In this document: positions 1 through 57,794 of the stretch, one piece after another | Position numbering within the stretch: the first letter of the stretch is position 1 | Layout of the letters: each line of letters opens with the position of its first letter | Translations under genes and position numbers: made by a program | NCBI GenBank assembly: GCA_034717435.1 | Contig: JAYELI010000057.1 | Location: 1-57,794, forward strand | Source of the DNA: Candidatus Omnitrophota bacterium | GTDB taxonomy: Bacteria > Omnitrophota > JAUWXU01 | Length of the DNA: 57,794 nt | Direction: 5' to 3' | Notes under the pieces: model-generated | What the model saw: the letters and a program-made list of their open reading frames with translations, nothing else | Databases searched by the model: none | What the model was told of the DNA's origin: nothing

Positions 1-140
1 ATCTCAGAAAACACGGTTTTATGGGAGATCCTTCGGTCGCCCTTCGGGAATACTCAGGACTTCCTTCGGTCGCCCTTCGGGAATACTCAGGACTTCCTTC
101 GGTCGCTTACGCTCCCTCAGGATGACATCTATCTTAAAAA
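1..140. repeat. Mosaic REP-like repeat block: module A (1-40), 33-nt module B twice in tandem (41-73, 74-106), module C (107-130)
   Basis: Direct reading. 66-140 is the reverse complement of 57720-57794 (75 nt, 1 mismatch). 1-40 is the perfect reverse complement of 57651-57690. Confidence 0.85.
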
Positions 141-162
141 GAACAAAAATTAAGGACTTAGG

Positions 163-220
163 GAGTGTGCAGTTTTAAACTTTAAACTGTGCACTTTTAA
201 CAGTTTAACTATTTAACAAT
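163..220. repeat. Small imperfect hairpin (gtgcag..ctgtgcac) followed by CAGTTTAA/CAATTTAA-type words, the complementary form of the TAAAYTGY family, just upstream of dapB
   Basis: Words aacagttt aactattt aacaattt read at 198-221. Same word set as the right arms at 10589-10631, 20411-20468 and 51714-51740. Confidence 0.5.
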
Positions 221-240
221 TTTTTAGAAGTGAGGTTTTT

Positions 241-954
241 ATGTTGAGGATTGCGATTAGCGGGGCGGCAGGAAAAATGGGCGGGCGGATAATCAACCTT
301 ATCGCTAAAGATAGCTCTCTTAAATTGACGGCTACCTTAGAGCAAAACGGGCATAGCGCCATAGGCAGGGATGTTTGCGGAATTGAGATAAGTGATAATC
401 CCGGTAATATAAAAGACGCGGATTGTTTAATAGAGTTTGCAACACCCCGGGCCTCTATTGAGCATCTGGAGGCGGTTTTAAAATATAAAAAGCCGATGGT
501 TATTGGAACGACCGGTTTAAGCCCGGAAGAAAACCTTAAAATAAGAAAGGCTTCAAAGGTTATCCCGATAGTTTTTTCGCCAAACATGTCTATTGGAGTG
601 AACATTTTTTTTAAGCTTGTTAAACTTGCGGCGCAAAGCCTTCCCAAAGACTATTTTGCCAGTATAATCGAGGCACATCACGTACATAAAAAGGATGCGC
701 CTTCAGGAACAGCAAAGCGCATAGCCGGGATAATTAAGGCAGAAGGCGGGGAAATAAAAAATATAGAGTCCATTCGCGAAGGAGAAATTATCGGTGACCA
801 TCGGATCAGTTTTGAAGGGCCCTTTGACAAAATCGAACTTTTTCATTCAGCCAAAACGCGTGATATCTTTGCCCAGGGCGCGTTAAAAGCAGCGAAATGG
901 GTTATAGATAAACAGCCGGGCATTTATAATATGCAGGATGTATTGAAAAAATGA
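241..954 (+). CDS. dapB: 4-hydroxy-tetrahydrodipicolinate reductase
   Basis: N-terminal Rossmann motif ISGAAGKMGG and DapB signature EAHHVHKKDAPSGTA. 4-nt overlap with the next gene. Confidence 0.9.
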   Translation: MLRIAISGAAGKMGGRIINLIAKDSSLKLTATLEQNGHSAIGRDVCGIEISDNPGNIKDADCLIEFATPRASIEHLEAVLKYKKPMVIGTTGLSPEENLKIRKASKVIPIVFSPNMSIGVNIFFKLVKLAAQSLPKDYFASIIEAHHVHKKDAPSGTAKRIAGIIKAEGGEIKNIESIREGEIIGDHRISFEGPFDKIELFHSAKTRDIFAQGALKAAKWVIDKQPGIYNMQDVLKK

Positions 955-2123
955 ATATCGAGATTTCAGACAGATTAAAACAATTACCTCCCTATCTTTT
1001 TGTTGAACTTGACAGATTAAAACAGGAGGCCTTAAACAAGGGCAGGGATATAATCGATCTGGGAATAGGTGATCCTGACCGGGCAACCCCGGAGCATATT
1101 ATTAAAGAGTTACAGCGCTCTGCCGGCGACTCGGCTAATCACCACTATGCCCTGGATTGGGGTATGAGCCGGCTGCGTGAGGCAATAGCCGGCTGGTATA
1201 ACAGGAGGTTTGACGTAAGATTAGATCCAAATAAGGAAATCCTGCCGTTGATCGGTTCAAAGGAAGGTATTTCTCATATACCTTTAGGATTTATTAATCC
1301 CGGAGATGTAGTTTTGGTGCCAACCCCCGGTTATCCTCCTTATACAGCCAGCGCCATATTTGCCGGAGCAAGGCCTGTTTTTTTACCTTTATTGGAACGG
1401 AATAATTTTTTGCCTGATCTGGAAAATATAGACAGAGATGTCCTTAATAAAGCAAAGATGATGTTTTTAAATTATCCCAACAATCCTACTTCTGCCACAG
1501 CTACTAAAGAATTCTTTGAGAAAGTGGTTGATTTTGCCGATAAAAACGGGATTATCGTCTGTCATGATGCCGCTTATAGCGAGATATATTTTGACGGCAA
1601 TAAACCAATGAGTTTTTTAGAGGTTCGGGGAGCTAAAGAAGTAGGGGTGGAATTCCATTCGCTTTCCAAGACCTATAATATGACCGGTTGGCGCATAGGA
1701 TTTGTAAGCGGCAATCAGCAGATTATCAAGGGCTTAAGAACAGTAAAATCCAATATTGATTCGGGTATTTTCCAGGCAATTCAGCTTGCCGGGATAGAGT
1801 CGCTTAACGGTCCGCAGGATTCGGTTGAGCAGATGAGAGAGATCTATCAGGAAAGAAGGGACGTTTTGGTTAACGGCCTGAATTCTATAGGCTGGAATGT
1901 TTCCAAGCCGCAAGCTACTTTTTATGTCTGGGCGCATGCCCTGGATGGTTATAGTTCGTCCGAATTATCCAAGATCTTTTTAGAAAAACTAGGGATAGTT
2001 ACTACCCCGGGAGTGGGTTTTGGAGAAAGCGGGGAGGGCTATATCAGGATGGCCCTGACTGTTTGCAAAGAGAGAATAAAAGAGGCGGTAGAGAGAATTG
2101 CTGAGTTTAAAAAGTACTGTTAA
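951..2123 (+). CDS. dapL: Class I PLP aminotransferase, probable LL-diaminopimelate aminotransferase
   Basis: LPPYLFVELD N-terminal motif, PLP-lysine motif SLSKTYNMTGWRIGF, translationally coupled to dapB. Confidence 0.7.
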   Translation: MNIEISDRLKQLPPYLFVELDRLKQEALNKGRDIIDLGIGDPDRATPEHIIKELQRSAGDSANHHYALDWGMSRLREAIAGWYNRRFDVRLDPNKEILPLIGSKEGISHIPLGFINPGDVVLVPTPGYPPYTASAIFAGARPVFLPLLERNNFLPDLENIDRDVLNKAKMMFLNYPNNPTSATATKEFFEKVVDFADKNGIIVCHDAAYSEIYFDGNKPMSFLEVRGAKEVGVEFHSLSKTYNMTGWRIGFVSGNQQIIKGLRTVKSNIDSGIFQAIQLAGIESLNGPQDSVEQMREIYQERRDVLVNGLNSIGWNVSKPQATFYVWAHALDGYSSSELSKIFLEKLGIVTTPGVGFGESGEGYIRMALTVCKERIKEAVERIAEFKKYC

Positions 2124-2200
2124 ATGGTTAAATTGCTAAACTGCTAAACTGTTAAACTGTTAAACTGTTAAACTGTTAAACTGATAAATTGCTAAATGGC
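2121..2200. repeat. Tandem array of ten 8-nt words TAAAYKGN (80 nt, perfect phase)
   Basis: taaatggt taaattgc taaactgc taaactgt x4 taaactga taaattgc taaatggc. It contains the dapL stop (2121-2123) and the folK ATG (2196-2198). Confidence 0.9.
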
Positions 2201-2672
2201 TAGAATTTACATCGGCATAGGTTCAAATTTAGCAGATCGCCGGGTCAATATTGAAAAGGCCCTGAATCTTTTAAGGGAAGTAAAAAACTTAGAGATTAAG
2301 AAGATTTCCTCATTACATGAAACCGAACCCGTAGGCGGGCCTCCTGAACAGGGAAATTTCTTAAATGCTGTTTTAGGGGCTGAAACCTCTATCTTACCTT
2401 TAGAATTGTTAGCCAAATTAAAAAGCATTGAAAAAAGGTTAGGCAGAGGCAAGGGTGTTCCTGACGGTCCGCGGCCAATAGACTTAGATATTCTTTTTTA
2501 TGATGATGTTGTAATTAAGGGAAAAGAATTAGAAATACCTCATCCTAGATTACACGAAAGATTTTTTGCTTTAAAACCGCTTGTCGAAATTGCCCCGGAC
2601 TTGGTTCATCCTATATTAAATAAACAAGCCAGGCAATTACTGGCAGAGATTTGTGAAAGAAAACCTTTTTAG
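2196..2672 (+). CDS. folK: 2-amino-4-hydroxy-6-hydroxymethyldihydropteridine pyrophosphokinase (HPPK)
   Basis: IGSNL N-terminus, IDLDILFYDD, PHPRLHERFFALKPL. Confidence 0.9.
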   Translation: MARIYIGIGSNLADRRVNIEKALNLLREVKNLEIKKISSLHETEPVGGPPEQGNFLNAVLGAETSILPLELLAKLKSIEKRLGRGKGVPDGPRPIDLDILFYDDVVIKGKELEIPHPRLHERFFALKPLVEIAPDLVHPILNKQARQLLAEICERKPF

Positions 2673-2826
2673 TTTGTCGAAGCTCCTTTGTCTTTGTCGA
2701 TGCTGGTATTGAAGCTGGAGGCTCGAGGCTGGAAGCTGGGTAATTTAAGGCTGAACACGAGTTTCCACTTTCCAAGACAAGCATCGATACGAGCATCCAC
2801 AACGTTAAACCAGCATCGTATAACTT
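2673..2826. repeat. About 150-nt intergenic hairpin element (AAGCTGG / GTCGATGC words), copy A
   Basis: Terminal complementarity cgatgctggt / accagcatcg. It aligns by eye to the reverse complement of 34350-34497. Confidence 0.7.
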
Positions 2827-2844
2827 GTTAGGTAACGGATTAAA

Positions 2845-3714
2845 ATGCAGGTAATTACCGCGATAGATAAAATGAGGTCTTATGTTGAGGAGGCCAAAAG
2901 CAGGGGTAAAAAAATAGGCCTTGTTCCCACAATGGGCTGTTTTCATCAGGGTCATTTAAGCCTGATAGAAAAAGCCGGGACTAGTACGGACACAACGATT
3001 GTCAGCATTTTTGTTAATCCTGCGCAGTTTGGGCCGGATGAAGACTATTTGGCTTATCCCCGGGATGTAGAGCAGGATAGGCTCAAGGCAGCCAGAGCAG
3101 GAGTTGATGTTATTTTTGCGCCTGGCTTAAGTGAGATGTATCCGGAGAGTTACCTTACATATGTTAATGTGGAAATGATAACCGGGGTTCTCTGCGGTAA
3201 GGCGCGGCCCGGACACTTTAAGGGTGTAGCCACAGTTTGCGCCAAGCTCTTTAATATCATAAAGCCCGATATAGCCTTTTTCGGCCAAAAGGATGCACAG
3301 CAGACGATAGTTGTCAAAAGGATGGTAAAAGACCTGAATATGGATGTTGAAATAGAGGTATTGCCCATTGTCAGGGAAAAAGACGGTTTGGCAATGAGCT
3401 CAAGAAATAAGTATTTAAATACTGTTCAGCGTAAAGACGCGTTGGTCCTTTATCAGGCTTTGACTAAGGCAAAGGATATGATCAAAAGCGGCGAGAGAAA
3501 TGCCGGTATGATCATAGGGTGCACTAAACAGATAATGGACAAAGCCGGCTTAAAAATAGATTATATATCCATAGTAAATGCCAGGCAGTTGAATTCTTTA
3601 GAAGTTATCTCCGGCGAGGTATTAATTGCTTTAGCGGTGTGGGTGGGCAGGGCGAGGTTGATAGATAACATTATAGTGAACACAGAGGTTAATACTATGG
3701 GCCATGAGCTTTGA
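2845..3714 (+). CDS. panC: Pantoate--beta-alanine ligase
   Basis: PTMGCFHQGHLSLI (HIGH-like) and MSSRNKYL motifs. Confidence 0.92.
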   Translation: MQVITAIDKMRSYVEEAKSRGKKIGLVPTMGCFHQGHLSLIEKAGTSTDTTIVSIFVNPAQFGPDEDYLAYPRDVEQDRLKAARAGVDVIFAPGLSEMYPESYLTYVNVEMITGVLCGKARPGHFKGVATVCAKLFNIIKPDIAFFGQKDAQQTIVVKRMVKDLNMDVEIEVLPIVREKDGLAMSSRNKYLNTVQRKDALVLYQALTKAKDMIKSGERNAGMIIGCTKQIMDKAGLKIDYISIVNARQLNSLEVISGEVLIALAVWVGRARLIDNIIVNTEVNTMGHEL

Positions 3715-3772
3715 GTTTTAGGCTAAAAGCTCATGGCTCATAGCTCAAAGCTCAAAGCCTAAGTAGTAAACA
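3701..3772. repeat. Hairpin and word array (AGCTCAWR) overlapping the panC 3' end
   Basis: Perfect 12-bp stem gccatgagcttt (3701-3712) / aaagctcatggc (3726-3737). This is followed by tcatagctcaaagctcaaagcctaa; ttaggct (3717-3723) pairs with agcctaa (3766-3772). Confidence 0.7.
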
Positions 3773-3797
3773 AAAGCTGTAGATGGAGGAAAGTGAA

Positions 3798-4154
3798 ATG
3801 ATGCGTTTAATGCATAAATCCAAGATCCATCGGGCCACTGTGACCCAGACCGACTTGAATTATGAGGGCAGTATTACTATAGATAGTCTTCTTATGAAGG
3901 AAGCGGATATTTTGGCTAATGAAAAGGTTCATGTGCTTAACCTTGATAATGGTTCAAGGTGTGAAACTTATTGCATAGAAGGGGAAGCGAATTCGGGTGT
4001 TATTTGTATTAACGGTGCGGCTGCTCACCATTCAAAGACAGGGGATAAAGTAATAATCATTGCTTATGGTTTAATGGACACAAAAGAGGCTGTTTCAATT
4101 AAACCAAAGATTGTCTATGTGGATGAAAAAAATAAGATAAAAAGGATAAAATAA
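3798..4154 (+). CDS. panD: Aspartate 1-decarboxylase
   Basis: KIHRATVT, self-cleavage context [17 protein letters not shown] ggagga lies upstream of ATG 3798; the ORF opens at 3783. Confidence 0.9.
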
Positions 4155-4155
4155 A

Positions 4156-5097
4156 ATGGTGCGCACTCAACAAGATGAAACAAAATACAGGGAAGAATTA
4201 AAGGAAAGAATAGCTGAATTAAAAAAGGACAAAGATGCGGCTATTATCGTGCACAATTATCAGCGGCCTGAAATTCAGGATATCGCTGATATAAAAGGTG
4301 ATTCTTTAGCCTTAAGCAGGGCAGCTACCAGGATCGGCAATGATGTGATAATTTTTTGCGGAGTCAGGTTTATGGCTGAGAGCGCGTCTATCTTAAATCC
4401 CGGTAAGAAGATAATTTTGCCGGTAATTGAAGCAGGATGCCCTCTGGCTGATATGGTTAATCTTGATCAGATCAAGGCCAAAAGACAACAGTTTCCCGAT
4501 GCAGCCGTAGTATGTTATGTTAATTCTTTAGCCGAGATAAAGGCGGAGAGCGATATATGCTGCACCTCCGGTAACGCGGTAAATATTGTCAAATCGTTGA
4601 ATGAATATCGTAAAATAATTTTTATCCCTGATAAGAACCTTGGACTATATGTTGCTTCGCAGGTTCCCGAAAAGGAAATTATCACTTTAGAAGGCTTTTG
4701 TCCGTCGCATGTCAGGTTATCTAAAGCTGATGTGTTAAAAGTAAAAGCCTCTCATCCCGGTGCTGAATTTCTTGTCCATCCTGAATGTTATCCGGAGGTA
4801 GTTGAGTTAGCTGATGGAGTTTGCAGCACAAAGCAGATGTTCGATTACATCGAGGTTTCTAAATGTAAGGAATTCATAATCGGGACCGAAACCGGCCTGC
4901 TTTATGGTTTGGAAAAGAAATTTCCCGGCAGAAAATTTTATTCTGCTTCGGTAAATTTACTATGCGCTGATATGAAACTGACTACTCTTGGCTGGGTGGC
5001 CCATGCCCTGGAATTTATGGAGCATGAAATAAAAGTTCCGGAGAATATCAGGGTCAAGGCCAAGAGGACGCTGGATAGAATGCTGGAGGTGAAGTAG
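4156..5097 (+). CDS. nadA: Quinolinate synthase
   Basis: 313 aa with VHNYQ, CCTSGNA and HPEC motifs typical of NadA. Confidence 0.9.
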   Translation: MVRTQQDETKYREELKERIAELKKDKDAAIIVHNYQRPEIQDIADIKGDSLALSRAATRIGNDVIIFCGVRFMAESASILNPGKKIILPVIEAGCPLADMVNLDQIKAKRQQFPDAAVVCYVNSLAEIKAESDICCTSGNAVNIVKSLNEYRKIIFIPDKNLGLYVASQVPEKEIITLEGFCPSHVRLSKADVLKVKASHPGAEFLVHPECYPEVVELADGVCSTKQMFDYIEVSKCKEFIIGTETGLLYGLEKKFPGRKFYSASVNLLCADMKLTTLGWVAHALEFMEHEIKVPENIRVKAKRTLDRMLEVK

Positions 5098-5106
5098 CCT
5101 ATAAAA

Positions 5107-5233
5107 AGTGTCAGAGAGTCAAAGTGTCAGAGAGTCAGAAAGAGTCAGAAAGAATCAGAGTGTCAAAGAGTCAAAGTAAAAACTTTGACACTAGCGAACG
5201 AAGTGAGCGATGACACTTTGACTCTTTGACACT
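5107..5233. repeat. AGWGTCAR word-array hairpin element, copy 1
   Basis: Eight or more words (agtgtcag agagtcaa ...). Perfect 19-bp stem 5159-5177 / 5215-5233. The loop contains ctagcgaacgaagtgagcgatgac. Confidence 0.85.
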
Positions 5234-5247
5234 ATTTAAGAGGTGTT

Positions 5248-6060
5248 ATGAATAAGATAAGGGTAGGAATAATCGGCTGCGGGGTAATCGGCTCGGCTCT
5301 GGCTAAGGCAATAGAAAAAAATTTTTTCGGTTTAGCTGAACTGACAGCAGTAAATGATTTAGATAAAGCTAAAACAATAAAATTAGTCAGTTCTTTAACG
5401 GGTAATCCCGGCGTTTTATCTATCGAAGAATTAATAAGCGCCAGTGATCTGGTAATTGAGGCTGCTTCTAAAGATATTTCCGCAGATACCGCACACAAAG
5501 CTCTTTCAAAGGGAAAAAACATAATGGTAATGAGTGTGGGGGGGTTGGTTGGCCGTGAAGATGTATTGCGGCTTGCCGATCAAAAATCTTGCCGTCTTTA
5601 TATTCCTTCCGGTGCCTTATGCGGCTTAGACGGGGTTAAAGCGGCATCGATGGGGGGAGTAAACTCTGTTACTTTAACTACCCGTAAACCACCGTTGGGA
5701 TTGGAAGGTGCGCCCTATGTGGTAAAAAGTAAGATTGACCTTAATGCAATTAAACAAGAAACCGTGCTTTTTGAAGGTACGGTCTTGGAAGCTGTGCAAG
5801 GTTTCCCCAAGAATATAAATGTGGCTGCTGCTTTAAGCCTTGCCGGCATTGGTCCGGTTAAAACAAAGGTAAAGATCGTTACCTCGCCTGAATATAAAAG
5901 TAATTCCCATGAAGTTAAGGTGCAGGGTGAGTTTGGAATTCTTATAACCAAGACCGAAAACCTGCCCTCTCCTCAAAACCCAAAAACCAGTCTCTTAGCT
6001 GTCCTTTCAGCCATAGCAGCCTTAAAACAGATATTGGAACATACAAAGATAGGCACTTAA
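5248..6060 (+). CDS. nadX: L-aspartate dehydrogenase
   Basis: RVGIIGCGVIGS Rossmann motif, SGALCGLDGVKAA, NPKTS. Adjacent to nadA. Confidence 0.85.
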   Translation: MNKIRVGIIGCGVIGSALAKAIEKNFFGLAELTAVNDLDKAKTIKLVSSLTGNPGVLSIEELISASDLVIEAASKDISADTAHKALSKGKNIMVMSVGGLVGREDVLRLADQKSCRLYIPSGALCGLDGVKAASMGGVNSVTLTTRKPPLGLEGAPYVVKSKIDLNAIKQETVLFEGTVLEAVQGFPKNINVAAALSLAGIGPVKTKVKIVTSPEYKSNSHEVKVQGEFGILITKTENLPSPQNPKTSLLAVLSAIAALKQILEHTKIGT

Positions 6061-6082
6061 ATAACACACCAAATCTCAAATG

Positions 6083-6111
6083 TTGAAAAAGGGATAAAAA
6101 TTTGATAAACT
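6083..6111 (+). promoter_or_regulatory. Sigma70-like promoter candidate: TTGAAA - 17 nt - TAAACT
   Basis: Hexamers at 6083-6088 and 6106-6111. The -10 ends 8 nt before ATG 6120, which suggests a leaderless or near-leaderless mRNA. Confidence 0.3.
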
Positions 6112-6119
6112 ATACCGTT

Positions 6120-8567
6120 ATGTCAAATAAGATAAAAAAGCTATTAGTAATATTATTGCTGGCCTGCAGTTCTATTCATTTATGGGCGGGAAATAGTTAT
6201 GCAAGTGGCGGACGGGAAGCTATCGTTGTCGCCAGAACAGCCTATCAAGACCGATTATATGGTTTTTGTATCGGCCGGCTTAAGTCCTTTTTAAAGAAAT
6301 ATCCGCTTAGTGAATGGAACCAGGAAGCGCACCTCCTTTTAGGTAAATGTTTTTATCATCAGGATAAACCTTATCAGGCCCTGGAAGAGTTCGATTTTAT
6401 ATTACAAATTTCTCCGCCGAGCAGATATTCCGATCAGGCGCTATATTGGTCCGGGGAGACCTATGCTAAAGAAAAGGACTTTACTGCCGCGGTCAATCTT
6501 TATCAAAAGGTCATTGCTGATTACCCTCAGTCTACTTACAGCTCTTACGCCGGTTACTCGATAGGCTTTTGCTATTATCAACAGGACTTGTATGAGGAAA
6601 CAGTCGGACAGTTCAGGAAGTTTTTGAAAGATTTTCCAAATCATGCTTTATTTGCCGAGGCTAAATATAGAATAGGGGAATCCTTATATCACCTCAGGAA
6701 ATTTGAAGAATCCGAAGGGGTTCTTTCTTCATATGTTTTTTCCTTTCCCGAACATGAATATACAACTGCCGGCTATTACTGGCTGGGTGAGGCAGATTAT
6801 TATTTAGAAAAATTCAGAAAGGCTATTTTCAACTATCAACAGGCGATTAAGGCATCTCCGAAAAGCAAATGGGCAGCTTTGGCTTATTATGGTGCCGGAT
6901 GGGCTTATTATGAGCTGGAAGATTTCCAGGAAAGCCTAAAAGCACTTTCTTATTTTAGAGAATATTTCTCGAAAAATCCCCTGATCGATTCCTGTATATT
7001 TAGAATAGGGCAATGCTACACAGGGATCGGCGATTGGAACAATGCTGTTGAAAAGTATCAGGAGCTGATAACTAAATTTCCTCAAAGTGAGTGGGTAGAG
7101 AATGCCTGGTTCTGGAAGGCTGAGGGATTGTTTAGATCGGAGAAGTTTGAACGAGCCATCCAGGCCTATAAAAAATTATTGATGGAGTTTCCCCAGAGCG
7201 ACCTCTATAACCAAGCCTGCTATGGGCTTGCCTGGTGTTACCTTGAGATGAAAGATTACGAAAAGGCAATTGCTGGATTCGAGCAGGTTTCAAAACTGGG
7301 ACCCGATGATCTGTTAAAGGTTGATTCACTGGTAAAAATCGGAGATTGTTGGTTGGATTTAGGCCACTTTCAGAAGGCCGTTGATGCGTTTGATGTTATT
7401 TTAAAGGAATATTCCCGGAGTGCAGTGGCTGATTATGCCCAATATCAATTAGGACAGACTCTTTATAAAAAAGGGGAATTTGATTCAGCGATCTCATCTT
7501 TCCGAAGCTTAATCGTAAATTTTTCTAAAAGCGGCCTTTTAGACAAAGCCCAGTATAAAATAGGGTGGTCATATTTTAAGCAAGGCAATTGGTCAGCTGC
7601 TTACGATCAATTTCGGAAACTTATTGATAAATATCCCCGCAGTGCTTTAGCCACAGAAGCATTATTTCAAACAGGAAGCTGTCTTTATAATAACGGTGAT
7701 TATAATAAAGCGCTCAAGGTGTTTAAGAAATTAACTAAAAGCAGATCTGTTTCTCCGGAAATAGTCCGTAAGGCCCGGTATGAAATGGCCTGGTGTTACT
7801 GGCAGATGAATAAAGAAGATGAAGCGATTGGGGAGTTTAAGCAGTATCTGGCTAATTGTCCGGCTTCTTCTCTAGCAGCAGATGTATTGTTATGGTTAGG
7901 CAAATATAATTATGACCATGACCAGTTTGAAAGCGCGCGAGGATATTTTAAGAAAATCCTTTCGGAGTTTTCTACCCATCAATTGAGTGATGACGCTGCT
8001 TATTGGATAGGCTGGACATTTTATTCAAGCAAAGATTTAAGTTCAGCCCTTGAGCAATTTAAGAATATGGCAGCTCATTATCCGGGGAGCGAGTTAGCCG
8101 GTGATGCATTCTTAAGGGCCGGCGATATTTTGTCCGAGCGAAAAGAACACAGGAGGGCTCTTGTTTATTACCAGAAGGCCTTGGATAAAGCAGAAGGCAG
8201 TTTAAAAGCGGAAATTCAATTTCAGATTGCCAAATGCTATCAGGACCAAAAAAATATCGATCAGGCAAAAATCGAGTATCTTAAGGTTACCTATCTCTAC
8301 CCTGAGTCTAAATACTGGGCCATGGAGGCCAGGATCCGTGCTGCTTATATATTCGAGCAGCAGAACCAGTGGAGTGAAGCAAAAACTATTTATGAAAAGA
8401 TAATTTCCAGCCAGTTGAAAGAAGCTGAATATGCCAAAAGAAGATTAGAGTGGATCAGGGATAATATCGGCGGTTTAACTTCTGAACTTGAGGTAATGCA
8501 GGTTGAGATTGAAAGTCCTGAACTTAAGGTTCCAGAATTGATCATACCACAAACTAACACAAATTAG
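6120..8567 (+). CDS. Large exported tetratricopeptide-repeat protein (YbgF/CpoB-like repeats)
   Basis: Signal-peptide-like N-terminus MSNKIKKLLVILLLACSS. About 800 aa of repeated A..Y..G..Y......A...F TPR pattern. Lies upstream of exbB/exbD. Confidence 0.8.
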   Translation: MSNKIKKLLVILLLACSSIHLWAGNSYASGGREAIVVARTAYQDRLYGFCIGRLKSFLKKYPLSEWNQEAHLLLGKCFYHQDKPYQALEEFDFILQISPPSRYSDQALYWSGETYAKEKDFTAAVNLYQKVIADYPQSTYSSYAGYSIGFCYYQQDLYEETVGQFRKFLKDFPNHALFAEAKYRIGESLYHLRKFEESEGVLSSYVFSFPEHEYTTAGYYWLGEADYYLEKFRKAIFNYQQAIKASPKSKWAALAYYGAGWAYYELEDFQESLKALSYFREYFSKNPLIDSCIFRIGQCYTGIGDWNNAVEKYQELITKFPQSEWVENAWFWKAEGLFRSEKFERAIQAYKKLLMEFPQSDLYNQACYGLAWCYLEMKDYEKAIAGFEQVSKLGPDDLLKVDSLVKIGDCWLDLGHFQKAVDAFDVILKEYSRSAVADYAQYQLGQTLYKKGEFDSAISSFRSLIVNFSKSGLLDKAQYKIGWSYFKQGNWSAAYDQFRKLIDKYPRSALATEALFQTGSCLYNNGDYNKALKVFKKLTKSRSVSPEIVRKARYEMAWCYWQMNKEDEAIGEFKQYLANCPASSLAADVLLWLGKYNYDHDQFESARGYFKKILSEFSTHQLSDDAAYWIGWTFYSSKDLSSALEQFKNMAAHYPGSELAGDAFLRAGDILSERKEHRRALVYYQKALDKAEGSLKAEIQFQIAKCYQDQKNIDQAKIEYLKVTYLYPESKYWAMEARIRAAYIFEQQNQWSEAKTIYEKIISSQLKEAEYAKRRLEWIRDNIGGLTSELEVMQVEIESPELKVPELIIPQTNTN

Positions 8568-8740
8568 CACAGAGGAAATAACACAGATGATCGCAGATGA
8601 GAAGAAGCAGATGATCGCAGATGACATTGTAAAAAACCAAGTTACAATCTTGGCGCGGATAAACACAATTTTTTTAAAAATAGGGTGTTTTGCTTTTATC
8701 TGTGTCCGGCTGTATTTTTTAATCTGTGGTCATCTGTGTA
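8568..8740. repeat. CAGATGA / ATCTGTG word-array hairpin element
   Basis: The left arm holds two copies of cagatgatcgcagatga (8584-8600, 8609-8625). Inner 7-bp hairpin attgtaa/ttacaat. The right arm is ttatctgtg..aatctgtggtcatctgtgt. Confidence 0.6.
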
Positions 8741-8755
8741 TACGAGGAGGTTAGA

Positions 8756-9388
8756 ATGTTTAGTATAATTCAAAAAGGCGGACCGCTGATTTACCTGATA
8801 CTTTTCTGTTCGGTTCTGGCCTTGGCTGTAGTGGTTGACCGTTTGTTTCATCTTTATCGGGCCAGGATTGACACTGATAATTTTCTTAAAGAGATCTCCG
8901 GTTCGATCAAGAAAAATAAGATCGTAGAAGCCATTGATCTTTGCGACAGGACTCCGGGGCCGATAGCTCATACTTTAAAGGCGGGTATAGTAAAACATGA
9001 CCGGTCCCGGGAAGAGATAAAAGAAGCAGTTAATGATGCCGCTGTTCACGAAGTCCCGAGGTTGGAAAAAAACCTGGGGGTTCTGGCTACCATTGCCCAT
9101 GTTACGCCGCTGCTCGGACTTTTAGGAACGGTCAACGGAATGATAAGATGCTTTCAGATAATCCAGGAAAAAGCTTCTGCCTTTAATCCGGTCAGCCCGG
9201 GTGATTTAGCTCAGGGTATATGGGTGGCATTGCTTACTACTGCTGCCGGGTTGACTGTAGCTATACCTGCGTTGGTGGCTTATAATTATCTGGTCAGCCG
9301 GGTAGATAGTTTTGTTCTAGATATGGAAAAAAGCGCTACGGATCTGGTAAACATACTTGCTCAACGGAGTGAAGGTTATGAAGTTTAA
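8756..9388 (+). CDS. MotA/TolQ/ExbB proton-channel protein
   Basis: SD gaggagg lies before ATG 8756. LGLLGTVNGMIRCF motif and three TM segments. Confidence 0.85.
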   Translation: MFSIIQKGGPLIYLILFCSVLALAVVVDRLFHLYRARIDTDNFLKEISGSIKKNKIVEAIDLCDRTPGPIAHTLKAGIVKHDRSREEIKEAVNDAAVHEVPRLEKNLGVLATIAHVTPLLGLLGTVNGMIRCFQIIQEKASAFNPVSPGDLAQGIWVALLTTAAGLTVAIPALVAYNYLVSRVDSFVLDMEKSATDLVNILAQRSEGYEV

Positions 9389-9770
9389 ACGCCATATAGA
9401 GTTAGCAAAGGGCCGTTTGGATATCGCTCCCCTGGTAGACGTCATTTTTTTACTGATCATATTTTTTATGCTTACATCTACATTTGTGCTTCAGCCGGTT
9501 ATCAAGGTTAAACTGCCCAAGGCGGTTACTTCCGAAGCGCTTGAGGGAAAAAATTTAGTTATCGAGATTACCGCTGAAGGCAAGATTTATTTCGACAATA
9601 AAGTTATTTCTTTGTCTAAATTAAAAGAAGAACTTGCAAATATAGCTGACGGAGACAAACCCCTTCTTATCAAGGCAGACGAAAAAGCTTCCCTGGGTAA
9701 GGTGGTTGAGGTCTGGGATCTATGCCGGGATATAGGGATATCCCAAGTAAGCATAGCTACTAAACCCTGA
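9378..9770 (+). CDS. ExbD/TolR biopolymer transport protein
   Basis: IAPLVDVIFLLIIFFML motif. 11-nt overlap with the exbB-like gene. Confidence 0.85.
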   Translation: MKFKRHIELAKGRLDIAPLVDVIFLLIIFFMLTSTFVLQPVIKVKLPKAVTSEALEGKNLVIEITAEGKIYFDNKVISLSKLKEELANIADGDKPLLIKADEKASLGKVVEVWDLCRDIGISQVSIATKP

Positions 9771-9849
9771 AAGGTTATTGTAAAAGGGTCAGTTTAAAAT
9801 TTAAAACGCTAAATGATAATTTTTAAATGGTTTTTAGAAATAAAAGAAA

Positions 9850-10536
9850 ATGGTTTTGTTCAGAAACAAAGTATTTAATTTGGCCCTGGTGATTTCTATT
9901 CTCTGGCATTTGCTTTGTATATGCGGGGTGAGGATAGAACTCAACCCTTTTTATACCCATGAGCTTAAGAAATATCCGGCAATTTCTTTTCTGGGGCCCA
10001 TACTGGAAGAAACTGCTTTTAGAAGGGGGTTAAAAATCGGTTTGCCTGAAGCTGTTAAAGTTCCTCTCAGGAAATTGTTTTCTGATAAACTGAACTTGCG
10101 AAGTCAGTTTTCAAATGATCAAATAAGGGCCAGAGGCAAAAAAAGGATTGTTACAAGACAACAGGCAGGTAGCCCGGATAAACATGTGCTGGTTGAGTCA
10201 TTTGATAATTTAAGACAGGATTCCCAAAATGCCCCGGATTATTTACCGCGGGTTAGGCTCCAGGGGCCGGTTGAAAACAGGGCGGTTCTTTACAATCCAC
10301 CCCTGCCTTCTTTGCCTGACTGGGCGAGCCAAGAAGGGCTTAGGTTTGACTTAAAGATTAAATTCTGGGTTTCCTCCCAGGGCGTGGTGAAGCATGCCAA
10401 ACCTGAGATTTCCTGCGGGTATCCCGAATTGGACCTCTTAGGGATTAGATATATCAGTAAATGGCGATTCGGGGTTCTTGGGTCTGATTTTCAGCAAGCC
10501 GGTCAGTGGGGTATTGCGAAAATCTCTCTGGAGTGA
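9850..10536 (+). CDS. TonB/TolA-like protein with TonB_C-like C-terminus
   Basis: N-terminal TM segment. The C-terminal pattern LKIKFWVSSQGVV...ISCGYPELDLLGIRYISKWRF resembles the TonB C-terminal domain. Gene context supports the call. Confidence 0.55.
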   Translation: MVLFRNKVFNLALVISILWHLLCICGVRIELNPFYTHELKKYPAISFLGPILEETAFRRGLKIGLPEAVKVPLRKLFSDKLNLRSQFSNDQIRARGKKRIVTRQQAGSPDKHVLVESFDNLRQDSQNAPDYLPRVRLQGPVENRAVLYNPPLPSLPDWASQEGLRFDLKIKFWVSSQGVVKHAKPEISCGYPELDLLGIRYISKWRFGVLGSDFQQAGQWGIAKISLE

Positions 10537-10631
10537 TAAATTGCTAAACTGTTAAACTGATAAATTGCTAAATGGCTAAACTGTTATAGCAGTTTAACAA
10601 TTTAACCATTTAACAATATAACAATATAATT
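10537..10631. repeat. TAAAYTGY word-array hairpin element
   Basis: Six left-arm octamers at 10537-10584, a 3-4 nt loop, and a right arm gcagttta acaattta accattta acaatata acaatata ending at ATG 10632. Confidence 0.85.
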
Positions 10632-10934
10632 ATGATAAGGTTGGATTTAACAACAGCTGTTTCAATATACCAGTTTATTACGGTGTTTGGTATTTTGACT
10701 ATCTGGATTATTGTAAACTGTACTAAAAAAAGGAAGCTGACTGACCAGGATAACGCTTTTAGGCAGTGTTCGGTTTGCACCCGTCTTTATCTGGTTGATA
10801 AGGACCAGGATATAACAAGATGTCCTGGTTGTAAAAGTTATAATAAACGAGCAGATAATTTAGCAAGTGACTTTTCGGCAAACTTAGGGTCGTCTCGAGC
10901 AAAGTCGAGAGCCGATAACGAAGCTAAATTATAA
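10632..10934 (+). CDS. Hypothetical small membrane protein with CxxC...CxxC zinc-ribbon
   Basis: One TM segment (VFGILTIWIIV), then CSVC..17 aa..CPGC. The C-terminal tail is encoded by a REP-like hairpin (tctcga/tcgaga, 10893-10910). Confidence 0.45.
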   Translation: MIRLDLTTAVSIYQFITVFGILTIWIIVNCTKKRKLTDQDNAFRQCSVCTRLYLVDKDQDITRCPGCKSYNKRADNLASDFSANLGSSRAKSRADNEAKL

Positions 10935-10959
10935 CTGCGAGAAAAAAGGAGGGATAAAT

Positions 10960-11169
10960 ATGATAACCAAAATCGGGATAGTAGCCGGTGATATCTGGCA
11001 TCTTCTGGATGAAAAGGATGAAGTGGCTTTATCAGAGGTGGTTTCTTACACTGAAAAACCCAGTGAGCTTGTCCTAATGAGCCTGGGCTGGCTTGCCAGG
11101 GAGGGACATATTATCTTAAAAAAAGAGACCGATGATTATAGGGTTAGCTTAAGAAAAAAGGAATTGTAA
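10960..11169 (+). CDS. Winged-helix protein, DUF2582-like
   Basis: Pattern IG..AG.IW..L.......L........LSLGWLAREGHI. Strong SD aaggaggg. Confidence 0.7.
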   Translation: MITKIGIVAGDIWHLLDEKDEVALSEVVSYTEKPSELVLMSLGWLAREGHIILKKETDDYRVSLRKKEL

Positions 11170-11180
11170 AACAGCAGGTG

Positions 11181-12119
11181 ATGAAAAAATTCAAAACTCT
11201 CAACTCGGTTATATTAGCAGCCTTAATGCTATTTAGCCGGGGATATTTTATTCAAAAGGCTTTCTGCGGCGGCACGGTCCGCCGGCCGGTAGTCAGCGGC
11301 AGGTTTTATCCTTCCGATGCCCGGGCACTGCGAATAATGATAGAAAATTTTTTAGAGAAAGCTGCTCCTTCTAAGCTTGAAGGGGAATTAATCGGCCTGG
11401 TGGTTCCTCATGCCGGCTACCGGTATTCTGGCGAGATAGCTGCCTGGGGATATAAATTGCTTGAAGAAAAGGAGTTTGAAACAGTGGTGATCCTGGGCCC
11501 AAGTCATTATTTACATTATCAAGGATCATCAGTTTATAATATAGGTGATTATCGAACCCCGTTAGGTGTTGTAAAAGTTAACAAAGGACTTTCTGACAAA
11601 ATAATAGCAGAGAATAAACAAATAACTTATTACGCCCCTCTTCATCAGAAGGAACATTCAGTAGAGGTTGAAGTTCCATTTCTGCAGGTTGTATTAAATA
11701 ATTTTTCAATAATTCCTGTTGTTATCGGCGATAAAAAAATGGCAATTTGCCGGGGCCTGGCTGATGCTTTAACCAAGGTTCTGAAAGGAAAAAAAATTTT
11801 ATTTATCGCCTCGAGCGATATGTCACATTACTATGAATACGCGACAGCTAATCTGATAGATGAAAAGACGCTTAGAGCAATAGAAAGATTTTCCCCGGAT
11901 GAGCTTTCAGATAAATTAAATAGCGGTGATGTGGAGCTTTGCGGCGGGGCAGCAATAATAACCGTGATGATCGCAGCTAAGAAATTCGGCGCCGATAAGG
12001 TAAAGGTGCTTAAGTATGCTAATTCAGGAGATACATCGGGTGAAAAGAAGAGCGTAGTTGGTTATGCGGCCATAGCCTTTTACCGGTCTTCTAAAAAGCC
12101 GCCTGCATCATTAGAATAA
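11181..12119 (+). CDS. Memo-like protein (AmmeMemoRadiSam system protein B family) with N-terminal signal/anchor
   Basis: VSGRFYP, VPHAGYRYSG, SSDMSHY and CGGAAI motifs. Hydrophobic N-terminus. Confidence 0.78.
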   Translation: MKKFKTLNSVILAALMLFSRGYFIQKAFCGGTVRRPVVSGRFYPSDARALRIMIENFLEKAAPSKLEGELIGLVVPHAGYRYSGEIAAWGYKLLEEKEFETVVILGPSHYLHYQGSSVYNIGDYRTPLGVVKVNKGLSDKIIAENKQITYYAPLHQKEHSVEVEVPFLQVVLNNFSIIPVVIGDKKMAICRGLADALTKVLKGKKILFIASSDMSHYYEYATANLIDEKTLRAIERFSPDELSDKLNSGDVELCGGAAIITVMIAAKKFGADKVKVLKYANSGDTSGEKKSVVGYAAIAFYRSSKKPPASLE

Positions 12120-12176
12120 AAATTTATACTAAGCAATAGAAGCTCGTTTAACATTGTCAAAAATGGAGATTTTATA

Positions 12177-12530
12177 ATGAACAACCAGCGGTTGAGCAGG
12201 GTAGCTGAGATAATTCGCCAGGAAATATCCGAACTTATCCAAAAAGAAGTAAAAGACCCCCGGATAGGTTTTATCACTATTACCGGAGTTAAGGTAACGG
12301 CTGACTTGAGATTTGCCGATGTTTATTTTAGCGTATTGGGCAGTGATAAAAATAAGAAGTCTACCCGGATCGGCTTACAGAATGCAGCCGGTTTTTTAAG
12401 AAAAGCCGTTGGCCAGAGGTTGAGGATGCGTTTTGTGCCAGAGATCAGATTCAGGTTTGATAAGTCAATTGAATATAGCGCACAGATAGACGATGTTTTA
12501 GCGAAAATAAAAAAGGAAAAGGAAATATGA
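12177..12530 (+). CDS. rbfA: Ribosome-binding factor A
   Basis: RVAEIIRQEISELI..KDPRIGFITITGVKVTADLRFADVYFS. Confidence 0.9.
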   Translation: MNNQRLSRVAEIIRQEISELIQKEVKDPRIGFITITGVKVTADLRFADVYFSVLGSDKNKKSTRIGLQNAAGFLRKAVGQRLRMRFVPEIRFRFDKSIEYSAQIDDVLAKIKKEKEI

Positions 12531-13510
12531 CTCTAAGCCAGGTCATCAGTGCTATAAAGAAATACGACAGCTTTCTTATTTCTTCTCATGTTAATCCCGA
12601 CGGTGATGCGGTTGGAAGCCAATTTGCCATGAGGTCTCTTTTGAAGCAGATGAAAAAAAAGGCCGTTATAATCAATGATAAGCCTTTGCCTGCTATGTAT
12701 GATTTTTTGGGAAAGTGGACCTGTATCGACGAATTAGTCCGAAAGCCAAATTTCGAAGTTGCGATCATTATGGATTCTTCTAATCTGAACAGATTAGGCA
12801 GGGTGCCGTCTCTTTTATCGCCGGCAAAAAAGATAATCAATATTGACCACCACGTCAGCAATGAGAATTTCGGCGATATAAACTGGGTGGATACCAGGGC
12901 CGGTGCGGCCGGTGAAATGGTTTATTATCTCTACAAAAAGCTGAATTGCCCGATTAAAAATGAAAGCGCTTTAGCGATGTATGTGGCCATCTTAACCGAT
13001 ACGGGTTCGTTTAGATATGCCAATACAACCAGCAGTACTTACCGGGTAGCCAGCCATCTTCTCGAATGCGGGGTAAAACCGGAAATCGTGGCTGAAAAAA
13101 TGTACGAAGTTAATTCGCTGGCCGGGATGAGATTGTTAGGAATGGCGCTTTCAACCATTAAGGTTATCAATCACGATGGATCTATTGCTTGGTTATATGT
13201 AACAAATGATATGCTGAGAAAAGCAGGGGCTGATTGGCAGGATACAGAATATTTTGTAAATTATGCCCGTTCACTTTATGGAGTGGAAATAGCCATCTTC
13301 TTCAGCGAGACCGAGGTAAAGGGCAGGATCAGGGTCTGCCTGCGGTCCAAAAGTGTAGTAGATGTAACATTAATTGCCGGAAAGTTTGGCGGAGGAGGAC
13401 ATTGTCGGGCGAGCGGCTGCAGAATAAAAGGCACATTGGATGAGGTGATTAAAAAGGTAGTAGCAGAGTCTCAAGGAGCATTGAAACATGGACGGGATAT
13501 TAGTCGTTAA
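12527..13510 (+). CDS. nrnA: DHH-family phosphoesterase (NrnA-type oligoribonuclease/pAp phosphatase)
   Basis: HVNPDGDAVGS, NIDHHVSN and GGGGHCRASG (DHHA1) motifs. Confidence 0.85.
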   Translation: MTLSQVISAIKKYDSFLISSHVNPDGDAVGSQFAMRSLLKQMKKKAVIINDKPLPAMYDFLGKWTCIDELVRKPNFEVAIIMDSSNLNRLGRVPSLLSPAKKIINIDHHVSNENFGDINWVDTRAGAAGEMVYYLYKKLNCPIKNESALAMYVAILTDTGSFRYANTTSSTYRVASHLLECGVKPEIVAEKMYEVNSLAGMRLLGMALSTIKVINHDGSIAWLYVTNDMLRKAGADWQDTEYFVNYARSLYGVEIAIFFSETEVKGRIRVCLRSKSVVDVTLIAGKFGGGGHCRASGCRIKGTLDEVIKKVVAESQGALKHGRDISR

Positions 13511-14165
13511 CAAACCGAGCGGGTTGACTAGCCACGATGTAGTTGATTTTATCAAAAAGAAATTCCGAATGAAAAAAGTAGGGCATGCCGGCACATTAGA
13601 CCCTCTGGCTACCGGAATTCTAGTTATCCTGCTCAACAAGTCTACAAAGCTTTCAAACAAGATAATGGATGACAGCAAAGAATACGAAGTAACCTTGCAG
13701 CTGGGTGTTTCTACTGATTCCGGGGATGCAGACGGCAAAATAATTTCGAAATCAGACAAGTTTAATATAAAACAGGAGAAATTCCAGGATGTTATCAAAA
13801 ACTTTCTGGGTGATATTGAACAAATTCCGCCGATGGTTTCCGCATTAAAATATAAAGGCAAAAGGCTTTATCAACTGGCCAGAAAGGGGATTGAAGTGCC
13901 TCGCAAACCCCGCTGGATCCACATTTTTAAAATTGAGATCGTGAAATTTGCCCCCCCGTTTGTCAATCTTCGCGTTCTTTGTTCAAAAGGTACATATATC
14001 AGGACTCTTTGTTCTGAAATCGGCCGGTTCTTGGGGTGCGGCGCTTATGCCGCCAAGATGTGCCGGACCAGAAGCGGCAATTATCGTATTGAAGATAGTC
14101 TTACGCTGGATGAGCTGGGGAAAATGAGCGATGAGGACCTGAGAGAGAAGATAGTGACTTTATAA
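13488..14165 (+). CDS. truB: tRNA pseudouridine(55) synthase
   Basis: GILVVNKPSGLTSHDVV, and GHAGTLDPLATGIL with the catalytic Asp. Confidence 0.9.
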   Translation: MDGILVVNKPSGLTSHDVVDFIKKKFRMKKVGHAGTLDPLATGILVILLNKSTKLSNKIMDDSKEYEVTLQLGVSTDSGDADGKIISKSDKFNIKQEKFQDVIKNFLGDIEQIPPMVSALKYKGKRLYQLARKGIEVPRKPRWIHIFKIEIVKFAPPFVNLRVLCSKGTYIRTLCSEIGRFLGCGAYAAKMCRTRSGNYRIEDSLTLDELGKMSDEDLREKIVTL

Positions 14166-14193
14166 TAACTGGATCCTGCAGTCAAGCCGCAGG

Positions 14194-15180
14194 ATGGCAG
14201 TGGATGATAATATGCAGGTAATTAAAGGGTTAGATAAAATAAAAAGGAAATTTAAGAAACCGATAGTTACCATCGGAACCTTTGATGGAGTCCATATTGG
14301 CCATCAAAAAATTATAACCGAAGTGAAGAAAAGAGCTGAGCTGACAGGCGGAACCAGCGTCGTTATCACCTTTGATCTTCATCCCTTAAGAGTGATAAAC
14401 TTTGAAGGCAGCCCCCCTCTTTTAACCTCTATGGAGCATAAGATGAAGTTGTTGGATGATATGGGGGTTAAAAAATGTTTATTGCTTAAATTTAAGAGAG
14501 ATTTTTTTACCCTTACCCCGGAGGAGTTTGTTAAGAAAACCCTGGTTGAGAGCCTGAAGGTTAACGAAATATTTTTAGGGAACAATTATTGCTTTGGGAG
14601 AGGTAAAAGCGGCGATATCAAACTGATGCAGGCTTTGGCAGAAAAGTATTCTTTTTATTTACATAAGATGAAATTGATTAAACTAAACGGGAATATCGTC
14701 AGCAGTAGTTTAATACGGTCTTTTCTGAAGCAGGGTAAATTAAACCAGGCAGCAAGGTTTTTAGGCCGTCCTTTTTCTATTTTAGGACAGGTGGTAAAGG
14801 GGAGTAAGCGCGGAAGGTTAATAGGTTATCCAACCGCAAATTTAAAACCATATCATGAAGTTATTCCTCCCGGCGGAGTTTATGCGGTTAAGGTGAGCTT
14901 GGGCCGGAGGCTGTATAACGCAATAATTAACATTGGCAGCAGGCCTACGTTTGAGTTTATCGACGGGGAAAACATAGAGCCAATAATTGAGGTTCATATC
15001 TTTGATTTTAACTCCTCTCTCTATGGCCGTGAGCTGGAAGTTGTTTTTGCAGGGAAAATCCGCAATGAACGCAGATTTTCAGGAAAAGAAGAGCTGATTA
15101 GGCAGATTAGGCTGGACGAAGCCAGGGCCAGAAGACTGCTCGATTCTCCTTTACATATTTTTTCAACTGTGGTAAAATAA
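14194..15180 (+). CDS. ribF: Bifunctional riboflavin kinase / FMN adenylyltransferase
   Basis: GTFDGVHIGHQ, GYPTANL, and a riboflavin-kinase C-terminal half. Confidence 0.9.
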   Translation: MAVDDNMQVIKGLDKIKRKFKKPIVTIGTFDGVHIGHQKIITEVKKRAELTGGTSVVITFDLHPLRVINFEGSPPLLTSMEHKMKLLDDMGVKKCLLLKFKRDFFTLTPEEFVKKTLVESLKVNEIFLGNNYCFGRGKSGDIKLMQALAEKYSFYLHKMKLIKLNGNIVSSSLIRSFLKQGKLNQAARFLGRPFSILGQVVKGSKRGRLIGYPTANLKPYHEVIPPGGVYAVKVSLGRRLYNAIINIGSRPTFEFIDGENIEPIIEVHIFDFNSSLYGRELEVVFAGKIRNERRFSGKEELIRQIRLDEARARRLLDSPLHIFSTVVK

Positions 15181-15198
15181 AATATCCCGGAGGTGTAT

Positions 15199-15468
15199 AT
15201 GAGTTTAAGTAAAGAAGAAAAAGAACAGGTAATCAAAGATTACCGCGGTGATGAAAAAGATACCGGCTCCAGTTCTGTACAGATCGCCTTATTAACTAAA
15301 AGAATAAATGATCTTAGCGAACATTTTAAGCTTCACAAAAAAGATCATCATTCACGATATGGCCTTTTGAAGCTGGTAAGCCAGAGAAGAAAGCTTTCAA
15401 ATTATTTAAAGAAAAAGAACCCGACGCAATACGCTGATGTCATAAAAAAGCTGGGATTGCGCAGATAA
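15199..15468 (+). CDS. rpsO: 30S ribosomal protein S15
   Basis: [48 protein letters not shown] ggagg lies 5 nt upstream. Confidence 0.95.
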
Positions 15469-15477
15469 GGAGAAAAC

Positions 15478-17568
15478 GTGTCTGAAAAAGTTATAACAAA
15501 AATCGGTAGCCAGGATTTGATTATTGAAACAGGAAAAATAGCTAACTCAGCTGATGGTTCAGTTACAGTTCAACACGGAGGAACTATTGTGCTGGTAACA
15601 GTAGTTGCCTCTAAAAAGATGAAAGAAGGCATGAGCTTTCTTCCGTTGACCGTTGAGTATAGAGAAAAAACTTACGCTGCCGGTAAGATCCCCGGCGGTT
15701 TTTTTAAAAGGGAAGGAAGGCCTTCGGAAAAGGAAATACTAACTTCACGGTTGATCGACCGGCCGCTGAGGGCGCTTTTTCCCAAGGGTTTTGCCAATGA
15801 GGTCCAGGTTATCGCAACGGTTTTATCTGCCGATGAACAAAATGACCCTGATTGCCTGGCGGTAATTGGAGCTTCAGCAGCGCTGGCTGTGTCTGATGTG
15901 CCTTTTCCTGAATTAGTCGGAGCAATAAGGGTAGGCAAGGCAGGGGATAAATTCGTTATTAACCCCGCTTATTCAGAACTGGAAGAAAACGGCTTGGATT
16001 TGATAGTAGCGGGGACCAGGCAGGGCGTCATCATGCTGGAGGGCGGTGCTGACCAATGTGATGAAAAAACGATCTTAGAAGCTATAGAGTTTGGATATGA
16101 AAACCTCCTGGGGATAATCGATCTGCAGGAAAAATTGGCTAAATCCAGCGGAAAGCCTAAAAGAGAAATTGAGCTTAAGAAAACAGACCAGGAGTTTTAT
16201 CAACAAATAAAAGATTTAAGCCAGGAAAAATTGGACGAAATAGTTAAAATAGACTTGAAGGAACAACGGGAAGAAGAGTTTAACCTTCTTTGCAATCAGC
16301 TGATAGAGAAGCTGGTTACTGAAAATTCTGAAAAGACAGAAGGTGATATTAAAGATATCTTAGAGCAGATTGAATGTGAAAAAGTAAGAGAGATGATCGT
16401 GGAGCAGGGCAAAAGAATAGGAGGCCGGGACTATAAAACCGTCAGGCCGGTTGATTGTGAAACAGGCGTATTGCCCCGGGCTCATGGTTCAGCCATATTT
16501 ACCCGGGGCCAAACCCAGAGCTTAGCCACTGCTACTCTGGGAAGCAGAATGGATGAGCAGATGATAGATGCCTTAAAAGGCGTGTCTTATAAACGGTTTA
16601 TGCTGCATTACAACTTTCCTCCGTTTAGCGTCGGAGAAGTCCGTCCGATGCGCGGGACAGGCAGAAGAGAGATTGGGCACGGTGCATTAGCCGAAAGGGC
16701 AATGAAGCCGGTTATGCCTTCGGAAGATGATTTTCCTTATACCGTCAGGCTGGTCTCTGATATTTTGGAATCAAATGGCTCTTCAAGTATGGCTACTGTC
16801 TGTGGCGCTTCTTTAGCGATGATGGATGCCGGCATACCGGTGAAGGCCCAGGTTGCCGGGATAGCTATGGGTTTGGTCAAGCAAAATGGAAAGGAAGCAG
16901 TCCTCACTGATATTATCGGTTCAGAAGACCATTTCGGAGATATGGACTTTAAGGTCGCTGGAACTGCCAAAGGAATTACCGCATTGCAGTTAGATATTAA
17001 AATGAACGTGATTTCAAATGAAGTTCTTGCCCGGGCTTTGGAAGAGGCTAAGAGCGCCCGGATATTTATTCTTGATAAAATGGATCAAGTCCTGGATAAG
17101 GCCAGAAGCTCTCTTTCGCCTTACGCACCCAGGATTATCACGCTTAAAGTTAACCCGAGCAAAGTGGGGGATGTAATCGGCCCCGGCGGAAAGATTATCA
17201 GGAAGATTCAGGATGATACAGGCGCTAAGATCGAGATTGAAGACGGCGGAAAGATAAATATCGTTTCCGTAAATGAGGAAGCGAGCAATAAAGCGGTGGA
17301 GATAATTAAGAAGTTGGTCGAAGAAGCAGAAATAGGAAAGATATATTTAGCGAAGGTGGGTAAAATAACTAATTTCGGCGCCTTCTGTGAAATTTTACCC
17401 GGTCAATCCGGATTGATTCATGTCTCTGAGATGGACAAAGGATATGTTAAAAAGGTCGGGGATGTTTTAAAAGAAGGCGAGGAAGTATTGGTTAAAGTGA
17501 TTGGTATAGATGAACAAGGCAGGATTAATCTTTCCCGCAAGCAAGCTATGGGAGAAGAAAATAAATAA
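15478..17568 (+). CDS. pnp: Polyribonucleotide nucleotidyltransferase (PNPase)
   Basis: GTG start. Two RNase PH domains, a KH domain (GPGGKIIRKI) and an S1 domain. Classical rpsO-pnp order. Confidence 0.95.
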   Translation: MSEKVITKIGSQDLIIETGKIANSADGSVTVQHGGTIVLVTVVASKKMKEGMSFLPLTVEYREKTYAAGKIPGGFFKREGRPSEKEILTSRLIDRPLRALFPKGFANEVQVIATVLSADEQNDPDCLAVIGASAALAVSDVPFPELVGAIRVGKAGDKFVINPAYSELEENGLDLIVAGTRQGVIMLEGGADQCDEKTILEAIEFGYENLLGIIDLQEKLAKSSGKPKREIELKKTDQEFYQQIKDLSQEKLDEIVKIDLKEQREEEFNLLCNQLIEKLVTENSEKTEGDIKDILEQIECEKVREMIVEQGKRIGGRDYKTVRPVDCETGVLPRAHGSAIFTRGQTQSLATATLGSRMDEQMIDALKGVSYKRFMLHYNFPPFSVGEVRPMRGTGRREIGHGALAERAMKPVMPSEDDFPYTVRLVSDILESNGSSSMATVCGASLAMMDAGIPVKAQVAGIAMGLVKQNGKEAVLTDIIGSEDHFGDMDFKVAGTAKGITALQLDIKMNVISNEVLARALEEAKSARIFILDKMDQVLDKARSSLSPYAPRIITLKVNPSKVGDVIGPGGKIIRKIQDDTGAKIEIEDGGKINIVSVNEEASNKAVEIIKKLVEEAEIGKIYLAKVGKITNFGAFCEILPGQSGLIHVSEMDKGYVKKVGDVLKEGEEVLVKVIGIDEQGRINLSRKQAMGEENK

Positions 17569-17678
17569 ATTGCTAAACTGTTAAATGGCTAAATTGTTAT
17601 AAAGATCCAAAAAATATTTTATTACAGTATTTTGTTAAAAATTGATTTTAAGAGGGATAAACAAATTTAACAATTTAA
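17566..17678. repeat. TAAAYTGY word-array element with conserved internal core
   Basis: Words taaattgc taaactgt taaatggc taaattgt start on the pnp stop codon. The core tataaagatccaaaaaatattttattacag is shared with 20338-20367. The right arm acaaattt aacaattt aaATG runs into the dut start. Confidence 0.8.
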
Positions 17679-18137
17679 ATGAATGCGGCTTTAAGCACGG
17701 ACATGGTTTTAAAGATTAGATTAAGCCCCGAGGCCAAAGAGAAGGGTTTAGTCCCGCCTTCTTATTCAAGAGAAGGAGATGCCGGCCTGGACTTACGGGC
17801 AGTGGAAACCGCTGATATTGCGCCCAAAGGAAGAAAGGTTATCGGAACCGGCCTGCATCTTGCTATTCCTGCGGGTTTTGTGGGAATTATTAAAGACCGC
17901 AGCGGCCTGGCTTCAAAAGAGGGCATCCATGTTATGGCCGGAGTGGTAGATTCAAATTATAGAGGGGAAGTGAAGGTAGTGGCTTTAAATACTACCGGGG
18001 AAAATTATTGCATTGAGGCAGGACAACGTTTTGCCCAAATGTTGATCTTGCCCGTAGCCCGGGTAAAAATAGAAGAAGGTTCAAGCCTAAACAGCACCAA
18101 CAGGAACGAAAACGGTTGGGGAAGTACTGGACAATAA
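17679..18137 (+). CDS. dut: dUTP diphosphatase
   Basis: AGLDLRA, IKDRSGLA, VDSNYRGE and GWGSTG motifs. The start may instead be ATG 17703. Confidence 0.9.
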   Translation: MNAALSTDMVLKIRLSPEAKEKGLVPPSYSREGDAGLDLRAVETADIAPKGRKVIGTGLHLAIPAGFVGIIKDRSGLASKEGIHVMAGVVDSNYRGEVKVVALNTTGENYCIEAGQRFAQMLILPVARVKIEEGSSLNSTNRNENGWGSTGQ

Positions 18138-20308
18138 TGACTAAGGAGAGAGTAAACGAAGCAATAGGTTTACTACTGATAGCTGTTTCTGTTTTAATTA
18201 GCCTGAGCCTTATTTCCTATAATCCCGGCGATACAAACCTGATTACCTCTTCAACAAATCTCCAGATAAATAATTTCGTAGGAGTAGCCGGAGCCTATTT
18301 GGCTCAAGCCATCTTTTTTTTAATAGGAAAAGGCGCTTATTTAATCCCTTTTTTCATCGCTATCTGGGGGATATTCAAATTAAGGGGTAAAAAAACAGAG
18401 CACTTCTACCTTAAGCTGATCGGCGCTATAATTCTCCTTGTGTCTATTTCGTCAATATTTAGTCTGCAGGGAGTAGATGTTCAACGGATAGCCAATGGCG
18501 GAATTGTTGGTTTTCGGTTTTCAGAATTGAGCATTATTTACTTTGGGATGGTGGGTTCTTATGTAATATTAGCTACGTTATTTATTTTGTCTGTTTTATT
18601 GACTACAGAGCTGCTATTTTTTTCATATTTAATCCGTTTGTTCAAAGGAATATTGGCCAGGGTTATCGAACTGAGAAAAAAATCGATTAAGTACTCTGTA
18701 GCGGTCAGGCCCAAGCCAGTTAGGCCTATTCCGGTCAAGCCCGCATTGGTTAAGCCCGTTCCGGTTAAACCTCGTGTAGAAATTAGGCCTGCGGTAAAAC
18801 CAACTCCTCCCAAACATGGTTTTGAAAAAGCCGGACCAATTCCAGTTGGAGGCGCCGGTCTTAACCAAACAAACGGGTATAAACTGCCTTCTTTGGATCT
18901 CTTGCAATCTCCGCCTCCGGTAAAGGCCAGAAAGTTGATTGATAACTTGAATGCCAATGCCCGGGTTTTAGAAGAGACCTTAAAGGATTTTGGAATAGAA
19001 GTAAAGGTTACTGAAATTAACCGCGGACCAGTAATTACCAGATATGAGGTGTTACCGGCTCCGGGAGTCAAGGTAAATCGAATTATAACGTTAGGTGACG
19101 ACCTTGCTTTGGCTTTAAAGGCTGCAACAGTCCAGATAGTTGCCCCCATCCCGGGGAAGTCAGCAGTAGGGATAGAGGTCCCTAACAGCGCTATGACCCT
19201 GGTTTATTTAAAAGAAATTCTTCAGTCGTCTGAATGGCGAAATTCCTCTTTTAGATTAACCCTGTCTTTAGGAAAAGATGTTGCCGGTCATCCTATTGTT
19301 ACCGATTTGGCTAGTATGCCTCATCTTTTGATTGCCGGGGCAACCGGCAGCGGCAAGACATTGTGTATCAACAACCTGATTATCGGATTATTGTTTAAGT
19401 TTACGCCTGAAGAACTAAAATTCTTAATGATTGATCCCAAGCGGGTAGAGTTGGCTATTTTCAACAATCTTCCCCACCTGCTCTGTCCGGTGATTACAGA
19501 ACCCAATAAGGTAGTTGGAGCCTTAAATTGGGTGGTTGAAGAGATGGAATCCCGCTACAAACTTTTTGCCAGATTAGGGGTCAGGAACATAGAAGCTTAT
19601 AACGACAAATTGACAGCGGGGAAATTAAAATTAGAAGAGGAGGAGCTCAAGCGCTTACCTTATTTTATCATTGTTATTGATGAGTTGGCCGATCTTATGG
19701 TGGTTGCTCCGGATAAAATAGAAAATTCCATTACCAGATTAGCCCAGCTTTCCCGGGCAGTGGGTATTCATATCATCCTGGCTACCCAGCGGCCGTCAGT
19801 CGATGTAATTACCGGGGTGATCAAAGCTAATTTTCCTGCCCGGATATCATTCAAAGTAGCGTCCAAGGTAGATTCCCGAACAGTCTTAGATGCCAATGGC
19901 GCTGATAAGCTTTTGGGCAAAGGAGACCTTTTATTCTTAAGACCGGGCAGCTTCAAGCCTATTCGCGGCCAGGGAACCTTGATCTCTGACCAAGAAATAG
20001 AAAAAGTGATCAATTTTGTCAAATTGCAGGCCGGCCCCCGGTATAATCAAGAAATTTTGGCCCAGCAGCAAAAGAAGGACAGCCAGGGATATTTTGAAGA
20101 AGATGAGTTGTTTGAAGAAGCGGTAAAAATGGTATTAACCACAGGCCAGGCCTCTGTATCTATGCTTCAGCGCAGGATGCGCCTTGGTTACACCCGGGCG
20201 GCAAGAATGATAGATGCAATGGAGGAAAAGGGAGTGGTAGGGCCCTATAGAGGTCCAAGGCCAAGAGAGATATTGGTCGAGGACTACAAAGAAGAAGCAA
20301 CCCCTTAA
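18137..20308 (+). CDS. ftsK: DNA translocase FtsK
   Basis: TAATG overlap with the dut stop. N-terminal TM segments, Pro/Lys-rich linker, Walker A GATGSGKT, DELADLM, gamma wHTH SVSMLQRRMRLGYTRAARMID. Confidence 0.9.
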   Translation: MTKERVNEAIGLLLIAVSVLISLSLISYNPGDTNLITSSTNLQINNFVGVAGAYLAQAIFFLIGKGAYLIPFFIAIWGIFKLRGKKTEHFYLKLIGAIILLVSISSIFSLQGVDVQRIANGGIVGFRFSELSIIYFGMVGSYVILATLFILSVLLTTELLFFSYLIRLFKGILARVIELRKKSIKYSVAVRPKPVRPIPVKPALVKPVPVKPRVEIRPAVKPTPPKHGFEKAGPIPVGGAGLNQTNGYKLPSLDLLQSPPPVKARKLIDNLNANARVLEETLKDFGIEVKVTEINRGPVITRYEVLPAPGVKVNRIITLGDDLALALKAATVQIVAPIPGKSAVGIEVPNSAMTLVYLKEILQSSEWRNSSFRLTLSLGKDVAGHPIVTDLASMPHLLIAGATGSGKTLCINNLIIGLLFKFTPEELKFLMIDPKRVELAIFNNLPHLLCPVITEPNKVVGALNWVVEEMESRYKLFARLGVRNIEAYNDKLTAGKLKLEEEELKRLPYFIIVIDELADLMVVAPDKIENSITRLAQLSRAVGIHIILATQRPSVDVITGVIKANFPARISFKVASKVDSRTVLDANGADKLLGKGDLLFLRPGSFKPIRGQGTLISDQEIEKVINFVKLQAGPRYNQEILAQQQKKDSQGYFEEDELFEEAVKMVLTTGQASVSMLQRRMRLGYTRAARMIDAMEEKGVVGPYRGPRPREILVEDYKEEATP

Positions 20309-20468
20309 ACTGTTAAATGGCTAAATTGTTAAATTGTTATAAAGATCCAAAAATATTTTATTACAGATTGTTGTGAAAAAGTTATGTTTCAAAATTTAGA
20401 AGACAAATCTCCAGTTTATCAATTTAACAGTTTAGCAATTTAACCATTTAGCAATATAGCAATATATT
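20306..20468. repeat. TAAAYTGY word-array element with conserved internal core
   Basis: Left-arm words start on the ftsK stop codon. Same core as 17598-17628. The right arm has seven words ending gcaatata gcaatata ttATG. Confidence 0.8.
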
Positions 20469-21236
20469 ATGGAATCGATAGGTAAGTACTTAAAAAAAGC
20501 CCGTCAGAAAAAAGGCGTATCTCTTTTAGAGGCAGCAAACCAGACCAGGATTCATCATAGCGTGCTGGAGAACATGGAGTCTGGTAATTTTGAAAACCTT
20601 CCGAGCCCGATGTATGTTAAAGGTTTTTTAAAAAGATATGCCGAGTATTTAGGCGTAGAAAGCACTCCGTTAATTGATAAATACTTATCTACCCATCCCA
20701 AAGATCCTCAGCAGATCTTAACTCTAAAAGGCGAGAAGATTTCACCGGATTTTTTAACTAAATTTGCTGTTCCTGCCATGATAGCCGGTGTATTGATAGT
20801 TATTTTCCTGATCGCATTTTCTATTATTAAGCTCTTGCCTTTGCACAGGCCGGATGCGCCCCCTGTTAAGGCGGCAACTGCAGAAATAGAAACTAAAGAA
20901 CCAAGCCCGGTGGCTGTGGTTAGCCAGAAAAAAAATATAATTTCCAAACCAGGGCCTCTAACCTTACAGGCTATTGCTAAAGATGATCTTTGGTTAGAGG
21001 TCAGATGCGACGGAAACTTGCTTTTTCAAGGAATGTTGGCCAAGGGCAGTGTAGAGACCTGGAAAGCTGACACTAAATTCAGGCTGTCGATCGGTAATGC
21101 CGGAGCGCTTAGCTTAAGCCTGAATGATGAACCACTGGGGATACTGGGAGAAAACGGCCAAGTTTTAAAAGAAGTTATTCTGACCAAAGAGGCAGTAGAG
21201 ATAAATCCTAAATCCGAAGCACTAAATCCTAAATAA
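20469..21236 (+). CDS. rodZ: RodZ-like cytoskeleton protein (XRE-type HTH, TM, DUF4115-like C-terminus)
   Basis: N-terminal HTH (LKKARQKKGVSLLEAANQTRI), a single TM segment, and a C-terminal beta-rich domain (WLEVRCDG...). Confidence 0.7.
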   Translation: MESIGKYLKKARQKKGVSLLEAANQTRIHHSVLENMESGNFENLPSPMYVKGFLKRYAEYLGVESTPLIDKYLSTHPKDPQQILTLKGEKISPDFLTKFAVPAMIAGVLIVIFLIAFSIIKLLPLHRPDAPPVKAATAEIETKEPSPVAVVSQKKNIISKPGPLTLQAIAKDDLWLEVRCDGNLLFQGMLAKGSVETWKADTKFRLSIGNAGALSLSLNDEPLGILGENGQVLKEVILTKEAVEINPKSEALNPK

Positions 21237-21245
21237 ATTCAAATT

Positions 21246-21330
21246 AAGTCATAAGTTTTAAAGTCATAAGTCATAAGTCGTAAATTCTCGAGTTTAAAAC
21301 TTATGACTTATGACTTTTAATTGGTTTTTT
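21246..21330 (+). terminator. GTCATAA word-array hairpin, probable rho-independent terminator of rodZ
   Basis: Perfect 19-bp stem 21260-21278 / 21299-21317, with an inner taaa/ttta extension around ctcgag. T6 tract at 21325-21330. Confidence 0.55.
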
Positions 21331-21343
21331 AATCTCTTTAGTT

Positions 21344-22681
21344 ATGATTAAAATAGGTATGATAAGCTTAGGTTGTCCCCGTAACCTGATTGATTCGGAG
21401 ATAATGCTTGGCCTGTTAGAAAAGGCAGGTTATAAGATAAGCGAAGACATTAAGTTTTCAGACGTAGCTATAGTGAATACTTGCGCCTTTATAGATGACG
21501 CGAAAAAAGAATCTGTTGATATTATTTTGGAGTTGATCCAACTGAAAAAGGATGGTAATATCAAGGCCTTGGTAGTTGCTGGTTGTTTTTCGCAGAGATA
21601 TGGCCGTAAGTTGTCCGATGAACTAAAAGAAGTAGATGTTTTTATCGGGACCGCTGATTACCCTAAAATTGTAAGTATAGTTAAAAAAACCTTAAATAAT
21701 CAGAAAGTTTTCGAAGTAAATAAGCCGAATTTTATTTATAGCCATTCTACGCCGAGATTCTTTGTCACTCCGAAACATTTCTCCTATCTTAAGATATCCG
21801 AAGGTTGCGGCAACCGTTGTAGTTTTTGTATAATCCGCAGGATTCGCGGTAGATACCGCTCGAGGCCAATCGAGTCCATTCTAAAAGAGGCTAAAGGGTT
21901 ATCTAAAAGAGGGGCTAAAGAAATTAATCTGATCGGCCAAGATACTACTTTTTACGGGAAAGACATCTATAATAAACTTAAATTAGCAGATTTACTTAAA
22001 CAGCTGGCCGAAGAAAACATTGTTCCCTGGATCAGACTGCTTTATACTTACCCCGGTCATTTTACGGATCAACTGATAGAGGTAATTGCTCAGTACTCTA
22101 ACATCTGTAAATATATAGACTTGCCTCTTCAGCATATTAATGACAGAATCTTAAGCAGGATGAAAAGATCTGTTAGTAAAAAGCAAATTTTGACTTTAAT
22201 AGATAAACTAAGGAAAGCCATGCCTGATTTAGCCCTGCGCACCACATTTATAGTCGGTTTTCCTGGAGAAACTGCCAAGGAATTTAACGAACTGCTGGAT
22301 TTTATGAAGCAAATAAGATTTGAAAGACTGGGGATTTTTATCTATTCCAGGGAAGAGGGTACCCCGGCTTTTAGTTTTCCGGATCAGATCCCCCAATATA
22401 TCAAGAGGCAGCGTTTTGATAAAGCGATGAGCTTGCAGCAAGATATTTCCAGAAAGATTAACCAGGGTTTTCTGGGCAAGAAAATAGATGTTTTGATTGA
22501 TCAAATGGATAGCACTGATCCTGGTTTGGCTATCGGCCGTTCTAAGGACGATGCGCCGGAGGTAGATGGCCGGGTTTTTGTAAAGATAAAACAAAAAAAG
22601 ATCAAACCGGGAGACCTTTTGAAAGTTAAAATAACAGATACTTACGAATACGATTTAGTAGGCGAGATAACCGCGAATTAA
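21344..22681 (+). CDS. rimO: Ribosomal protein S12 methylthiotransferase
   Basis: SLGCPRN, radical-SAM CGNRCSFCIIR, C-terminal TRAM domain. Confidence 0.9.
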   Translation: MIKIGMISLGCPRNLIDSEIMLGLLEKAGYKISEDIKFSDVAIVNTCAFIDDAKKESVDIILELIQLKKDGNIKALVVAGCFSQRYGRKLSDELKEVDVFIGTADYPKIVSIVKKTLNNQKVFEVNKPNFIYSHSTPRFFVTPKHFSYLKISEGCGNRCSFCIIRRIRGRYRSRPIESILKEAKGLSKRGAKEINLIGQDTTFYGKDIYNKLKLADLLKQLAEENIVPWIRLLYTYPGHFTDQLIEVIAQYSNICKYIDLPLQHINDRILSRMKRSVSKKQILTLIDKLRKAMPDLALRTTFIVGFPGETAKEFNELLDFMKQIRFERLGIFIYSREEGTPAFSFPDQIPQYIKRQRFDKAMSLQQDISRKINQGFLGKKIDVLIDQMDSTDPGLAIGRSKDDAPEVDGRVFVKIKQKKIKPGDLLKVKITDTYEYDLVGEITAN

Positions 22682-22683
22682 CC

Positions 22684-23271
22684 ATGAATTTACCCAATAA
22701 ACTAACCATCTCAAGAATAATTCTTACGTTTGTTTTTATGTTTTTTTTATTCTCCAGTTGGTGGCCGGGTAAGTACCTGGCCCTGCTGATTTTTATTATT
22801 GCCTGCCTGACAGATTATTATGACGGGTATATTGCCAAGCAAAAAAATATGATTACCAATTTTGGAAGGCTGGCTGATCCAATAGCAGATAAGATATTAG
22901 TACTTGCCGCATTTTTGGCTTTTGTCGAACTCAAAATCCTGCCGGCCTGGATGGTGGTCCTGATCATTCTGCGGGAGCTCATCATTACCGGGGTGAGATT
23001 ATTGGCGTTTTCCAGAGGAAAAGTGCTGCCGGCTAAAAAGGAAGGTAAGCATAAGACCGTTTCCCAGATGCTGGCTATATTCTCTATTCTGGTCTTTTTG
23101 GCTTTTAGAGAGACATTGAGCAGGTTTTTTGGGCTTTGGAATATATCCTTTGAGATTATGTTCAGGCGGACTGTATTTATTTTAATGTTGGTTACCGTAG
23201 CTCTTACTCTTAGTTCCGGACTTTTATATTTATGGCGAAATAAGGGGATATTAAGTGCGAACTTTGATTAA
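22684..23271 (+). CDS. pgsA: CDP-diacylglycerol--glycerol-3-phosphate 3-phosphatidyltransferase
   Basis: CDP-alcohol phosphatidyltransferase motif DYYDGYIAK...GRLADPIADK. Confidence 0.9.
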   Translation: MNLPNKLTISRIILTFVFMFFLFSSWWPGKYLALLIFIIACLTDYYDGYIAKQKNMITNFGRLADPIADKILVLAAFLAFVELKILPAWMVVLIILRELIITGVRLLAFSRGKVLPAKKEGKHKTVSQMLAIFSILVFLAFRETLSRFFGLWNISFEIMFRRTVFILMLVTVALTLSSGLLYLWRNKGILSANFD

Positions 23272-23704
23272 ATTAGTAGCCTCGGTTTTTTTTATCGGGT
23301 ATGTACCGTTTATTCCCGGAACTGCTGCATCTTTGGCCGGAGTAGGGTTATATTTATTGATAAAAAACAGCCAGATTGTCTATTTCATAGTAACCCTGGT
23401 TGTAATCTGCTTGGGTTTTTTGACCGCTGGCTGGGCTGAGCGTTTATTTGCTAAAAAAGACGCAAGCCAAATAGTGATTGATGAGGTAGCCGGCTTACTG
23501 GTTGCTTTCTGGTTTGTAGCATATGAACCGGTATATTTAACAGCAGGGTTTGTAATCTATCGGCTGTTCGATTGGTTAAAACCCTATCCCTTAAGAAGAT
23601 TAGAAAAAATAGGAGGAAGCTCGGGGATAATGTTAGATGACATTGGAGCCGGAATATATACCAACATTATTCTCCAGATAGCGATATACTTCTTTATTAA
23701 ATGA
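23255..23704 (+). CDS. pgpA: Phosphatidylglycerophosphatase A
   Basis: GTG start. PGTAASL, DEVAG and DWLKPYP motifs. Follows pgsA. Confidence 0.8.
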   Translation: MRTLIKLVASVFFIGYVPFIPGTAASLAGVGLYLLIKNSQIVYFIVTLVVICLGFLTAGWAERLFAKKDASQIVIDEVAGLLVAFWFVAYEPVYLTAGFVIYRLFDWLKPYPLRRLEKIGGSSGIMLDDIGAGIYTNIILQIAIYFFIK

Positions 23705-24471
23705 AGGCTAAAATATATTTTTTTATAATTCTTTCATTGCTTGCGGTTATAGGATGCAGCGCAGGCGGATCCAAAGCCGACTTTTATGTATCCAAGGTAA
23801 TCGATGGGGATACGATCGAGCTATCTAACGGCAAGACTGTCCGCTATATCGGAATAGATACCCCTGAACTCAGGGAAAGAAAAGGCAGTATTTGGGTATA
23901 TAAACCCGAAGAATATGGTCTCCAGGCAGAAGAAGCCAACAAAAAATTGGTGGAAGGCAAGAAGGTAACACTTGAATTTGATATAGTTAAAACCGATAAA
24001 TACGGCAGGTGGCTGGCCTATGTATTTGTAGACAATAAGATGGTTAATCAGGAATTGCTGCGTTTGGGTTATGCCGTGCTTTATACCTACCCGCCTAACG
24101 TAAAGTATGTCGAAAAATTAGTGGCTGCTCAACAGGAAGCGCGGCAGAAAAAAAGAGGATTCTGGAAAAGCTACGAGATTATCACTCACCAGGAGGCCGC
24201 CGGGCACATCGGAGAATTTTATACTGTTCGGGGACGAGTAACAAGCACCTTTGCTTCTAAAAAGGTAGTGTTTTTAAATTTCGGGCGGGACTGGCACGAG
24301 GATTTTACGGTAGCGATCTTTAAATCTAACCTGGGGCTGTTTGAAGATAAGGCGATAGACCCGGTTGTTTTTTATAAGAATAAGCAGATAGAGGTAACCG
24401 GTAAAATAAAATTTTATAACGGGCCGGAGATAATCATCAATCACCCTTCCCAGATAAAGGTAATAAACTGA
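23701..24471 (+). CDS. Exported thermonuclease (SNase)-like nuclease with C-terminal OB-like domain
   Basis: Lipobox-like AVIGC, DGDTIEL..VRYIGIDTPE, and a YGRWLAYV SNase core. Confidence 0.8.
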   Translation: MKAKIYFFIILSLLAVIGCSAGGSKADFYVSKVIDGDTIELSNGKTVRYIGIDTPELRERKGSIWVYKPEEYGLQAEEANKKLVEGKKVTLEFDIVKTDKYGRWLAYVFVDNKMVNQELLRLGYAVLYTYPPNVKYVEKLVAAQQEARQKKRGFWKSYEIITHQEAAGHIGEFYTVRGRVTSTFASKKVVFLNFGRDWHEDFTVAIFKSNLGLFEDKAIDPVVFYKNKQIEVTGKIKFYNGPEIIINHPSQIKVIN

Positions 24472-24857
24472 TGAGCCGGTCTAAAAGATTTTTAAAGTTC
24501 TGGGTTCCGTTGCTGGTTTATATGGCATTGATGTGGTTTCTTTCCTCAAGGCCGGCCAGGTCCCTGCCTTTAATGTTGTTTCCTTTCGCGGATAAAGTAT
24601 TTCATTTTCTGGAATATTTTGTCTTTGGGTTTCTCCTGGCCCGGGTGATCCAGACAGCGCAGCCAAAAACAAGGCCTAAATTGTTTATCTTTGTAATAGT
24701 GTCTGCCCTGATCTGGGGCGCTATCGATGAACTGCACCAGGCCTCTGTTCCATTACGCGACCCCAGCGTTTTTGACTTATTAACCGATTGCTTCGGAGCA
24801 GGCATCGGCCAGCTTTTGATAAAAAGGGGTCAGTCCTCGAAAATCGAAAAAGCTTGA
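24471..24857 (+). CDS. VanZ-family membrane protein
   Basis: Four TM segments with DK.FHF..YF.FG and DE.HQ motifs. Confidence 0.7.
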   Translation: MSRSKRFLKFWVPLLVYMALMWFLSSRPARSLPLMLFPFADKVFHFLEYFVFGFLLARVIQTAQPKTRPKLFIFVIVSALIWGAIDELHQASVPLRDPSVFDLLTDCFGAGIGQLLIKRGQSSKIEKA

Positions 24858-24882
24858 CATTCAAATATTGAAGGCATAAAAT
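24854..24882 (+). promoter_or_regulatory. Sigma70-like promoter candidate: TTGACA - 17 nt - TAAAAT
   Basis: Consensus -35 at 24854-24859 and -10 at 24877-24882. The -10 ends 6 nt before ATG 24889, so the transcript may be leaderless. Confidence 0.4.
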
Positions 24883-24888
24883 AAAGGT

Positions 24889-25836
24889 ATGGCAAGACCA
24901 TACAGATTACAAACAGAAGATTGTTTTTATCATATAACCAGCAGGGGGGATAACAAGAAGAAGATTTATGTTAGTGAATATGACTATAAAAAATTTCTAG
25001 AGTATATACTGAACGCAAAGGCGAGATTTAAATTTTATATCTATGCATACGTTTTAATGCCCAACCACTATCATTTTCTAATAAAAACTCTTCATGCAAA
25101 TTTATCAAAACTAATGCATTACATAAACGGGTCATACACAACTTACTACAATGTGAAGCGTAAAAAGTCGGGACATTTATTTCAGGGCAGGTATAAGTCA
25201 ATAGTTGTGGATACAGACAGTTATTTTTCAATATTGAGCCGGTATATTCATTTGAATCCAGTATTGGCAAAGCTTGTAAAGTTTCCGGAAGAGTACAAGT
25301 GGTCGAGTTGTAATGCTTACATCAAAAAGGAAAAAGATGAAATTATAGATAAAGGAGAAATAAATAGGGTTTTAGGAATGTCGGCCAGGCAGTATCGTCA
25401 ATTCATGATGGAAGGTTTGGGAAAAAAGGAAAATCCATTTAAAGATTTGTATGGAGGATTTATTTTGGGAGGCACAAAATTTATTCAAGATAAGTTAAAT
25501 GAGTTAAGAGAGCAAGTGGAGGGTGGGGAATTTTCTCATCAGAAAGACCTTAAAAGGTATATATCCATAAAAAGCATAGATGATTTAATGGAAAGAGAAT
25601 ATGGAAAAAGAATTAAGGAAATGCGCGCCAAAAGGACCTGGACTATGAGGAAGAAGAGAATAGCAATATATTTAATGAGAAAATTTGCGGGATTGGATAA
25701 TAAGGAAATCGGTGGAGTTTTTAGGATGAATTCTTCGGCAGTAAGTAAGGCGGCAATGAGTATTGAGAAAGGCATGAATGAAAGTAGCCAGTTGAGGAAA
25801 GAAATGAAGAAACTATTTTCGATTTTCGAGGGCTGA
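24889..25836 (+). CDS. IS200/RAYT-like HUH tyrosine (Y1) transposase fused to a DnaA domain-IV-like HTH
   Basis: YHITSRG, HUH motif PNHYHFLI, GHLFQGRYKS, YIHLNPV. The C-terminal IAIYLMRKFAGLDNKEIGGVFRMNSSAVSKA resembles the DnaA C-terminal HTH. Confidence 0.8.
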   Translation: MARPYRLQTEDCFYHITSRGDNKKKIYVSEYDYKKFLEYILNAKARFKFYIYAYVLMPNHYHFLIKTLHANLSKLMHYINGSYTTYYNVKRKKSGHLFQGRYKSIVVDTDSYFSILSRYIHLNPVLAKLVKFPEEYKWSSCNAYIKKEKDEIIDKGEINRVLGMSARQYRQFMMEGLGKKENPFKDLYGGFILGGTKFIQDKLNELREQVEGGEFSHQKDLKRYISIKSIDDLMEREYGKRIKEMRAKRTWTMRKKRIAIYLMRKFAGLDNKEIGGVFRMNSSAVSKAAMSIEKGMNESSQLRKEMKKLFSIFEG

Positions 25837-25874
25837 CCCCTTATGTTGGAGGATAGAGCCAGAGGAGGTGGGTT

Positions 25875-26039
25875 GTGGATAAGTTTTCGATGAAGGTGGG
25901 TGTTCACAAAACTCCAAAGAACCCCAATGTTTTTATTTTTACTATTGCTACTCCGACGTTGAGATCCCAATTTAAACTTCCAAGAAAGGTAGTCAACGAG
26001 TTAAGGATTTTAATTGAAAAAGTTCTTACAAGCAAATAG
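25875..26039 (+). CDS. Unannotated small ORF (54 codons from GTG 25875, or 49 from ATG 25890), hypothetical
   Basis: Below the ORF-track cutoff. SD agaggagg at 25861-25868. Translation VDKFSMKVGVHKTPKNPNVFIFTIATPTLRSQFKLPRKVVNELRILIEKVLTSK. The stop TAG is inside the terminator stem. Confidence 0.4.
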   Translation: MDKFSMKVGVHKTPKNPNVFIFTIATPTLRSQFKLPRKVVNELRILIEKVLTSK

Positions 26040-26084
26040 CCCAGAACTGGTTCTGGGCTATTTAGCGGCGGGGAAGTCCCCGCC
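26037..26084. terminator. Two adjacent hairpins between convergent genes, probably a bidirectional terminator
   Basis: tagcccagaac / gttctgggcta (26037-26047 / 26050-26060) followed by TTT. GC-rich ggcgggg aagt ccccgcc (26067-26084) lies 3 nt from the thpR stop. Confidence 0.6.
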
Positions 26085-26087
26085 CAA

Positions 26088-26645
26088 TCAGGATAACGCT
26101 GTTTGATAGAGAGGAGTGTAGATCGAACCGGTTGGGGTTAGGGTGCTTTGGATCAGGTTAAGGTGGGTGACCTTTATTCTGCTCTGGCTTTTGAATGTGG
26201 TTGAGGATAGAAGAACAGAAAGTTTATCTCTGTTTTTGGGAGAACGCAAGCGTCCCAGGGTGAGGTGGGGGTGAAAAGGACGCTTTTCTTTTGCAAACCC
26301 GATTTTTGCCAGTTCACACTCTATTTTTTTAGCTAAATCCAGAGTATTTTGGCTGCCCTGCTTGAGGCCGGTCCAAATAACCCTGGGAAAGCTGGGGTTG
26401 GGAAAGGCACTCAGGTCCTCCATGGACATTTCAAAAGAATTTTCAGTTTTTGCTACCCGATCTAAGATGTTTTGGATTTCTTTTAACCGGGATTGATCAA
26501 TATTTCCCAGGAACTTGAGCGTAAGATGGACATCCTGCGGCTTAACCCATTTTACATCTGCCTGAGAAGACCTTAATGTGTCAATTATTTGGCTGAGCTC
26601 TGACTTGACGTCCCGGGGGATCTCTATTGCTATGAAAGCGCGCAT
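26088..26645 (-). CDS. thpR: RNA 2',3'-cyclic phosphodiesterase (2H / LigT family)
   Basis: Two HxTx motifs: HLTLKF and HLTLGR. Confidence 0.85.
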   Translation of the reverse strand: MRAFIAIEIPRDVKSELSQIIDTLRSSQADVKWVKPQDVHLTLKFLGNIDQSRLKEIQNILDRVAKTENSFEMSMEDLSAFPNPSFPRVIWTGLKQGSQNTLDLAKKIECELAKIGFAKEKRPFHPHLTLGRLRSPKNRDKLSVLLSSTTFKSQSRIKVTHLNLIQSTLTPTGSIYTPLYQTALS

Positions 26646-27139
26646 AAATATTTTCTTACCATCTCCAGGGCTGCCCGGGAGACCTTTGATTTTATTGTGG
26701 TTCTGTTTCCAGTGAAATTAAACTCTTGCCAGATGGCCTGATTTGTTGTTGCCAGCGCTATAAACACAAGGCCGAGAGGTTTTTTTCTGGTTGCTCCTCC
26801 GGGACCGGCAATGCCGGTTATACCCAATCCTATGTCGGTTCTGGATAACTTTCTAATAGCTTTGGCCATGGCCAGGGCTGTCTTAACGCTGACCGCCCCG
26901 TTTTTTTCTATTATTTTAAGTGGAACATTAAGCAGGTTGACCTTTATTTGGTTAGAATATGCAACTATCCCTACTTTAAAGTATTTTGAACTTCCGGGGA
27001 TATTGGTTAATTGGTTAGCTACCAGCCCCCCTGTGCAGGATTCAGCTACAGAGATGGTTTTTTTTGAAGTAGTCAGGAGTTCTGCTATTCTGGCTTCCAG
27101 CGTTTGTTTATTTTCTGTTTTCGTAATCTTTTTTCTCAT
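26630..27139 (-). CDS. pncC: CinA C-terminal domain protein / nicotinamide-nucleotide amidohydrolase
   Basis: ESCTGGL and GITGIAGPGG motifs. Divergent from recA. Confidence 0.85.
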   Translation of the reverse strand: MRKKITKTENKQTLEARIAELLTTSKKTISVAESCTGGLVANQLTNIPGSSKYFKVGIVAYSNQIKVNLLNVPLKIIEKNGAVSVKTALAMAKAIRKLSRTDIGLGITGIAGPGGATRKKPLGLVFIALATTNQAIWQEFNFTGNRTTIKSKVSRAALEMVRKYLCALS

Positions 27140-27199
27140 TGCTCCCTAACCGTAAACTGTAATTCGTAAACCTGCAATAGTATACCACCAAAATTTTGC

Positions 27200-27228
27200 T
27201 TTACAAAATATTTTCTCTGATTTATAAT
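27200..27228 (+). promoter_or_regulatory. Sigma70-like promoter candidate for recA: TTTACA - 17 nt - TATAAT
   Basis: Hexamers at 27200-27205 and 27223-27228, about 45 nt upstream of the recA ATG. SD agaggagg follows. Confidence 0.4.
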
Positions 27229-27274
27229 ACTAACCTATGTATTAAGGATAATTTACTGGAAAGAGGAGGTAAAA

Positions 27275-28285
27275 ATGACAGTCAAACATGAAGATCGTCA
27301 GATCTCAGATAAAACAAAGGCATTAGAAATGACTTTAACCCAGATAGAAAAACAGTTTGGCAAAGGTTCAATTATGAAATTAGACCAGGCAAAGAGAATC
27401 GATATTGAAGCCATATCCACCGGCGCTATAACCCTGGATTGGGCCCTGGGGGTAGGCGGGGTTCCTCGGGGTAGAGTTATTGAAATATTCGGGCCGGAAG
27501 GAGGAGGAAAGACCACCCTTAGCCTGAGTATCATTAGTCAGGTCCAGAAGAGCGGAGGAGTGGCTGCTTTTATTGATGCCGAGCATGCGCTGGATCCTGC
27601 TTATGCTGAGAAATTAGGCGTAAAGCTTAGTGAATTTTTAATCTCCCAGCCGGATACAGGCGAACAGGCATTGGAAATAGTTGAGGCCCTGGTTAGAAGC
27701 AACGCCGTAGATATTGTCGTTGTTGATTCTGTAGCTGCTTTGGTTCCCCGGGCTGAGATTGAGGGAGAAATGGGCGATACCCATATTGGTCTTCAGGCCA
27801 GGCTTATGTCTCAGGCGCTGAGGAAGCTTACCGGATCGATCAGTAAATCAAAAACCTGCGTTATATTTATTAATCAGATCAGAATGAAGATAGGGGTAAT
27901 GTTCGGTAATCCTGAAACTACTCCCGGAGGCAGGGCGTTGAAGTTTTATTCTTCAGTCAGGATTGATATCAGGAGAAAAGGCTCAATAAAGGTAGGGGAT
28001 GTAGTGGTTGGCAGCAGGACATTGGCCAAGGTTGTTAAAAATAAGGTAGCCCCGCCGTTTAAAAGGGCAGAGTTTGATATTATGTTTGATCAGGGTATCT
28101 GCCGGGCCGGCAGTATTATGGATCTGGGAATAGAAAATAATATTATCCAGAAGTCCGGCACATGGTTGATATATAACCAGGTGAAGATTGGCCAGGGCAG
28201 GGAAAAAGGAAGGATTCATTTAAAGGAAAACCCCAAGCTTATGCGTGAAATTGAAACTAAAGTCAGAGAAATAATGGGAATATAG
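27275..28285 (+). CDS. recA: Recombinase A
   Basis: [37 protein letters not shown], and [20 protein letters not shown]. Confidence 0.97.
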
Positions 28286-28299
28286 GGAGGTATGATTCA

Positions 28300-29766
28300 A
28301 TGGCCAGGATAGGGCTGAAAAGTAAAAGTTTGTTTTTGACAGCTGTTTTAACCAGTATTTTGATTGGCAGCGTATTTACCAACCATGCTCTGGCTGATAA
28401 TTTTGGAAAAGAGAATGCATTCACTTTAATAGCCAGGGATGTATACCCGGCGGTAGTCAGTATTACTACAACCCACATAGAAAAATTAGGAGGTTCTGGA
28501 TACAGACGTTCCAGCCCGTTCGGGGAAGACGATTTCTTTGATCAATTCTTTAAAGATTTTTTTACTCAAATTCCCGAGAGAGAATATAAGCAAGTGGGGA
28601 TCGGCTCGGGCGTTATTATTGATAGTAATGGCTATATCCTGACCAATTATCACGTAGTAGAAGAAGTGGATAACGGCGAGGTCACTGTTAAGCTTCCTGA
28701 CGGCCGGGAATTTAAAGGAAAGATAAAAGGCAGTGATCCCCGAAGCGACCTGGCAATAGTTAAAATCGACGGCAAAAATTTACCCTTAGCCCAACTGGGA
28801 GATTCAGATAATGTCAAGATTGGGCAATGGGCAGTTGCTATTGGAAACCCTTTTGCTTTTATCATTGACGACCCCAACCCGACCATGACCGTAGGCGTAA
28901 TCAGCGCGCTGCATCGCAGCCTGCCGGCGGTCAGAGGAACCACCCGCTATTATGGCGATCTTATTCAGACTGATGCGGCCATTAATCGAGGCAATTCCGG
29001 AGGGCCGTTGGTTAATGTAAAAGGGGAAGTAATAGGCATAAATGTAGCTATATTTTCGAGTACCGGCGGTTATCAAGGTGTGGGCTTTGCCATCCCGATC
29101 AATACAGCCAAGGATGTTATTAATAGTCTGGTTAAGGGTGAAAAGGTTCTTTATGGATGGCTGGGGGTAAATGTTCAGGATATAGATCAGGATTTAGCTG
29201 AGTATTTTGAGTTGGGAGACAAAAAAGGAGTATTGGTGGCAAAGGTGCTTAAAGACAGTCCCGCTGAACAGGCTGGAATTAGGGATAAAGATATAATCAG
29301 GACATTTAACGGAAGGGACATAAAAGATACGCAGCAACTGATAAAGATAGTGAGCCGGACTTTACCGAATAAAAAGGTACTGGTTAAGGTAATGCGCGAC
29401 AAGAAAGAGTTGATCTTAAAGGTTAAGGTGGGCGAGCGTCCGGATATTTTAGAGGAATCCAGAAAAGAAAAAGAAGCCGAATCTCAGGAATTGTGGAGGG
29501 GCTTAAAAGTAAGCAATATTACGCCGGAAATAAGCAGAATGTTTGCTATTCCTGAAGCTGCAGCAGGGATAGTTATTATAGATATAGAATACGGCAGTGC
29601 TGGCGATGAGTCAGGCCTGCGCAAAAGAGATATTATTACCCAGATCGGCCGCAGGGCAATAACCAGCTTAACTGATTATCGGCAGGTTACTTCAAAGATT
29701 AAAGGTAACGTTTTGATAAAGACCAACCGGGGTTATTTTGTTGTTCGGGAAAAAATAAACGAGTGA
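28300..29766 (+). CDS. htrA: Do/DegP/HtrA-family periplasmic serine protease with two PDZ domains
   Basis: Catalytic-triad contexts TNYHVV, SDLAIVK and GNSGGPL. Confidence 0.9.
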   Translation: MARIGLKSKSLFLTAVLTSILIGSVFTNHALADNFGKENAFTLIARDVYPAVVSITTTHIEKLGGSGYRRSSPFGEDDFFDQFFKDFFTQIPEREYKQVGIGSGVIIDSNGYILTNYHVVEEVDNGEVTVKLPDGREFKGKIKGSDPRSDLAIVKIDGKNLPLAQLGDSDNVKIGQWAVAIGNPFAFIIDDPNPTMTVGVISALHRSLPAVRGTTRYYGDLIQTDAAINRGNSGGPLVNVKGEVIGINVAIFSSTGGYQGVGFAIPINTAKDVINSLVKGEKVLYGWLGVNVQDIDQDLAEYFELGDKKGVLVAKVLKDSPAEQAGIRDKDIIRTFNGRDIKDTQQLIKIVSRTLPNKKVLVKVMRDKKELILKVKVGERPDILEESRKEKEAESQELWRGLKVSNITPEISRMFAIPEAAAGIVIIDIEYGSAGDESGLRKRDIITQIGRRAITSLTDYRQVTSKIKGNVLIKTNRGYFVVREKINE

Positions 29767-32405
29767 AGACCGGGGAAATCAGAAGTGAATTTTTAGATTT
29801 CTTTAAATCAAAAGGCCACCGGATTGTTGCCAGCGATTCTTTGGTTCCTGCCAATGACCCCACGCTTTTATTTACCGGTAGTGGAATGAATCAGTTCAAG
29901 GAGGAATTCCTCGGACATGTTAAAGATCACAAAAGAGCAGCATCCTGCCAGAAGTGCCTGCGAACAGTGGATCTGGAAAAGGTGGGCCATAGCCCCGGCC
30001 ACCACACCTTTTTTGAGATGCTGGGTAACTTTTCCTTTGGGGATTATTTTAAAGAGGAAGCCATTAAATGGGCCTGGGAATTTTTAACAGATAGGTTAGG
30101 CCTGCCTTCTTCCAAGATCTGGGTTTCGGTCTATACCGAAGATCAGGAGTCATTTAATATCTGGAAATCCAAGATAAAGATTCCTGTCTCAAGGATTGTC
30201 AAACTCGGGCAAAAGGAGAACTTTTGGCCGTCGGAGGCCCCGAGTGAAGGACCTAATGGGCCGTGCGGGCCAAGCAGCGAAATATTTTATGACCGAGGCC
30301 AAAAAACAGGATGTAAAAAGCCTGGCTGTAATCCGGGTTGTGATTGTGAAAGGTTTATAGAGATCTGGAACTTGGTTTTTACTCAGTTTGACCGTCAACC
30401 CGATGGAAGCCTTGGCGAGCTTCCCAATAAATGCATTGATACCGGAATGGGTTTGGAAAGGATTGCTGCTGTTTGTCAAGGTGTGGAAAATAATTTCCAG
30501 GCAGACCTGCTTAAATCCCTAATTGACCGTTTATGCGAGGCAGGTAACCTGAAATATGGCCGGGACGAGCAGAAAGATTACCACTTGATGGCCATAGCCG
30601 ATCATATCCGGGCGGTGATTTTTTTAATATCTGACGGGGTGCTGCCCTCTAATCAGGGCCGGGGTTATGTAGAGCGGATGTTAATCAGAAGGGCTATTGG
30701 CCATTTACGGACTCTCAATTTAACAGGTTTATTTCTTTATAAGTTTGTTCCATTTGTTGGCGGGATAATGCAGGATTTTTATCCAGAGGTTTTTGAACAA
30801 AAAAAGGCAATATCAGAGATTATCCTGGCTGAGGAAAAGCGCTTCCAAAATACTATCGAAGAAGGAAGGCGCATTCAGCAGGAATTGATGGATAGCCTTT
30901 CCCGGCAGGGAAAAAAGGTTATTCCCGGTGAAAACTGTTTCAGGCTTTACGATACCTACGGGTTTCCCCTTGACCTGATTGAGGTTGATGCCGAAAAAAA
31001 AGGCTTCAAACTGGATAAGCATGGATTTGAAAAAGCGATGTTTAAACAACGGGAGATGTCACGGGAAGGTTCTCAAATTCAAAGCACAATTTTCGCTGCT
31101 ACGTTAGCTGCCAAGATCAAGTCAGCAGCCAAAGCTACTAAATTTGTGGGTTATAAAAAAGAGGAAATTGAGGCAAAAGTGGTTCTGATTTTGCATGATG
31201 ATCAGCCGGTTAAAAACATTAAGCAGGGAAGTCAGGCAGGGATAATTTTAGACCAGAGCCCATATTACGGAGAGTCAGGCGGACAAATAGGAGATGAGGG
31301 TTTAATCAAAAAACAGGCAACAGTGGTGGAGGTATCAGATACCAAATTAATAGATGGGATAATTGTCCACTACGGAAGAGTGATCAAAGGGAAGCTGGCT
31401 TTAGGTGATAAGGTTATAGCCTCTGTTGATAAGGAACGAAGGCTGAAGATAAAAAGGAATCACACCGCGACTCATTTACTTCAAAGCGCCTTGCGGGAAG
31501 TCCTTGGGCCCCAGGTTAAACAACGGGGATCTTTAGTCAGTGACCAGAAATTGAGATTTGATTTTAATTATTTTAAATTGGTTACTAAAGAAGAGCTTGA
31601 CCGTATAGAAGATATAGTGAATCAAAATATCCGGTGCAATATTCAGGTAAAGGTTGAACATCTGCCTTTAACCCAGGCAAAGAAAGCCGGCGCATTAGCG
31701 CTATTTGGCGAAAAATATGGCGAAACAGTCCGGGTGCTTTCTATTGGCGGGCTTAGTAAAGAGCTTTGCAGAGGGACACATGTTGCTTCGACTTCCGAAA
31801 TAGCGCTATTTAGAATAACAGGCGAAAGCGCTGTAGCAGCAGGTATAAGAAGAATAGAGGCTGTTACCGGCCGGGCAGCTTACCAACTGATGAAAACCGA
31901 AGAGAATATTATGTCCAACTTGTCTCAGATGTTGAAGTCCAGTCCTCCCAAAATAATAGAGCGGATAGAAAAACTTCTTTCCGAGACGGCTTCCTATGCA
32001 AAGCAAATAGGCAGGTTGAAAAAACAGGCATCCTCGATCGAGATTAAGAACATGATTGGGGGGGCTATTGATCTCAAAGGCGCCAAAGTGATCATTAAAA
32101 AGATAGAGGCTGCTGCTGCCGGAGACCTAAAAGACAAAGTGGACCTTTTGAAGGAGCAGTTACCTTCAGCGCTTATCATCCTCGGTTCAATATCGGAAGG
32201 TAAGGTTTCGTTGGTCAGCGCAGCGACCGATGATTTAGTTAAGAAAGGATTAAACTGCAGGGATGTTATTAAAGAATTAGCCCGGCTGATCGGCGGGAGC
32301 GGAGGAGGGAAACCGGATTTTGCTCAGGCCGGTTCCAGAGAACCGGCAAAACTTGCTTCGGCATTGCAGCAGGCACCACAAATAGTTAAGAGGTATTTAA
32401 GATGA
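29763..32405 (+). CDS. alaS: Alanine--tRNA ligase
   Basis: GTG start. HHTFFEMLGNFSFGDYFK, WNLVFTQF, editing-site HTATHLL, C-terminal GGGKPDFAQAG. Confidence 0.95.
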   Translation: MKTGEIRSEFLDFFKSKGHRIVASDSLVPANDPTLLFTGSGMNQFKEEFLGHVKDHKRAASCQKCLRTVDLEKVGHSPGHHTFFEMLGNFSFGDYFKEEAIKWAWEFLTDRLGLPSSKIWVSVYTEDQESFNIWKSKIKIPVSRIVKLGQKENFWPSEAPSEGPNGPCGPSSEIFYDRGQKTGCKKPGCNPGCDCERFIEIWNLVFTQFDRQPDGSLGELPNKCIDTGMGLERIAAVCQGVENNFQADLLKSLIDRLCEAGNLKYGRDEQKDYHLMAIADHIRAVIFLISDGVLPSNQGRGYVERMLIRRAIGHLRTLNLTGLFLYKFVPFVGGIMQDFYPEVFEQKKAISEIILAEEKRFQNTIEEGRRIQQELMDSLSRQGKKVIPGENCFRLYDTYGFPLDLIEVDAEKKGFKLDKHGFEKAMFKQREMSREGSQIQSTIFAATLAAKIKSAAKATKFVGYKKEEIEAKVVLILHDDQPVKNIKQGSQAGIILDQSPYYGESGGQIGDEGLIKKQATVVEVSDTKLIDGIIVHYGRVIKGKLALGDKVIASVDKERRLKIKRNHTATHLLQSALREVLGPQVKQRGSLVSDQKLRFDFNYFKLVTKEELDRIEDIVNQNIRCNIQVKVEHLPLTQAKKAGALALFGEKYGETVRVLSIGGLSKELCRGTHVASTSEIALFRITGESAVAAGIRRIEAVTGRAAYQLMKTEENIMSNLSQMLKSSPPKIIERIEKLLSETASYAKQIGRLKKQASSIEIKNMIGGAIDLKGAKVIIKKIEAAAAGDLKDKVDLLKEQLPSALIILGSISEGKVSLVSAATDDLVKKGLNCRDVIKELARLIGGSGGGKPDFAQAGSREPAKLASALQQAPQIVKRYLR

Positions 32406-33778
32406 TGCATGTAATATTTTGGGAAAAAGGAAGCTCCAGGAAGCTCGAACGATTAACTGTTCAGGATTTTGATAAACAATTATATAAGGCAGTTGCCAGG
32501 ATAATAGATGGCGTGAGAAAGACCGGCGATAGAGCCCTGGTAAAATATACTAAGAAGTTTGATGGCGTGGAATTAAGCCCTAAAAGGTTAAAGGTAAAAG
32601 AAGGGGATATAAATAAAGCTTATGAACAGATAGATGTTAAATTTGTGCCACTGCTCAAACAGGCGATAGAGAATGTAAGGAGTTTTTACAAAAAGAGGTC
32701 GAAGAGGTCTTTTAGATTAAAAGCAAAAGACGGAGTTATGCTGGAGGAAAAGTATTATCCGATTGAGCGGGTAGGTATTTATATCCCGGGAGGGACAGCG
32801 CCCCTGTTCTCCACTGTTTATATGGCAGTTTTACCTGCAAAGATGGCCGGGGTAAAAGAAATAACAATAGTTTCTCCGCCAGCCAGGAACGGAGAAATAG
32901 ATCCTCATATTCTGGTAGTAGCTAATCTTTTAGGCGTAGGAGAGATATATCGGGTCGGTGGTTCTCAAGCTATAGCTGCCCTGGCGCTGGGTACAAGGAG
33001 CATTCCCAAGGTCGATAAAATTGTTGGTCCGGGAAACCGGTATGTCACTGAGGCCAAAAGGCAGGTCTATGGATTTTGCGACGTTGATATGGTGGCTGGC
33101 CCAAGCGAAGCAGTGTTGCTTGCCGATGGGCATGCTAATCCAGACTACGTAGCCGCAGATCTTCTTGCTCAAGCTGAACATGCCAATTCCACGGCTATTC
33201 TTATCACTACCTCCAAGAAGTTAGCCAATGAAATAAAGAAAAAAGTAGATTCGGGATATGCGATCATAGTCCACAACCTTAAAGAAGCAGTTAAAATCAT
33301 AAATACTATTGCGCCTGAGCATTTACAGATCATGGTCAAGAGTCCTTCCCGGATCAGAAAGAAGATAGTTAATGCCGGCGCTATTTTCCTTGGAGCCTAT
33401 TCTCCAATAGCAGTGGGAGATTATATTGCTGGTCCGAGCCATATCTTGCCTACCGGCGGAACAGCCAGGTTTTATTCAGCGTTAGGTATCGATGATTTTA
33501 TTAAACGCTCACATTTTATCACCTACAGCAGAGAAGCGCTGGAGAAGGTCAAGAAACAGATAGGCAGGCTGGCTGAAATAGAAGGCCTTAAGCTGCACAA
33601 AAACTCTTTAGATGTGAGGTTCCCTGAGCCGGAGACAGTTCTAGCGCGGGAAGAGAGAAAGAAGAATTTTTCTGAACCTCCTTTAGGAGCCAAATCCACA
33701 CAGGAGATTAAAGATGCCCAAAAAGGAAAAAACCCCAAAGACCCCCAGGAAAGCCCGGATAAAAAGACAGACCACTGA
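32402..33778 (+). CDS. hisD: Histidinol dehydrogenase with a Lys/Pro/Glu-rich C-terminal tail
   Basis: GPGNRYV, LLAQAEH and HILPTGGTARF motifs. About 45 extra low-complexity residues at the C-terminus. Confidence 0.92.
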   Translation: MMHVIFWEKGSSRKLERLTVQDFDKQLYKAVARIIDGVRKTGDRALVKYTKKFDGVELSPKRLKVKEGDINKAYEQIDVKFVPLLKQAIENVRSFYKKRSKRSFRLKAKDGVMLEEKYYPIERVGIYIPGGTAPLFSTVYMAVLPAKMAGVKEITIVSPPARNGEIDPHILVVANLLGVGEIYRVGGSQAIAALALGTRSIPKVDKIVGPGNRYVTEAKRQVYGFCDVDMVAGPSEAVLLADGHANPDYVAADLLAQAEHANSTAILITTSKKLANEIKKKVDSGYAIIVHNLKEAVKIINTIAPEHLQIMVKSPSRIRKKIVNAGAIFLGAYSPIAVGDYIAGPSHILPTGGTARFYSALGIDDFIKRSHFITYSREALEKVKKQIGRLAEIEGLKLHKNSLDVRFPEPETVLAREERKKNFSEPPLGAKSTQEIKDAQKGKNPKDPQESPDKKTDH

Positions 33779-34346
33779 AGTTAAAGTTGCCGGCAGGTTA
33801 TTGCTGGACGGCAAAGGCAAATCCAAGATTGATAGCGGTATTAAATTTTTGGATCATATGCTAGACCTGTTTACATTTCACGGTTTTTTCGATTTGGAGC
33901 TTACGGCAAGAGGAGATTTGGGGGTAGATTACCATCATACCAATGAAGATATCGGAATTGTCTTAGGCGAAGCGTTTAAAAAATCTATTGGTAAAGCGCG
34001 GGGCATAAAAAGATTTGGCGAGGCATCAGTCCCGATGGAAGAAGCATTGGCGTGGGTAGTGGTGGATGTTTGCGGAAGGGGCAGTTTTTCCTGGAACTTA
34101 CCGGCTAATACAGAGTTAAAAAAGGAAACAGGGGGATATAGCTTTGATGACGCCAGGCATTTTCTGGACTCATTTGCCAAGAAATCAGGCATTAACATAA
34201 AGATTGATATAATTGAACCAAGCCCGGATGTCCACCATTTATTAGAGGCAGCATTTAAATCTTTAGGAATAGCAATTGACCGGGCGACTCAGATAGATAA
34301 GAGAAGAAAGGGCGTCCCTTCTACTAAAGGGGTTATAGACCTATAA
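33714..34346 (+). CDS. hisB: Imidazoleglycerol-phosphate dehydratase
   Basis: RQTTEVKV, DYHHTNEDIG and DVHHLLEA metal-binding motifs. 65-nt overlap with hisD. Confidence 0.9.
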   Translation: MPKKEKTPKTPRKARIKRQTTEVKVAGRLLLDGKGKSKIDSGIKFLDHMLDLFTFHGFFDLELTARGDLGVDYHHTNEDIGIVLGEAFKKSIGKARGIKRFGEASVPMEEALAWVVVDVCGRGSFSWNLPANTELKKETGGYSFDDARHFLDSFAKKSGINIKIDIIEPSPDVHHLLEAAFKSLGIAIDRATQIDKRRKGVPSTKGVIDL

Positions 34347-34349
34347 AAA

Positions 34350-34497
34350 CTGCAGGTTGCAGGCTGGGAAGCTGGTTTAACGTTGTCGATGCTCATATGG
34401 GTGCTCGTTTTAGAAACTAGAGGCTTGGACATAGTGAATTATCCAGCTTCCAGCCTTCAGCTTCGATACCAGTATCGACAACGACAAACGAGCTTCT
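34350..34497. repeat. About 150-nt intergenic hairpin element (AAGCTGG / GTCGATGC words), copy B, inverted relative to copy A
   Basis: The reverse complement of 34445-34497 aligns with 2676-2740. The reverse complement of 34361-34415 aligns with 2780-2817. Confidence 0.7.
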
Positions 34498-34525
34498 ATA
34501 ACTTTGATTTTGAGAAAGGTATGTT

Positions 34526-35248
34526 ATGTTGATCATTCCCGCGATTGATCTAAAAAACGGAAAAGTAGTCAGGCTCTGGCAGGGAGATTTTTCTAAAGAG
34601 ATAGTTTATTCTGAAAATCCCGCATCAGTTGCCCGGCAATGGGAATTTATGGGAGCCAAGCTGCTGCACCTGGTTGATTTAGACGGCGCTTTGACCGGCA
34701 GCCTGAAAAACCTGGATATAGCAGCCGAGATAGCCAAGAGAATAGCTATTCCTGTCGAATTAGGAGGCGGGATCAGGACTGAAGAAGCGATCGAAAAGGT
34801 GTTATCTAAAGGAATAAACCGGGTAGTGTTGGGTACAAAAATCTATAAAGACCCGGAATTTGCTCAAAAGATAATTTCCAAATATCAGGATAAAGTGATT
34901 GTCAGCATTGATTCAAAAGCAGGCCTGATTCAAGCCAATGGCTGGACCAGCCCTATTTCCCTGGCGCCGGTTGAATTGGCAGGGAAAATAAAAGAACTCG
35001 GCTTAAATAGCGTTATCTATACGGATATCTCTAAAGATGGGACGTTAAGCGGGCCTGACCTGGCGAGCATCAAGCGGTTTCTGCGGGAATCGCAGATAAA
35101 AACTATTGTTTCCGGCGGTATCGCTTCTTTAGAAGACATTACTAAGCTTAACACCCTAAAACCAGAGGGGTTATCGGGCGTGATAATCGGAAAGGCCTTG
35201 TATGAGGGTAAGGTTGACCTTAGAGAGGCGATAGCGGCGGGGAAATAA
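34526..35248 (+). CDS. hisA: ProFAR isomerase
   Basis: IPAIDLKNGKVVRL and SGGI..LED motifs. Confidence 0.9.
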   Translation: MLIIPAIDLKNGKVVRLWQGDFSKEIVYSENPASVARQWEFMGAKLLHLVDLDGALTGSLKNLDIAAEIAKRIAIPVELGGGIRTEEAIEKVLSKGINRVVLGTKIYKDPEFAQKIISKYQDKVIVSIDSKAGLIQANGWTSPISLAPVELAGKIKELGLNSVIYTDISKDGTLSGPDLASIKRFLRESQIKTIVSGGIASLEDITKLNTLKPEGLSGVIIGKALYEGKVDLREAIAAGK

Positions 35249-35271
35249 TATGAGGCAAGAGGTTATATAAC

Positions 35272-35646
35272 ATGAAATTAAAGTACGATAAACAAGGTTT
35301 GATCCCGGTAATAGTGCAGGACTATAAAACCAAGGAAGTTTTGATGCTGGCTTACATGAATAAGCTGGCTTTAAAAAAGACGCTGGATACAGGAAAGGTG
35401 CACTTTTTTTCCCGTTCTCGCAAGAAATTATGGCTTAAAGGAGAAACGTCAGGCCATTACCAGAGGGTTTACGAGGTCCTTTTTGATTGTGATAAGGATA
35501 CGCTTTTGATCAGGGTTCAACAGAAAGGCGGCGCCTGCCATATGGGATACAGATCTTGTTTTTATCGAAGCGCAGGCAAAAAGTGCAAGACAGTGAACGT
35601 GGTTGGCCGGAAGGTATTCGATCCGGAAGAGGTATATAAAAAGTAA
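35272..35646 (+). CDS. hisI: Phosphoribosyl-AMP cyclohydrolase (no HisE domain)
   Basis: [23 protein letters not shown] and CHMGYRSCF motifs. Confidence 0.9.
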
Positions 35647-35787
35647 GCAGTAGGCAGTAAGCAGCAGGCAGAAAGAAACACGGTAGAAAAAAATAGACAC
35701 AGATGGGCACAGAAGGAGTAATTGGCAATGTGCAGCATAGAAATATTGGTTTACTGTTTATGATTAGCAGATAAGGGGTTATTTAAA

Positions 35788-36795
35788 GTGATCAAAGAAG
35801 TGATTGCTGAAGTTGTTAAAGGAATAGATCTTTCTTGCCTTGAAGCTGAACAGGTGATGAAAGAGATTATGGATGGAGAAGCAACCCCATCCCAAATAGC
35901 CTCTTTTATAACTGCCTTAAGAATAAAGGGCGAAACAGTAGATGAGATTACCGGTTGTGCCCGGATAATGAGGCAGTACGCAAAAAAGATTAAGGTAACC
36001 GGAGCAGCGGTTGATACCTGTGGAACAGGCGGAGATAAATCTTACACATTTAATATCTCTACAGTCAGTGCATTTGTGGTTAGTGCCGCGGGTTTGACTG
36101 TGGCCAAGCACGGTAATGTTTCTGTTTCCAGTAAGTGCGGAAGTGCTAATTTACTTGAGGCATTAGGGGTTAAAATCTATATTAGCCCGGACAAAGTAGA
36201 GCAGTGCCTGGCAAAGATTGGAATAGGCTTTTTGTTTGCTCCGGCCCTTCACCAGGCGATGAAATATGCCATGCCCAGCCGGAGGGAAATCGGAATCAGG
36301 ACGGTTTTTAATATTTTAGGGCCGCTGACCAACCCGGCTGGAGCGAATTGCCAGCTTTTGGGAGTTTATAAAAGGGAATTAACCGAGCCTTTAGCCAGAG
36401 TATTAGCTAATTTAGGATCTGATCACGCGCTTGTAGTTCATGGTTTAGATGGCCTGGATGAAGTGACTATTACCAGCCAGACCCAGGTTTCTGAACTGGT
36501 CAATGGAGAAGTAAGAACATACCTGATTGGCCCCGAGGATTTCGGGATAAAAAAGGCAGATTCAAAAGACCTGAAAGGCGGAGAAATTCAAGTTAATCTC
36601 AGAATAGCCCGGGAGGTATTAGGCGGTCAGCCCGGTCCGCAGCGGGATATAGTGCTTTTAAATGCCGGTTGCGCTATCTATGCCGCTGATTTAACTAAAG
36701 ATATTAACCAGGGTATAAAACTAGCTCAAAAGTCGATCGATTCAGGCAGCGCCTTAAAAAAACTGGAATTATTGAAAAAATATACCAACAACTAA
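35788..36795 (+). CDS. trpD: Anthranilate phosphoribosyltransferase
   Basis: GTG start. CGTGGDKS and KHGN motifs. Confidence 0.92.
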   Translation: MIKEVIAEVVKGIDLSCLEAEQVMKEIMDGEATPSQIASFITALRIKGETVDEITGCARIMRQYAKKIKVTGAAVDTCGTGGDKSYTFNISTVSAFVVSAAGLTVAKHGNVSVSSKCGSANLLEALGVKIYISPDKVEQCLAKIGIGFLFAPALHQAMKYAMPSRREIGIRTVFNILGPLTNPAGANCQLLGVYKRELTEPLARVLANLGSDHALVVHGLDGLDEVTITSQTQVSELVNGEVRTYLIGPEDFGIKKADSKDLKGGEIQVNLRIAREVLGGQPGPQRDIVLLNAGCAIYAADLTKDINQGIKLAQKSIDSGSALKKLELLKKYTNN

Positions 36796-36796
36796 G

Positions 36797-37573
36797 ATGA
36801 TCTTAAATAAGATATTAAGCCAGAAAAGAAAAGAGATTGAAGAGGCAAAAGCAAAAGTTTCCCAAAAAGGACTTATAGAAAAAAAATCCGATTTTCCCGG
36901 CCGGCGCGATTTCAAATCGGCAATAAGCAAAGCTCATCAAATTAACCTGATAGCTGAGATTAAAAAAGCCAGTCCTTCAAGAGGGATAATCAGAGAGGAT
37001 TTTAATCCTGTCAGGATCGCCCAGCTTTATCAAAATAGCGCGGCCCGGGCAATATCTATTCTGACTGATCAACAATTTTTTAAAGGAAGCCTTGACTATT
37101 TAAACCAGGTAAGACAGGTAGTTACTCTGCCGATTTTACGAAAAGATTTTATTATTGATGAGTATCAAATTTATCAATCTGCTTTGGCCGGGGCTGATGC
37201 CGTACTTTTGATTGCAGCTATACTTTCCGGAGAGGAATTGAACAGATTCTTATCCGTAGCATCCGGGATAGGCCTGGATGTGATTGTAGAGATTCATTCA
37301 GAAAAGGATATAGAAAAGCTTAGTCAGACAGACCCTTTGATTATCGGGATTAATAACCGGGATTTGGTTTCTTTCGAGGTTAACCTGGACACTACTGAAC
37401 GACTAATCAGATTGCTGCCTAAAGGTAAAATTATAATTTCAGAAAGCGGGGTTAAAACCCATCAGGATGTTATGAAGTTAAAAAGTTTGGGTGTAAATGC
37501 AGTATTGATTGGTGAGGGTTTTATGGAGAGCGAAGATATCAGCGCTAAGGTGAAAGAAGTGATGGGGTGCTGA
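36797..37573 (+). CDS. trpC: Indole-3-glycerol-phosphate synthase
   Basis: IAEIKKASPS, and ILRKDFIIDEYQIY. Confidence 0.9.
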   Translation: MILNKILSQKRKEIEEAKAKVSQKGLIEKKSDFPGRRDFKSAISKAHQINLIAEIKKASPSRGIIREDFNPVRIAQLYQNSAARAISILTDQQFFKGSLDYLNQVRQVVTLPILRKDFIIDEYQIYQSALAGADAVLLIAAILSGEELNRFLSVASGIGLDVIVEIHSEKDIEKLSQTDPLIIGINNRDLVSFEVNLDTTERLIRLLPKGKIIISESGVKTHQDVMKLKSLGVNAVLIGEGFMESEDISAKVKEVMGC

Positions 37574-37748
37574 TGAATTGCTAAACTGTTAAGTCCGTCG
37601 TGCGTTATGCGTATTGCGTTGTGCGCTATGCGCTGTGCGCTTTGCGTTTTGACGCTTTTAAATCCCGTTTTTCTTTAAAAAATAGTTTTTGTTTTTTTTG
37701 ACGCATTACGCACGACGCATAACGCATAACGCACAGCGCATAACGCAC
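37574..37748. repeat. Composite element: two TAAAYTGY-type words, then a GCGYTRTG octamer-array hairpin
   Basis: The left arm (37597-37655) reads gtgcgtta tgcgtatt gcgttgtg cgctatgc gctgtgcg ctttgcgt. The loop is T-rich. The right arm (37700-37748) is built of complementary words, with mismatches at the degenerate positions. Confidence 0.8.
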
Positions 37749-37771
37749 TTATTGAAAAGGATTTTGTTTAA

Positions 37772-38395
37772 ATGACCAAGGTCAAGATATGCGGGATTAC
37801 TAATTTAGATGATGCTCTGGCTGCAACCGAGTTAGGAGCAGACTTTTTGGGATTTGTTTTTAGCCAACAGAGCCCCCGGCAGATCAAGATTAAACAAGCA
37901 GTCAAGATCATCAGCTCGCTTCCCGGAAACGTATCTACGGTTGGATTGTTTGTCAACCAGCGAGGGCTGTTAGTCAAATTAGCTTCCCAAGAATGCGGTT
38001 TTAATTACCTGCAATTTCACGGAGATGAATCCCCGCATTATTGCCAGCAGATTAGAAAAGAAGTTAAGATTATCAAGGCGTTCAGGGTCAAGGACAAAGA
38101 TAGCTTAAAAAATCTTGCTGATTATGATGTTGATATATATTTGCTGGATGCTTACAACAAAGACAACTTTGGGGGAAGCGGCAGCATGTTTAACTGGGAC
38201 CTGGCAATTGAACCTAAGAAGATTGGCAAGCCGATCATTTTGGCTGGAGGCCTTACGCCTAAAAATGTAATAAAGGCCATAGAAAAAGTAAGGCCGTATG
38301 CAGTCGATGTTTCCAGCGGGATCGAGAAGGGCCCGGGCAGGAAGGACCACAAATTAATTAAGAAGTTTATTGAACAGGTTAGAAGCGCAGGTTAA
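37772..38395 (+). CDS. trpF: Phosphoribosylanthranilate isomerase
   Basis: KICGIT, LQFHGDE and DVSSGIE motifs. Confidence 0.88.
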
Positions 38396-38409
38396 GGAGG
38401 TCTGAACAG

Positions 38410-39600
38410 ATGCAGCCGGATAAACAGGGTTATTTTGGCCGATTTGGCGGTAAGTTCATTCCTGAAACCCTGACTACTGTCTTAAAGGAATTAGGGGCTG
38501 AGTATAGCCATGCCCGAAAAGACAAAATTTTTCAAAAAGAGCTGAGTTGCTACTTAAACGAGTACGCAGGCAGGCCTACCCCTTTATATTACGCAGCCAG
38601 GTTTAGCAAGTTTCTTAAAGGCCCTAAGATCTATCTAAAAAGGGAAGACCTTTGTCACACTGGTGCTCATAAGATAAATAATACCCTGGGCCAGGTGCTT
38701 TTGGCCCGGCGGATGAAAAAGCAACGCATTATTGCCGAAACAGGCGCCGGCCAGCACGGTGTTGCCACAGCTACTGCGGCTGCTATGTTTGGCTTGAAGT
38801 GCGTTGTTTATATGGGCGTAAAAGATATTGAGCGCCAGGCTTTGAATGTTTTTCGAATGAAACTTCTTGGTGCTGAGCTGAGGCCGGTAACCAGCGGCAG
38901 TCAGACCTTAAAAGATGCCTGCAACGAAGCAATAAGAGACTGGGTGACTAACGTTAAGGATACTTATTATGTTATCGGTTCAGTCGTAGGCCCGCACCCC
39001 TATCCAATGATGGTCAGGGATTTTCAAACAGTAATCGGAAAAGAAACAAGGGTTCAGATTTTGAAAAAAGAAGGCAGGCTGCCGGATTATTTGGTTGCCT
39101 GTGTTGGAGGGGGCAGTAATTCTATCGGCCTATTCCACCCTTTCTTTAATGATAAAAAAGTAAAGTTTGCCGGGATAGAGGCGGCAGGATTTGGTATTAA
39201 AACAAGTAAGCATGCGGCTACCCTGATTAAGGGCAGCATTGGTGTATTACACGGGGCCAAAAGTTATCTCCTGCAGGATAAGGATGGCCAGATTAATATA
39301 GCCCACTCTCTTGCTCCGGGCCTGGATTATCCGGGAGTAGGGCCGGAGCATTCTTATTATAAAGAAATAGGCCGGGCCAGGTATCTGGCTGTTACTGATA
39401 AGCAAGCCCTGGCCGGTCTTAAATTATTGTCAGAGGTCGAGGGTATTATACCCGCGCTTGAGTCTGCCCACGCCATAGCCTATGTTCAAAAGCTCGCTCC
39501 GCAGTTAACTAAAAATAAAATTGTAGTAGTTTGCCTTTCCGGCCGGGGCGATAAGGATATAGACATTGTACAAAAGGCGAACCTGAAAAGATTTAATTAA
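38410..39600 (+). CDS. trpB: Tryptophan synthase beta chain
   Basis: HTGAHKINN (PLP lysine), GGGSNSIG. Confidence 0.95.
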
Positions 39601-39622
39601 TGAGTATTAGTAAAGGGTGATA

Positions 39623-40426
39623 ATGAACAGAATCGATAAAAGATTAAACGAGTTGAGGAAAGAGGGAAAGAAGGCGTTTATTGCTTATATTACCTGCGGG
39701 TATCCCAATCTTAAGCTGACCGAGTCTTTGATGATTGAGCTTAGCCGGGCAGGGGTGGATATGATAGAGATGGGGATGCCTTTTTCAGATCCCATGGCTG
39801 ACGGAATAACCATCCAGATGTCTTCTCAGGCAGCACTTAAAAACAAGATAACCTTGACTAAGGTATTTAGCCTGGCCAGGAGATTAAGGGCAAAGATAGA
39901 GGCCCCTTTGATATTGTTTACATATTATAACCCTATTTATCACATGGGGATAGCAAAAATAGGTAAAAGACTGCTCAGCTCAGGAATTGACGGCCTGATT
40001 GTCCCGGATCTTTTACCCGAAGAAGCCGGCGGATTAAAAAGTGAACTTAAAAAATATAACCTGGACTTGATCTATTTAGCAGCTCCAACTACAAAAACAT
40101 CCAGGATGAAGAAAATAGCCCAGCAGTCCAAAGGATTTATTTATTATATTTCAAGGACAGGGATAACCGGTGCGAGAAAAGACATATCTTCGGATATTGA
40201 GTACAACATGGATCGCATCAAACGTATTGCTAAAAAGCCGGTTGTGGTTGGTTTTGGTATTTCAAATCCGGCTCAGGCAGCTCAAATTGCCCGTATTAGC
40301 GACGGCGTAGTGGTAGGCAGTGCTATTGTTAACCAGATAAAGAAGAATCTGGGGAAACCCAATCTGGTCAAAAAAGTCGGAGAATTTGTCGGTGAATTAG
40401 TAAAGGCGGCGAAGGAAGCAAGGTAA
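39623..40426 (+). CDS. trpA: Tryptophan synthase alpha chain
   Basis: PFSDPMADG and YYISRTGITG motifs. The ORF opens at GTG 39617. Confidence 0.92.
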   Translation: MNRIDKRLNELRKEGKKAFIAYITCGYPNLKLTESLMIELSRAGVDMIEMGMPFSDPMADGITIQMSSQAALKNKITLTKVFSLARRLRAKIEAPLILFTYYNPIYHMGIAKIGKRLLSSGIDGLIVPDLLPEEAGGLKSELKKYNLDLIYLAAPTTKTSRMKKIAQQSKGFIYYISRTGITGARKDISSDIEYNMDRIKRIAKKPVVVGFGISNPAQAAQIARISDGVVVGSAIVNQIKKNLGKPNLVKKVGEFVGELVKAAKEAR

Positions 40427-41449
40427 ATGAACAAAAAACTGTATTGCTTAATTATGGCTGGCGGAGAAGGTAAGAGGTTTTGGCCCAAGAACAAGAAAAA
40501 AAAAGGAGTTTCCAAACAATTTTTTTCGATCAGGGGTAAATCCTCAATGCTTGAAGTGACATTTCAAAGAATGAAAAGGGTTACTTCCAGCAAGAGGATT
40601 TTCATAGTCATAAATAAAAAGCAGGCGGTATTTGCGAAAAAGAAAATACCTTCTTTAAGGCAAGACGCTTTTATATTGGAACCGTTTGGCCGCAATACCG
40701 CAGCGGCAATAGGACTGGCTGCTTTGCATCTCCAGATTAAAGACCCATCGGCAATTATGCTGGTTAGCCCCTGCGATCATATTATAAAAAATAATAAGAA
40801 ATTTTTACAAGCTGTCAGCCTGGCGGTAAAAACAGCTGTTTCTGGCAGTCTCTTAGTGACTATCGGGATAGAACCGGCTCATCCGGATGTGGAATATGGG
40901 TATATAAAGATTAAAAGACACCCCTCGACTTCGTCCCTCGACAAGCTCGGGACTTCGCCCGGGGCAGGGAAGACAGAAGACACCCCTCGACTTCGTCCCT
41001 CGACAAGCTCGGGACTTCGCCCGGGGCAGGGAGATCAGAAAAATAAAATATTTAAGGTTGAAAAGTTTACAGAAAAGCCGGATAGAAAAACAGCCGAGAG
41101 GTTTTTAAAAAGCGGTGATTATTTCTGGAACAGCGGTATATTTGCCTGGAAGGCGCAGGTAATATTAGATGCGATCGCCGAATATATGCCCGAGCTTTTC
41201 AAAGCGCTTTTGGAAGTTAAGAGTTCCTTTGGCTTACCCGAACAGGAAGAAGTTTTAAATAGGGCTTACAGCCGGCTTAAATGTGTGCCGATTGATTCCG
41301 GCATTATGGAGCAGGCTGAAAACGTAGTCAGCTTAAAGGCGGATTTTGGCTGGGATGACCTTGGGCACTGGGAAGACGCCAGAAAATATGCGAAGGATTT
41401 TAGGATTAGACATAGGACAAAAAAGAATAGGCCTGGCTCTAAGCGATAG
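40427..41449 (+). CDS. Mannose-1-phosphate guanylyltransferase-like nucleotidyltransferase carrying an in-frame repeat insertion
   Basis: MAGGEGKRFWP, GYGYIK and EKPD motifs. About 38 aa of repeat-encoded sequence sit between GYGYIK and EKPD. Confidence 0.75.
   Translation: MNKKLYCLIMAGGEGKRFWPKNKKKKGVSKQFFSIRGKSSMLEVTFQRMKRVTSSKRIFIVINKKQAVFAKKKIPSLRQDAFILEPFGRNTAAAIGLAALHLQIKDPSAIMLVSPCDHIIKNNKKFLQAVSLAVKTAVSGSLLVTIGIEPAHPDVEYGYIKIKRHPSTSSLDKLGTSPGAGKTEDTPRLRPSTSSGLRPGQGDQKNKIFKVEKFTEKPDRKTAERFLKSGDYFWNSGIFAWKAQVILDAIAEYMPELFKALLEVKSSFGLPEQEEVLNRAYSRLKCVPIDSGIMEQAENVVSLKADFGWDDLGHWEDARKYAKDFRIRHRTKKNRPGSKR
40916..41032. repeat. Two identical 55-nt direct repeats (40916-40970, 40978-41032; period 62 nt) inside the manC-like CDS
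   Basis: agacacccctcgacttcgtccctcgacaagctcgggacttcgcccggggcaggga occurs twice. Copy 1 is translated as HPSTSSLDKLGTSPGAG and copy 2, in another frame, as TPRLRPSTSSGLRPGQG. Confidence 0.9.
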
Positions 41450-41804
41450 GCTTGGCTGCACTGCTCAGGGCCTGGATACATTAATCAGGGCCAATGATAG
41501 CCGGGACATAGACAGCTTAAGAGAGATCATTAAAAAATATGATGTTGAAGAAATAGTAGCCGGGCTTCCGTTGAATATGAATGGCTCTGCGGGGCCGTCT
41601 GCTGAGAAGGTTATGGGGTTTATTGAAACGTTAAGAAAAGATCTTAAATTACCGGTAAAAACCTGGGATGAGCGCCTGACCAGCTTGCAGGCAAGGGGCG
41701 TGCTTTTACAGGCTAACTTAAGCCGGAAGAAAAGAAAAAAAGTAACTGATAAATTAGCCGCCCAGTTGATATTACAGGGCTATTTGGAAAGTAGAGGAGA
41801 ATAA
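41388..41804 (+). CDS. ruvX: Putative pre-16S rRNA nuclease / Holliday-junction-resolvase-like protein YqgF
   Basis: ILGLDIGQKRIGLALSD, DERLTS. The start was chosen at the ATG that precedes the conserved N-terminus. Confidence 0.85.
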   Translation: MRRILGLDIGQKRIGLALSDRLGCTAQGLDTLIRANDSRDIDSLREIIKKYDVEEIVAGLPLNMNGSAGPSAEKVMGFIETLRKDLKLPVKTWDERLTSLQARGVLLQANLSRKKRKKVTDKLAAQLILQGYLESRGE

Positions 41805-43072
41805 TGTATGAGATAACAAGGCTGGATAGCGGACTAAGGATAGCGACTCACAGGATAAAGGGTATGAATTCGGCGGCTGTCGGGGTGTGGGTAGCTACCG
41901 GTAGCAGATATGAACGAGAAGCCATTTCAGGCATTTCTCATTTTATAGAACACCTTTTATTTAAAGGGACTTCCAAAAGATCGGCCAAAGCAATAAAGAC
42001 ATCTATCGAGGGCAAAGGAGGGTCTTTAAACGGGTTTACATCCGAAGAGGTTACTTGTTTTCTCTGTAAGGTGCTGTTGAAAGACTTAAGGGCCGGAATA
42101 GACGTCCTTTCCGATATGGTAGTTGGGTCATTACTCAATAAAGATGATATAGAAAAAGAAAGGACTGTAATCTGCGAAGAGATAAAGATGTATCTGGACC
42201 TGCCTTCCCATTATGTGAGCGAACTACTCAATGAATTACTCTGGCCATCCCAACCCCTGGGCAGGCTTATATCCGGGACCGTTGATACGGTGGGAAACAT
42301 TAAACGGGCTGATATTGTAAAATATTTAAAATCTCACTATGTTCCTAATAATGTGATCGTGGCTGTTGTGGCGGATTTACCTCATCAGGATATTTTAGGA
42401 TGGTCTGAGAAATATTTAACCCTCGATCCCTTAAAAAAACACTTTCGCTTTCAGCCGGCAAAGGAAAACCAGACCAGGCCGCAGCTTAAATTTCACCGGC
42501 AGGAGACTAAGCAGGTTCATCTTGCTCTTGGCTGCCACTCTTTTTCCAGATTTCATCCTGATAGATATGCTCTTGGCCTTTTGAATGTAATATTAGGGGC
42601 AAATATGAGTTCAAGATTATATGAGACAGTAAGAGAAAAAAGAGGACTGGCTTATGATATTGCCTCTCATCTCAGAAGACATCAGGACACAGGTGTTTTT
42701 AGCGTTAACATGGGAGTGGAAAAAGCAAAGGCAACCAAGGCATTAAAACTGGTGCTTGCTGAGTTAAATAAGATTTCTCAAAACCCGGTTAAAGATAATG
42801 AGATTAAAAGGGCCAAACACTTTTTTAAGGGACAGCTTTTGATAGGATTGGAAGACAGCCTTAATCACATGCTTTGGATGGGAGAGAAGCTGTTGACCGG
42901 CGGCCGCATTCCGGATATTTCAGAAGTAGTGAAAAAAATAGACATGGTTACCAAAAAAGATATAAAACGAGTAGCCGGGAAACTATTTACCAACCGTAAC
43001 ATTAATCTGGCTGTTATCGGTCCTCTTGCCGAGAAGGAAAGAACGAAGATCGAAAAGATATTTTCTTTATGA
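41804..43072 (+). CDS. M16-family zinc peptidase (insulinase-like)
   Basis: HxxEH motif in HFIEHLLFKGT and a downstream EE..R..I.EE region. Confidence 0.85.
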   Translation: MYEITRLDSGLRIATHRIKGMNSAAVGVWVATGSRYEREAISGISHFIEHLLFKGTSKRSAKAIKTSIEGKGGSLNGFTSEEVTCFLCKVLLKDLRAGIDVLSDMVVGSLLNKDDIEKERTVICEEIKMYLDLPSHYVSELLNELLWPSQPLGRLISGTVDTVGNIKRADIVKYLKSHYVPNNVIVAVVADLPHQDILGWSEKYLTLDPLKKHFRFQPAKENQTRPQLKFHRQETKQVHLALGCHSFSRFHPDRYALGLLNVILGANMSSRLYETVREKRGLAYDIASHLRRHQDTGVFSVNMGVEKAKATKALKLVLAELNKISQNPVKDNEIKRAKHFFKGQLLIGLEDSLNHMLWMGEKLLTGGRIPDISEVVKKIDMVTKKDIKRVAGKLFTNRNINLAVIGPLAEKERTKIEKIFSL

Positions 43073-43506
43073 AAGCAATAATTCAAAAAGTAAATAATGC
43101 ATCTGTGAAAGTGAAGGAAGAACTTATCTCTGAAATAGGCAGGGGACTGGTTGTCTTTCTCGGCGTGGAAAAAGGCGATTCATTAAAAGAAGTTGAATTT
43201 CTGGTGGATAGGGCAGTGAAAGTCCGGTGTTTTGAGGACGAAAAAAATAAAATGAACCTATCTGTTAAAGATATAGCCGGAGAAATTCTGGTAGTGCCGG
43301 AATTTACACTTTGTGCCGACCTTTTACGCGGCCGCCGGCCGGGATTTGAAAAAGCAGCTCCGTTCCAGGAGGCTGAAAAACTTTACCGGGATTTTATAGT
43401 CTTACTGGTTAGCCAAGGAGTAAAAATTAAGCAGGGCAAATTTAGAGAACATATGGTGGTCGATATTTCTAACGATGGTCCGGTAACGTTCATTTTGGAC
43501 AGCTAG
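43069..43506 (+). CDS. dtd: D-aminoacyl-tRNA deacylase
   Basis: MKAIIQKV, VVFLGV, and a C-terminal SNDGPVTF motif. Confidence 0.9.
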   Translation: MKAIIQKVNNASVKVKEELISEIGRGLVVFLGVEKGDSLKEVEFLVDRAVKVRCFEDEKNKMNLSVKDIAGEILVVPEFTLCADLLRGRRPGFEKAAPFQEAEKLYRDFIVLLVSQGVKIKQGKFREHMVVDISNDGPVTFILDS

Positions 43507-43549
43507 CAGGAATGAAAGATAATTAAATAGAGAAATCTAAAAATATTTT

Positions 43550-43638
43550 AACGCAGATATACGCAAATCTAACGCAGATAAACGCAGATGTTTTACTTAT
43601 CTGCGACCATCTGCGTGCAATCTGCGAGAATCTGCGTT
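43550..43638. repeat. ACGCAGAT(NN) word-array hairpin
   Basis: Left arm aacgcagat atacgcaaat ctaacgcagat aaacgcagatg. Right arm cttatctgcg accatctgcg tgcaatctgcg agaatctgcgtt. The outermost 9 bp (43550-43558 / 43630-43638) are perfect. Confidence 0.8.
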
Positions 43639-43689
43639 CAAAGTTTTCTGTGTGGTATTATTTTAAAATCTGTGTAATTAAGTATAGAT

Positions 43690-44661
43690 ATGAAAATCAA
43701 AGATTGCGAGATCGAGATAATTAAAGCAGATATTACCCGGCTTGATGTGGATGCAATAGTCAATCCTGCCAATAACAAATTGCTTATGGGCGGAGGTGTG
43801 GCTGGAGCGATAAAAAGAAAAGGAGGTAAGATAATTGAGCAAGAGGCACTAAGCAAGGGAACGATAAAAATCGGAGAAACGATAGTTACTACCGGAGGGA
43901 AGCTTGCCGCAAAATATGTGATCCACGCAGCAACCATGGGTATGGATTTTAAGACCGATGAAGCAAAGATAAGAAAGTCATCTGCCGGCAGCTTGAGGTC
44001 AGCCGAACAAATGAAAATTAAATCAATTGCTTTTCCTGCCCTGGGCTGCGGAGTAGGAGGATTTTCTTATCTGGCTTCGGCAAAGATTATGGCTCAAGAA
44101 ATTGTTAAGTATTTAAGAGGGAAAGGGTTACACCTAAGAAAAATTATTTTTTGTCTTTATGATCAAGAAGCTTATCGGGTTTTTAATAAGGCTGTGTTCA
44201 GGTATCTCGGGCATATTGCCGGCCAACTTCAAAAAGGACCTTTCGTTACCGTGGATGCGATTGTTCTTTCGGGTGAAAAAATAGTTTTGGTTAAAAGGAC
44301 CAATCCGCCCTTTGGATGGGCAATGCCCGGCGGATTTGTCGATTATGGAGAGAGTTTAGAGCAGGCGGTTCGACGGGAAGTAAAAGAAGAAACCGGACTT
44401 GATTTGGAAGGGCTAAAACAATTTCATACTTACTCCAAGCCGGATAGAGACCCCCGGTTTCACACTGTTTCTACGGTTTATACCGGCCAGGGAAAGGGCA
44501 GGCCTGTTGCCGGAAGTGACGCAGGTTCGTTGGCTGTAGTGGGTTTAACCGAGTTAGGTAAATATAAGCTTGCGTTTGACCACAAAGAGATAGTCGGCGC
44601 TTATTTAAAAATGATGGACCCCCGGCATTTTTTGATGTCGAGGATAAATTCGCACAGATAA
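43690..44661 (+). CDS. Macro domain - Nudix hydrolase fusion protein
   Basis: The N-terminal half has [19 protein letters not shown] (macro). The C-terminal half has the Nudix box [24 protein letters not shown]. Confidence 0.8.
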
Positions 44662-44690
44662 TTTATGAAAATCAAAGATTTTCATAAATT
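44660..44690 (+). terminator. Perfect 14-bp AT-rich hairpin immediately after the macro-Nudix stop
   Basis: aatttatgaaaatc (44660-44673) / gattttcataaatt (44677-44690), loop aaa. There is no clean U-tract, so terminator function is uncertain. Confidence 0.45.
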
Positions 44691-44718
44691 ATGTGCTCAT
44701 TTAAAGGAGGGATGAATT

Positions 44719-45705
44719 ATGGAGTTTAACACGCCTGAAGACATACTTAATGTAGGAAGAAAGGAGTTTGGCAAATATAGAAAGTTTACCCCGGCCATAA
44801 TCACGGTTTTAGTTATATTGATAGGTTTGACCGGAATGATTTATTCTATCGGGCCGGACGAAGTAGGCGTAGTGCAGAGATTCGGCAAATACATCAGCAC
44901 AACCTTATCGGGATTGCACATCAAATTGCCTTTTGGAATTGATAAAGTAACCCCGGTAAAGGTGGAGCGTATATTTAAAGAGGAGTTTGGAACAAGGACC
45001 ATACGCCCGGGAGTAAGAAGTAAATATTCCAGCCGCTCATATTCTGATGAATCTCTGATGCTTACCGGTGACCTTAATATTCTGGATGTGCGCTGGATTG
45101 TGCAGTTCAGGATAACTGACCCGGTTAAGTTACTTTTTAATACCAGAGACCCGCAGGATAATGTTCGGGATGTCTCTGAAATTGTGATGCGGAGACTTAC
45201 GGGGGATTATAGTGTGGACGGAGTACTTACTACAAAGAGAGAAGAGATCAATGACCTTGCCCAGCTTGAGATGCAGAAGATATTAGATAGTTATCAAACA
45301 GGCATTCAGATAGTTACCGTTAAATTGTTGGATGTTAATCCACCCGATGAAGTAAAGCCGGCTTTTAACGAGGTTAACGAGGCCAAGCAGGAAAAAGAAC
45401 GGGTGATTAACCAGGCCTGGGAGGCTTATAACAAAGCTGTTCCCCGGGCTAAAGGCGAGGCGGAAAGGACGATCCGCGAAGCTGAAGGGTATGCCTTAGA
45501 TAAGATAAACCGGGCTAAAGGCGAGGCGGAAAGATTCAGCGCTGTCTTAACGGAATACAAAAAGTCCCCGGATATAACTCAAAAAAGGCTTTATTTGGAA
45601 ACGTTAACGGATGTCTTACCTGAATCCAGGCAAAAATATATAATTGACCCGGAACAAACCTCGATATTACCTCTATTGAACATTGGCCGGGAAGGGGGGA
45701 AATAA
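44719..45705 (+). CDS. hflK: FtsH protease modulator HflK (SPFH/band 7)
   Basis: One N-terminal TM segment, an SPFH domain, and repeated AKGEAER. Paired with hflC. Confidence 0.88.
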   Translation: MEFNTPEDILNVGRKEFGKYRKFTPAIITVLVILIGLTGMIYSIGPDEVGVVQRFGKYISTTLSGLHIKLPFGIDKVTPVKVERIFKEEFGTRTIRPGVRSKYSSRSYSDESLMLTGDLNILDVRWIVQFRITDPVKLLFNTRDPQDNVRDVSEIVMRRLTGDYSVDGVLTTKREEINDLAQLEMQKILDSYQTGIQIVTVKLLDVNPPDEVKPAFNEVNEAKQEKERVINQAWEAYNKAVPRAKGEAERTIREAEGYALDKINRAKGEAERFSAVLTEYKKSPDITQKRLYLETLTDVLPESRQKYIIDPEQTSILPLLNIGREGGK

Positions 45706-45708
45706 GTG

Positions 45709-46659
45709 ATGAAAAAAGTGTTAGGAGCATTTATTGTTTTAATTATTTTGGTGATAGTGATGTTTATGAGTGGATTGGCATACATAGTGGAGGAAACCAA
45801 ACAGGTAGTGATTACCCAGTTTGGCAAACCGGTGGGAAAGCCGGTTGTTGATTCCGGGCTGCATTTTAAAAAGCCGTTTATTCAGCAAACTCGTTATTTC
45901 GAAAAAAGACTTCTTGATTGGGACGGCGACCCTAATCAAATTCCAACAAAAGATAAAAGGTATATCTGGGTTGATACCACAGCCCGCTGGAAGATTTCTG
46001 ATGCCTTGAGGTTTTTGCAGTCTGTAACTAATGAGATGGGCGCGCATGCCCGGCTCGATGACATTATTAATTCGGCAACCCGCGACGCCATTACCGGCCA
46101 CATCCTTGTTGAAACAGTGAGAAATTCCAATCGGATTATAGAAACTAAACAACAAGGTGAAAGCTTAATGCTTACCGAAGAAGCAATTGAACGGATCAAG
46201 ATAGGCCGGAGTAAGTTAGAAAAGTTAATTTTGCAGGAAGCAAGGAAATTGGCTCCGCAATACGGGATCGAGTTAAGAGATGTGCGGATAAAACGCATCA
46301 ATTACGTGGAAGCTGTAAGGGTAAAGGTTTATGACCGCATGATTGCTGAAAGAAAACGCGCTGCCGAGATGTACCGTTCTGAAGGACAGGGAAAGCGCGC
46401 AGAAATAGACGGCCAGAGAGAAAAAGAATTAAAGCTGATCACCTCCAAGGCTTATAGGACGGCTCAGGTTGTTAAGGGCAAGGCAGACGCTGAATCAATA
46501 ACTATCTATGCCCGGGCTTACAGCCAGGATCCAAATTTCTATTCATTTCTAAAAACTTTAGAGACATATCGAAAGACCATTGATCGAAACACCACTTTAA
46601 TTTTGAGCGCCGACAGCGAGTATTATAAATATCTAACAGAGTTCGGCCTTAAAAAATAG
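45709..46659 (+). CDS. hflC: FtsH protease modulator HflC (SPFH/band 7)
   Basis: One N-terminal TM segment and an SPFH domain. Follows hflK directly. Confidence 0.88.
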   Translation: MKKVLGAFIVLIILVIVMFMSGLAYIVEETKQVVITQFGKPVGKPVVDSGLHFKKPFIQQTRYFEKRLLDWDGDPNQIPTKDKRYIWVDTTARWKISDALRFLQSVTNEMGAHARLDDIINSATRDAITGHILVETVRNSNRIIETKQQGESLMLTEEAIERIKIGRSKLEKLILQEARKLAPQYGIELRDVRIKRINYVEAVRVKVYDRMIAERKRAAEMYRSEGQGKRAEIDGQREKELKLITSKAYRTAQVVKGKADAESITIYARAYSQDPNFYSFLKTLETYRKTIDRNTTLILSADSEYYKYLTEFGLKK

Positions 46660-46665
46660 GAAAAA

Positions 46666-46944
46666 ATGGTTGGAGTCAGGACGCATTTGTTGATTTCCGG
46701 GCTGGTTCAGGGGGTCTTCTTTCGCGCTAAGACCCGTTACCAGGCCCGGGCCCTGGGTCTTACTGGGTGGGTAAGGAATCGTTGGGATGGCAAGGTAGAG
46801 GCGATTTTCGAAGGAGAAAAGACAAAGGTGGACCAAATAGTTAATTGGTGCCGCCGGGGTCCTGCCGGAGCAGTAGTAAAAAATGTAGAGGTCAGCCGGG
46901 AAGATTATTCCGGGGAGTTTGATTCTTTTTCGATAAAGAGTTAA
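46666..46944 (+). CDS. acyP: Acylphosphatase
   Basis: ISGLVQGVFFR and GWVRN..DG.VE motifs. Confidence 0.85.
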   Translation: MVGVRTHLLISGLVQGVFFRAKTRYQARALGLTGWVRNRWDGKVEAIFEGEKTKVDQIVNWCRRGPAGAVVKNVEVSREDYSGEFDSFSIKS

Positions 46945-46979
46945 TGCCCTTTAAATTTTTGTTCAGGAAATTAAAAAAT

Positions 46980-47624
46980 ATGAAAAAAAAGATTTTGATT
47001 GCTCCCAGTTTATTAGCAGCGGATTTTGCAAATCTATCCGCTGAAATGAAGTCAGTAGAAAAAGCAGGCGCTGATTTGTTTCACGTGGATATTATGGACG
47101 GCCATTTCGTTCCTAATATTACTATTGGCCCGGCTGTGGTCAGCGCTATCAGGGCCCAAACCAAACTGCCGATTAGTATTCACTTGATGATCGAACACCC
47201 TGATAAATATATAGATGTTTTTGCTAAAAGCGGCGGGACTTGTTTGACTTTTCACATTGAAACCTGCCCTGATCCCCTAAAAACTATCAATTTAATTAAA
47301 TCCTTTGGCCTGAAGGCTGGAGTTGCGTTTAATCCCAAGACCGGACTCGGGTGTATTAGAAATATATTAGGAGCGCTTGATATGGTGTTGTTTATGACGG
47401 TTGAGCCGGGATTTGGCGGTCAACTATTTATGCCTTCGGTTTTATCCAAAATTTCCCAGCTTCGTCAGATCTGGAACGGAGATATAGAGGTTGACGGAGG
47501 TATAAACCAGCATACAGCAAAAGAGGTCTTAAAGGCCGGAGCCAATATATTGGCTGTCGGGACAGCTATATTTAAGGCAAAAAATAGAAAGAAAGCAATA
47601 AAAGCACTGAGAAAATCTAAGTAA
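46980..47624 (+). CDS. rpe: Ribulose-phosphate 3-epimerase
   Basis: IAPSLLAADF, HVDIMDGHFVPN, MTVEPGFGGQ. An alternative TAATG-coupled start lies at 46944. Confidence 0.9.
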   Translation: MKKKILIAPSLLAADFANLSAEMKSVEKAGADLFHVDIMDGHFVPNITIGPAVVSAIRAQTKLPISIHLMIEHPDKYIDVFAKSGGTCLTFHIETCPDPLKTINLIKSFGLKAGVAFNPKTGLGCIRNILGALDMVLFMTVEPGFGGQLFMPSVLSKISQLRQIWNGDIEVDGGINQHTAKEVLKAGANILAVGTAIFKAKNRKKAIKALRKSK

Positions 47625-47784
47625 GAGTCAGAGATTCAGAGTGTCAAAGTAAAAACTCTGACACTAGCGAACGAAGTCCCCGACTTGTCCTTTGACCTGT
47701 TTTCTGAAGCCTTAGCGCAGGAAGAAGCTTTGGCGAAGGAGGAAAGGGGCGAAGTGAGCGATGACACTTTGAATCTCTGACACT
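47625..47784. repeat. AGWGTCAR word-array hairpin element, copy 2, with a nested insertion
   Basis: It shares agagtgtcaaagtaaaaactYtgacactagcgaacgaagt ... gagcgatgacactttga with 5157-5233. Stem 47628-47644 / 47764-47780 has one mismatch. Confidence 0.85.
47678..47755. mobile_element. 78-nt insertion inside the loop of the copy-2 element, bounded by a 6-nt direct duplication CGAAGT
   Basis: Copy 1 reads cgaacgaagt|gagcgatgac uninterrupted. Copy 2 has ccccgac...aggggcgaagt between these two halves. CGAAGT occurs at 47672-47677 and at 47750-47755. Confidence 0.45.
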
Positions 47785-47805
47785 AATCAAGGAGGGAGTT
47801 TTTAG

Positions 47806-49206
47806 ATGATCAAGTTCGGGACAGATGGGTGGAGAGCAATAATCAGCGAAGATTTTACCTTTGACAATGTTAAAATAGTAGCTCAGGCCCTGGCAGATTT
47901 TATTAATAAAGACCAGCATGCTAAATCTAAGCAGATAGTAGTGGGATATGACACAAGATTTCTTTCTTCGACATATGCTCAGCTTATTAGCTGTGTTCTG
48001 GCAGCCAATGGAATAAAAGTACTATTGACCGATAGGCCAACTCCTACTCCGGCCGTAAGTTTTACTATAGTTGGCAGAAAAATGGGCGGCGGGATTGTGG
48101 TTACCGCCAGCCATAACCCTGCTGAATTTAACGGTATTAAATACAAAGCTTATTACGGAGGCTCGGCCGATCCTGAAATTATTAAAAAAATAGAACAGGA
48201 ACTTTATAGGGAAAGAACCAGGTTTTTACCTTTGGAAGAAGCCCTCAAGAGCCTGCTGACGATAGAAGATGTAATCCCTTCTTACCTTAAAGCAGTAGCG
48301 GACTATGTTGATCTAGAACTTTTGAAGAAAAGTAAATTTAATTTGCTGGTTGATGTTATGTATGGCGCGGGGAATAGTTATATTGGTAAACTTCTTGCCG
48401 GCGGGGCCTGCAGGGTAGAAACTATTCACAGCCGGCCAAATCCGGGCTTTGGCGGAAGAAGGCCGGAGCCCTCAGCTGAGAATCTGCAAGAGACGGCTGA
48501 GCTTATAAAAAAAGGAAATTATGATTTAGGCCTGGCCACCGACGGAGATGTGGATAGATTAGGAGTGATTACACCGCAGGGAGAAGTGATCAGCGGGCAT
48601 AAGGTAATGGCGCTTTTATTAAAACACCTTGTGGAGGATAAAAAGTTGTCCGGTTCGGTAGTCCAAACCATCTGCGGAACAGTCCTGATCAATAAGATGT
48701 GCGAAAAATACGGGCTGAAAATACACGAGACGCCGGTCGGTTTTAAATATATCTGTGAAATCATGAGGAAAGAAAAGGTTGTTGTCGGAGGAGAGGAAAC
48801 AGGCGGAGTAGGATTCAGAGATTTTATACCCGAAAGAGACGGTATCCTTTCCGGGCTTTTGATATTAGAACTGATGGCCTGCCGGCAGAAGGGAATAGTC
48901 GAGATTTTAGATGAAATGGAAAAAGAATACGGCAGATTTATTTATCTGCGCAAGGACGTAGCTTATCCTGACCAAGAAAAGAAAAAGAAACTCATCTCTA
49001 ATTTGAAAAATAATCCCCCTGGCGATATACTGGGCAAAAAGATAAACGAGATTAAAGCAGAAGATGGAATAAAATTCATTTGCAGCGATTTAAGCTGGCT
49101 TTTAATCAGGCCTTCCGGTACAGAACAGCTTGTCCGGATTTATTCCGAGGCATCCAGCCGGGAACAGGCTGAACAGATGATAGAGGTTGGAAAGAAGTAT
49201 ATATGA
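47806..49206 (+). CDS. Phosphoglucomutase/phosphomannomutase family protein
   Basis: Active-site TASHNPAEFNGIK and metal-binding DGDVDR motifs. Confidence 0.88.
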   Translation: MIKFGTDGWRAIISEDFTFDNVKIVAQALADFINKDQHAKSKQIVVGYDTRFLSSTYAQLISCVLAANGIKVLLTDRPTPTPAVSFTIVGRKMGGGIVVTASHNPAEFNGIKYKAYYGGSADPEIIKKIEQELYRERTRFLPLEEALKSLLTIEDVIPSYLKAVADYVDLELLKKSKFNLLVDVMYGAGNSYIGKLLAGGACRVETIHSRPNPGFGGRRPEPSAENLQETAELIKKGNYDLGLATDGDVDRLGVITPQGEVISGHKVMALLLKHLVEDKKLSGSVVQTICGTVLINKMCEKYGLKIHETPVGFKYICEIMRKEKVVVGGEETGGVGFRDFIPERDGILSGLLILELMACRQKGIVEILDEMEKEYGRFIYLRKDVAYPDQEKKKKLISNLKNNPPGDILGKKINEIKAEDGIKFICSDLSWLLIRPSGTEQLVRIYSEASSREQAEQMIEVGKKYI

Positions 49207-49757
49207 CAAAATTAATTTTGGTTAACCAAAATCAAACGGATTGGGATTGTGAACACAGGATCCAGGGTTTGATAGATATGCCTTTAAACACTAAAGGCAA
49301 TAGGCAATCTAAGGTTCTTGCTGAGGAATTGAGCGATATGAAAATAGATGTTGTTTATTCCAGTGATCTCTTGCGGGCCCACCAGACAGCTCAAGCAGTA
49401 GCCCGGCCGCATAAACTGAAGGTAAAAAAACTAAAAGCGTTAAACGATATTAATTATGGGTTGTGGCAGGGGATGCTGGTTAGTGAAGCCCAAAAAAAAC
49501 ACAGGAAAAGTTATCGGCTCTGGCAGACGACTCCATTGTGTTCAAAACCACCTAAGGGAGAAGGGATTAAAGAAGCCTACCAGAGAGTATCCGTTCAGAT
49601 TGAAAAATTGGCGGTTAAGCATAAACAACAGGTAGCATGCGTTATTTCTCATCCTGCGGTAAACGCCCTTATAAAATGTTACTTTTTTAAGCAGGATTTA
49701 AATAATTTCTGGAATGTATTACCGGAAGTTGGAACATGGGAGATACTGGAGGTATAA
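49203..49757 (+). CDS. Histidine-phosphatase-superfamily homologue with a degenerate catalytic RHG motif
   Basis: SSDLLRAHQTA and ISHPAVNALI match the fold. The N-terminal position that normally reads RHGET reads NQNQT. Confidence 0.65.
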   Translation: MTKLILVNQNQTDWDCEHRIQGLIDMPLNTKGNRQSKVLAEELSDMKIDVVYSSDLLRAHQTAQAVARPHKLKVKKLKALNDINYGLWQGMLVSEAQKKHRKSYRLWQTTPLCSKPPKGEGIKEAYQRVSVQIEKLAVKHKQQVACVISHPAVNALIKCYFFKQDLNNFWNVLPEVGTWEILEV

Positions 49758-49814
49758 ATTGAAAAGCACAAATATACACAAATCGTGGAAATAAGATTGT
49801 CAACGTAAAAAAGA

Positions 49815-51602
49815 ATGTCTATCAAAATAGATAAAATAAGAAATTTCAGCATAATTGCCCATATAGATCACGGAAAGTCTACGTTGGCCGACAGGTTACT
49901 GCAGTTTACCGGAGCGATCAGCGACCGCGAATTCAGAAATCAGGTTCTTGATGATATGGATCTGGAGCGGGAAAGAGGGATTACGATTAAGGCCCGGGCA
50001 GTGAGGATAGCTTATAAAGGTTATTGGCTTAACCTTATTGATACGCCCGGACACGTAGATTTTACTTACGAAGTGGCTAAATCCCTGGCAGCATGCGAAG
50101 GGGCTTTGCTTTTGGTGGATGCGGCCCAGGGGGTAGAGGCCCAGACTGTTTCAACTTTGCATCTGGCCTTGGAGCACAATTTAAAAATTATCCCGATAAT
50201 CAATAAGATCGATCTGATTAATGCTGATCCGGAGAGGGTTAAGCGTCAGCTGAAAGATGTCTTGAATATTGAAACCGATCAGGTAATTCTGGCATCGGCC
50301 AAAGAGGGCATAGGGACAGAGGAGGTGCTTGATGCTGTTGTTTCGCGTATACCTGCGCCCAAAGGCAAAAAGGACAGCTCTCTTCAGGCGCTTATATTTG
50401 ATTCCAAATTTGACGTTTTTAAAGGCGTTGTTGTCTATTTACGGGTAATGAAAGGCTGTATTTGCCCTCGAATGAAGATTAAATTTATGTCTACCGGCAG
50501 TATATATGAAGTTGAAGAAGTGGGTGTTTTTACGCCTCGGCCTTGCAAGGTAGATGAATTGGCTTGTGGACAGGTGGGATATATCAGCTGTAATATAAAA
50601 GAGACGGGAGTAGTAAGCGTTGGCGATACTATTACTAATGCCCTGTTGCCCTGCAAAGAGAGACTTCCCGGTTATAAAAAACTTATTTCGTTGGTATTCA
50701 GCAGCCTTTACCCCGTAAACAGCAAGGATCATTCTTTGCTGCGCGAAGGGCTTGCCAAGTTAAAACTTAATGATGCGGGCTTGGTATATGAGCCGGAAAG
50801 TTCCGCCTCTCTCGGCCTGGGTTTCAGGTGCGGTTTTTTAGGGCTTTTGCATATGGAAATAGTCCAGGAAAGGCTGGAAAGAGAGTTCGACCTTAATTTG
50901 ATAACCACTGCTCCCAGCGTTACCTACCAGATTAAAGAAAAAGACGGCCGGGTTATTACTGTAGATGACCCCTCCAAGTTTCCGCCCAACAATAAAATAA
51001 CCCAGATGTTCGAGCCATACATCAGGGCATTTATGATTATCCCTAAGGATTCCCTGGGCGCGATAATGGAATTGTCTCACTCCCGGCGGGGGGTCTATAA
51101 GGGCACGGAATATTTGGATGTAGAAAGAGTGTTGTTGACATATGAACTTCCTCTATCGGAGATACTGGTCGATTTTTACGATAAGATAAAATCGATTACC
51201 CGGGGTTATGGCTCCCTGGATTATGAATTTATCGGCTATTTTCCCACGGCTCTGGTAAAATTAGATATTTTGATTAATGGAGAAATTTGTGAAAACCTGT
51301 CTTCAATAGTATATAAGAAAGAGGCCCGGGCAAGAGGACAAGTGTTGGCCGGCAGGCTGAAGCAGTTGATTCCCCGGCAGCTTTTCGAAGTAGTAATTCA
51401 AGCGGCAATCGGCAGCCAGGTGATTACCCGGGAGTCTGTCAGGCCTTTGGGTAAACACGTGACAGGTAAATGTTATGGAGGGGATATTACCAGAAAACGC
51501 AAGCTCTGGGAAAAGCAGAAGGCGGGGAAAAAACGCATGAAGCAGTTTGGAAAAGTCAAAATTCCCCAGGAAGCGTTTATGGCGATCTTGACTACCAAAT
51601 AA
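49815..51602 (+). CDS. lepA: Elongation factor 4
   Basis: [23 protein letters not shown] and NKIDL motifs, plus the LepA C-terminal domain. Confidence 0.95.
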
Positions 51603-51740
51603 ATGGTTAAACTGCTAAATGGCTAAATGGTTAAATTGCTAAACTGAAGATTTGTATCCTGAATTTTAAAACGCATTTTTTTACAATAAGTTACGTTAAA
51701 ATAATTTTTTAGTTCAACAATTTAACAGTTTAACAATTTA
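51600..51740. repeat. TAAAYTGY word-array element
   Basis: Six left-arm octamers start on the lepA stop codon (51600-51647). The loop is about 65 nt. The right arm is tcaacaatttaacagtttaacaattta (51714-51740). Confidence 0.8.
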
Positions 51741-51757
51741 TAAAGAGGATTGATTAA

Positions 51758-52297
51758 ATGAAAAAGAAAACCAAGTTAATTGTCCGCGAATGGGTTGAAT
51801 CTTTACTTATCGCCTTTATTTTAGCGATGCTGATTAGGACATTTATTGTCCAGGCATTTAAAATCCCTACTTCTTCGATGAAGCCGACACTGATGTGCGG
51901 AGACCGTATTTTAGTCAATAGATTTATTTACCGTTTTAAAAAACCAGAGCGATGGGATGTGGTTGTGTTTAAATATCCCCTAGATCGCAAGAAACCTTTT
52001 ATCAAACGGTTGGTGGCTGAGCAGGGCGAAAAGATTACCATTGCCAATGGAAGAGTATTTATTAACGGCCAGATGATTGATAATCCGCATCTCCCGGAAT
52101 ATTATTATAATCGGGGGGATTATGGACGCCAGGGTTTAAAGATAGATGTTCCGGAGGATAAACTTTTTGTCCTGGGGGATAACAGCTTCAATAGCAAGGA
52201 TAGCCGGTATTGGGGGTTTGTTCCTAAAAAAGATCTGGTCGGTAAGGCCTTTTTGATTTACTGGCCGTTGAACAGAATAAAAATACTTAATAAATAA
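51758..52297 (+). CDS. lepB: Signal peptidase I
   Basis: SSMKPTL (catalytic Ser), KRLVAEQG (Lys), GDNSFNSKDSRYWG. Confidence 0.9.
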   Translation: MKKKTKLIVREWVESLLIAFILAMLIRTFIVQAFKIPTSSMKPTLMCGDRILVNRFIYRFKKPERWDVVVFKYPLDRKKPFIKRLVAEQGEKITIANGRVFINGQMIDNPHLPEYYYNRGDYGRQGLKIDVPEDKLFVLGDNSFNSKDSRYWGFVPKKDLVGKAFLIYWPLNRIKILNK

Positions 52298-52322
52298 AGA
52301 ACGGGTTGAAGGGAGGCGGAAG

Positions 52323-53618
52323 ATGGAAAAGGCAATCAGGAAAGGTTTGGTTTTATCGTTGGTAGTCGGGTTGGTGAGTTTAGCAGCGGTTTGCAGTGTT
52401 AAAGCCGAGTTAACAGAAGCCCAGCAAAAATTGCTGGCCAAACGGGCTGCCAGGGTAGATGCCTATAGAAATCTGGCAGAGAAAGTAAAAGGCTTACAGA
52501 TTAATTCTACGACCTATGTCCGTGATTTTGTAGTTCTCAGTGACCAGATCAGCACTGACCTCAACACATTCTTGAAAGGCGCTGAGGTGGTTTCAGCAAG
52601 GTATCCGGGGGATGGAACCTGTGAAGTTGAAGTGGCAATGCAGGTTGGCAGAATAATTACGGAACTTAAGAGGCTTCATCGCGTTCACTGGGAAAGGGTT
52701 CATTTATTTCGTATTCGACCGAATGATTTTACCAGGATCACAACTTATTATACGGAAGGCGTGGTAACCGCCAGGGGTTCCGGCCTTCCCAGGTCTCAAG
52801 AATCCCTTGAAACCAGTTCTTTAGCAAGCCCCACTATGGGAATTCCGGGCTGGGAAAATGTGACTGCCAGGGGCCGGCTCATGGCCCAACGGGCTGCCAA
52901 GGTAGATGCCTATAGAAATCTGGCCGAGATTGTCAAGGGATTGCGGATTACGTCAAATACCTATGTGCGTGATTTTGTAGCTGAAAGCGACCAGATCAGC
53001 ACTCAATTGGACGCTTTTATTAAAGGAATAGAGCAGATAGGTCCTTATCGATATACCCCGGAAGGGATATGCGAGGCGGATGTTGAAGTAAGCGTTAGAA
53101 AGGTAGTCAAGAAATTAAAAGAAATACGTAAGTGGTATATCCGCCGCCGTTACCCCTGGCGCCGTGTATATATCAAGACGATAAGGTTTGAAAAGATAAT
53201 CGAATATTATCCTGCCAGGGTTATCAGGGCTACCGGCCAGGGAGTAGCGCCGGCCAAATACATTAAAGGGTCTTCGATTTCACCGGCTGCTCCGGGATGG
53301 GTGAACAGCAGGCTTACGGTTACCGGCGTGGGCATAGCTCCTGAGGGCAAATCAGGGCCAGAGGCAGGCTTGATGGCTGAACGGGCGGCTGAAATGGATG
53401 CCCGCAGGAATCTGGCCGAAGAGCTCTACGGAGTTCAGATTAGCGCTTCTACTACAGTGATAGATTTTGTGGTTCAGCATGACAAAGTCAAAGCAGAGGT
53501 AGAGACCTTTCTACGGGGCGCCAGAAAAGCGGATACCAGATTCCTGACTGATGGCAGTGTCGAGGTAGATATCGAGCTTCCCATGGAAGGATTGTGGGAA
53601 ATAGTGAAAAAATATTGA
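52323..53618 (+). CDS. Exported protein with three LPP20/FlgP-like domains
   Basis: Signal peptide. The motif A.RAA..DA(Y/R)RNLAE occurs at aa 39-53, 188-202 and 352-366, each followed by G..I.S.T.V.DF. Confidence 0.65.
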   Translation: MEKAIRKGLVLSLVVGLVSLAAVCSVKAELTEAQQKLLAKRAARVDAYRNLAEKVKGLQINSTTYVRDFVVLSDQISTDLNTFLKGAEVVSARYPGDGTCEVEVAMQVGRIITELKRLHRVHWERVHLFRIRPNDFTRITTYYTEGVVTARGSGLPRSQESLETSSLASPTMGIPGWENVTARGRLMAQRAAKVDAYRNLAEIVKGLRITSNTYVRDFVAESDQISTQLDAFIKGIEQIGPYRYTPEGICEADVEVSVRKVVKKLKEIRKWYIRRRYPWRRVYIKTIRFEKIIEYYPARVIRATGQGVAPAKYIKGSSISPAAPGWVNSRLTVTGVGIAPEGKSGPEAGLMAERAAEMDARRNLAEELYGVQISASTTVIDFVVQHDKVKAEVETFLRGARKADTRFLTDGSVEVDIELPMEGLWEIVKKY

Positions 53619-53628
53619 GGAGAACATT

Positions 53629-54771
53629 ATGCTGAAAAGTCCGAAAATATGGTCGAATATTGCTATATTGCTGTTGGGTGTTTTGCTGTCGTCTGCCGGC
53701 ACTGTTCTGGCTCAAATCGAGCAAAAGGAAATGATCGGTGAAGGTATGGCAGCGGGTTCTTCTCTTATCTCGCGAGAGGAAGCCCTGAACCGGGCATTAA
53801 GGGACGCTATTGAAAAAGGAGTCGGGGTGCTTATTGATTCGGAAACAATAGTCCAAAATTTTCAACTGCTTGACGATAAAGTATATTCCCAGGTGAAAGG
53901 CTATGTAAAAAGTTACGAAATAGCCGGCGATAACCAGGGCGAAGGAGGAATATATAGAATCAAGGTAAAAGCAGTGGTTGCCCTGGGCGCATTGAGAAAA
54001 AGCATCAAAGGCCTGAACATTGTGCTCGAAAAAAAGGGCCGGCCGAGAGTTATGGCGGTATTTTCTGAGTCAATCGATGGTTTAGAGCAGCCGGGAGCAG
54101 TGGTCCAGACAGAAATGGAGAAGGCTTTTCTTGAAAACAATTTTCCCCTTATCGATAGGGCGCAGATGGAGATGGTTAAATCCAGGGATGCTGCTTTGAG
54201 TTATGCCGATCCTTCAAAGGCAGCTGCTTTAGGCAGGCGCTACGGAGCCGAAGTGGTTATAGTGGGCCAGGCTGCCAGCGATTTAATGGATACGTCCAAA
54301 CCTTACGGGGTTTCTGTCTATGCCTACCAGGCGCAGGTTTCAGCCAGGGTTATTAAGGTGGATACCGCCGGCTTGATGGTTTCCGAGAGCGTTGAATCTG
54401 TTCAAAGAGGAGGAGGCAGGATTCCTACTGCCAAGAAGTCATTAAAAGACGCCGGCCGTAAACTATCTGATTTAGTGATGAAACAGATTGTTGAAAAATG
54501 GAGAAGCGAGGTCTATAATTTAACAAGCATCCAGCTGATTTGCGAAAATGCCACTTTTGATAAATTAAATTTATTAAAAGCCGGGCTTCGGAATTTAGGC
54601 GCGGTTGAAAGCGTAAGCGAAAGAAGTTTTGTAAATCAGATCGGGATCATAGATCTTCAGATGGCTGGCGATGCTAATATGCTGGCCGCTAAATTGCGTG
54701 AATTTACCGATCCATTAGTGGATATAACCGGCAAGACACAAAATAGAATTGATCTGAAATTCTTGGAGTGA
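53629..54771 (+). CDS. Exported FlgT-like protein (LPP20/FlgT_N-like domain plus a CsgG/TolB_N-like middle domain)
   Basis: Signal peptide. GEGMAAG..SREEALNRALRDAIEKGVGVLIDSETIV..VKGYVKSYEI, then RPRVMAVFSE...NFPLIDRAQ...GAEVVIVGQA. Confidence 0.5.
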   Translation: MLKSPKIWSNIAILLLGVLLSSAGTVLAQIEQKEMIGEGMAAGSSLISREEALNRALRDAIEKGVGVLIDSETIVQNFQLLDDKVYSQVKGYVKSYEIAGDNQGEGGIYRIKVKAVVALGALRKSIKGLNIVLEKKGRPRVMAVFSESIDGLEQPGAVVQTEMEKAFLENNFPLIDRAQMEMVKSRDAALSYADPSKAAALGRRYGAEVVIVGQAASDLMDTSKPYGVSVYAYQAQVSARVIKVDTAGLMVSESVESVQRGGGRIPTAKKSLKDAGRKLSDLVMKQIVEKWRSEVYNLTSIQLICENATFDKLNLLKAGLRNLGAVESVSERSFVNQIGIIDLQMAGDANMLAAKLREFTDPLVDITGKTQNRIDLKFLE

Positions 54772-54847
54772 AAAAACATTCTATAAAGAGTATAGATGAT
54801 TACAGAGATTAAAGGACAGAAACTGAACATTATATCGGGAGGTTAAG

Positions 54848-55819
54848 ATGTTTAGAAACAAGGTGTTGCTGGGCAGTTTGGCTGTTTTAATCTTACTCGG
54901 ATTGACCAGCCAGGATGCATTTGCCGGAACCAGGAAAAGGAAGCGCAAGAAAGAGGTGGTTGTTGAACTGCCGTCCCTTCCGCCTTTGGTAGGGCCAAGG
55001 AAAATGATCGCGGTTATGGACTTTGAAAATAAGGCCGGAGCAGCGTCTAATTTTAGGATTGGTTCAGGTATGGCGGAAATGCTTACCACTGCTTTGATAA
55101 ATAGCGGGCGGTTTATTGTGGTGGAGCGCCAGGCTATTCAGGATGTTCTGGCTGAACAGGATTTTGGGGCAAGCGGCCGCACCGCTCCGGAAGCAGCAGC
55201 TAAATTCGGAAGGATTTTGAATGCCCAGATTATGGTCAGGGGCGCGGTAACGGAATTTGCGCAAAGCACCAGCGGCGGAGGCCAGGGATTTAGCTATAAA
55301 GGCTTTTCTCTGGGAGTGAGCGGAGGAAAAGCGCATGTAGCGGTAAATATCAGGCTTTATGATTCTACCACCGGCCAGGTTCTTGATTCTCAAAGGTGCG
55401 AGGGCTTAGCCAGTTCTTCCGGGCTTTCGTTCGGTTATTCTGAATCGGATTGGGCGGTAGGAACTTCTACGTTTAAAGCCACGCCTCTGGGAGAAGCGAC
55501 ACAGCGCGCTATAGATGATGCAGTATATTTTATTGCCCGGCGAATGCAGGATGTTGTCTGGGAAGGCCGGATAGTGACGGTAAAAGGTCCGGTTATCTAC
55601 CTGAATTGCGGAGCAACTTCAGGTGTGCAGGCAGGAGATAGTTTTAATGTTTACAGGCCGGGAGAGGAATTGATCGACCCGGCAACCGGTATTTCTCTCG
55701 GCTCTGAGGTCACCATGCTTGGAAGGGTTCAGATAGCAGAGGTGCAGGATAAGTTTTCAAAGGCAGCAGCGGTTAGCGGAACAGGATTCAAGCGGGGAGA
55801 CATTATCCGGTTTGAGTGA
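54848..55819 (+). CDS. CsgG-family protein with an extra C-terminal beta domain
   Basis: KMIAVMDFENKAGA...GSGMAEMLTTALINSGRFIVVERQAIQDVLAEQDFGASG...GRILNAQIMVRGAVTEF...VAVNIRLYDSTTGQVL. Signal peptide without a lipobox Cys. Confidence 0.75.
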   Translation: MFRNKVLLGSLAVLILLGLTSQDAFAGTRKRKRKKEVVVELPSLPPLVGPRKMIAVMDFENKAGAASNFRIGSGMAEMLTTALINSGRFIVVERQAIQDVLAEQDFGASGRTAPEAAAKFGRILNAQIMVRGAVTEFAQSTSGGGQGFSYKGFSLGVSGGKAHVAVNIRLYDSTTGQVLDSQRCEGLASSSGLSFGYSESDWAVGTSTFKATPLGEATQRAIDDAVYFIARRMQDVVWEGRIVTVKGPVIYLNCGATSGVQAGDSFNVYRPGEELIDPATGISLGSEVTMLGRVQIAEVQDKFSKAAAVSGTGFKRGDIIRFE

Positions 55820-55825
55820 AAAGAG

Positions 55826-56317
55826 CTATTGTGAACCGCGTAAAATCTTCATCCGCTTTATTACATAAGCAGATATTATAAGAATAATAAGGAAGAGAAT
55901 CAGGAAGTTATTAGCGTAAAGACGTTCGAGAAAGCAGGGATTTGCAGAAAAAGATAAGTCTTTAAGACCGGTTAAAAATATAATACTGACAGCCCCCAAA
56001 TGCAGAAGCTGGTCAGCCAGAAATGACCAGATTTTAGCCCTTCCTTTATCAACATACCTGACTTTTAGGCAATCAATAGCAAAATGGCTGGCTCCCAGAA
56101 ATAAAAACAATCCCCAGATAGCCTTAATCCCTAAAAAAGGCCAGGAAAGGCCGACAGCGCAGACAACGAATATCAATGCATGAAGAAACTGGCCCCAGAG
56201 GTTTTTTATCTTGAGCTTATAGATTATGTCGGGCTGCAAAGGGAAATCTGCTAAAAAATGCGCAAGAATAAGACGCAGGAATAAAAACATCATTCCTCCT
56301 TTTCCGGGAAATAACAA
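55826..56317 (-). CDS. DUF3307-like integral membrane protein
   Basis: ILAHFLADFPLQ motif and several TM segments. Confidence 0.6.
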   Translation of the reverse strand: MLFPGKGGMMFLFLRLILAHFLADFPLQPDIIYKLKIKNLWGQFLHALIFVVCAVGLSWPFLGIKAIWGLFLFLGASHFAIDCLKVRYVDKGRAKIWSFLADQLLHLGAVSIIFLTGLKDLSFSANPCFLERLYANNFLILFLIILIISAYVIKRMKILRGSQ

Positions 56318-56334
56318 CTAACAAATAGCGAGAA

Positions 56335-56447
56335 AATTAAATTTCTAATTGCCCTAATTAACCTAATTAATGCCCAATCCCCAATGTCCAAATTTTGTTA
56401 TTAGTTATTGGGTCATTGGAGGGTTATTTAGGTCAATTAGAAATTAG
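56335..56447. repeat. CTAATTRR / CCAAT word-array hairpin element between two minus-strand genes
   Basis: The left arm aatttctaattgccctaattaacctaattaatgcccaatccccaatgtccaa is roughly complementary to ttgttattagttattgggtcattggagggttatttaggtcaattagaaattag. The minus-strand stop codon (56444-46) is the first TAA word. Confidence 0.65.
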
Positions 56448-57487
56448 TCATTTGTGTTTAGTTCTATAATCTCTAAATAGTCTCCAAAGTCATCTATCTC
56501 GATTACCTCCGGACTGGCAAGATAATTAGAGCCAAAAATATCGCCGGTTAGGGGTATTAGCCGGTCGACTATTTTTTTAGATTTTATTTTCATGTCAATG
56601 GATATCGCTCCGTCAGAATAATATCCGGTGTTTATTATCCCGGCTCCTTTTACCACCCCTTTAACGGTCGTGCGGATAGAATCGTTCTTAATAGCGTAAT
56701 TCTCCAGGGTTGTTTTGGAATCTATGACTGTACCGTGCATTATTTCAGCAAGTTTTCGATAGGCATCTATCCGGGCAGAGCGTTCAGTAGTTACCTTTGC
56801 CAGGGCGCCGAATTTAGAGGAATATTCTTCTTCGGTTATTGGAAGATGCTTTAAGGAAGCATTGGCCGGTATTTGTTCGCCTAATATTTTCCTGGATAAT
56901 ACCCCGTTTCCTTCAGCGCCTATTTCAGCAAACTTCCAGGGAGAAATGACTGAAGAGGTAAGCTTGGTGACTTTAATGTATTTATCTAACTCATTTTTGC
57001 ATTCAAATACTACTTCGCCTTTTACTACTCTAAGTTCAGTTGAGGAATTATCCGGCAGGATGGTTACGGAAAAAGAGGTTCCCCTGACTCCGGAAACAGC
57101 AACCGGACTGGTTATGTTAAACTTGCTATCAGGAGATAGCTCGGTCAGGGTTGCTAATATTTTTCCCTTACGCAGGTCGATTTCTGTAATTTTAATATTA
57201 TCCCTTTGTTTTTCGATATCACCCAGCTTGACAAAAGAATTTTCTTTTAAGCGGATCACACTGCCGGCTAATTTTATATCGACTGAAGAATTATCCCTGG
57301 TTTTGATTGAATCCCGGGGATTTAAAGCTGTCCCCGGCTTTAAAGGCGCCCATTCTGTTTGGCCGGAATACAGGGTTTCTACCTTACCCTGAGAGGCAAT
57401 AATAATTGCCTGCTCACCGGCGTTAGCCGAAGCAGAACATAAGATAATTACCGCTAACAAGAAAATAAGTTTGGTCTTTTTAATCAT
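56444..57487 (-). CDS. Exported FecR-domain protein with a C-terminal LPP20-like domain
   Basis: Signal peptide. FecR-like segment (GKVETLYSGQTEWAPLKPGTALNPRDSIKTRDNSSVDIKL..GSVIRLKENS). C-terminal ERSARIDAYRKLAEIMHGTVIDSKTTLENY. Confidence 0.6.
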   Translation of the reverse strand: MIKKTKLIFLLAVIILCSASANAGEQAIIIASQGKVETLYSGQTEWAPLKPGTALNPRDSIKTRDNSSVDIKLAGSVIRLKENSFVKLGDIEKQRDNIKITEIDLRKGKILATLTELSPDSKFNITSPVAVSGVRGTSFSVTILPDNSSTELRVVKGEVVFECKNELDKYIKVTKLTSSVISPWKFAEIGAEGNGVLSRKILGEQIPANASLKHLPITEEEYSSKFGALAKVTTERSARIDAYRKLAEIMHGTVIDSKTTLENYAIKNDSIRTTVKGVVKGAGIINTGYYSDGAISIDMKIKSKKIVDRLIPLTGDIFGSNYLASPEVIEIDDFGDYLEIIELNTND

Positions 57488-57508
57488 ATCTGTCTAACCT
57501 GTTGGAAG

Positions 57509-57517
57509 ATTATAGCA
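57509..57517 (-). promoter_or_regulatory. Extended -10 promoter candidate (TGCTATAAT on the minus strand)
   Basis: The reverse complement of 57509-57528 reads ttgacgttttgtgctataat. The -10 ends 21 nt upstream of the ATG at 57487. Confidence 0.3.
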
Positions 57518-57598
57518 CAAAACGTCAAAGCATTCAACATCTGCCGGCAGAAAAATGCGACAGCCATTAGAACTCTACTCCAACCCCTGCCAGAACCT

Positions 57599-57794
57599 AG
57601 GTGTCATCCTGAGGGAGCGTAAGCGTAGGTGTCATCCTGAGGGAGCGTAAGCGACCGAAGGATCTCCCATAAAACCGTGTTTTCTGAGATTCTTCGGCCT
57701 TCGGCCTCAGAATGACCTTTTTTTAAGATAGGTGTCATCCTGAGGGAGCGTAAGCGACCGAAGGAAGTCCTGAGTATTCCCGAAGGGCGACCGA
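57599..57794. repeat. Mosaic REP-like repeat block, inverted relative to 1-140
   Basis: aggtgtcatcctgagggagcgtaa occurs three times (57599-, 57627-, 57730-). The reverse complement of module A is at 57651-57690. 57720-57794 is the reverse complement of 66-140. Confidence 0.85.

Follow-up and report, generated by a model that had tools for sequence, protein, structure and literature searches.

The intervening sequences (IVSs) found in the 23S and 16S rRNA genes of Coxiella, Leptospira, Salmonella and CPR bacteria carry an ORF for the S23p (23S_rRNA_IVP) protein, are sporadic in their distribution and are suspected of horizontal transfer. The Coxiella IVS, which is also suspected to have been transferred horizontally and is excised by RNase III, is closed by a 28-bp terminal inverted-repeat stem and has two to three tandem heptamers, differing in copy number between strains, ahead of its S23p ORF (PMC4990558). 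Intergenic heptamer arrays that abut stop and start codons have already been described as well (PMC4679880). Heptamer direct repeats include TAACTGA in Beggiatoaceae, Cyanobacteria and Bacteroidetes (MacGregor 2015), the cyanobacterial STRRs and the LSSRs of Mrazek 2007; TAACTGA-type repeats overlap the upstream stop codon, end zero to a few nucleotides before the start codon, are rarely accompanied by a Shine-Dalgarno (SD) sequence and change in copy number by whole words. In view of these heptamer arrays and of the inverted repeats and heptamers of the Coxiella IVS, the claim of an earlier, sequence-only reading of the present DNA that nothing like its intergenic arrays had been described is too strong. 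Small intergenic elements of other kinds are the REP/BIME/REPIN sequences, in which a short, imperfectly palindromic unit, its head conserved, occurs as an inverted doublet, and the bacterial MITEs and Correia elements of Neisseria, which are ORF-less, have inverted repeats, lie between genes and are co-transcribed. RNase III binds or cuts Correia elements (PMC2649163).

In the window analysed here, i.e., the whole stretch of 57,794 nt from a Candidatus Omnitrophota MAG, most of the longer intergenic gaps hold arrays of short words paired with complementary arrays. Like IVSs, these elements are inserts with an inverted repeat at each end, the two ends folding into a long stem; the Coxiella IVS also has tandem heptamers in an arm, directly before the start codon of its ORF; and PF05635, the protein family of the IVSs, is bracketed in other phyla by arrays of the type seen in the T family of the window. 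Unlike IVSs, they lie at stop-start junctions of mRNAs and not in rRNA helices, have no ORF of their own, fall into about ten word families and are very dense, at about one element per 4.4 kb. With the TAACTGA-type repeats, STRRs and LSSRs they have in common tandem, intergenic words of 7-8 nt that abut a stop or start codon, and the arrays at 2121 and 35647 are exactly of this direct-repeat kind. However, inverted sets amount to 1/170 in a Beggiatoa genome, whereas paired complementary arrays are the rule in the window, where the hairpins also have strict polarity and family-specific cores. The elements resemble REP/BIME/REPIN sequences in being intergenic, hairpin-forming, multicopy and present within operons, with a RAYT-like gene in the same window, but each of their arms comprises 3-10 tandem words of 7-10 nt, not single palindromic units of 20-40 nt or head-bearing inverted doublets, and they have no tie to the RAYT-like gene and are accompanied by junction duplications. 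Neither do they have the short GC-rich stem and following U tract of an intrinsic terminator. MITEs and Correia elements are similar in the features given above and in their small size, and the junction duplications, which vary in length, may resemble target-site duplications. The window elements differ from MITEs in their tandem array ends, in having no known partner transposase whose ends match theirs, and in that the only gene associated with their larger relatives encodes a four-helix-bundle protein and not a transposase. The Foldback (FB) transposons of Drosophila, which are eukaryotic and kilobase-scale, have long inverted arms of tandem short units around a variable middle with or without genes; here the likeness is one of design only, as the sequences are unrelated. 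Our preferred reading, to which we would give a probability of roughly 0.55, is that the gaps are occupied by ORF-less, IVS-like foldback elements of many families, with arms that grow by slippage.

Word arrays in the intergenic gaps

After merging of the TRF results, 23 of the 29 short-period arrays of the window are intergenic, with intergenic DNA making up 6.9% of it (binomial p=6e-22), and arrays occupy 22% of the intergenic bases. TRF gave 26 rows for the observed gaps and 0-2 for shuffled gaps, and the pattern TAAAYKGN x3 matched 25 times against 0 expected. Arrays of period 7-10 were detected at all coordinates named in the sequence-only reading, so that the arrays it noted are real and not scattered at random. 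As it had stated, the families have a common layout and no common sequence; they number about ten. Of the 21 gaps that measure 68 nt or more, 13 have an array followed by a loop and the complementary array, which amounts to most of them and not to nearly every gap as had been stated. A complementary array, confirmed by an inverted-repeat search of the window, is present in 13 of the 16 array-bearing gaps. As exceptions, the gaps at 2121 and 35647 have direct-only arrays, that at 17566 has a rudimentary right arm, and those at 9771, 10935, 25837, 27140 and 54772 are devoid of arrays. Arrays are indeed found at all sites that had been listed for the T family, but the one at 2121 has no partner and at 37574 two T words merely precede a GCGYTRTG hairpin. 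Over the entire 5098 array, a Logan contig (run SRR26901924) matches the window at 99.9% identity, and it stops where the two S-family copies become identical; thus, the arrays are not the artefact of a single assembly that the sequence-only reading had thought conceivable. No rRNA, tRNA or Rfam match was found in the window, and all elements sit between protein-coding genes (Table 1).

Table 1. Word arrays and hairpin elements of the window, with RNAfold z-scores (scored position in brackets where it differs)
Element	Coordinates	Strand	z-score	Details
T-family R-type words (CAGTTTAA / CTATTTAA / CAATTT), upstream of dapB, without left array	166..222	+		
T family (TAAAYKGN), direct-only, 10 words, without complementary arm	2116..2199	+	-0.7	First word provides the aminotransferase stop codon (TAA); last word, TAAATGG, contains the folK (HPPK) ATG
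G-family hairpin (GAAGCTGG + GTCGATGC words), HPPK/panC gap	2673..2844	+	-2.6	
A-family hairpin (AGCTCAW)	3690..3770	+	-3.0 (3715)	panC has its last codons and its stop in left arm 3695-3715; right arm 3723-3758
S-family hairpin (AGWGTCAR), nadA/nadX gap	5098..5247	+	-9.5	Apex 5170-5189; nested 25-nt insert 5192-5216 with TGACAC flanks
C-family hairpin (CAGATGA / ATCTGTG), TPR gene/exbB gap	8568..8745	+	-2.5	
T-family hairpin	10534..10631	+	-3.8 (10537)	Spans stop codon to ATG, without SD
T-family element, pnp/dut gap	17566..17678	+		Left array and rudimentary right arm; conserved core 17598-17627
T-family hairpin, ftsK/rodZ-like gap	20306..20468	+	-4.3 (20309)	Core 20338-20366, the same as that of 17566
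TAAATCC array, then H-family hairpin (GTCATAA / TTATGAC)	21202..21320	+	-7.0 (21237)	The rodZ-like gene has its last codons in array 21202-21234; hairpin 21245-21320
G-family hairpin, hisB/hisA gap	34347..34525	+	-4.1	
K-family array (AGTAAGC / AGCAGGC), direct-only, 3' of hisI	35642..35675	+	-1.0	
Two T words and R-family hairpin (GCGYTRTG / CAYARCGC), trpC/trpF gap	37574..37748	+	-5.5	Arms 37600-37647 and 37701-37748
Q-family hairpin (ACGCAGATNN / ATCTGCG), dtd/macro-NUDIX gap	43541..43647	+	-5.3 (43507)	
S-family hairpin, rpe/phosphomutase gap	47622..47795	+	-4.2 (47625)	78-nt insert 47678-47755 nested in loop, with CGAAGT flanks
T-family hairpin, lepA/lepB gap	51600..51744	+		TAAATG at either border
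N-family hairpin (CTAATTRR + CCCAATG words) between two minus-strand genes	56330..56445	-	-5.4 (56318)	

Insertion and turnover at operon junctions

The dapB-AT-folK-panC-(panD)-nadA-nadX operon is syntenic in 10 Omnitrophota MAGs, and in most of these its neighbouring genes overlap by ATGA or TGATG or are 0-35 nt apart, whereas the same junctions measure 72, 172, 68 and 150 nt in the window. Thus, the window elements are insertions. The sequence-only reading's placement of elements inside single operons also holds, the operons being single and compact in relatives, and its panC/panD, nadA/nadX, hisB/hisA and trpC/trpF gene pairs are confirmed by Pfam. A close relative (L002), about 85% identical to the window in nucleotide sequence within genes, has an N-family element at panC/panD, where the window has the A family, and an R-family element at nadA/nadX, where the window has the S family. 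In another genome (L010), with about 55% protein identity, the A family occurs at AT/folK and has CTATGAGCCATGAGCT in common with the window copy at 3690..3770 (16/16 positions, opposite strand), and distant relatives have the same families at other junctions. Junction sequences appear duplicated around several inserts, most clearly at panD/nadA of L002, where TAAAATAA stands on either side of the insert and the corresponding window site is empty. The nadA/nadX insert of L002 has the duplication ATGAAG and, in the window, TGATAA stands on either side of the element at 10537 and TAAATAAAT / TAAATGAAT flank that at 17566; the duplicated sequences are 4-9 nt in length, variable and partly degenerate. 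Such duplications could also be mimicked if selection keeps a stop and a start codon in place.

Bracketed PF05635 genes in other phyla

An array and its complement bracket Pfam-confirmed PF05635 genes in L190, L095, L178, L141 (two genes) and L086, and PF05635 contexts chosen by protein homology alone are likewise bracketed (L252, L253, L256, L257, L258, L260 and L262). In L252, L253, L256 and L257, which are from Flavobacteriia or Sphingobacteriia, the bracketed gene lies inside an rml operon, and T-type arrays are present on both sides in L258 and L260 (both Patescibacteria) and in L262 (Chlorobi). The bracketed proteins of this family are 67-75% identical across phyla, and the cargo-bearing relatives from Bacteroidota, Patescibacteria and Chlorobi have TAAAYTG / CARTTTA arrays with the polarity of the window T family. 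PF05635 is the sole cargo found between such array ends elsewhere. The window itself has no PF05635 gene and no detectable remnant of one in the element loops, and neither a DDE transposase nor any mobility enzyme for the elements was found in it. Judging by their word arrays, polarity and position at junctions, which are the only features in common, the window elements may derive from PF05635 (IVP) cassettes; the link is seen in the T family only.

Arms, cores and expansion by slippage

The strength of the hairpins was assessed element by element using RNAfold z-scores, which go down to -9.5. The arms are 21-49 nt long and 71-95% complementary, pairing is near-continuous over at least 20 bp in several stems, and the left and right arms belong to one family in 13/13 hairpins, over about ten families. 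In the T family, 13 of 14 mismatches between arms are at word positions 5, 6 and 8, in keeping with what had been noted before. The word order of one arm is not mirrored in the other, and an overall wobble bias is absent (38 G·U vs 35 A·C), a clear sense-strand excess of G·U (9 vs 1) being seen only in the C-family element 8568..8745. Words would thus have been reshuffled independently in each arm, with the complementarity arising from the common word and not from base-by-base selection. Outside the arrays, a 38-nt core with 97% identity is common to the copies at 17566 and 20306, which lie 3' of the unrelated genes pnp and ftsK, and cores of 35-36 nt are common to the S-family copies at 5098 and 47625.

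It could be argued that the arrays are long simple-sequence repeats formed in place by polymerase slippage at stop-start sequences (e.g., TAAATG), with fold-back template switching copying the other arm, and that they persist as immobile, near-neutral filler. Slippage-type expansion, which the sequence-only reading had also proposed, is seen at 2121, where identical adjacent words occur in runs with TAAATGG at both borders, and in higher-order periods of 14, 16, 21 and 24 nt. The predominance of heptamers recalls the LSSR literature summarised in PMC4679880, the unmirrored word order and the even G·U and A·C counts are as expected from slippage, words 'morph' along the array of L188, and T arrays are found in contigs ranging from 31% to 66% GC. 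However, in-place slippage leaves unexplained the non-repetitive cores common to copies 3' of unrelated genes, the same composite families at different junctions of genomes only 55-85% identical, the close relative with other families at the same junction, and the conserved cargo gene bracketed by T arrays in three other phyla; we consider it unlikely. For the arrays that are direct-only (2121, 35647 and most of the metagenome T arrays), simple slippage in place is an equally good fit.

In the preferred reading of IVS-like foldback elements, each has a word of 7-10 nt arrayed in one arm and its inverse complement arrayed in the other, with a core or loop specific to the family in between. The elements have been inserted where stop and start codons meet, in operons that relatives keep compact and often with overlapping genes, and some of them provide the stop codon or last codons of the upstream gene. 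They are replaced over time, dispersed copies having non-repetitive cores in common, and the arms would subsequently be altered by replication slippage. Their tolerance might be explained by co-transcription into a long imperfect hairpin, the base of which would set the upstream stop codon beside the downstream start codon, so that RNase III may cut the element, or it may be looped out, on the model of rRNA IVSs and Correia elements, without destroying the operon. Among the roles suggested in the sequence-only reading, the interpretation of which is partly supported overall, that of an RNA-processing site is the best supported by analogy, as RNase III cuts rRNA IVSs that are built in this way (PMC4990558).

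Polarity and translation signals

Among 120 metagenome loci with T arrays, most of which are direct-only, a complementary array is found downstream in 16/113 and upstream in 0/118, with 0 in shuffled flanks. F arrays begin at a stop codon in 40/120 of these loci and R arrays in 8, and a start codon adjoins R arrays in 38 and F arrays in 18. In the window, the ATG follows directly on R-type arrays, and for 9 of the 14 genes downstream no SD is present within 20 nt. This prevalence of F arrays at stops and R arrays at starts, far commoner than the reverse, could reflect a dedicated cis-acting RNA, in which A/U-rich, G-poor arrays ahead of start codons would act as SD-independent landing pads or as binding tracks for ribosomal protein S1, cold-shock proteins or the like, and the hairpin would serve to keep translation coupled or to make the upstream mRNA more stable. 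The same has been proposed for TAACTGA repeats (MacGregor 2015), and the G·U excess at 8568 and the gene-relative orientation kept by N, S and T copies (for the N-family element 56330..56445, as in the L002 and L161 copies) would agree with it. On the other hand, the G and A families are found in both orientations, the G-family copies at 2673 and 34347 being opposed on arm comparison, an overall wobble bias and a compensatory word order are both absent, and about ten unrelated words cannot all serve one factor. Relatives have the same junctions without elements, which are therefore dispensable, and a dedicated role of this kind appears quite improbable.

The RAYT-like gene and terminator-like sites

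The gene at 24889-25836 encodes a Y1_Tnp domain (E 5e-14) with an HUH motif (HYH) and a YIHLNP tyrosine motif, and the elements are intergenic hairpins like REPINs, in line with the earlier proposal that they are slippage-expanded REP/REPIN-type elements mobilised by this gene. We regard this as very unlikely, given that the gene scores 70.5 bits against the NCBIfam cut-off of 80 bits for REP-associated transposases, that word arrays are absent from both of its flanks, that one REP type per RAYT would be expected as against about ten word families, and that junction duplications are not a feature of HUH/Y1 transposition. In addition, its homologue in L142 is flanked by GC-rich CACCCCGGGGGTG palindromes, while a GTAAAAC hairpin and a T array are located elsewhere on that contig. 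Better candidates for a substrate of the RAYT-like gene are the GC-rich, REP-like repeats that lie at 40908-41040 and at the ends of the window.

The least probable explanation, suggested by long hairpins directly 3' of stop codons, is that the elements terminate transcription or separate transcription units as promoter-terminator insulators; transcription insulators had also been named in the sequence-only reading. Against it, the stems of the window are not followed by U tracts, terminator-like and promoter-like sites are no commoner in it than in shuffled sequence, and the elements interrupt operons that are translationally coupled in relatives. The terminator-like sites lie mostly outside the elements, with one marginal site within the 37600 array, and the single convergent gap of the window has ordinary GC-rich terminators instead.

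Word arrays and hairpins at gene junctions

TRF arrays of period 7-10 are present at every position at which the sequence-only reading had placed arrays of short degenerate words, and after merging 23 of the 29 arrays lie in the intergenic 6.9% of the window (p=6e-22). Real gaps hold 26 TRF rows versus 0-2 in shuffled gaps, and the T-word pattern (TAAAYTG type) has 25 matches in the window versus 0 expected. The further claim, that nearly every longer gap has the layout of an array, a loop and a complementary array, is borne out by inverted-repeat search and folding in 13 of the 21 gaps that measure 68 nt or more, and thus falls short of 'nearly every'; the exceptions are 2121 and 35647, where the arrays are direct-only, 17566, where the right arm is rudimentary, and five gaps that have no arrays. 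Folding z-scores of the array hairpins range from -2.5 to -9.5. About ten word families could be counted (T; S, AGWGTCAR; R, GCGYTRTG; H, GTCATAA; C, CAGATGA; A, AGCTCAW; and Q, G, N and K), in agreement with the earlier estimate of at least eight, and in 13/13 hairpins the two arms are of one family. Arm-to-arm mismatches fall at the degenerate word positions as had been noted, viz., 13 of 14 at word positions 5, 6 and 8 in the T family. Against the possibility of an assembly artefact, an independent Logan assembly contains the whole array at 5098, and its contig stops where two S copies converge. At AT-folK (AT, aminotransferase) of one other locus, L005, an array is cut by a run of N (see table); arrays of this kind leave breaks or gaps in short-read assemblies.

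The best genome matches to NadA of the window are from Candidatus Omnitrophota MAGs, the closest being 90% identical (MAG005, locus L002) and ten others ~60%. The Pfam-checked genes are all housekeeping genes (dapB, folK, panC/D, nadA/X, exbBD, rbfA, truB, rpsO, pnp, dut, ftsK, recA, alaS, his and trp genes, lepA and lepB) with the single exception of a Y1_Tnp protein at 24889, and 56 of 60 genes are on the + strand. Scans of the window found no match in Rfam at gathering thresholds and neither tRNA nor tmRNA with ARAGORN, and exact-protein look-ups of HPPK and of the product of the gene at 10632 returned no record. A 243-nt 'gap' at 10935-11177 is accounted for by a ~70-aa ORF, absent from the 80-aa ORF list, whose product is a DUF2582 winged-helix protein (E 2e-13).

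Insertion, dispersal and turnover

The elements are inserted, dispersed and turned-over foldback elements with tandem-word arms, located at stop-start junctions. Ten Omnitrophota MAGs have a syntenic dapB-AT-folK-panC-(panD)-nadA-nadX block, and in most of these its genes overlap by ATGA or TGATG or are 0-35 nt apart; the corresponding window junctions measure 72, 172, 68 and 150 nt. Families at equivalent junctions of related genomes are compared in the table. Within the T family, the 17566 and 20306 copies have in common a 38-nt non-repetitive core with 97% identity and lie behind unrelated upstream genes (pnp versus ftsK), and within the S family those at 5098 and 47625 likewise have 35-36-nt cores in common. 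A piece of the former junction is repeated on either side of several inserts, most clearly at panD-nadA of MAG005, and the other duplications are ATGAAG, TGATAA and TAAATAAAT / TAAATGAAT. Small inserts with flanking repeats of their own are nested in element loops.

Coordinates and content of junctions, elements and repeats in the window and in compared loci
Sequence	Junction or feature	Position	Content	In the window
L002 (MAG005; ~85% nt identity in genes)	panC-panD		N family (also at window 56318)	A family
L002	nadA-nadX		R family (also at window 37597)	S family
L002	panD-nadA	1277-1366	87-nt plain inverted repeat, not word-built, between two TAAAATAA copies (8-nt direct repeat)	Empty
L010 (Omnitrophota; ~55% protein identity)	AT-folK		A family, 16/16 identical stretch	T family, direct-only array
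L006 (Omnitrophota; ~60% protein identity)	TPR-exbB		GTAAAAC hairpin	C family
L011 (Omnitrophota; ~60% protein identity)	TPR-exbB		Empty, 8 nt	C family
L011	dapB-AT	3736-3899	162-nt long inverted repeat, plain, not word-built	
L005	AT-folK	4294-4375	GTAAGCG heptamer array broken by run of N	
Window	PanC end	3695-3715	A-family left arm supplies last ~10 residues and stop; tail differs in L002	
Window	rodZ-like gene end	21202-21234	Encoded by TAAATCC x4.7 array	
Window	Nested piece	5192-5216	25 nt, flanked by TGACAC; in both S copies	
Window	Nested piece	47678-47755	78 nt, flanked by CGAAGT; S copy 47625 only	
Window	DUF2582 ORF	10960-11172		
Window	RAYT-like gene	24889-25836		
Window	Sigma-70-like match	24854-24882	TTGACA-17-TAAAAT, 11/12	
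Window	Left-end repeat	1-140	GC-rich (GTCATCCTGAGGGAGCGTAAGCGACCGAAGGA...); 33-nt units x2.4 at 29-106	
Window	Right-end repeat	57590-57794	Inverted copy; 28-nt units x2 at 57598-57653	
Window	In-frame units	40908-41040	Two 62-nt GC-rich units in NTP_transferase gene 40427-41449 (residues 161-205)	
L142 (1.8-kb contig)	RAYT-like homologue	470-1250	Between two tRNA genes, flanked by GC-rich CACCCCGGGGGTG palindromes	
L142	Hairpin	275-350	GTAAAGC/GTAAAAC	
L142	T array, then ordinary terminator	1575-1650		
L252, L253, L256, L257 (cultured Flavobacteriia and Sphingobacteriia)	dTDP-rhamnose operon after rmlB	~1100-1620 each	PF05635 gene, one conserved place	
L246 (viral)	Array	1-100	12 perfect TAAATTGC units	
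L246	Complementary array near other end	10656-10750		

Distribution of the word arrays

A strict screen, which required a TRF array with a reverse-complement array at most 300 nt away, picked out only the window and the Omnitrophota loci L006, L008 and L010, with no positives in ~65 non-Omnitrophota loci, and literature searches turned up no account of elements of this kind in Omnitrophota. T words occur in metagenomes at at least 120 loci with GC from 16% to 66%, and nearly all matches listed are intergenic; the 120 matches listed include no close relatives (best protein identity 43%). Among the matches listed, the complement of the T array lies downstream in 16/113 and upstream in 0/118, forward-word (F) arrays start at a stop codon at 40 loci versus 8 for reverse-complement (R) arrays, and R arrays end at a start codon at 38 loci versus 18 for F arrays. 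These arrays resemble in their stop/start placement the TAACTGA heptamer repeats, which overlap stops and end right before starts, with SD rare, but which are direct only (PMC4679880). Viral contigs gave only 50 T-array matches, mostly in giant-virus bins. One viral contig, L246, is virophage- or polinton-like given its genes for a Ulp1-like protease, a GIY-YIG nuclease and a D12 methyltransferase, and its arrays are probably unrelated to the bacterial elements.

PF05635 cassettes and rRNA intervening sequences

Genes of the S23p/IVP four-helix-bundle family (PF05635) are bracketed by an array and its complement in L190, L095, L178, L141 (two genes) and L086, the word family varying among them. 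In a second set of contexts, picked by protein homology only, a PF05635 gene lies in the rml operon of Flavobacterium, Sphingobacterium, Gaetbulibacter and Confluentibacter with words and complements on its flanks, and in two Patescibacteria and one Chlorobi MAG T-type arrays are present on both sides of the gene, extending from the upstream stop to the PF05635 start and from the PF05635 stop to the next ATG. Across phyla, identity among the PF05635 proteins is 67-75%. T-type arrays form the ends of a PF05635 cassette that is shared between phyla.

The Coxiella 23S intervening sequence (IVS) is described as a selfish element of 428 nt with a 28-bp terminal inverted-repeat stem, in which 2-3 tandem heptamers, differing in copy number among strains, directly precede the S23p start; it is excised by RNase III with a cut at the first repeat, and horizontal transfer is suspected (PMC4990558). 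CPR rRNA genes contain IVP ORFs as well as short IVSs that lack an ORF (PMC11270868). The literature that we searched describes no IVP cassettes bounded by arrays in protein-coding operons and no array hairpins lacking an ORF at junctions between cistrons. The hairpins of the window are plausibly ORF-less members of the PF05635-cassette class, and no IVP or other ORF remnant was found in their loops. The hairpin in the transcript would put stop and start side by side and could be looped out or cleaved by RNase III, for which reason the elements may be tolerated; the arms perhaps grow by slippage.

Taken jointly, we tentatively propose, with a probability of about 0.3, that inverted tandem-word arrays and an Avd-like four-helix-bundle protein (PF05635) constitute an unrecognised cross-phylum class of mobile elements that has no known transposase or recombinase. 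Such elements would insert at sites that allow an RNA hairpin to be looped out, or to be removed by RNase III, i.e. in rRNA helix loops, as the classical IVSs, and at stop-start junctions of operons, and the Omnitrophota hairpins would be non-autonomous derivatives that now occupy most operon junctions of the genome. How rRNA IVSs originated and move, and what the very widespread 'four helix bundle' proteins of PF05635 do, have been questions since the 1990s, and the link described here makes hundreds of comparable insertion events available for study. The array-bounded design occurs at operon junctions with and without an ORF, and relatives offer empty and filled sites; the proposed RNase III cleavage, retention of translational coupling and binding of the arrays by PF05635 are each amenable to experiment in E. 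coli. In practice, short-read assemblies are broken by the arrays, which also rewrite the 3' ends of genes and the context of start codons and will lead operon, terminator and RBS predictions astray in MAGs of Omnitrophota, CPR and Bacteroidota.

Arm evolution and alternative explanations

The arms differ by 38 G·U, 35 A·C and 91 transversion mismatches over 772 aligned positions. The near-equality of G·U and A·C shows no bias of the kind expected from selection on a sense-strand RNA, with an exception at 8568, and the real word order of the arms scores no better than permuted orders (0.04-0.71 of permutations score equal or higher), which argues that the arms are not conserved inverted duplicates. 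Arm complementarity thus reflects neither fine-scale pairing selection nor conserved mirror duplication, and follows from both arms being arrays of one word. This fits with slippage in situ, though as the sole origin of elements that also share non-repetitive cores slippage is unlikely. Dedicated translation or chaperone sites, a reading that the stop-start placement invites, are rather improbable; copies of the T, S and N families point one way with respect to transcription, those of the G and A families both ways, and stop and start distances from global MFE folding with flanks were too noisy for quantitative use. Chi sites, iterons and RHH operators were dropped as readings of the words because some ten unrelated words have one layout, and integron attC sites because it is syntenic core genes that flank the elements.

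RAYT-like gene and GC-rich repeats

The elements had also been proposed to be REP analogues mobilised by the RAYT-like gene at 24889. Its protein has the HUH and tyrosine motifs and scores under the curated cut-off for REP-associated transposases, and word arrays are not found in its flanks. A homologue with 34% identity on L142 is flanked by GC-rich palindromes, with word arrays elsewhere on that contig; hence we reject the link and consider RAYT-mobilised REPs a very improbable explanation. Terminators are likewise very improbable, since U tracts are lacking after the stems and, in scans of the window, terminator-like and promoter-like sites are only as frequent as expected by chance.

The best sigma-70-like match in the window lies just 5' of the RAYT-like gene. 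The GC-rich repeat present as inverted copies at the window ends represents a second, REP-like repeat class, and is a better candidate substrate for this gene than the word arrays. The GC-rich units within the NTP_transferase gene resemble the in-frame insertions of Rickettsia palindromic elements.

What the first reader, a model, noticed from the sequence alone, without database searches (positions are those of the whole stretch)
2121..2200. In-phase 10 x 8-nt tandem array that contains both the dapL stop codon and the folK start codon
The 80 nt parse exactly into ten octamers: taaatggt, taaattgc, taaactgc, taaactgt x4, taaactga, taaattgc, taaatggc. The TAA of word 1 is the dapL stop. The ATG inside word 10 (taaATGgc) is the only start that gives the usual HPPK N-terminus (MARIYIGIGSNL), and no SD precedes it.

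Because 8 = 2 mod 3, three consecutive words place TAA in all three frames. The TTAA junctions place TAA on the opposite strand as well, so the array is a six-frame stop block. Unlike the other family members, it has no complementary arm nearby. The repeat therefore does not need the hairpin to persist here.
Basis: seen in the sequence. Interest (0 to 1): 0.6.

Follow-up and report, generated by a model that had tools for sequence, protein, structure and literature searches.

The report
Stop-to-start octamer repeat spacer
The whole 72-base spacer between two biosynthetic genes (dapL, folK) of an uncultured Omnitrophota bacterium is a recently acquired, unfolded run of ten 8-base repeats that supplies the first gene's stop codon and ends in the second gene's start codon; it is a real, fast-changing example of a poorly understood but already reported kind of bacterial intergenic repeat.

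Summary
Positions 2121-2200 are ten in-phase TAAAYKGN octamers. Word 1 is the dapL stop. Word 10 holds the only canonical folK start. No SD precedes it, and all six frames carry stops.

The array is one of five same-orientation arrays of this word family in the window. Four of them start exactly at a TAA stop. In a metagenome scan the stop was word 1 in 17 of 24 arrays where it fell inside the array (P = 2e-4).

The array is unstructured (z = -0.28), unlike the paired members at 10537 and 20306. Arrays with no complementary arm are common elsewhere (92 of 112). A complementary arm does exist 1.9 kb upstream, at 196-222.

The array is young. Outgroups have gaps of 0-22 nt (L136 reads TAA|ATG). 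The sister genomes hold different word-array hairpins plus a remnant of the complementary arm. Both array edges are ancestral coding sequence.

My best reading is a surviving, slippage-prone left arm of a family element. It now serves as an unfolded, AU-rich, SD-less spacer that is tolerated rather than clearly selected.

The closest known analogue is the TAACTGA repeats of Beggiatoaceae. Copy number could not be checked with reads.

The parts
951..2123 (+). dapL (LL-diaminopimelate aminotransferase). Its last codons TAC TGT plus the TAA stop form the left edge of the array.
   Evidence: ORF. NCBIfam NF006756 613 bits and TIGR03540 600.6 bits. 'TACTGY TAA' is shared with relative L012.
2121..2200 (+). 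Ten in-phase TAAAYKGN octamers in a single orientation. They fill the entire dapL|folK spacer. The RNA is unstructured.
   Evidence: Fold z = -0.28, and the array alone gives -5.4 kcal/mol. No Rfam, promoter or terminator hit.
2116..2120 (+). ACTGT, a partial word inside the dapL coding sequence. The 8-nt periodicity already begins here.
   Evidence: TRF starts the array at 2116. L012 has ACTGC at the same place.
2124..2147 (+). Mini-ORF ATG..TAA (MVKLLNC*). Its ATG abuts the dapL stop as TAAATG, the same configuration as the ancestral-type junction in L136.
   Evidence: L136 junction 'aaaTAAATGtcg'.
2196..2672 (+). folK (HPPK). The start ATG 2196-2198 lies inside word 10 (TAAATGGC). 'ATGGCT' is the ancestral start.
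   Evidence: TIGR01498 129 bits and PDB alignments. It is the only canonical in-frame start. ATGGCT is shared with L012 and L137.
2169..2202 (+). 34 nt (words 7-10 plus TA) identical to 10545-10578 in another array of the family.
   Evidence: The word-order permutation gives P of about 0.05.
2121..2143 (+). 23 nt (words 1-3) identical to 51624-51646 and to the reverse complement at 20428-20450.
196..222 (+). Complementary arm (TTTAACAG TTTAACTA TTTAACAA) just upstream of the dapB SD and start. It is locally unpaired and 89% complementary to 2146-2172.
10537..10629 (+). Paired family member: six TAAAYKGN words directly after a TGA stop, a 5-nt loop, and a complementary arm running up to the ATG at 10632.
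   Evidence: Fold z = -2.76.
17566..17678 (+). Family member at PNPase|dUTPase: four words starting at the TAA stop, a non-periodic core, and a short complementary arm ending at the ATG at 17679.
20306..20468 (+). Paired family member at FtsK|RodZ. It starts at the TAA stop and shares a roughly 30-nt core with the 17566 element. The arm ends at the ATG at 20469.
   Evidence: Fold z = -4.2.
51600..51744 (+). Family member at LepA|LepB. It starts at the TAA stop. The same word family sits at the orthologous junction in the distant relative L055.

Best explanation
The 80-nt array is a solo, left-arm-type member of a dispersed family of TAAAYKGN octamer arrays in an Omnitrophota genome. Arrays of this family are anchored at the stop codon of the upstream gene.

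Origin (inferred): the family entered the dapL|folK junction after the lineage split from L136-like relatives, whose stop and start abut as TAA|ATG. In this genome only the stop-side arm survived. It expanded by replication slippage of the 8-nt unit; the four identical central words fit this. Its far end was fused in phase to folK's ancestral ATGGCTA, most simply by a deletion at the 7-nt microhomology with the family word (TAA)ATGGC-TA. That deletion would have removed the loop, the return arm and any SD.

Shown: the array fills every base that is not constrained by the two coding sequences.

How it works (inferred): it is transcribed within a dapB-dapL-folK message as an unfolded, AU-rich intercistronic spacer. 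It terminates all reading frames and lets folK start without an SD. The start could come from SD-independent 30S loading on open RNA or from ribosomes that have just terminated at dapL. It is tolerated because it preserves the stop, the start and an open initiation region, not because the repeat itself is needed.
For: - Family and stop anchoring: five same-orientation arrays lie in the window. Four start exactly at a TAA stop and one directly after TGA. In metagenome contigs, 17 of the 24 stops that fall inside the array fall in word 1 (P = 2e-4), and 4 more lie directly before the array.
- No structure: z = -0.28, against -2.8 and -4.2 for paired members. No promoter or terminator site lies in the gap.
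- Recent gain: the tree is ((L139,L013,L014),(L137,(L136,(window,(L012,L135))))), with gaps of 15-19, 22, 0, 72, 200 and 296 nt. The alignment places the 72 nt exactly between TAA and ATG of L136.
- The family was at this junction in the ancestor of the trio: L012 keeps two in-phase complementary words, TTTAGCAA TTTAACGA, just upstream of folK, and L135 keeps a homologous segment.
- Ancestral edges: 'TACTGY TAA' and 'ATGGCT(A)' are shared with relatives.
- Shared blocks with other arrays: 34 nt and 23 nt are identical.
- SD-less starts are common here: 27 of 58 genes. folK in the outgroups also lacks an SD and sits 0-19 nt after dapL.
- Published analogue: the TAACTGA repeats show the same properties, namely forward orientation ending at start codons, no SD, no structure, and stops in all frames (PMC4679880).
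Against: - There are no transcript or ribosome data. No RNA run holds the locus.
- Copy number is not confirmed by reads, because Logan contigs break in the array.
- The shared 4-word block is only marginally beyond chance for a 7-word vocabulary (P of about 0.05).
- An in-situ birth from a TAAATGGC stop/start junction fits the L136 state, the symmetric word gradient (ATGG-ATTG-ACTG...ACTG-ATTG-ATGG) and the L072 example about as well.
- The absence of ATG-bearing words among the eight internal words (P = 0.058) hints at some selection on the array.
- The same word family persists at the lepA|lepB junction in a relative only 59% identical. That hints at more than neutral junk.
Confidence: 0.55

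Rival explanations
1. In-situ birth. The ancestral junction was ...ACTGT TAA ATG GCT A..., with stop abutting start as in L136. The 8-mer spanning it (TAAATGGC) was duplicated in tandem by slippage. Central copies then diverged and were homogenised, so no family element was ever inserted or deleted here.
For: - L136 has TAA|ATG with a 0-nt gap.
- The 72 nt are exactly 9 x 8 and are flanked by TAAATGGT and TAAATGGC.
- The word gradient from both edges is symmetric.
- L072 shows an independent stop-to-start array whose words change from the upstream gene's end into the downstream start context.
- TAA+ATG+G would explain why TAAATGG-like words recur in unrelated metagenomes.
Against: - The same derived words, and blocks of 23-34 nt, occur in other arrays of the window that are not at stop/start junctions.
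- The sister genomes carry a complementary-arm remnant at this same gap.
- The 17566 and 20306 elements share a non-periodic core, so elements of this family are copied between sites.
Confidence: 0.22
2. Long-range RNA pairing. The array is the 3' partner of the complementary arm at 196-222. In the dapB-dapL transcript the two would form a roughly 27-bp duplex that brackets both genes. It could be an RNase III site or a protection from exonucleases, so the hairpin is not missing but stretched over 1.9 kb.
For: - The arms are 27 nt long and 89% complementary.
- Duplex energy is -26.7 kcal/mol, and none of 300 shuffles reaches it.
- The 196-222 arm is left unpaired by its local fold.
- dut-ftsK is bracketed the same way by 17660-17678 and 20306-20337.
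Against: - The arrangement follows automatically when several elements of one family sit in a run of co-directional genes (54 of 58 genes are on the + strand).
- Translating ribosomes would keep 1.9 kb of coding RNA open.
- In the metagenome set no array has a complementary arm upstream within 300 nt (0 of 112).
- The relative L012 has a different word family upstream of dapB.
Confidence: 0.08
3. Selected cis-element. The repeated UAAAYKGN words would be a binding platform for an RNA-binding factor (S1, a cold-shock protein or another single-strand binder). Alternatively they are a scanning track that actively recruits or passes ribosomes to the SD-less folK start, and copy number tunes the DapL:FolK ratio.
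For: - Internal words avoid ATG (0 of 8, P = 0.058).
- The same word family is kept at lepA|lepB across 59% protein identity.
- The array is unstructured and ends in the start codon.
- MacGregor proposed S1, Csp or CsrA binding for TAACTGA repeats.
- 70S scanning over +73 nt was shown in vitro (PMC12548453).
Against: - The array is absent from this junction in all six relatives examined.
- Gap content differs even between the near-identical L012 and L135.
- Genes downstream of hairpin-type gaps lack an SD about as often as others, so no special dependence is seen.
- No factor has been identified.
- Most in-vivo work finds coupling weak at +70 nt.
Confidence: 0.1
4. Assembly artefact. The array length, or the absence of a loop and return arm, would come from repeat-induced collapse in a low-coverage (about 6x) metagenome assembly.
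For: - Coverage is about 5-8x.
- Logan contigs break at 2017/2087 and resume at 2169-2173.
- Many other loci share the words, with summed depth above 100 on the array.
- The perfect 39-nt run creates a loop in a k=31 graph.
Against: - Exact independent contigs cover words 7-10 running straight into folK (2169-2290).
- Gene order dapL-folK is conserved in six relatives.
- The 39-nt perfect run is short compared with ordinary read lengths and with the larger k values of common assemblers (general knowledge).
Confidence: 0.05

Closest known systems
TAACTGA intergenic direct repeats of marine Beggiatoaceae, some Cyanobacteria and Bacteroidetes (MacGregor 2015, PMC4679880)
   Same: Both are short AU-rich direct repeats in intergenic regions, in the forward orientation. 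They most often end within a nucleotide or so of a start codon, and some overlap the end of the upstream ORF. Both carry stop codons in all forward frames and have no predicted RNA structure. SD sequences are rare next to them. Copy number varies and function is unknown. One word here (TAAACTGA) is the heptamer plus one A.
   Different: The unit here is 8 nt and degenerate (TAAAYKGN), not a fixed heptamer. This family is mostly anchored at stop codons and often occurs with an inverted complementary array that forms a hairpin; the BOGUAY genome has only one indirect repeat. The host is Omnitrophota. This array spans the whole spacer from stop to start.
Mycobacterial interspersed repetitive units (MIRUs)
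   Same: Both are tandem repeats placed between genes of an operon whose ends coincide with the flanking stop and start codons. MIRUs are thought to insert at start codons with little harm to expression (PMC12548453).
   Different: MIRU units are tens of bases long (my own knowledge) and carry a small ORF that stays translationally coupled at -4 nt. Here the unit is 8 nt, is not a multiple of 3, and has stops in all frames.
Cyanobacterial STRR and the GGGNATC-type heptamer repeats of Xanthomonas and Nostoc (Rehm 2015, PMC4692102)
   Same: Both are 7-nt-class tandem repeats that are over-represented between co-directional ORFs. They lie within 50 bp of stop codons on the sense strand or upstream of ORFs, are transcribed, and vary in copy number.
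   Different: Those repeats are G-rich and form quadruplexes, with a preference for four units. This array is AU-rich, has ten units, and has no G-tracts.
REP/BIME/REPIN elements mobilised by RAYT (Y1 HUH) transposases
   Same: Both are dispersed intergenic repeat families, often hairpin-forming and placed after stop codons. A Y1_Tnp-domain protein is encoded in the window (24889-25836).
   Different: REPs are single imperfect palindromes of fixed sequence, not arrays of 8-nt words. This copy has no palindrome at all. No link between the Y1 protein and the octamer family was shown.
Ribosome termination structures (RTS; Chemla 2020, PMC7518266)
   Same: The paired members of this family put a stable RNA structure directly after the stop codon, where RTSs are reported to insulate translation.
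   Different: The array studied here is the opposite case, with no structure after the stop. The expected link between hairpins and SD use was not seen in this window.

Membership tests
TAACTGA-type intergenic direct repeats (MacGregor 2015) | Direct tandem repeats of the heptamer TAACTGA | tested here: not met
   The unit is 8 nt (TRF period 8). The words are TAAAYKGN. The exact heptamer TAACTGA is absent from the array; the nearest word, TAAACTGA, has an extra A.
TAACTGA-type intergenic direct repeats (MacGregor 2015) | Intergenic, forward orientation, ending within a few nt of a start codon, usually with no SD | tested here: met
   The array ends inside the folK start codon and no SD-like core is present. 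Compare.
TAACTGA-type intergenic direct repeats (MacGregor 2015) | No predicted RNA secondary structure; stop codons in all forward frames | tested here: met
   z = -0.28 and -5.4 kcal/mol for 80 nt. There are 3-4 stops in each forward frame.
MIRU | Repeat unit tens of bases long, carrying an ORF coupled to the flanking genes | tested here: not met
   The unit is 8 nt. The longest open stretch is 8-12 codons, with stops in all frames.
MIRU | Sits between genes of an operon, with its ends at the flanking stop and start codons | tested here: met
   Word 1 is the dapL stop and word 10 holds the folK start. No promoter or terminator site lies in the gap.
REP/REPIN (RAYT-associated) | Imperfect palindrome or hairpin | tested here: not met
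   There is no inverted repeat within the gap. The fold is no better than shuffles.
REP/REPIN (RAYT-associated) | A cognate RAYT gene flanked by, or associated with, the repeat family | tested here: inconclusive
   A Y1_Tnp protein lies at 24889-25836, but no octamer arrays flank it.
Phase-variable simple-sequence contingency locus | Copy-number change switches a reading frame or promoter spacing | tested here: not met
   The array lies wholly outside both ORFs, so copy changes cannot shift a frame. No promoter-like hexamers are in or around it.
Phase-variable simple-sequence contingency locus | Copy number polymorphic within a population | not testable with these tools
   Only Logan k=31 contigs are available for the three runs, and they break in the array.
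Window's own TAAAYKGN/TTTARCAN family | In-phase TAAAYKGN words starting at or next to the upstream gene's stop codon | tested here: met
   Blocks of 23 nt and 34 nt are identical to other members.
Window's own TAAAYKGN/TTTARCAN family | Complementary arm downstream in the same gap, ending near the next start codon | tested here: not met
   There is none in the 72-nt gap. The nearest complementary arm is 1.9 kb upstream, at 196-222.

The most novel reading that the evidence does not exclude
Short-word arrays such as this one may be a real SD-independent translation element of Omnitrophota and other phyla. An unfolded repeat track laid down from stop codon to start codon by a dedicated copying or DNA-writing process would hand terminating ribosomes, or S1/Csp-bound 30S subunits, to the next start. 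The paired (hairpin) form would insulate neighbouring genes, and the solo form would couple them. The dapL|folK array would then be the coupling state of a two-state junction module.
Probability: 0.1. Interest if true: 0.8.

Novelty: new variant of a known kind. Interest (0 to 1): 0.45.

Why it matters
Short tandem 7-9-nt repeats at gene junctions have been reported in Beggiatoaceae, cyanobacteria, Bacteroidetes and Xanthomonas, but their origin and function remain open.

This locus gives an unusually clean before-and-after comparison. One relative has the stop abutting the start. This genome has exactly nine extra octamers between them. Two near-identical sister genomes have entirely different repeat cassettes at the same site. 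That shows these junctions turn over faster than the surrounding genes. It also shows that the arrays expand until they meet the first constrained codon on each side.

If the array turned out to be needed for folK translation, it would point to an SD-independent start mechanism in a large uncultured phylum. If not, it is a good model of how slippage-prone DNA colonises compact genomes without harming operons.

It also has a practical side. Such arrays break short-read assemblies and mislead start-codon prediction in these MAGs.

Tried and rejected
- **Whole-genome census of the family:** The family could be counted only in the 58-kb window and in public contigs.
- **DapL scan of genome contigs:** it found no close relative. 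The best match was 61-65% identical, and the hits came from mixed phyla. Close relatives came instead from the protein collection.
- **Exact-protein look-up of FolK:** nothing was on record.
- **Copy-number check with reads:** only Logan contigs exist for X1-X3, and they break in the array. A joint 2086>2207 seen at 85% likeness with a 20-nt side was not reproduced, so I disregard it.
- **RNA runs:** none were found.
- **Known RNA families, promoters and terminators:** Rfam gave no hit on the array. The only match in 1-6000 was a chance miRNA hit at 3710. No promoter or terminator site lies in the gap.
- **"Hairpin gaps need an SD, solo gaps do not":** genes downstream of hairpin gaps lack an SD about as often as others. 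Not supported.
- **Rho-utilisation site (by eye, no tool run):** the words contain no YC dimers and C is about equal to G. Rejected.
- **Six-frame stop block as the selected function:** the other word families in the same genome lack stops. Rejected as the main explanation.
- **Global gene-orientation bias of TAAAYKGN arrays in metagenomes:** none was found (32 same-strand against 32 opposite upstream).
- **Word-order identity with other arrays as proof of copying:** it is only marginal (P of about 0.05).
- **Literature on Omnitrophota repeats:** nothing was found.
Full report
**1.

Positions 2121-2200 read TAAATGGT TAAATTGC TAAACTGC TAAACTGT x4 TAAACTGA TAAATTGC TAAATGGC. Tandem Repeats Finder gives a period of 8 and 10.1 copies at 2116-2196.

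The upstream ORF (951-2123) is an LL-diaminopimelate aminotransferase (NF006756, 613 bits). Its TAA stop is word 1.

The downstream ORF (2196-2672) is HPPK/FolK (TIGR01498, 129 bits). Its first residues align with residues 1-6 of full-length HPPK structures. No other ATG, GTG or TTG is in frame in the first 70 codons.

No SD-like core precedes the start. All six frames carry 2-4 stops. Markov simulations of the window never gave more than 3 in-phase words, against 10 observed.

**2. The array belongs to a family with a regular layout**

The window holds five TAAAYKGN arrays, at 2121, 10537, 17566, 20306 and 51600. It also holds complementary TTTARCAN arrays at 196, 10593, about 17660, 20415 and 51721.

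Four of the five arrays start exactly with the TAA stop of the upstream gene: dapL, PNPase, FtsK and LepA. The fifth starts directly after a TGA. The complementary arms end at or close to the next start codon.

A survey of all gaps of 45 nt or more shows word-array hairpins of several other word families in roughly 14 of 24 gaps. The dapL|folK gap is the only one made entirely of a one-orientation array.

In folding tests the solo array is no better than shuffles (z = -0.28; -5.4 kcal/mol for 80 nt). The 10537 and 20306 members form long hairpins (z = -2.8 and -4.2). The 17566 and 51600 members do not fold better than shuffles (z = 0.66 and -0.61).

**3.

A 27-nt arm at 196-222, just upstream of dapB, is 89% complementary to the array. 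The duplex energy is -26.7 kcal/mol, against -14.6 +/- 3.3 for shuffles. The arm is left unpaired in its local fold.

I treat long-range pairing as a minor rival. The arrangement follows automatically when several elements of one family sit in a run of co-directional genes (54 of 58 genes are on the + strand).

**4. Organism and relatives**

Names on the DapL homologues place the contig in Candidatus Omnitrophota. The only runs that hold it are brine metagenomes.

The gene order dapB-dapL-folK-panC is conserved wherever the contigs of the relatives reach.

A DapL+FolK tree gives ((L139,L013,L014),(L137,(L136,(window,(L012,L135))))).

| Genome(s) | dapL-folK gap |
|---|---|
| L139, L013, L014 | 15-19 nt |
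| L137 | 22 nt, with an SD |
| L136 | 0 nt (aaaTAAATGtcg) |
| window | 72 nt |
| L012 | 200 nt |
| L135 | 296 nt |

An alignment puts the 72 extra bases exactly between TAA and ATG of L136.

L012 and L135 are nearly identical in the coding flanks but hold completely different word-array hairpins. The exception is a shared segment next to folK, which in L012 contains two in-phase complementary-arm words, TTTAGCAA TTTAACGA.

From this I conclude three things:
- The junction was short and array-free ancestrally.
- The octamer family was probably present in the ancestor of the window, L012 and L135.
- Gap content turns over much faster than the genes.

Both edges of the array are ancestral coding sequence. 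TACTGY-TAA is shared with L012, and ATGGCT is shared with L012 and L137.

**5. Wider distribution**

I looked at arrays with a long ORF (150 aa or more) reading into them.

| Position of the stop | Arrays |
|---|---|
| Word 1 | 17 |
| Directly before the array | 4 |
| Word 2 | 3 |
| Word 3 | 4 |
| 4-7 nt before the array | 4 |

For stops inside the array, 17 of 24 fall in word 1, against an expected one-third (binomial P = 2e-4).

Ninety-two of 112 arrays have no complementary arm within 300 nt. When an arm exists it is always downstream (20 against 0).

L055 carries the same word family at the orthologous lepA|lepB junction, at only 59-60% protein identity. L072 is a second stop-to-start array. 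Its words change from the upstream gene's end into the downstream start context.

**6. Origin**

Two histories fit the data.

(a) A family element was acquired after the split from L136. The return arm and any SD were later lost by a deletion at the 7-nt microhomology between the family word (TAA)ATGGC-TA and folK's ATGGCTA. The central TAAACTGT words then expanded by slippage.

(b) The array was born in place, by tandem duplication of a TAAATGGC stop/start junction.

I favour (a), for three reasons. The sister genomes carry the arm remnant. Blocks of 34 nt and 23 nt are identical to other arrays, although the word-order permutation gives only P of about 0.05. And the 17566 and 20306 elements share a non-periodic core, which shows that elements are copied between sites.

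**7. Function**

No promoter, terminator or Rfam family lies in the gap, so co-transcription with dapL is likely.

SD-less starts are common in this window (27 of 58 genes). folK also lacks an SD in the outgroups, where it sits 0-19 nt after dapL.

The array keeps the initiation region open and AU-rich. It carries no ATG in its eight internal words (P = 0.058).

folK could start by SD-independent loading, or through ribosomes that have just terminated at dapL. Scanning over +73 nt has been shown in vitro, but coupling at that distance is thought to be weak in vivo (PMC12548453).

The idea that hairpin gaps insulate, and therefore need an SD, while solo gaps couple (compare RTS, PMC7518266) was not supported by SD counts in this window.

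I conclude that the array is tolerated because it preserves the stop, the start and an open leader. A specific role is possible but not shown.

**8. Comparison with known systems**

The closest published analogue is the TAACTGA direct repeats of Beggiatoaceae, cyanobacteria and Bacteroidetes. They are in the forward orientation and end next to start codons. Some overlap the end of the upstream ORF. They have stops in all frames, no predicted structure and rare SD sequences, and their function is unknown (PMC4679880).

This array differs in three ways. The unit is a degenerate octamer. The family is anchored at stop codons. The family also often occurs as inverted pairs.

MIRUs, STRR and GGGNATC heptamers, REP/RAYT elements and RTS hairpins each share some features but fail defining tests (see the membership table).

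Earlier notes of this scan report similar arrays in other Omnitrophota genomes. I used them only as pointers to the literature.

**9. Limits**

- Only Logan contigs exist for the runs, so copy number and polymorphism are untested.
- No RNA data exist.

**Verdict**

This is a real, lineage-specific, fast-evolving solo member of a stop-anchored octamer repeat family. It acts as the complete dapL|folK spacer. It is a new variant of a known but unexplained kind of repeat, and of moderate interest.

Noticed in passing
window 29-125 and 57598-57707: Both contig ends lie in REP-like repeats. There is a 33-nt unit x2.4 at 29-106. The segment at about 106-135 (cgcttacgctccctcaggatgacatcta) is close to the reverse complement of the 28-nt unit repeated at 57598-57653. 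This probably explains why the assembly stops here.
   Followed up: no
window 24889-25836: A 315-aa protein with a Y1_Tnp (IS200-like, HUH tyrosine transposase) domain, possibly a RAYT. No octamer arrays flank it.
   Followed up: partly
window 2673-2844 and L136 1464-1633: The 172-nt folK|panC hairpin element (GAAGCTG-type words) is conserved between the window and L136. L012 and L135 carry a different (GATTACAGA-type) element after folK. Some word-array hairpins therefore persist while neighbouring ones are replaced.
   Followed up: partly
L012 3550-3586 vs L135 779-815 (window equivalent 2087-2123): The last roughly 12 codons of dapL differ sharply between the otherwise near-identical L012 and L135 (AVERIKGFKEYC against AIDRIAKFKKHH). 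The variable cassette therefore seems to extend into the gene's 3' end. In run X2 the Logan contig ends at exactly the equivalent position, 2087.
   Followed up: partly
window 17598-17628 and 20338-20367: The PNPase|dUTPase and FtsK|RodZ elements share a roughly 30-nt non-periodic core (TATAAAGATCCAAAAA(A)TATTTTATTACAG) after their TAAAYKGN arms. This shows that whole composite elements are duplicated to new junctions.
   Followed up: partly
L055 904-975 (minus strand of the locus): The lepA|lepB junction of a relative only 59-60% identical carries the same TAAAYTGY words directly after the stop, and a complementary arm abutting the lepB ATG.
   Followed up: partly
L072 about 250-345 (minus strand of the locus): A second single-orientation stop-to-start array. 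Its words change from GTGGATGA (which overlaps the TGA that appears to end the upstream gene) through TAAATGGG to TAAATGAG, which abuts ATGAGAGG, the start of a 298-aa ORF.
   Followed up: partly
window 33779-34525 and 41450-41803: These long 'gaps' in my crude gene list appear, from reading the DNA by eye, to contain coding sequence: an imidazoleglycerol-phosphate dehydratase-like stretch and a YqgF/RuvX-like stretch. The ORF filter missed them, perhaps because of unusual starts or frameshifts. They are probably not true intergenic regions.
   Followed up: no
window 37574-37771: After the TGA that ends the ORF at 36797-37573 come two words of the same family (TGAATTGC TAAACTGT). A different word family (TGCGYTN) follows and forms a strong hairpin (-74.9 kcal/mol over the gap). 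Word families can therefore be nested or concatenated.
   Followed up: no

Follow-up and report, generated by a model that had tools for sequence, protein, structure and literature searches.

What separates trpC from trpF in this Omnitrophota bacterium, and does the separating sequence serve the trp operon or only reside in it? The window, which is the whole stretch of 57,794 nt that was analysed, bears the genes hisD-hisB-hisA-hisI-trpD-trpC-(gap)-trpF-trpB-trpA in this order, all on the + strand, and belongs to a genome of 1.0 Mb in 60 contigs (G000) with 43% G+C and 96% completeness. An earlier note made from the letters of this DNA had claimed that a 198-nt gap splits trpC from trpF, and this was confirmed, as both genes scored above their NCBIfam cut-offs and the length of the gap is exactly 198 nt (37574-37771). 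The parts of the junction are as follows:

36797-37573, + strand: trpC, indole-3-glycerol phosphate synthase (NCBIfam NF001377, 333.8 bits, cut-off 260)
37571-37573, + strand: TGA stop codon of trpC
37574-37581 and 37582-37589, + strand: layer 1, two octamer words of the TAAAYTGY family (TGAATTGC and TAAACTGT) directly 3' of the trpC stop
37590-37600, + strand: linker TAAGTCCGTCG, recognised by comparison of family copies
37601-37649, + strand: layer 2, left arm of seven tandem TGCGNNN heptamers (TRF period 7)
37650-37698, + strand: layer 3, U-rich loop of 49 nt (the BLAST-aligned conserved module spans 37645-37702)
37699-37747, + strand: layer 2, right arm of seven tandem NNNCGCA heptamers (TRF period 7)
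37748-37771, + strand: right flank, including the trpF ribosome-binding site AAAGGA at 37756-37761
37772-38395, + strand: trpF, phosphoribosylanthranilate isomerase (NCBIfam NF002298, 253.1 bits, cut-off 215)

The two TAAAYTGY-type words that had been noticed after the trpC TGA are indeed read at 37574-37589, and the linker at 37590-37600 ends in CGTCG, which forms the left terminus in the TGCG hairpin family; TTTCGTNN stands there in other copies. The second word family had been described as an octamer array; TRF gave a period of 7 for both arms (7.3 copies at 37601-37651 and 6.7 copies at 37701-37747), and parsing into 8-mers slips by one base per word. A T-rich loop flanked by complementary words was recovered as described, with 7 + 7 words counted in place of about six, and the TAA said to recur every 8 nt in the right arm was found in only three of its seven words (at 37720, 37727 and 37741), at spacings of 7 or 14 nt. 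The TGCG/CGCA core was unchanged in 14 of 14 words of both arms. At the far end of the gap, AAAGGA stands 10 nt 5' of the trpF ATG, and TTGTTTAA, located before this ATG, is a weak candidate for a degenerate right-arm word belonging to layer 1, with only 5 of 8 bases fitting the word RCARTTTA. A small ORF in the loop was considered and rejected, the only ORFs there being repeat-derived, at most 40 aa long and devoid of a ribosome-binding site.

Folding of the whole gap as sense RNA gave -74.9 kcal/mol (z = -5.8, with 0 of 200 shuffles as good), the antisense RNA gave -71.2 kcal/mol (z about -6, no shuffle as good), and the hairpin core folded as DNA reached -42.7 kcal/mol (z = -6.4). Position 37601 was paired with 37747 in the MFE fold, and 52 pairs were placed across 37601-37747 by RNAfold with G-U allowed. 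The suggestion that only the GCG/CGC core of each word pairs held essentially: at the variable positions of mirrored words 9 of 21 agreed, against 9.4 +/- 1.6 after shuffling of the word order. The arms are thus complementary only because they are arrays of one word in opposite orientation, and are not mirror copies of each other. This agreement at shuffle level, together with the two neighbouring identical TAACGCA words of the right arm (37699-37747), points to independent, slippage-like growth of the arms. Sequestration of the Shine-Dalgarno sequence through pairing of the outer flanks occurred in one fold, disappeared with more sequence context and is not claimed.

The relatives offer a history of the junction. 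The comparison covered 25 relatives in which trpF directly follows trpC. Their gap measures -14 to +1 nt in 21 cases and 12-66 nt in the remaining four, and in a genome of the same family (G002) the two genes overlap by 14 nt. In a sister species, represented by a genome of the same genus (G001), the gap is 82 nt long, folds at -24.5 kcal/mol and is composed of two octamers (TAAACTGC and TAAATTGC), a linker ending in CGTCG (TAAGGTTCGTCG), two TGCG words, a 6-nt loop and three CGCA words. Since the sister species bears the octamers and the TGCG hairpin at the orthologous junction, the composite is older than the split of the two species. Read against these relatives, it is an insertion into a coupled gene pair: the comparison shows that the two genes overlapped or abutted in this family's ancestor, and that the two TAAAYTGY words plus a small hairpin of the phylum-wide TGCG-heptamer family were already present when the genus's two species split. 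At the trp junction the genome under study differs from its sister by longer arms and the extra loop module; the direction, growth in the former or shrinkage in the latter, is unrooted because the outgroup has no spacer.

The comparison of the junction with relatives, which the earlier note had proposed, clearly did not show an ordinary conserved spacer without repeats elsewhere, the repeat class being genome-wide. Its proposal of serial insertion of different families in one gap was supported by G002 and G001, and its placing of the insertions immediately after a stop codon was not, as the layers are nested. Adjacency to a stop codon is common throughout the genome to the elements, which fill the whole spacer, with medians of 8 nt from stop to stem and 24 nt from stem to the next start.

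The nesting was traced through copies of the loop module, which is U-rich and 54 nt long. A copy of 98% identity lies at C46:836-889 and one of 94% at C39:17570-17623, and a diverged copy on contig C56 and two halves on C54 were also found in the genome; the U-rich strand is the sense strand in all six copies. Searches of G001, G002 and 18 other relatives found none. At C39:17539 and C56:15175 the TGCG hairpin is kept in both species, with the module in G000 and none in G001, and on contig C30 of G001 a TGCG hairpin lies within a TAAAYTGY hairpin where the G000 ortholog is without the TGCG hairpin. The loops of TGCG hairpins at C46:673-3033, C46:4920-4951 and C54:22597-24252 contain one to four tandem copies of a second module of ~45 nt, which begins ATAATTCCGGGGACACC and which, with GTCCCCGAAGCTG repeats, interrupts the U-rich loop module (C46, C54), and nesting on these two contigs reaches up to three levels per spacer. 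Serial insertion in the sense of nesting into hairpin tips or loops, and not of insertion after stop codons, is supported by these presence/absence patterns. A further match to the loop module, on C32, is inside a gene and was treated as chance.

Spacers of the two species were also compared beyond the trp operon. Of the 41 co-oriented junctions that are orthologous between G000 and G001, ten are filled in one species and at most 30 nt long in the other, and at least 4 of the 41 have different word families. By these counts, spacer turnover between the two is rapid, as is typical of selfish DNA. One junction is empty in G000 (C57:4154/4156, TAA-A-ATG), and its counterpart on contig C18 of G001 (L075 3461-3550) bears an 88-nt hairpin of GATTACA words, with AAATAA on both sides, which is maybe a target duplication and maybe stop-codon context. 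Target-site duplications were looked for by eye in filled versus empty junctions; short ones of the TAA/TAG type are possible and inseparable from stop codons, and none is claimed.

The trp element belongs to an abundant class. TRF over the genome gave 1067 rows, with periods 7 and 8 dominant, and about 65-70 inverted array pairs, i.e. word-array hairpins, were found. In total, 61 of the 62 classifiable hairpins (of 65) lie between co-oriented genes, while convergent gaps hold none (15 gaps, >= 60 nt) and divergent gaps one (20 gaps; Fisher p = 0.01). Arrays make up 10% of intergenic DNA and are present in 153 of the 349 gaps that reach 60 nt, and 76% of array bases fall within the intergenic 9.4% of the genome. 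The TGCG-heptamer family numbers about 18 loci in G000 with the common termini TTTCGTNN (left) and NNACGAAA (right), the latter often running into a Shine-Dalgarno sequence (ACGAAAGGAG). The TAAAYTGY octamer, nearly limited to this family of genomes, is the commonest octamer family of G000, with 306 pattern hits versus 39 in G001. This hairpin architecture is common to at least eight word families that are unrelated to each other. The TGCG family is found in G001 as well, four other families of the phylum have hairpins of similar build (G038, G005, G022 and G004), the TGCG x4 pattern is present in 13 of 41 genomes, and G000 has more arrays than any relative searched.

Several other loci of the genome add to this description. 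Four TAAAYTGY hairpins on contig C17 (11119-11210, 11594-11700, 18694-18790 and 24888-24995) have in common a loop and also a right flank with a ribosome-binding site (AATTTAAATGAGGAGTTAAACGA); therefore, some copies carry or homogenise the downstream Shine-Dalgarno region. Within the his-trp cluster, the trpD-trpC, trpF-trpB and trpB-trpA gaps are 1-16 nt long, and the cluster's other two long gaps, hisI-trpD (35642-35787) and hisB-hisA (34347-34525), are also repeat-bearing, with a one-armed AGTAAGC/AGCAGGC heptamer array and a ~150-nt element that recurs elsewhere in the window.

These data are best explained, with a rough probability of 0.6, by a nested, gene-less repeat hairpin that is not a dedicated trp regulator. 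Following the insertion of the two words and the small hairpin between the coupled genes, each arm would have grown independently in this species from 2-3 words to 7, with replication slippage as the probable mechanism, and the 54-nt U-rich module, multiplying within G000, would have inserted into the hairpin tip. The element would be transcribed through in the trpDCFBA mRNA, in which the imperfect stem of ~50 bp may loop itself out and leave the trpC stop and the trpF ribosome-binding site near each other, and trpF translation would start independently at AAAGGA-N10-AUG where it had formerly been coupled through the overlap. RNase III could plausibly cut the long stem, as it does the related 23S rRNA intervening sequences, and the net fitness effect is probably small. 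Most likely, then, the element is tolerated selfish DNA that is transcribed through, its role as an RNase III substrate being only plausible. Some evidence speaks against neutrality: the loop module stands in one orientation in six of six copies, which could reflect function, and the class is confined to co-directional spacers. In addition, streamlined genomes of 1 Mb rarely retain useless DNA.

Such evidence would fit a selected intercistronic RNA element that sets the trpDC : trpFBA ratio, as an mRNA stabiliser or processing site, within a class that segments polycistronic mRNAs, for which enterobacterial REP/BIME hairpins and RNase III sites provide the model. The strict placement from stop codon to ribosome-binding site between co-oriented genes, the near absence from convergent (none) and divergent (one) gaps, the constant orientation of the loop module, the retention of the element at the trp junction in two species and the presence of RNase III in the genome (C12:4056-4712, 250 bits) all agree with this explanation. 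However, across 61 co-oriented elements the sense strand folded better in 27 and the antisense strand in 32 (Wilcoxon p = 0.35), and G-U pairs numbered 169 sense versus 181 antisense; as there is no sense-strand folding or G-U bias, no signature of transcript-level selection is seen. Moreover, the variable arm positions do not covary, the congener often has an empty orthologous junction or one filled by another family, and overlapping genes suffice in 21 of 25 relatives. A ratio-setting role is thus considered unlikely.

It is doubtful that the words are DNA or RNA binding sites for a repeat-binding protein regulating downstream translation, for which an IVP/Avd-like pentamer, S1, Csp or CsrA would be candidates, as proposed for TAACTGA repeats; binding of protein to heptamer repeats has a precedent as a hypothesis (PMC4679880). 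A constant 4-nt core in strict 7-nt phase, right ends located ~24 nt from the start codon with many copies running into the Shine-Dalgarno sequence, and conservation of the TGCG word in several families of the phylum are what such sites might look like. PF05635 (23S_rRNA_IVP) genes were present in 29 of 41 relatives, including 12 of 12 other TGCG x4 genomes versus 17 of 28 genomes without TGCG x4 (p = 0.017, the relatives not being independent of one another). Yet no PF05635 gene was found anywhere in G000, the richest in arrays among the relatives searched, the eight or more unrelated word families would need as many binders, and copy number and even family vary freely at orthologous junctions.

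A factor-independent terminator or attenuator that ends a trpDC transcript is very improbable, even though a very stable G-C-closed stem followed by UUAUUG, and one weak terminator-like match within the left arm, could suggest it. No U-tract follows the stem, CUUAUUGAAAAGG standing there instead, and other copies are likewise without one, so that an intrinsic terminator was rejected; terminator-like matches over the scanned region were at shuffle level (3 versus 3.3 expected), and the class is missing from all 15 convergent gaps >= 60 nt long, although terminators would be expected there. trpF would then also require a promoter, and a consensus scan found no promoter-like (sigma-70) site in the gap, such sites likewise numbering no more than in shuffles over the scanned region.

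An assembly artefact or a chance low-complexity stretch, conceivable for tandem repeats in a short-read MAG, where these can mis-assemble, is hardly credible given that an independent Logan assembly of run SRR26901924 matches 2423 nt including the spacer with zero mismatches, so that the word counts are not the artefact of one assembler, that an orthologous element exists in a different species, that the words are degenerate and hence assemblable, and that the fold has a z of about -6. An identity look-up for the junction returned a single contig, identical to the window, and exact-pattern scans of metagenome contigs revealed no strain-level junction variants.

If the gap is a nested repeat hairpin, the question arises of which known class it resembles and what moves it. 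No match at gathering score to Rfam 15 was found in the whole window, the sub-threshold hits being only to plant miRNA-precursor hairpins. A transposase gene in the window was examined as a possible partner of the arrays:

24889-25836: IS200-like Y1 transposase fused to a DnaA-C-type HTH (Y1_Tnp, E = 5e-14, and a weak Bac_DnaA_C match)

It is flanked at 24818-24850 and 25815-25846 by a 27-bp inverted repeat, AAGGGGTCAG-Y-CCTCGAAAATCGAAAA, that is unrelated to the word arrays, and its homologues are present in 32 of 41 relatives regardless of arrays. It was rejected as the partner on these two grounds, the different flanking repeat and homologues that do not track the arrays.

Among published repeats, the GGGAATC heptamers of Xanthomonas come closest to this architecture: 70-75 convergent (+/-) pairs per genome, capable of forming stem-loops and mostly intergenic, have been reported (Rehm et al. 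2015, PMC4692102). The majority stand between ORFs of one orientation and near the upstream ORF, with repeat length varying among related species (PMC4692102). The trp element shares with them tandem units of 7 nt in at least three copies (here 7.3 and 6.7) with a conserved core, the formation of a stem-loop and many copies in co-oriented gaps. Unlike in that class, the trp words (TGCGYNN) are not G-rich, so the architecture is the same and the sequence family is not, and no quadruplex can arise from TGCG words because they have no G-runs. In further contrast, many word families of periods 7, 8 and 10 coexist and nest in G000 and fill the spacer from stop codon to ribosome-binding site, and the conservation of positions between congeners is far below the 83% reported for Xanthomonas (PMC4692102). 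Calothrix heptamers are mentioned in the same paper (PMC4692102). In the literature, no paper on such repeats in Omnitrophota was found.

Heptamers with no inverted arrangement provide a second comparison. The TAACTGA repeats of marine Beggiatoaceae, cyanobacteria and Bacteroidetes are direct, with 169 sets versus one inverted, and have no predicted structure (MacGregor 2015, PMC4679880). Like them, the heptamers described here end a few nt before starts, overlap upstream stops, contain stop codons and stand beside many unrelated genes; different from them, the inverted pair is the defining feature of the trp-type element. The cyanobacterial STRR heptamers, reportedly described by Mazel in 1990, are said to lie in tandem between genes, and the small dispersed repeats of Nostoc, reportedly treated by Elhai in 2008, are said to be very small mobile inserts nested in other repeats. 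Both differ from the present elements in words and phylum and are likened to them by description only.

REP, REPIN and BIME elements are short inverted doublets located outside genes, which fold into hairpins as ssDNA or mRNA (Bertels and Rainey 2011, PMC3116915). REPINs offer the best analogy for the behaviour of the trp-type elements and for a possible effect on mRNA, both being abundant, different between close relatives and similar to non-autonomous mobile DNA. However, there is no invariant REP of 16-20 nt, the arms consist of degenerate words in variable number and only the loop module is conserved, and no cognate RAYT is seen in the window, the only Y1 gene of which has another flanking repeat.

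Intervening sequences (IVS) of 23S rRNA are selfish stem-loops bordered by complementary sequences, which stand in place of former small tetraloops and are cleaved by RNase III (Coxiella burnetii IVS, PMC4990558). Like an IVS of the S23p/IVP type, the trp element has complementary borders that form a long stem, would have been put in at the tip of a former small hairpin and would be transcribed together with the host RNA; unlike an IVS, it resides in an mRNA spacer and not in rRNA, is without an ORF and has arms of tandem heptamers. It is not an IVS proper, since it lies outside rRNA, lacks an ORF and is only a putative substrate of RNase III cleavage. It looks like a gene-less copy of an IVP-type cassette, a likeness drawn from the surroundings of IVP genes in the relatives. 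G001 has four PF05635 matches, three of them above the cut-off, and these three genes lie within array hairpins, each built from another word family. Among above-cut-off IVP genes, nine of nine inspected have 7-8-nt word arrays in inverted orientation on either side and so occupy the loop between them; only the one on contig C13 of G004 has TGCG/AGCG-TAC words with the GTACGAAAAGG terminus, and only the one on contig C128 of G018 has TAAAYTGY words.

From this it is tentatively proposed, as a possibility that we hold at well under even odds, that hairpins of heptamer or octamer arrays are the gene-less, non-autonomous form of an IVP/S23p cassette and that the cassette represents an uncharacterised class of mobile element inserting into hairpin tips. 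If so, its targets would be the tips of existing hairpins in transcribed DNA, i.e. rRNA helices and intercistronic spacers, and the inserts would be tolerated because RNase III or simple looping-out removes them at the RNA level. The trpC-trpF element would then record three successive tip insertions and expansions through which a coupled, overlapping pair became two cistrons with a processing site between them, and most operons of this 1-Mb genome would have been reshaped in the same way, even once its own IVP genes had been lost. If the link between IVP/IVS and RNase III holds, heptamer repeats, rRNA intervening sequences and S23p/Avd-like proteins would be connected, giving a testable account of the abundant intercistronic repeat DNA in streamlined Omnitrophota genomes.

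The trp element itself is one ordinary copy of its class, and its value resides in an unusually clean time series at the junction, which runs from an overlap in most of the phylum over the 82-nt, two-layer spacer of the sister species to the 198-nt, three-layer spacer of G000. The series would show how such hairpins grow, arms expanding independently and small modules entering the tips, and suggests that even tightly coupled biosynthetic genes tolerate such inserts.

Two further observations concern other kinds of loci. At C9:4245-4564 and C34:9934-10300 of G000, tRNA genes lie between two word-array hairpins or adjoin one; therefore, RNA genes, and not just protein genes, are flanked by the elements. 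In the window, at 40908-41040, a 62-nt unit is repeated 2.1 times (93% matches, TRF) within a sugar-nucleotidyltransferase ORF (40427-41449).

Follow-up and report, generated by a model that had tools for sequence, protein, structure and literature searches.

A cluster of five genes near the end of a Candidatus Omnitrophota MAG contig probably builds an undescribed envelope ring or pore, since it also occurs in bacteria that are reported to be without flagella, and it is accounted for by neither flagella nor curli. The window analysed, that is the whole stretch of DNA, is one entire NCBI contig of 57.8 kb. The literature yielded no published description of such a cluster, in agreement with the earlier note, which could match it to no described system and whose interpretation is supported here, the ring or pore assembly itself being the inferred step. 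Each of its domain assignments stands up in Pfam, in structure prediction or in both, and none of its three refuting conditions, as far as they were run, spoke against the idea. The five open reading frames lie exactly at the coordinates given by that note, and are listed below with a promoter candidate.

p1, 52323-53618, + strand, 431 aa: exported protein, three FlgP-type LPP20 (SHS2) domains in tandem
p2, 53629-54771, + strand, 380 aa: periplasmic FlgT-like protein
p3, 54848-55819, + strand, 323 aa: CsgG-family protein with a C-terminal all-beta FlgT_C/TsaP-like domain
p4, 55826-56317, – strand, 163 aa: DUF3307 integral membrane protein
p5, 56444-57487, – strand, 347 aa: exported protein, FecR-type domain at the N-terminus, FlgP-type LPP20 domain at the C-terminus
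57509-57537, – strand: sigma-70-like promoter candidate 5' of p5-p4 (TTGAAT, 17 nt, TG-TATAAT)

Gene layout and occurrence across phyla

As claimed previously, lepB (51758-52297) precedes p1 by 25 nt; the gap between p1 and p2 is 10 nt and that between p2 and p3 is 76 nt, and p3 and p4 are convergent with their stop codons 6 nt apart. The listed start of p4 is a TTG, with an in-frame ATG 8 codons further in, at 56293. In a consensus scan the promoter candidate shows 10 of 12 consensus matches and an extended –10 element, but the regional count of sigma-70-like sites is not above that of shuffled controls and the evidence for a p5-p4 promoter is therefore weak. As the contig stops 307 bp past p5, the cluster may run on beyond it. 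Thirty other ORFs of the window are housekeeping genes, and Pfam finds no flagellar or curli gene among them, as the earlier note had stated; unlike the curli system, the cluster comes without csgA, B, C, E or F, and its CsgG-family protein has FlgP- and FlgT-like partners.

Conservation of gene order had been set beforehand as a test, and the order is kept both in relatives and across phyla. The LPP20 - FlgT-like - CsgG trio recurs in Omnitrophota, Auribacterota, some Verrucomicrobiota and Desulfobacterota, and is not restricted to a single lineage. In 30 of 42 loci a CsgG gene follows the p2 gene within 2.5 kb, and in 24 of 40 a gene for an LPP20 protein precedes it within 2.5 kb. Dozens of independent loci, drawn from several phyla, show this order, which indicates that the cluster is more than chance. 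Where Verrucomicrobiota loci have long enough flanks, the p2 gene is solitary in most of them, and joint working is thus not always needed. The p2 family itself comprises at least 883 representative clusters (50% identity, E<=1e-30).

In the Desulfobacterota version a GNA1162/DUF799 gene (E 2.4e-23) is found between the p2 and CsgG genes, which links the cluster to an already noticed, uncharacterised non-curli CsgG cluster, the CsgG-DUF799 (GNA1162)-DUF4810 lipoprotein cluster of Proteobacteria. Both combine a CsgG-family gene with TolB_N-like accessory proteins, and the Desulfobacterota variant shares a GNA1162-like gene beside the CsgG gene. Little is known of the proteobacterial cluster beyond the phenotypes in A. 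baumannii, which concern matrix and pili: mutants of its csgG cluster are deficient in PNAG, in Cup pili and in biofilm (bioRxiv 10.1101/2021.05.19.444899). Unlike it, the window contains no DUF799 or DUF4810 gene, its proteins are not lipoproteins, and it carries FlgT-like, triple-LPP20, FecR-LPP20 and DUF3307 genes.

A flagellar or curli explanation was sought in the window and in six Pfam-annotated neighbourhoods of +/-10 kb, and no flagellar or curli genes were present in any of the six. The full cluster occurs in Ca. Tritonobacter lacicola (L013) and homologs of p2 and p3 in Ca. Theseobacter exili, both Ace Lake Auribacterota MAGs; none of the Ace Lake Auribacterota MAGs is reported to encode flagella (PMC9324843), an absence that rests on MAGs of 88-92% completeness. 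Ca. Auribacter fodinae has the cluster and flagella together.

The core proteins p1, p2 and p3

The three LPP20-type domains attributed to p1 are recovered by Pfam as three stretches (E 8.2e-22), behind a signal peptide of the signal-peptidase-I type; a canonical lipobox is absent from p1 and from all other proteins of the cluster (p1-p5), unlike the H-ring, in which FlgP and FlgO are lipoproteins. The best PDB sequence matches of p1 are flagellar FlgP proteins (9hmf_C, 1.8e-8; V. cholerae 9yds, 1e-6), with V. alginolyticus FlgP 8z5n_2 matching also at 5e-6; 9hmf_C is labelled just "Lipoprotein, putative" in PDB and is presumably FlgP. In the printed alignments of the p1 and p5 LPP20 domains with 9hmf_C, no gaps fall between the helix and the strand after it, and as judged from these alignments this part may correspond to the FlgP beta-hairpin insert, which has been tied to ring oligomerisation (PMC12222027). 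FlgP-type LPP20/SHS2 domains are shared by p1 and p5 with the Vibrio H-ring and the Campylobacter basal disk (FlgP, FlgQ), and the triple repeat of p1 parallels the FlgP trimers and two-repeat FlgQ of Campylobacter (PMC12222027).

In p2, an LPP20/FlgT_N-like head (~32-118) and a CsgG/TolB_N-like middle domain (~140-296) are found as described earlier; the middle domain also resembles GNA1162 and has no membrane hairpins. They are followed by a C-terminal domain (298-378) that in the AF2 model (pLDDT 88.6) adopts a distinct alpha/beta fold. Over its full length the two top Foldseek matches in PDB are FlgT of the Vibrio LPHT-ring (8z5n_0, E 8e-12) and FlgT 3w1e (4.5e-10), and the next matches, to the middle domain, are GNA1162, CsgG, PelC and LptE. 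The N and M architecture is that of FlgT, whereas the C-terminal domain is not FlgT_C, which in Vibrio is the scaffold for T-ring assembly (bioRxiv 10.64898/2025.12.02.691832). At the sequence level Pfam FlgT_N is matched by 32 of 75 family members, and p2 itself gives only weak LpoB/CsgG matches in Pfam, with its middle domain aligning poorly to CsgG (hhalign probability 14%, E 0.0019). The nearest NCBIfam entry is LipL46 (E 3.8e-8, residues 40-329), and a FlgO profile weakly matches one p2 homolog and 6 p3 homologs.

The assignment of p3 as a CsgG-family protein with an added C-terminal beta domain is borne out by a complete Pfam CsgG domain (E 3.8e-41), by a FlgT_C match slightly short of the Pfam threshold (E 1.9e-5) and by an AF2 model (pLDDT 79) in which the beta domain is confident and the hairpin strands are long. 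PDB sequence matches are CsgG (2.5e-9) and, for the C-terminal beta domain, TsaP (7.6e-3), a protein forming a ring around the type IV pilus secretin; this domain is the only one in common with TsaP, and the cluster has neither a LysM domain nor secretin or pilus genes. By structure Foldseek places FlgT (1.6e-15) before CsgG (3.8e-12), to whose structures the TM-score is at most 0.72, and the M and C domains of FlgT superpose with p3, which is accordingly itself FlgT-like in these two domains. Sequence identity is 23% to E. coli CsgG versus 12-14% to FlgT, and the alignment with E. coli CsgG takes in the first of the membrane hairpins as well as the constriction motif ASNF. Among 77 p3 family sequences, CsgG is matched by all 77, FlgT_C by 69 and FlgT_M by 64. 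Both predicted membrane beta-hairpins keep an alternation of hydrophobic and small-polar residues as well as their aromatics, and are amphipathic and conserved as in E. coli CsgG; the position equivalent to F56 is aromatic in 53/77. Compared with the H-ring, the third partner is thus a true CsgG with membrane hairpins in place of FlgO.

p3 differs from E. coli CsgG in its additional FlgT_C/TsaP-like domain, in the constriction Asn, which is kept in 7/77 family sequences, and in its N-terminus, where a signal of the signal-peptidase-I type without lipobox is followed by a polybasic stretch (GTRKRKRKKE); a lipobox-like motif occurs in only 10/77 orthologs. Membrane targeting of E. coli CsgG requires the lipid anchor.

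The FecR-LPP20 and DUF3307 genes

The DUF3307 assignment of p4 is confirmed by Pfam (E 2.7e-17). In p5, the FecR-type domain is at 59-159 (Pfam FecR E 5.4e-13), and the terminal LPP20 domain proposed earlier (~222-305) falls under the Pfam threshold (E 8.9e-5) and matches FlgP structures in PDB at 3e-6 to 3e-4. The protein has no anti-sigma part and no transmembrane part, and the nearest NCBIfam entries to its N-terminus are Lsa33 (1e-18) and LipL45 (1e-17).

The five genes had been taken as one cluster, which holds for the p1-p3 trio as the core; the FecR-LPP20 and DUF3307 genes are instead a separable accessory arm, which in relatives adjoins a CHASE2 adenylate/guanylate cyclase gene. In 19 of 35 loci a FecR protein is encoded 3' of the p2 gene, and in 14 it is an LPP20 fusion. 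Of 35 sufficiently flanked loci, 8 have the DUF3307 gene, each time with a CHASE2 cyclase gene; where the flank reaches 9 kb or more (33 loci), 8 have both and 25 neither. The CHASE2 gene is not seen in the window, where the contig ends, and in the closest long-flanked relative (L001) it is ~6.7 kb off. FecR and CHASE2 are a recurrent pairing described for Burkholderia and Pseudomonas (PMC5192318). With its signal peptide p5 resembles the secreted FecR protein (COG4254) of that pairing, but carries LPP20 in place of LysM, and the output domain is an adenylate/guanylate cyclase and not a histidine kinase.

A possible envelope complex and competing explanations

We hold with middling confidence that p1, p2 and p3 form one outer-membrane-associated oligomeric complex, with a CsgG-type pore and FlgP/FlgT-like periplasmic rings, linked to cyclic-nucleotide signalling. 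Against it count the lipid anchor, required by E. coli CsgG and lacking in p3, the poorly kept constriction Asn, the weak homology in sequence of the p2 middle domain to CsgG, the solitary Verrucomicrobiota p2 genes, and the CHASE2 gene that is absent from the window and distant in L001; a candidate cargo gene was not found in the window either. The missing cargo gene and the constriction Asn also favour a closed structural scaffold or envelope-state sensor, possible though somewhat unlikely, in which an outer-membrane-attached periplasmic platform would stabilise or space the envelope without opening a pore and the FecR-CHASE2 arm would report its integrity. p1 and p2 have their nearest solved relatives, and p3 its best structural match, among the scaffold proteins of the Vibrio H-ring, in which FlgT (C26), FlgP (C58) and FlgO (C58) form rings below the outer membrane; this ring is anchored to the outer membrane yet forms no pore (bioRxiv 10.64898/2025.12.02.691832), and the tight linkage of the sensory arm would suit a monitoring role. 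On the other hand, every p3 ortholog scores as CsgG, identity is higher to CsgG than to FlgT, and the two long amphipathic hairpins, missing in p2 and other TolB_N-like scaffold domains, are hard to explain without membrane insertion. Another reading is a true flagellar accessory, equivalent to an H-ring or basal disk, of flagellated Omnitrophota with flagellar genes elsewhere in the genome. FlgP and FlgT are indeed nearest to the domains of p1, p2 and p5, and Ca. Auribacter fodinae combines cluster and flagella, but this explanation is very unlikely given the window and neighbourhoods without flagellar genes, the Ace Lake MAGs reported flagella-free, the lack of FlgT_C in p2, and a hairpin-bearing CsgG for which known motors offer no counterpart.

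The proteobacterial csgG cluster, without which A. baumannii has neither PNAG nor Cup pili, is the analogue for a curli- or HfaB-like export and anchoring of an extracellular matrix component, be it amyloid, a polysaccharide anchor or pili. The biofilm phenotype of those mutants, the Desulfobacterota GNA1162/DUF799 gene, the glycosyltransferase genes on both sides of the Auribacter fodinae cluster (L059) and the PMT_2-type glycosyltransferase genes close to that of L057 argue for such a role, which is nevertheless unlikely, as the window lacks CsgA/B/E/F, HfaA/D and DUF4810 genes, no polysaccharide locus adjoins its cluster, and the glycosyltransferase neighbours vary between loci. It is quite improbable that the genes encode independently acting envelope or surface proteins held together by synteny, comparable to the leptospiral outer-membrane proteins LipL46, LipL45 and Lsa33, for which adhesion or the binding of host factors is described. 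The NCBIfam neighbours of p2 and p5 point that way, LipL46 being regarded as a binder of plasminogen and host cells in the outer membrane (PMC9779477), as do the many solitary p2 genes of Verrucomicrobiota, but the NCBIfam scores are far under the family cut-offs (32 versus 400 bits) and order and tight spacing are retained between phyla. Moreover, FlgP-type and CsgG-type modules are shuffled among all partners, including the docking-type LPP20 on the FecR protein, which is typical of interacting ring components.

For the pore complex with surrounding rings, rings and pore are extrapolated from homologs, and oligomerisation, membrane insertion, protein contacts, direction of signalling and cargo would be as follows. 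p3 would oligomerise in the fashion of CsgG, its two amphipathic hairpins entering the outer membrane as a beta-barrel pore and its FlgT_C/TsaP-like domain forming a periplasmic skirt. p2, as a FlgT-like protein whose CsgG-like middle domain is devoid of membrane hairpins, and p1, with three FlgP-type ring-building domains covalently joined, would form concentric periplasmic rings below the membrane surrounding p3, a layout that would mirror FlgT/FlgP/FlgO of the Vibrio H-ring, minus the flagellum. The cargo may be, as a guess, a small peptide or polymer that is secreted or displayed at the surface. p5 would dock onto the scaffold via its own FlgP-type domain and present its FecR-type domain to a CHASE2 adenylate/guanylate cyclase of the inner membrane, whose gene, adjacent in relatives, presumably lies past the contig end, with p4 as part of this sensory arm. 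Such an arrangement would couple the state of the complex to cyclic-nucleotide signalling.

The gene cluster and its contig

The five ORFs of the cluster were located exactly at the positions given for them in the earlier note, and the 25-nt gap that it had claimed between lepB and the first of them was found as well.

52323-53618, + strand: p1, triple LPP20 protein, 431 aa
53629-54771, + strand: p2, FlgT-like protein, 380 aa, locus U9Q08_05050
54848-55819, + strand: p3, CsgG-family protein, 323 aa
55826-56317, - strand: p4, DUF3307 membrane protein, 163 aa
56444-57487, - strand: p5, FecR-LPP20 protein, 347 aa

The other intergenic gaps are also short (10 nt between p1 and p2, 76 nt between p2 and p3); p3 and p4 are convergent, with stop codons 6 nt apart, and the minus strand carries p5 and p4 as a pair. 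An entire NCBI contig of a Candidatus Omnitrophota MAG makes up the window, whose end lies 307 bp after p5. At this extreme end, upstream of p5 (57598-57770), a 42-nt repeat (TAGGTGTCATCCTGAGGGAGCGTAAGCG...) occurs in three direct copies and is probably the reason why the assembly stops there. The G+C content of the cluster (52001-56000) is 0.466-0.469, the maximum of the window, against 0.39-0.445 elsewhere, and may be due to proteins rich in Gly and Ala or to a distinct history. An exact-sequence look-up of p5 gave no match, promoter and terminator scans gave counts not above those of shuffled controls, and PADLOC returned zero anti-phage defence matches among the five cluster proteins.

The 30 other annotated ORFs of the window are housekeeping genes (dapB, panC, nadA, truB, ribF, pnp, ftsK, rodZ, miaB, recA, htrA, alaS, his/trp genes, hflK/C, pgm, lepA and lepB), together with TPR and ExbB-type genes. 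As the earlier note had claimed, no flagellar or curli gene is found among these ORFs or the five cluster genes. At 6102-10536, a gene for an 821-aa TPR protein (6102-8567) comes before a MotA_ExbB gene (8726-9388), after which lie two small ORFs, one of which was checked in Pfam, without match; the MotA_ExbB gene was considered as a flagellar stator and is read here as part of an energy-transducing cluster of the Ton/Tol type, following as it does a large TPR gene. Amid the housekeeping genes, at 24889-25836, lies a transposase gene of the IS200-like Y1 type (Pfam Y1_Tnp, E 4.9e-14).

Domains and predicted folds

From the sequence, the earlier note had described a CsgG-family p3 with an added C-terminal beta domain, a p1 with three LPP20-type domains, a convergent DUF3307 gene (p4), a FecR protein ending in LPP20 (p5) and a FlgT-like p2 with a FlgT_N-like head and a CsgG/TolB_N-like middle domain. 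The first four descriptions are borne out by the searches reported below, and the description of p2 holds by fold, the sequence matches of the window protein being weak.

The clearest assignment is that of p3, which matches Pfam CsgG (PF03783) with an E-value of 3.8e-41 and 141 bits (cut-off 20.8) over model positions 8-207 of 210, and FlgT_C at a sub-threshold 1.9e-5; its LpoB and TolB_N matches were set aside as clan-level echoes of the far stronger CsgG match. When aligned by sequence with E. coli CsgG, p3 matches it at the ASNF motif of the constriction and in the first membrane hairpin, and the C-terminus shows a weak match to TsaP. Two long hairpins, whose strands lie at 128-172 and 178-207, are seen in the AF2 model (pLDDT 79), and its C-terminal domain is all-beta and confidently predicted. 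In Foldseek, FlgT comes first (1.6e-15, 308 columns), followed by CsgG (3.8e-12, 23% identity, TM-score up to 0.72), because p3 spans both the M and the C domains of FlgT. Across the family, CsgG is found in 77/77 p3 orthologs, FlgT_C in 69/77 and FlgT_M in 64/77, and both hairpins retain across the 77 orthologs an alternating hydrophobic/small-polar pattern with conserved aromatics. The constriction of E. coli CsgG is made of Tyr51, Asn55 and Phe56, of which the p3 family keeps an aromatic residue at the Phe56 position in 53/77 and the Asn in 7/77 members.

In the N-terminal part of p3 (54848-54970), the signal peptide ends in AFA/G and is followed by TRKRKRKKE, so that the mature protein opens with a polybasic GTRKRKRKKE, with no Cys for a lipid anchor. 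Of the 77 orthologs, 36, p3 of the window included, carry such a polybasic run behind the signal peptide, and only 10 a lipobox-like motif; in the p3 family the basic residues may take the place of the lipid anchor. Lipoboxes are present in Desulfobacterota p3 orthologs and in some second paralogs.

No Pfam FlgT model matches the window proteins at threshold, and Pfam FlgT_N is matched by 32/75 members of the p2 family. The family-based AF2 model of p2 is confident (pLDDT 88.6), and FlgT takes the two top places among its PDB matches, over the full length each time: first as part of the Vibrio LPHT-ring (8z5n, E 8e-12), then as a crystal structure (3w1e, 4.5e-10). For the middle domain of the model there are further matches to GNA1162, CsgG, PelC and LptE, and the C-terminal domain (298-378) has an alpha/beta fold, not that of the beta FlgT_C. 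Compared with FlgT, p2 has N-like and M-like domains, and p3 has M and C domains and no N. The alignment of p2-family and p3-family profiles is weak (probability 14%), so that homology of the middle domain of p2 with CsgG depends mainly on the structure predictions. In the same alignment p2 lacks the residues of the second p3 hairpin and its first hairpin is shorter, which agrees with a periplasmic p2.

In p1, Pfam LPP20 (PF02169) is matched by three stretches (E 8e-22, 77.9 bits, cut-off 25.9). The best solved relatives are FlgP or FlgP-like: 9hmf_C (1.8e-8), V. cholerae 9yds (1e-6) and V. alginolyticus 8z5n_2 (5e-6), the first being labelled "Lipoprotein, putative" and taken by us to be C. 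jejuni FlgP. The p5 protein consists of a signal peptide, a FecR domain (59-159, Pfam 5.4e-13) and a FlgP-type LPP20 domain, which falls just below the Pfam cut-off of 25.9 (8.9e-5, 23.3 bits) and is supported by a match to a solved FlgP (E 3e-6). In the segment that links the SHS2 helix to the following strand, p1 (331-422) and p5 (230-302) both align to 9hmf_C gap-free, and this segment presumably corresponds to the FlgP beta-hairpin insert. In the LPP20 family, the insert is correlated with ring oligomerisation (Drobnic et al., PMC12222027). FlgP is an outer-membrane lipoprotein, whereas the signal peptides of p1 and p5 are without canonical lipobox and look like those of signal-peptidase-I substrates, with predicted cleavage at VKA/E and ANA/G, respectively.

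Finally, p4 matches Pfam DUF3307 (E 2.7e-17); its sole match among solved structures, to a "flagellin hook IN motif" protein, contains no significant stretch and is spurious.

Gene order in other genomes

Homologs of p2 and p3 were found in Omnitrophota, Auribacterota, Ratteibacteria, Verrucomicrobiota and mislabelled "Chlamydiae" and "Planctomycetia" MAGs. A p2-profile scan of one genome per GTDB species gave 51 loci, adding Sumerlaeota, Thermodesulfobacteriota/Deltaproteobacteria, Armatimonadota and Sericytochromatia, and in an exhaustive p2 profile search the number of representative clusters was 883 with a limit of E<=1e-30 and 3839 with one of E<=1e-10. As to the conservation of the neighbourhood, a point raised in the earlier note, the gene order recurs across phyla.

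Neighbours of the p2 gene, counted with iterated profiles over non-duplicate loci with enough flank; positions are relative to the p2 gene.
CsgG gene, <=2.5 kb downstream: 30/42 loci
LPP20-domain gene, <=2.5 kb upstream: 24/40 loci
FecR-domain gene, downstream: 19/35 loci
FecR fused to LPP20: 14/35 loci
DUF3307 gene: 8/35 loci
CHASE2 adenylate/guanylate cyclase gene: 8/33 loci

Variants of the locus.
A (window type; Omnitrophota and Auribacterota): optional small LPP20-like genes, triple LPP20, FlgT-like, 1-3 CsgG+FlgT_C; DUF3307 and FecR-LPP20 on the opposite strand, then CHASE2 cyclase
B: FlgT-like, CsgG, FecR-LPP20, an unassigned 326-aa protein
C (Desulfobacterota): LPP20, TPR protein, FlgT-like, GNA1162/DUF799-like, lipoprotein CsgG+FlgT_C, then FecR
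D (Verrucomicrobiota): FlgT-like, alone or with CsgG

Comparison of the four variants identifies the trio p1-p2-p3 as the core, and p4 and p5 as a separable arm. The CHASE2 gene is not visible in the window, where the contig ends 307 bp past p5; it lies near the cluster in eight relatives (loci L001, L004/L005, L008, L009, L011, L013, L016 and L028), and in the sampled loci it co-occurs perfectly with DUF3307 (both in 8, neither in 25), which suggests that DUF3307 acts with the CHASE2/FecR arm and not with the CsgG core. FecR of the FecIR type has a cytoplasmic anti-sigma domain, a TM helix and an adjacent ECF sigma factor, whereas p5 lacks the anti-sigma/TM part, and no sigma factor gene adjoins p5 or the FecR genes in the window or in annotated relative loci. 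Secreted FecR-domain proteins (COG4254) are repeatedly paired with CHASE2 sensors (PMC5192318); this known pairing, together with the CHASE2 cyclases flanking the cluster in relatives, suggests a coupling to cAMP or cGMP.

Some loci carry additional genes. In one Auribacterota subclade, 1-3 tandem genes for mini-lipoproteins of 41-72 aa (L018/L057, 9474-10014; L022, 9442-10023; L023, 621-839) lie between the triple-LPP20 and FlgT-like genes; in each product, a lipobox precedes a mature N-terminus that is conserved as C-T-Y-H-E-H-Y-Y. These proteins could be a cargo, plug or partner of the CsgG-like channel; as a general cargo they were rejected, being missing from the window and from most loci. 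In a variant B locus (L058, 9237-9932), two small ORFs, one with a weak N_methyl (prepilin-type) match, precede the FlgT-like gene and replace the triple-LPP20 gene. A CDP-alcohol phosphatidyltransferase gene lies just past the FecR gene in an omnitrophotal locus (L002, 13807-14373) and in a deltaproteobacterial one (L046, 14331-14864), which could be due to chance or point to a conserved connection with phospholipid synthesis.

A candidate envelope assembly and its alternatives

Every domain family of the cluster is already known. In the literature, no pairing of CsgG with LPP20 or FlgT was found, the LPP20-FlgT pairings among the papers listed are flagellar, and nothing was found on Omnitrophota together with CsgG. 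The earlier note had matched the cluster to no described system, and the literature search likewise yielded no description of CsgG+FlgT_C combined with FlgT-like and multi-FlgP proteins, with or without the FecR-LPP20/DUF3307/CHASE2 arm.

In the H-ring of the Vibrio flagellar motor, FlgT (26 copies) and FlgP and FlgO (58 each) form concentric rings attached under the outer membrane (bioRxiv 10.64898/2025.12.02.691832), and the Campylobacter basal disk has an inner ring of FlgP trimers, with FlgQ resembling a two-FlgP repeat (PMC12222027). Since the cluster supplies the module types of these structures, we infer an assembly in which p3 would oligomerise and insert as a CsgG-like outer-membrane barrel, its FlgT_C/TsaP-like domain forming a skirt in the periplasm, where p2 and p1, with its three FlgP-type domains, would build rings around or beneath the barrel, and p5 would dock via its FlgP-type domain and present the FecR domain; the contacts among these proteins, a cargo and a direction of signalling would belong to the same proposal, whereas the domains, the folds, the conservation of the hairpins and the gene linkage are results of the analysis above.

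Chief among the alternatives is a closed scaffold or sensor that transports nothing; the scarcity of the constriction Asn and the cyclase-linked arm speak for it, the conserved p3 hairpins against it. A true flagellar accessory is another: FlgT acts with the flagellar LP-ring and is co-encoded with it, whereas the cluster is without flagellar genes in the window, and none was found in the Pfam-annotated +/-10 kb neighbourhoods of relatives. According to Williams et al. (PMC9324843), flagellar genes are lacking in all the Ace Lake Auribacterota MAGs and present in Ca. Auribacter fodinae. Variant A is complete in Ca. Tritonobacter lacicola (92% complete; L013), p2 and p3 homologs occur in Ca. 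Theseobacter exili (88% complete), and the reportedly flagellated Ca. Auribacter fodinae has cluster loci L027 and L059; on this evidence, and subject to MAG completeness, the cluster is found both with and without flagella. A role in curli/HfaB-like matrix export is a further rival; of the curli system (type VIII secretion), neither the substrate genes csgA/B nor the accessory genes csgE/F were found linked to csgG in the window ORFs or in annotated relative neighbourhoods. The proteins could also be unrelated surface proteins of the LipL46/LipL45 type, a reading against which the recurrence of the gene order across phyla speaks.

As for the proposed ring and pore assembly, we consider it rather unlikely in its fullest form: that the cluster encodes an equivalent of the flagellar outer-membrane disk that stands on its own, apart from any flagellum, as a widespread FlgP/FlgT/CsgG multi-ring machine around a CsgG pore, wired to cyclic-nucleotide signalling; that it represents an unrecognised class of outer-membrane secretion/sensing apparatus; and that it is the likely source of the H-ring and basal-disk proteins, FlgT being an LPP20 head fused to a CsgG+FlgT_C protein with loss of the membrane hairpins. 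A bearing on the origin of the flagellar outer-ring proteins is credible but unproven. To our knowledge, it has been published on the origin of FlgP only that it derives from a broad family. The joint presence of FlgP, FlgT and CsgG module types, with their order conserved, in reportedly flagella-free bacteria provides a concrete candidate for a pre-flagellar system and makes the origin of the outer rings of high-torque motors testable.

For the CsgG family, the cluster adds a new architecture (CsgG+FlgT_C, with no lipid anchor) and new partners. It also connects to the non-curli CsgG clusters (CsgG-DUF799-DUF4810) already noted as widespread and unexplained (bioRxiv 10.1101/2021.05.19.444899), from which it differs in that the window is without DUF799 (GNA1162-like) and DUF4810 genes, a GNA1162-like gene being seen only in the Desulfobacterota variant. 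Omnitrophota and Auribacterota are uncultivated, and a signalling-coupled envelope pore could be relevant to the way in which these bacteria interact with their environment.
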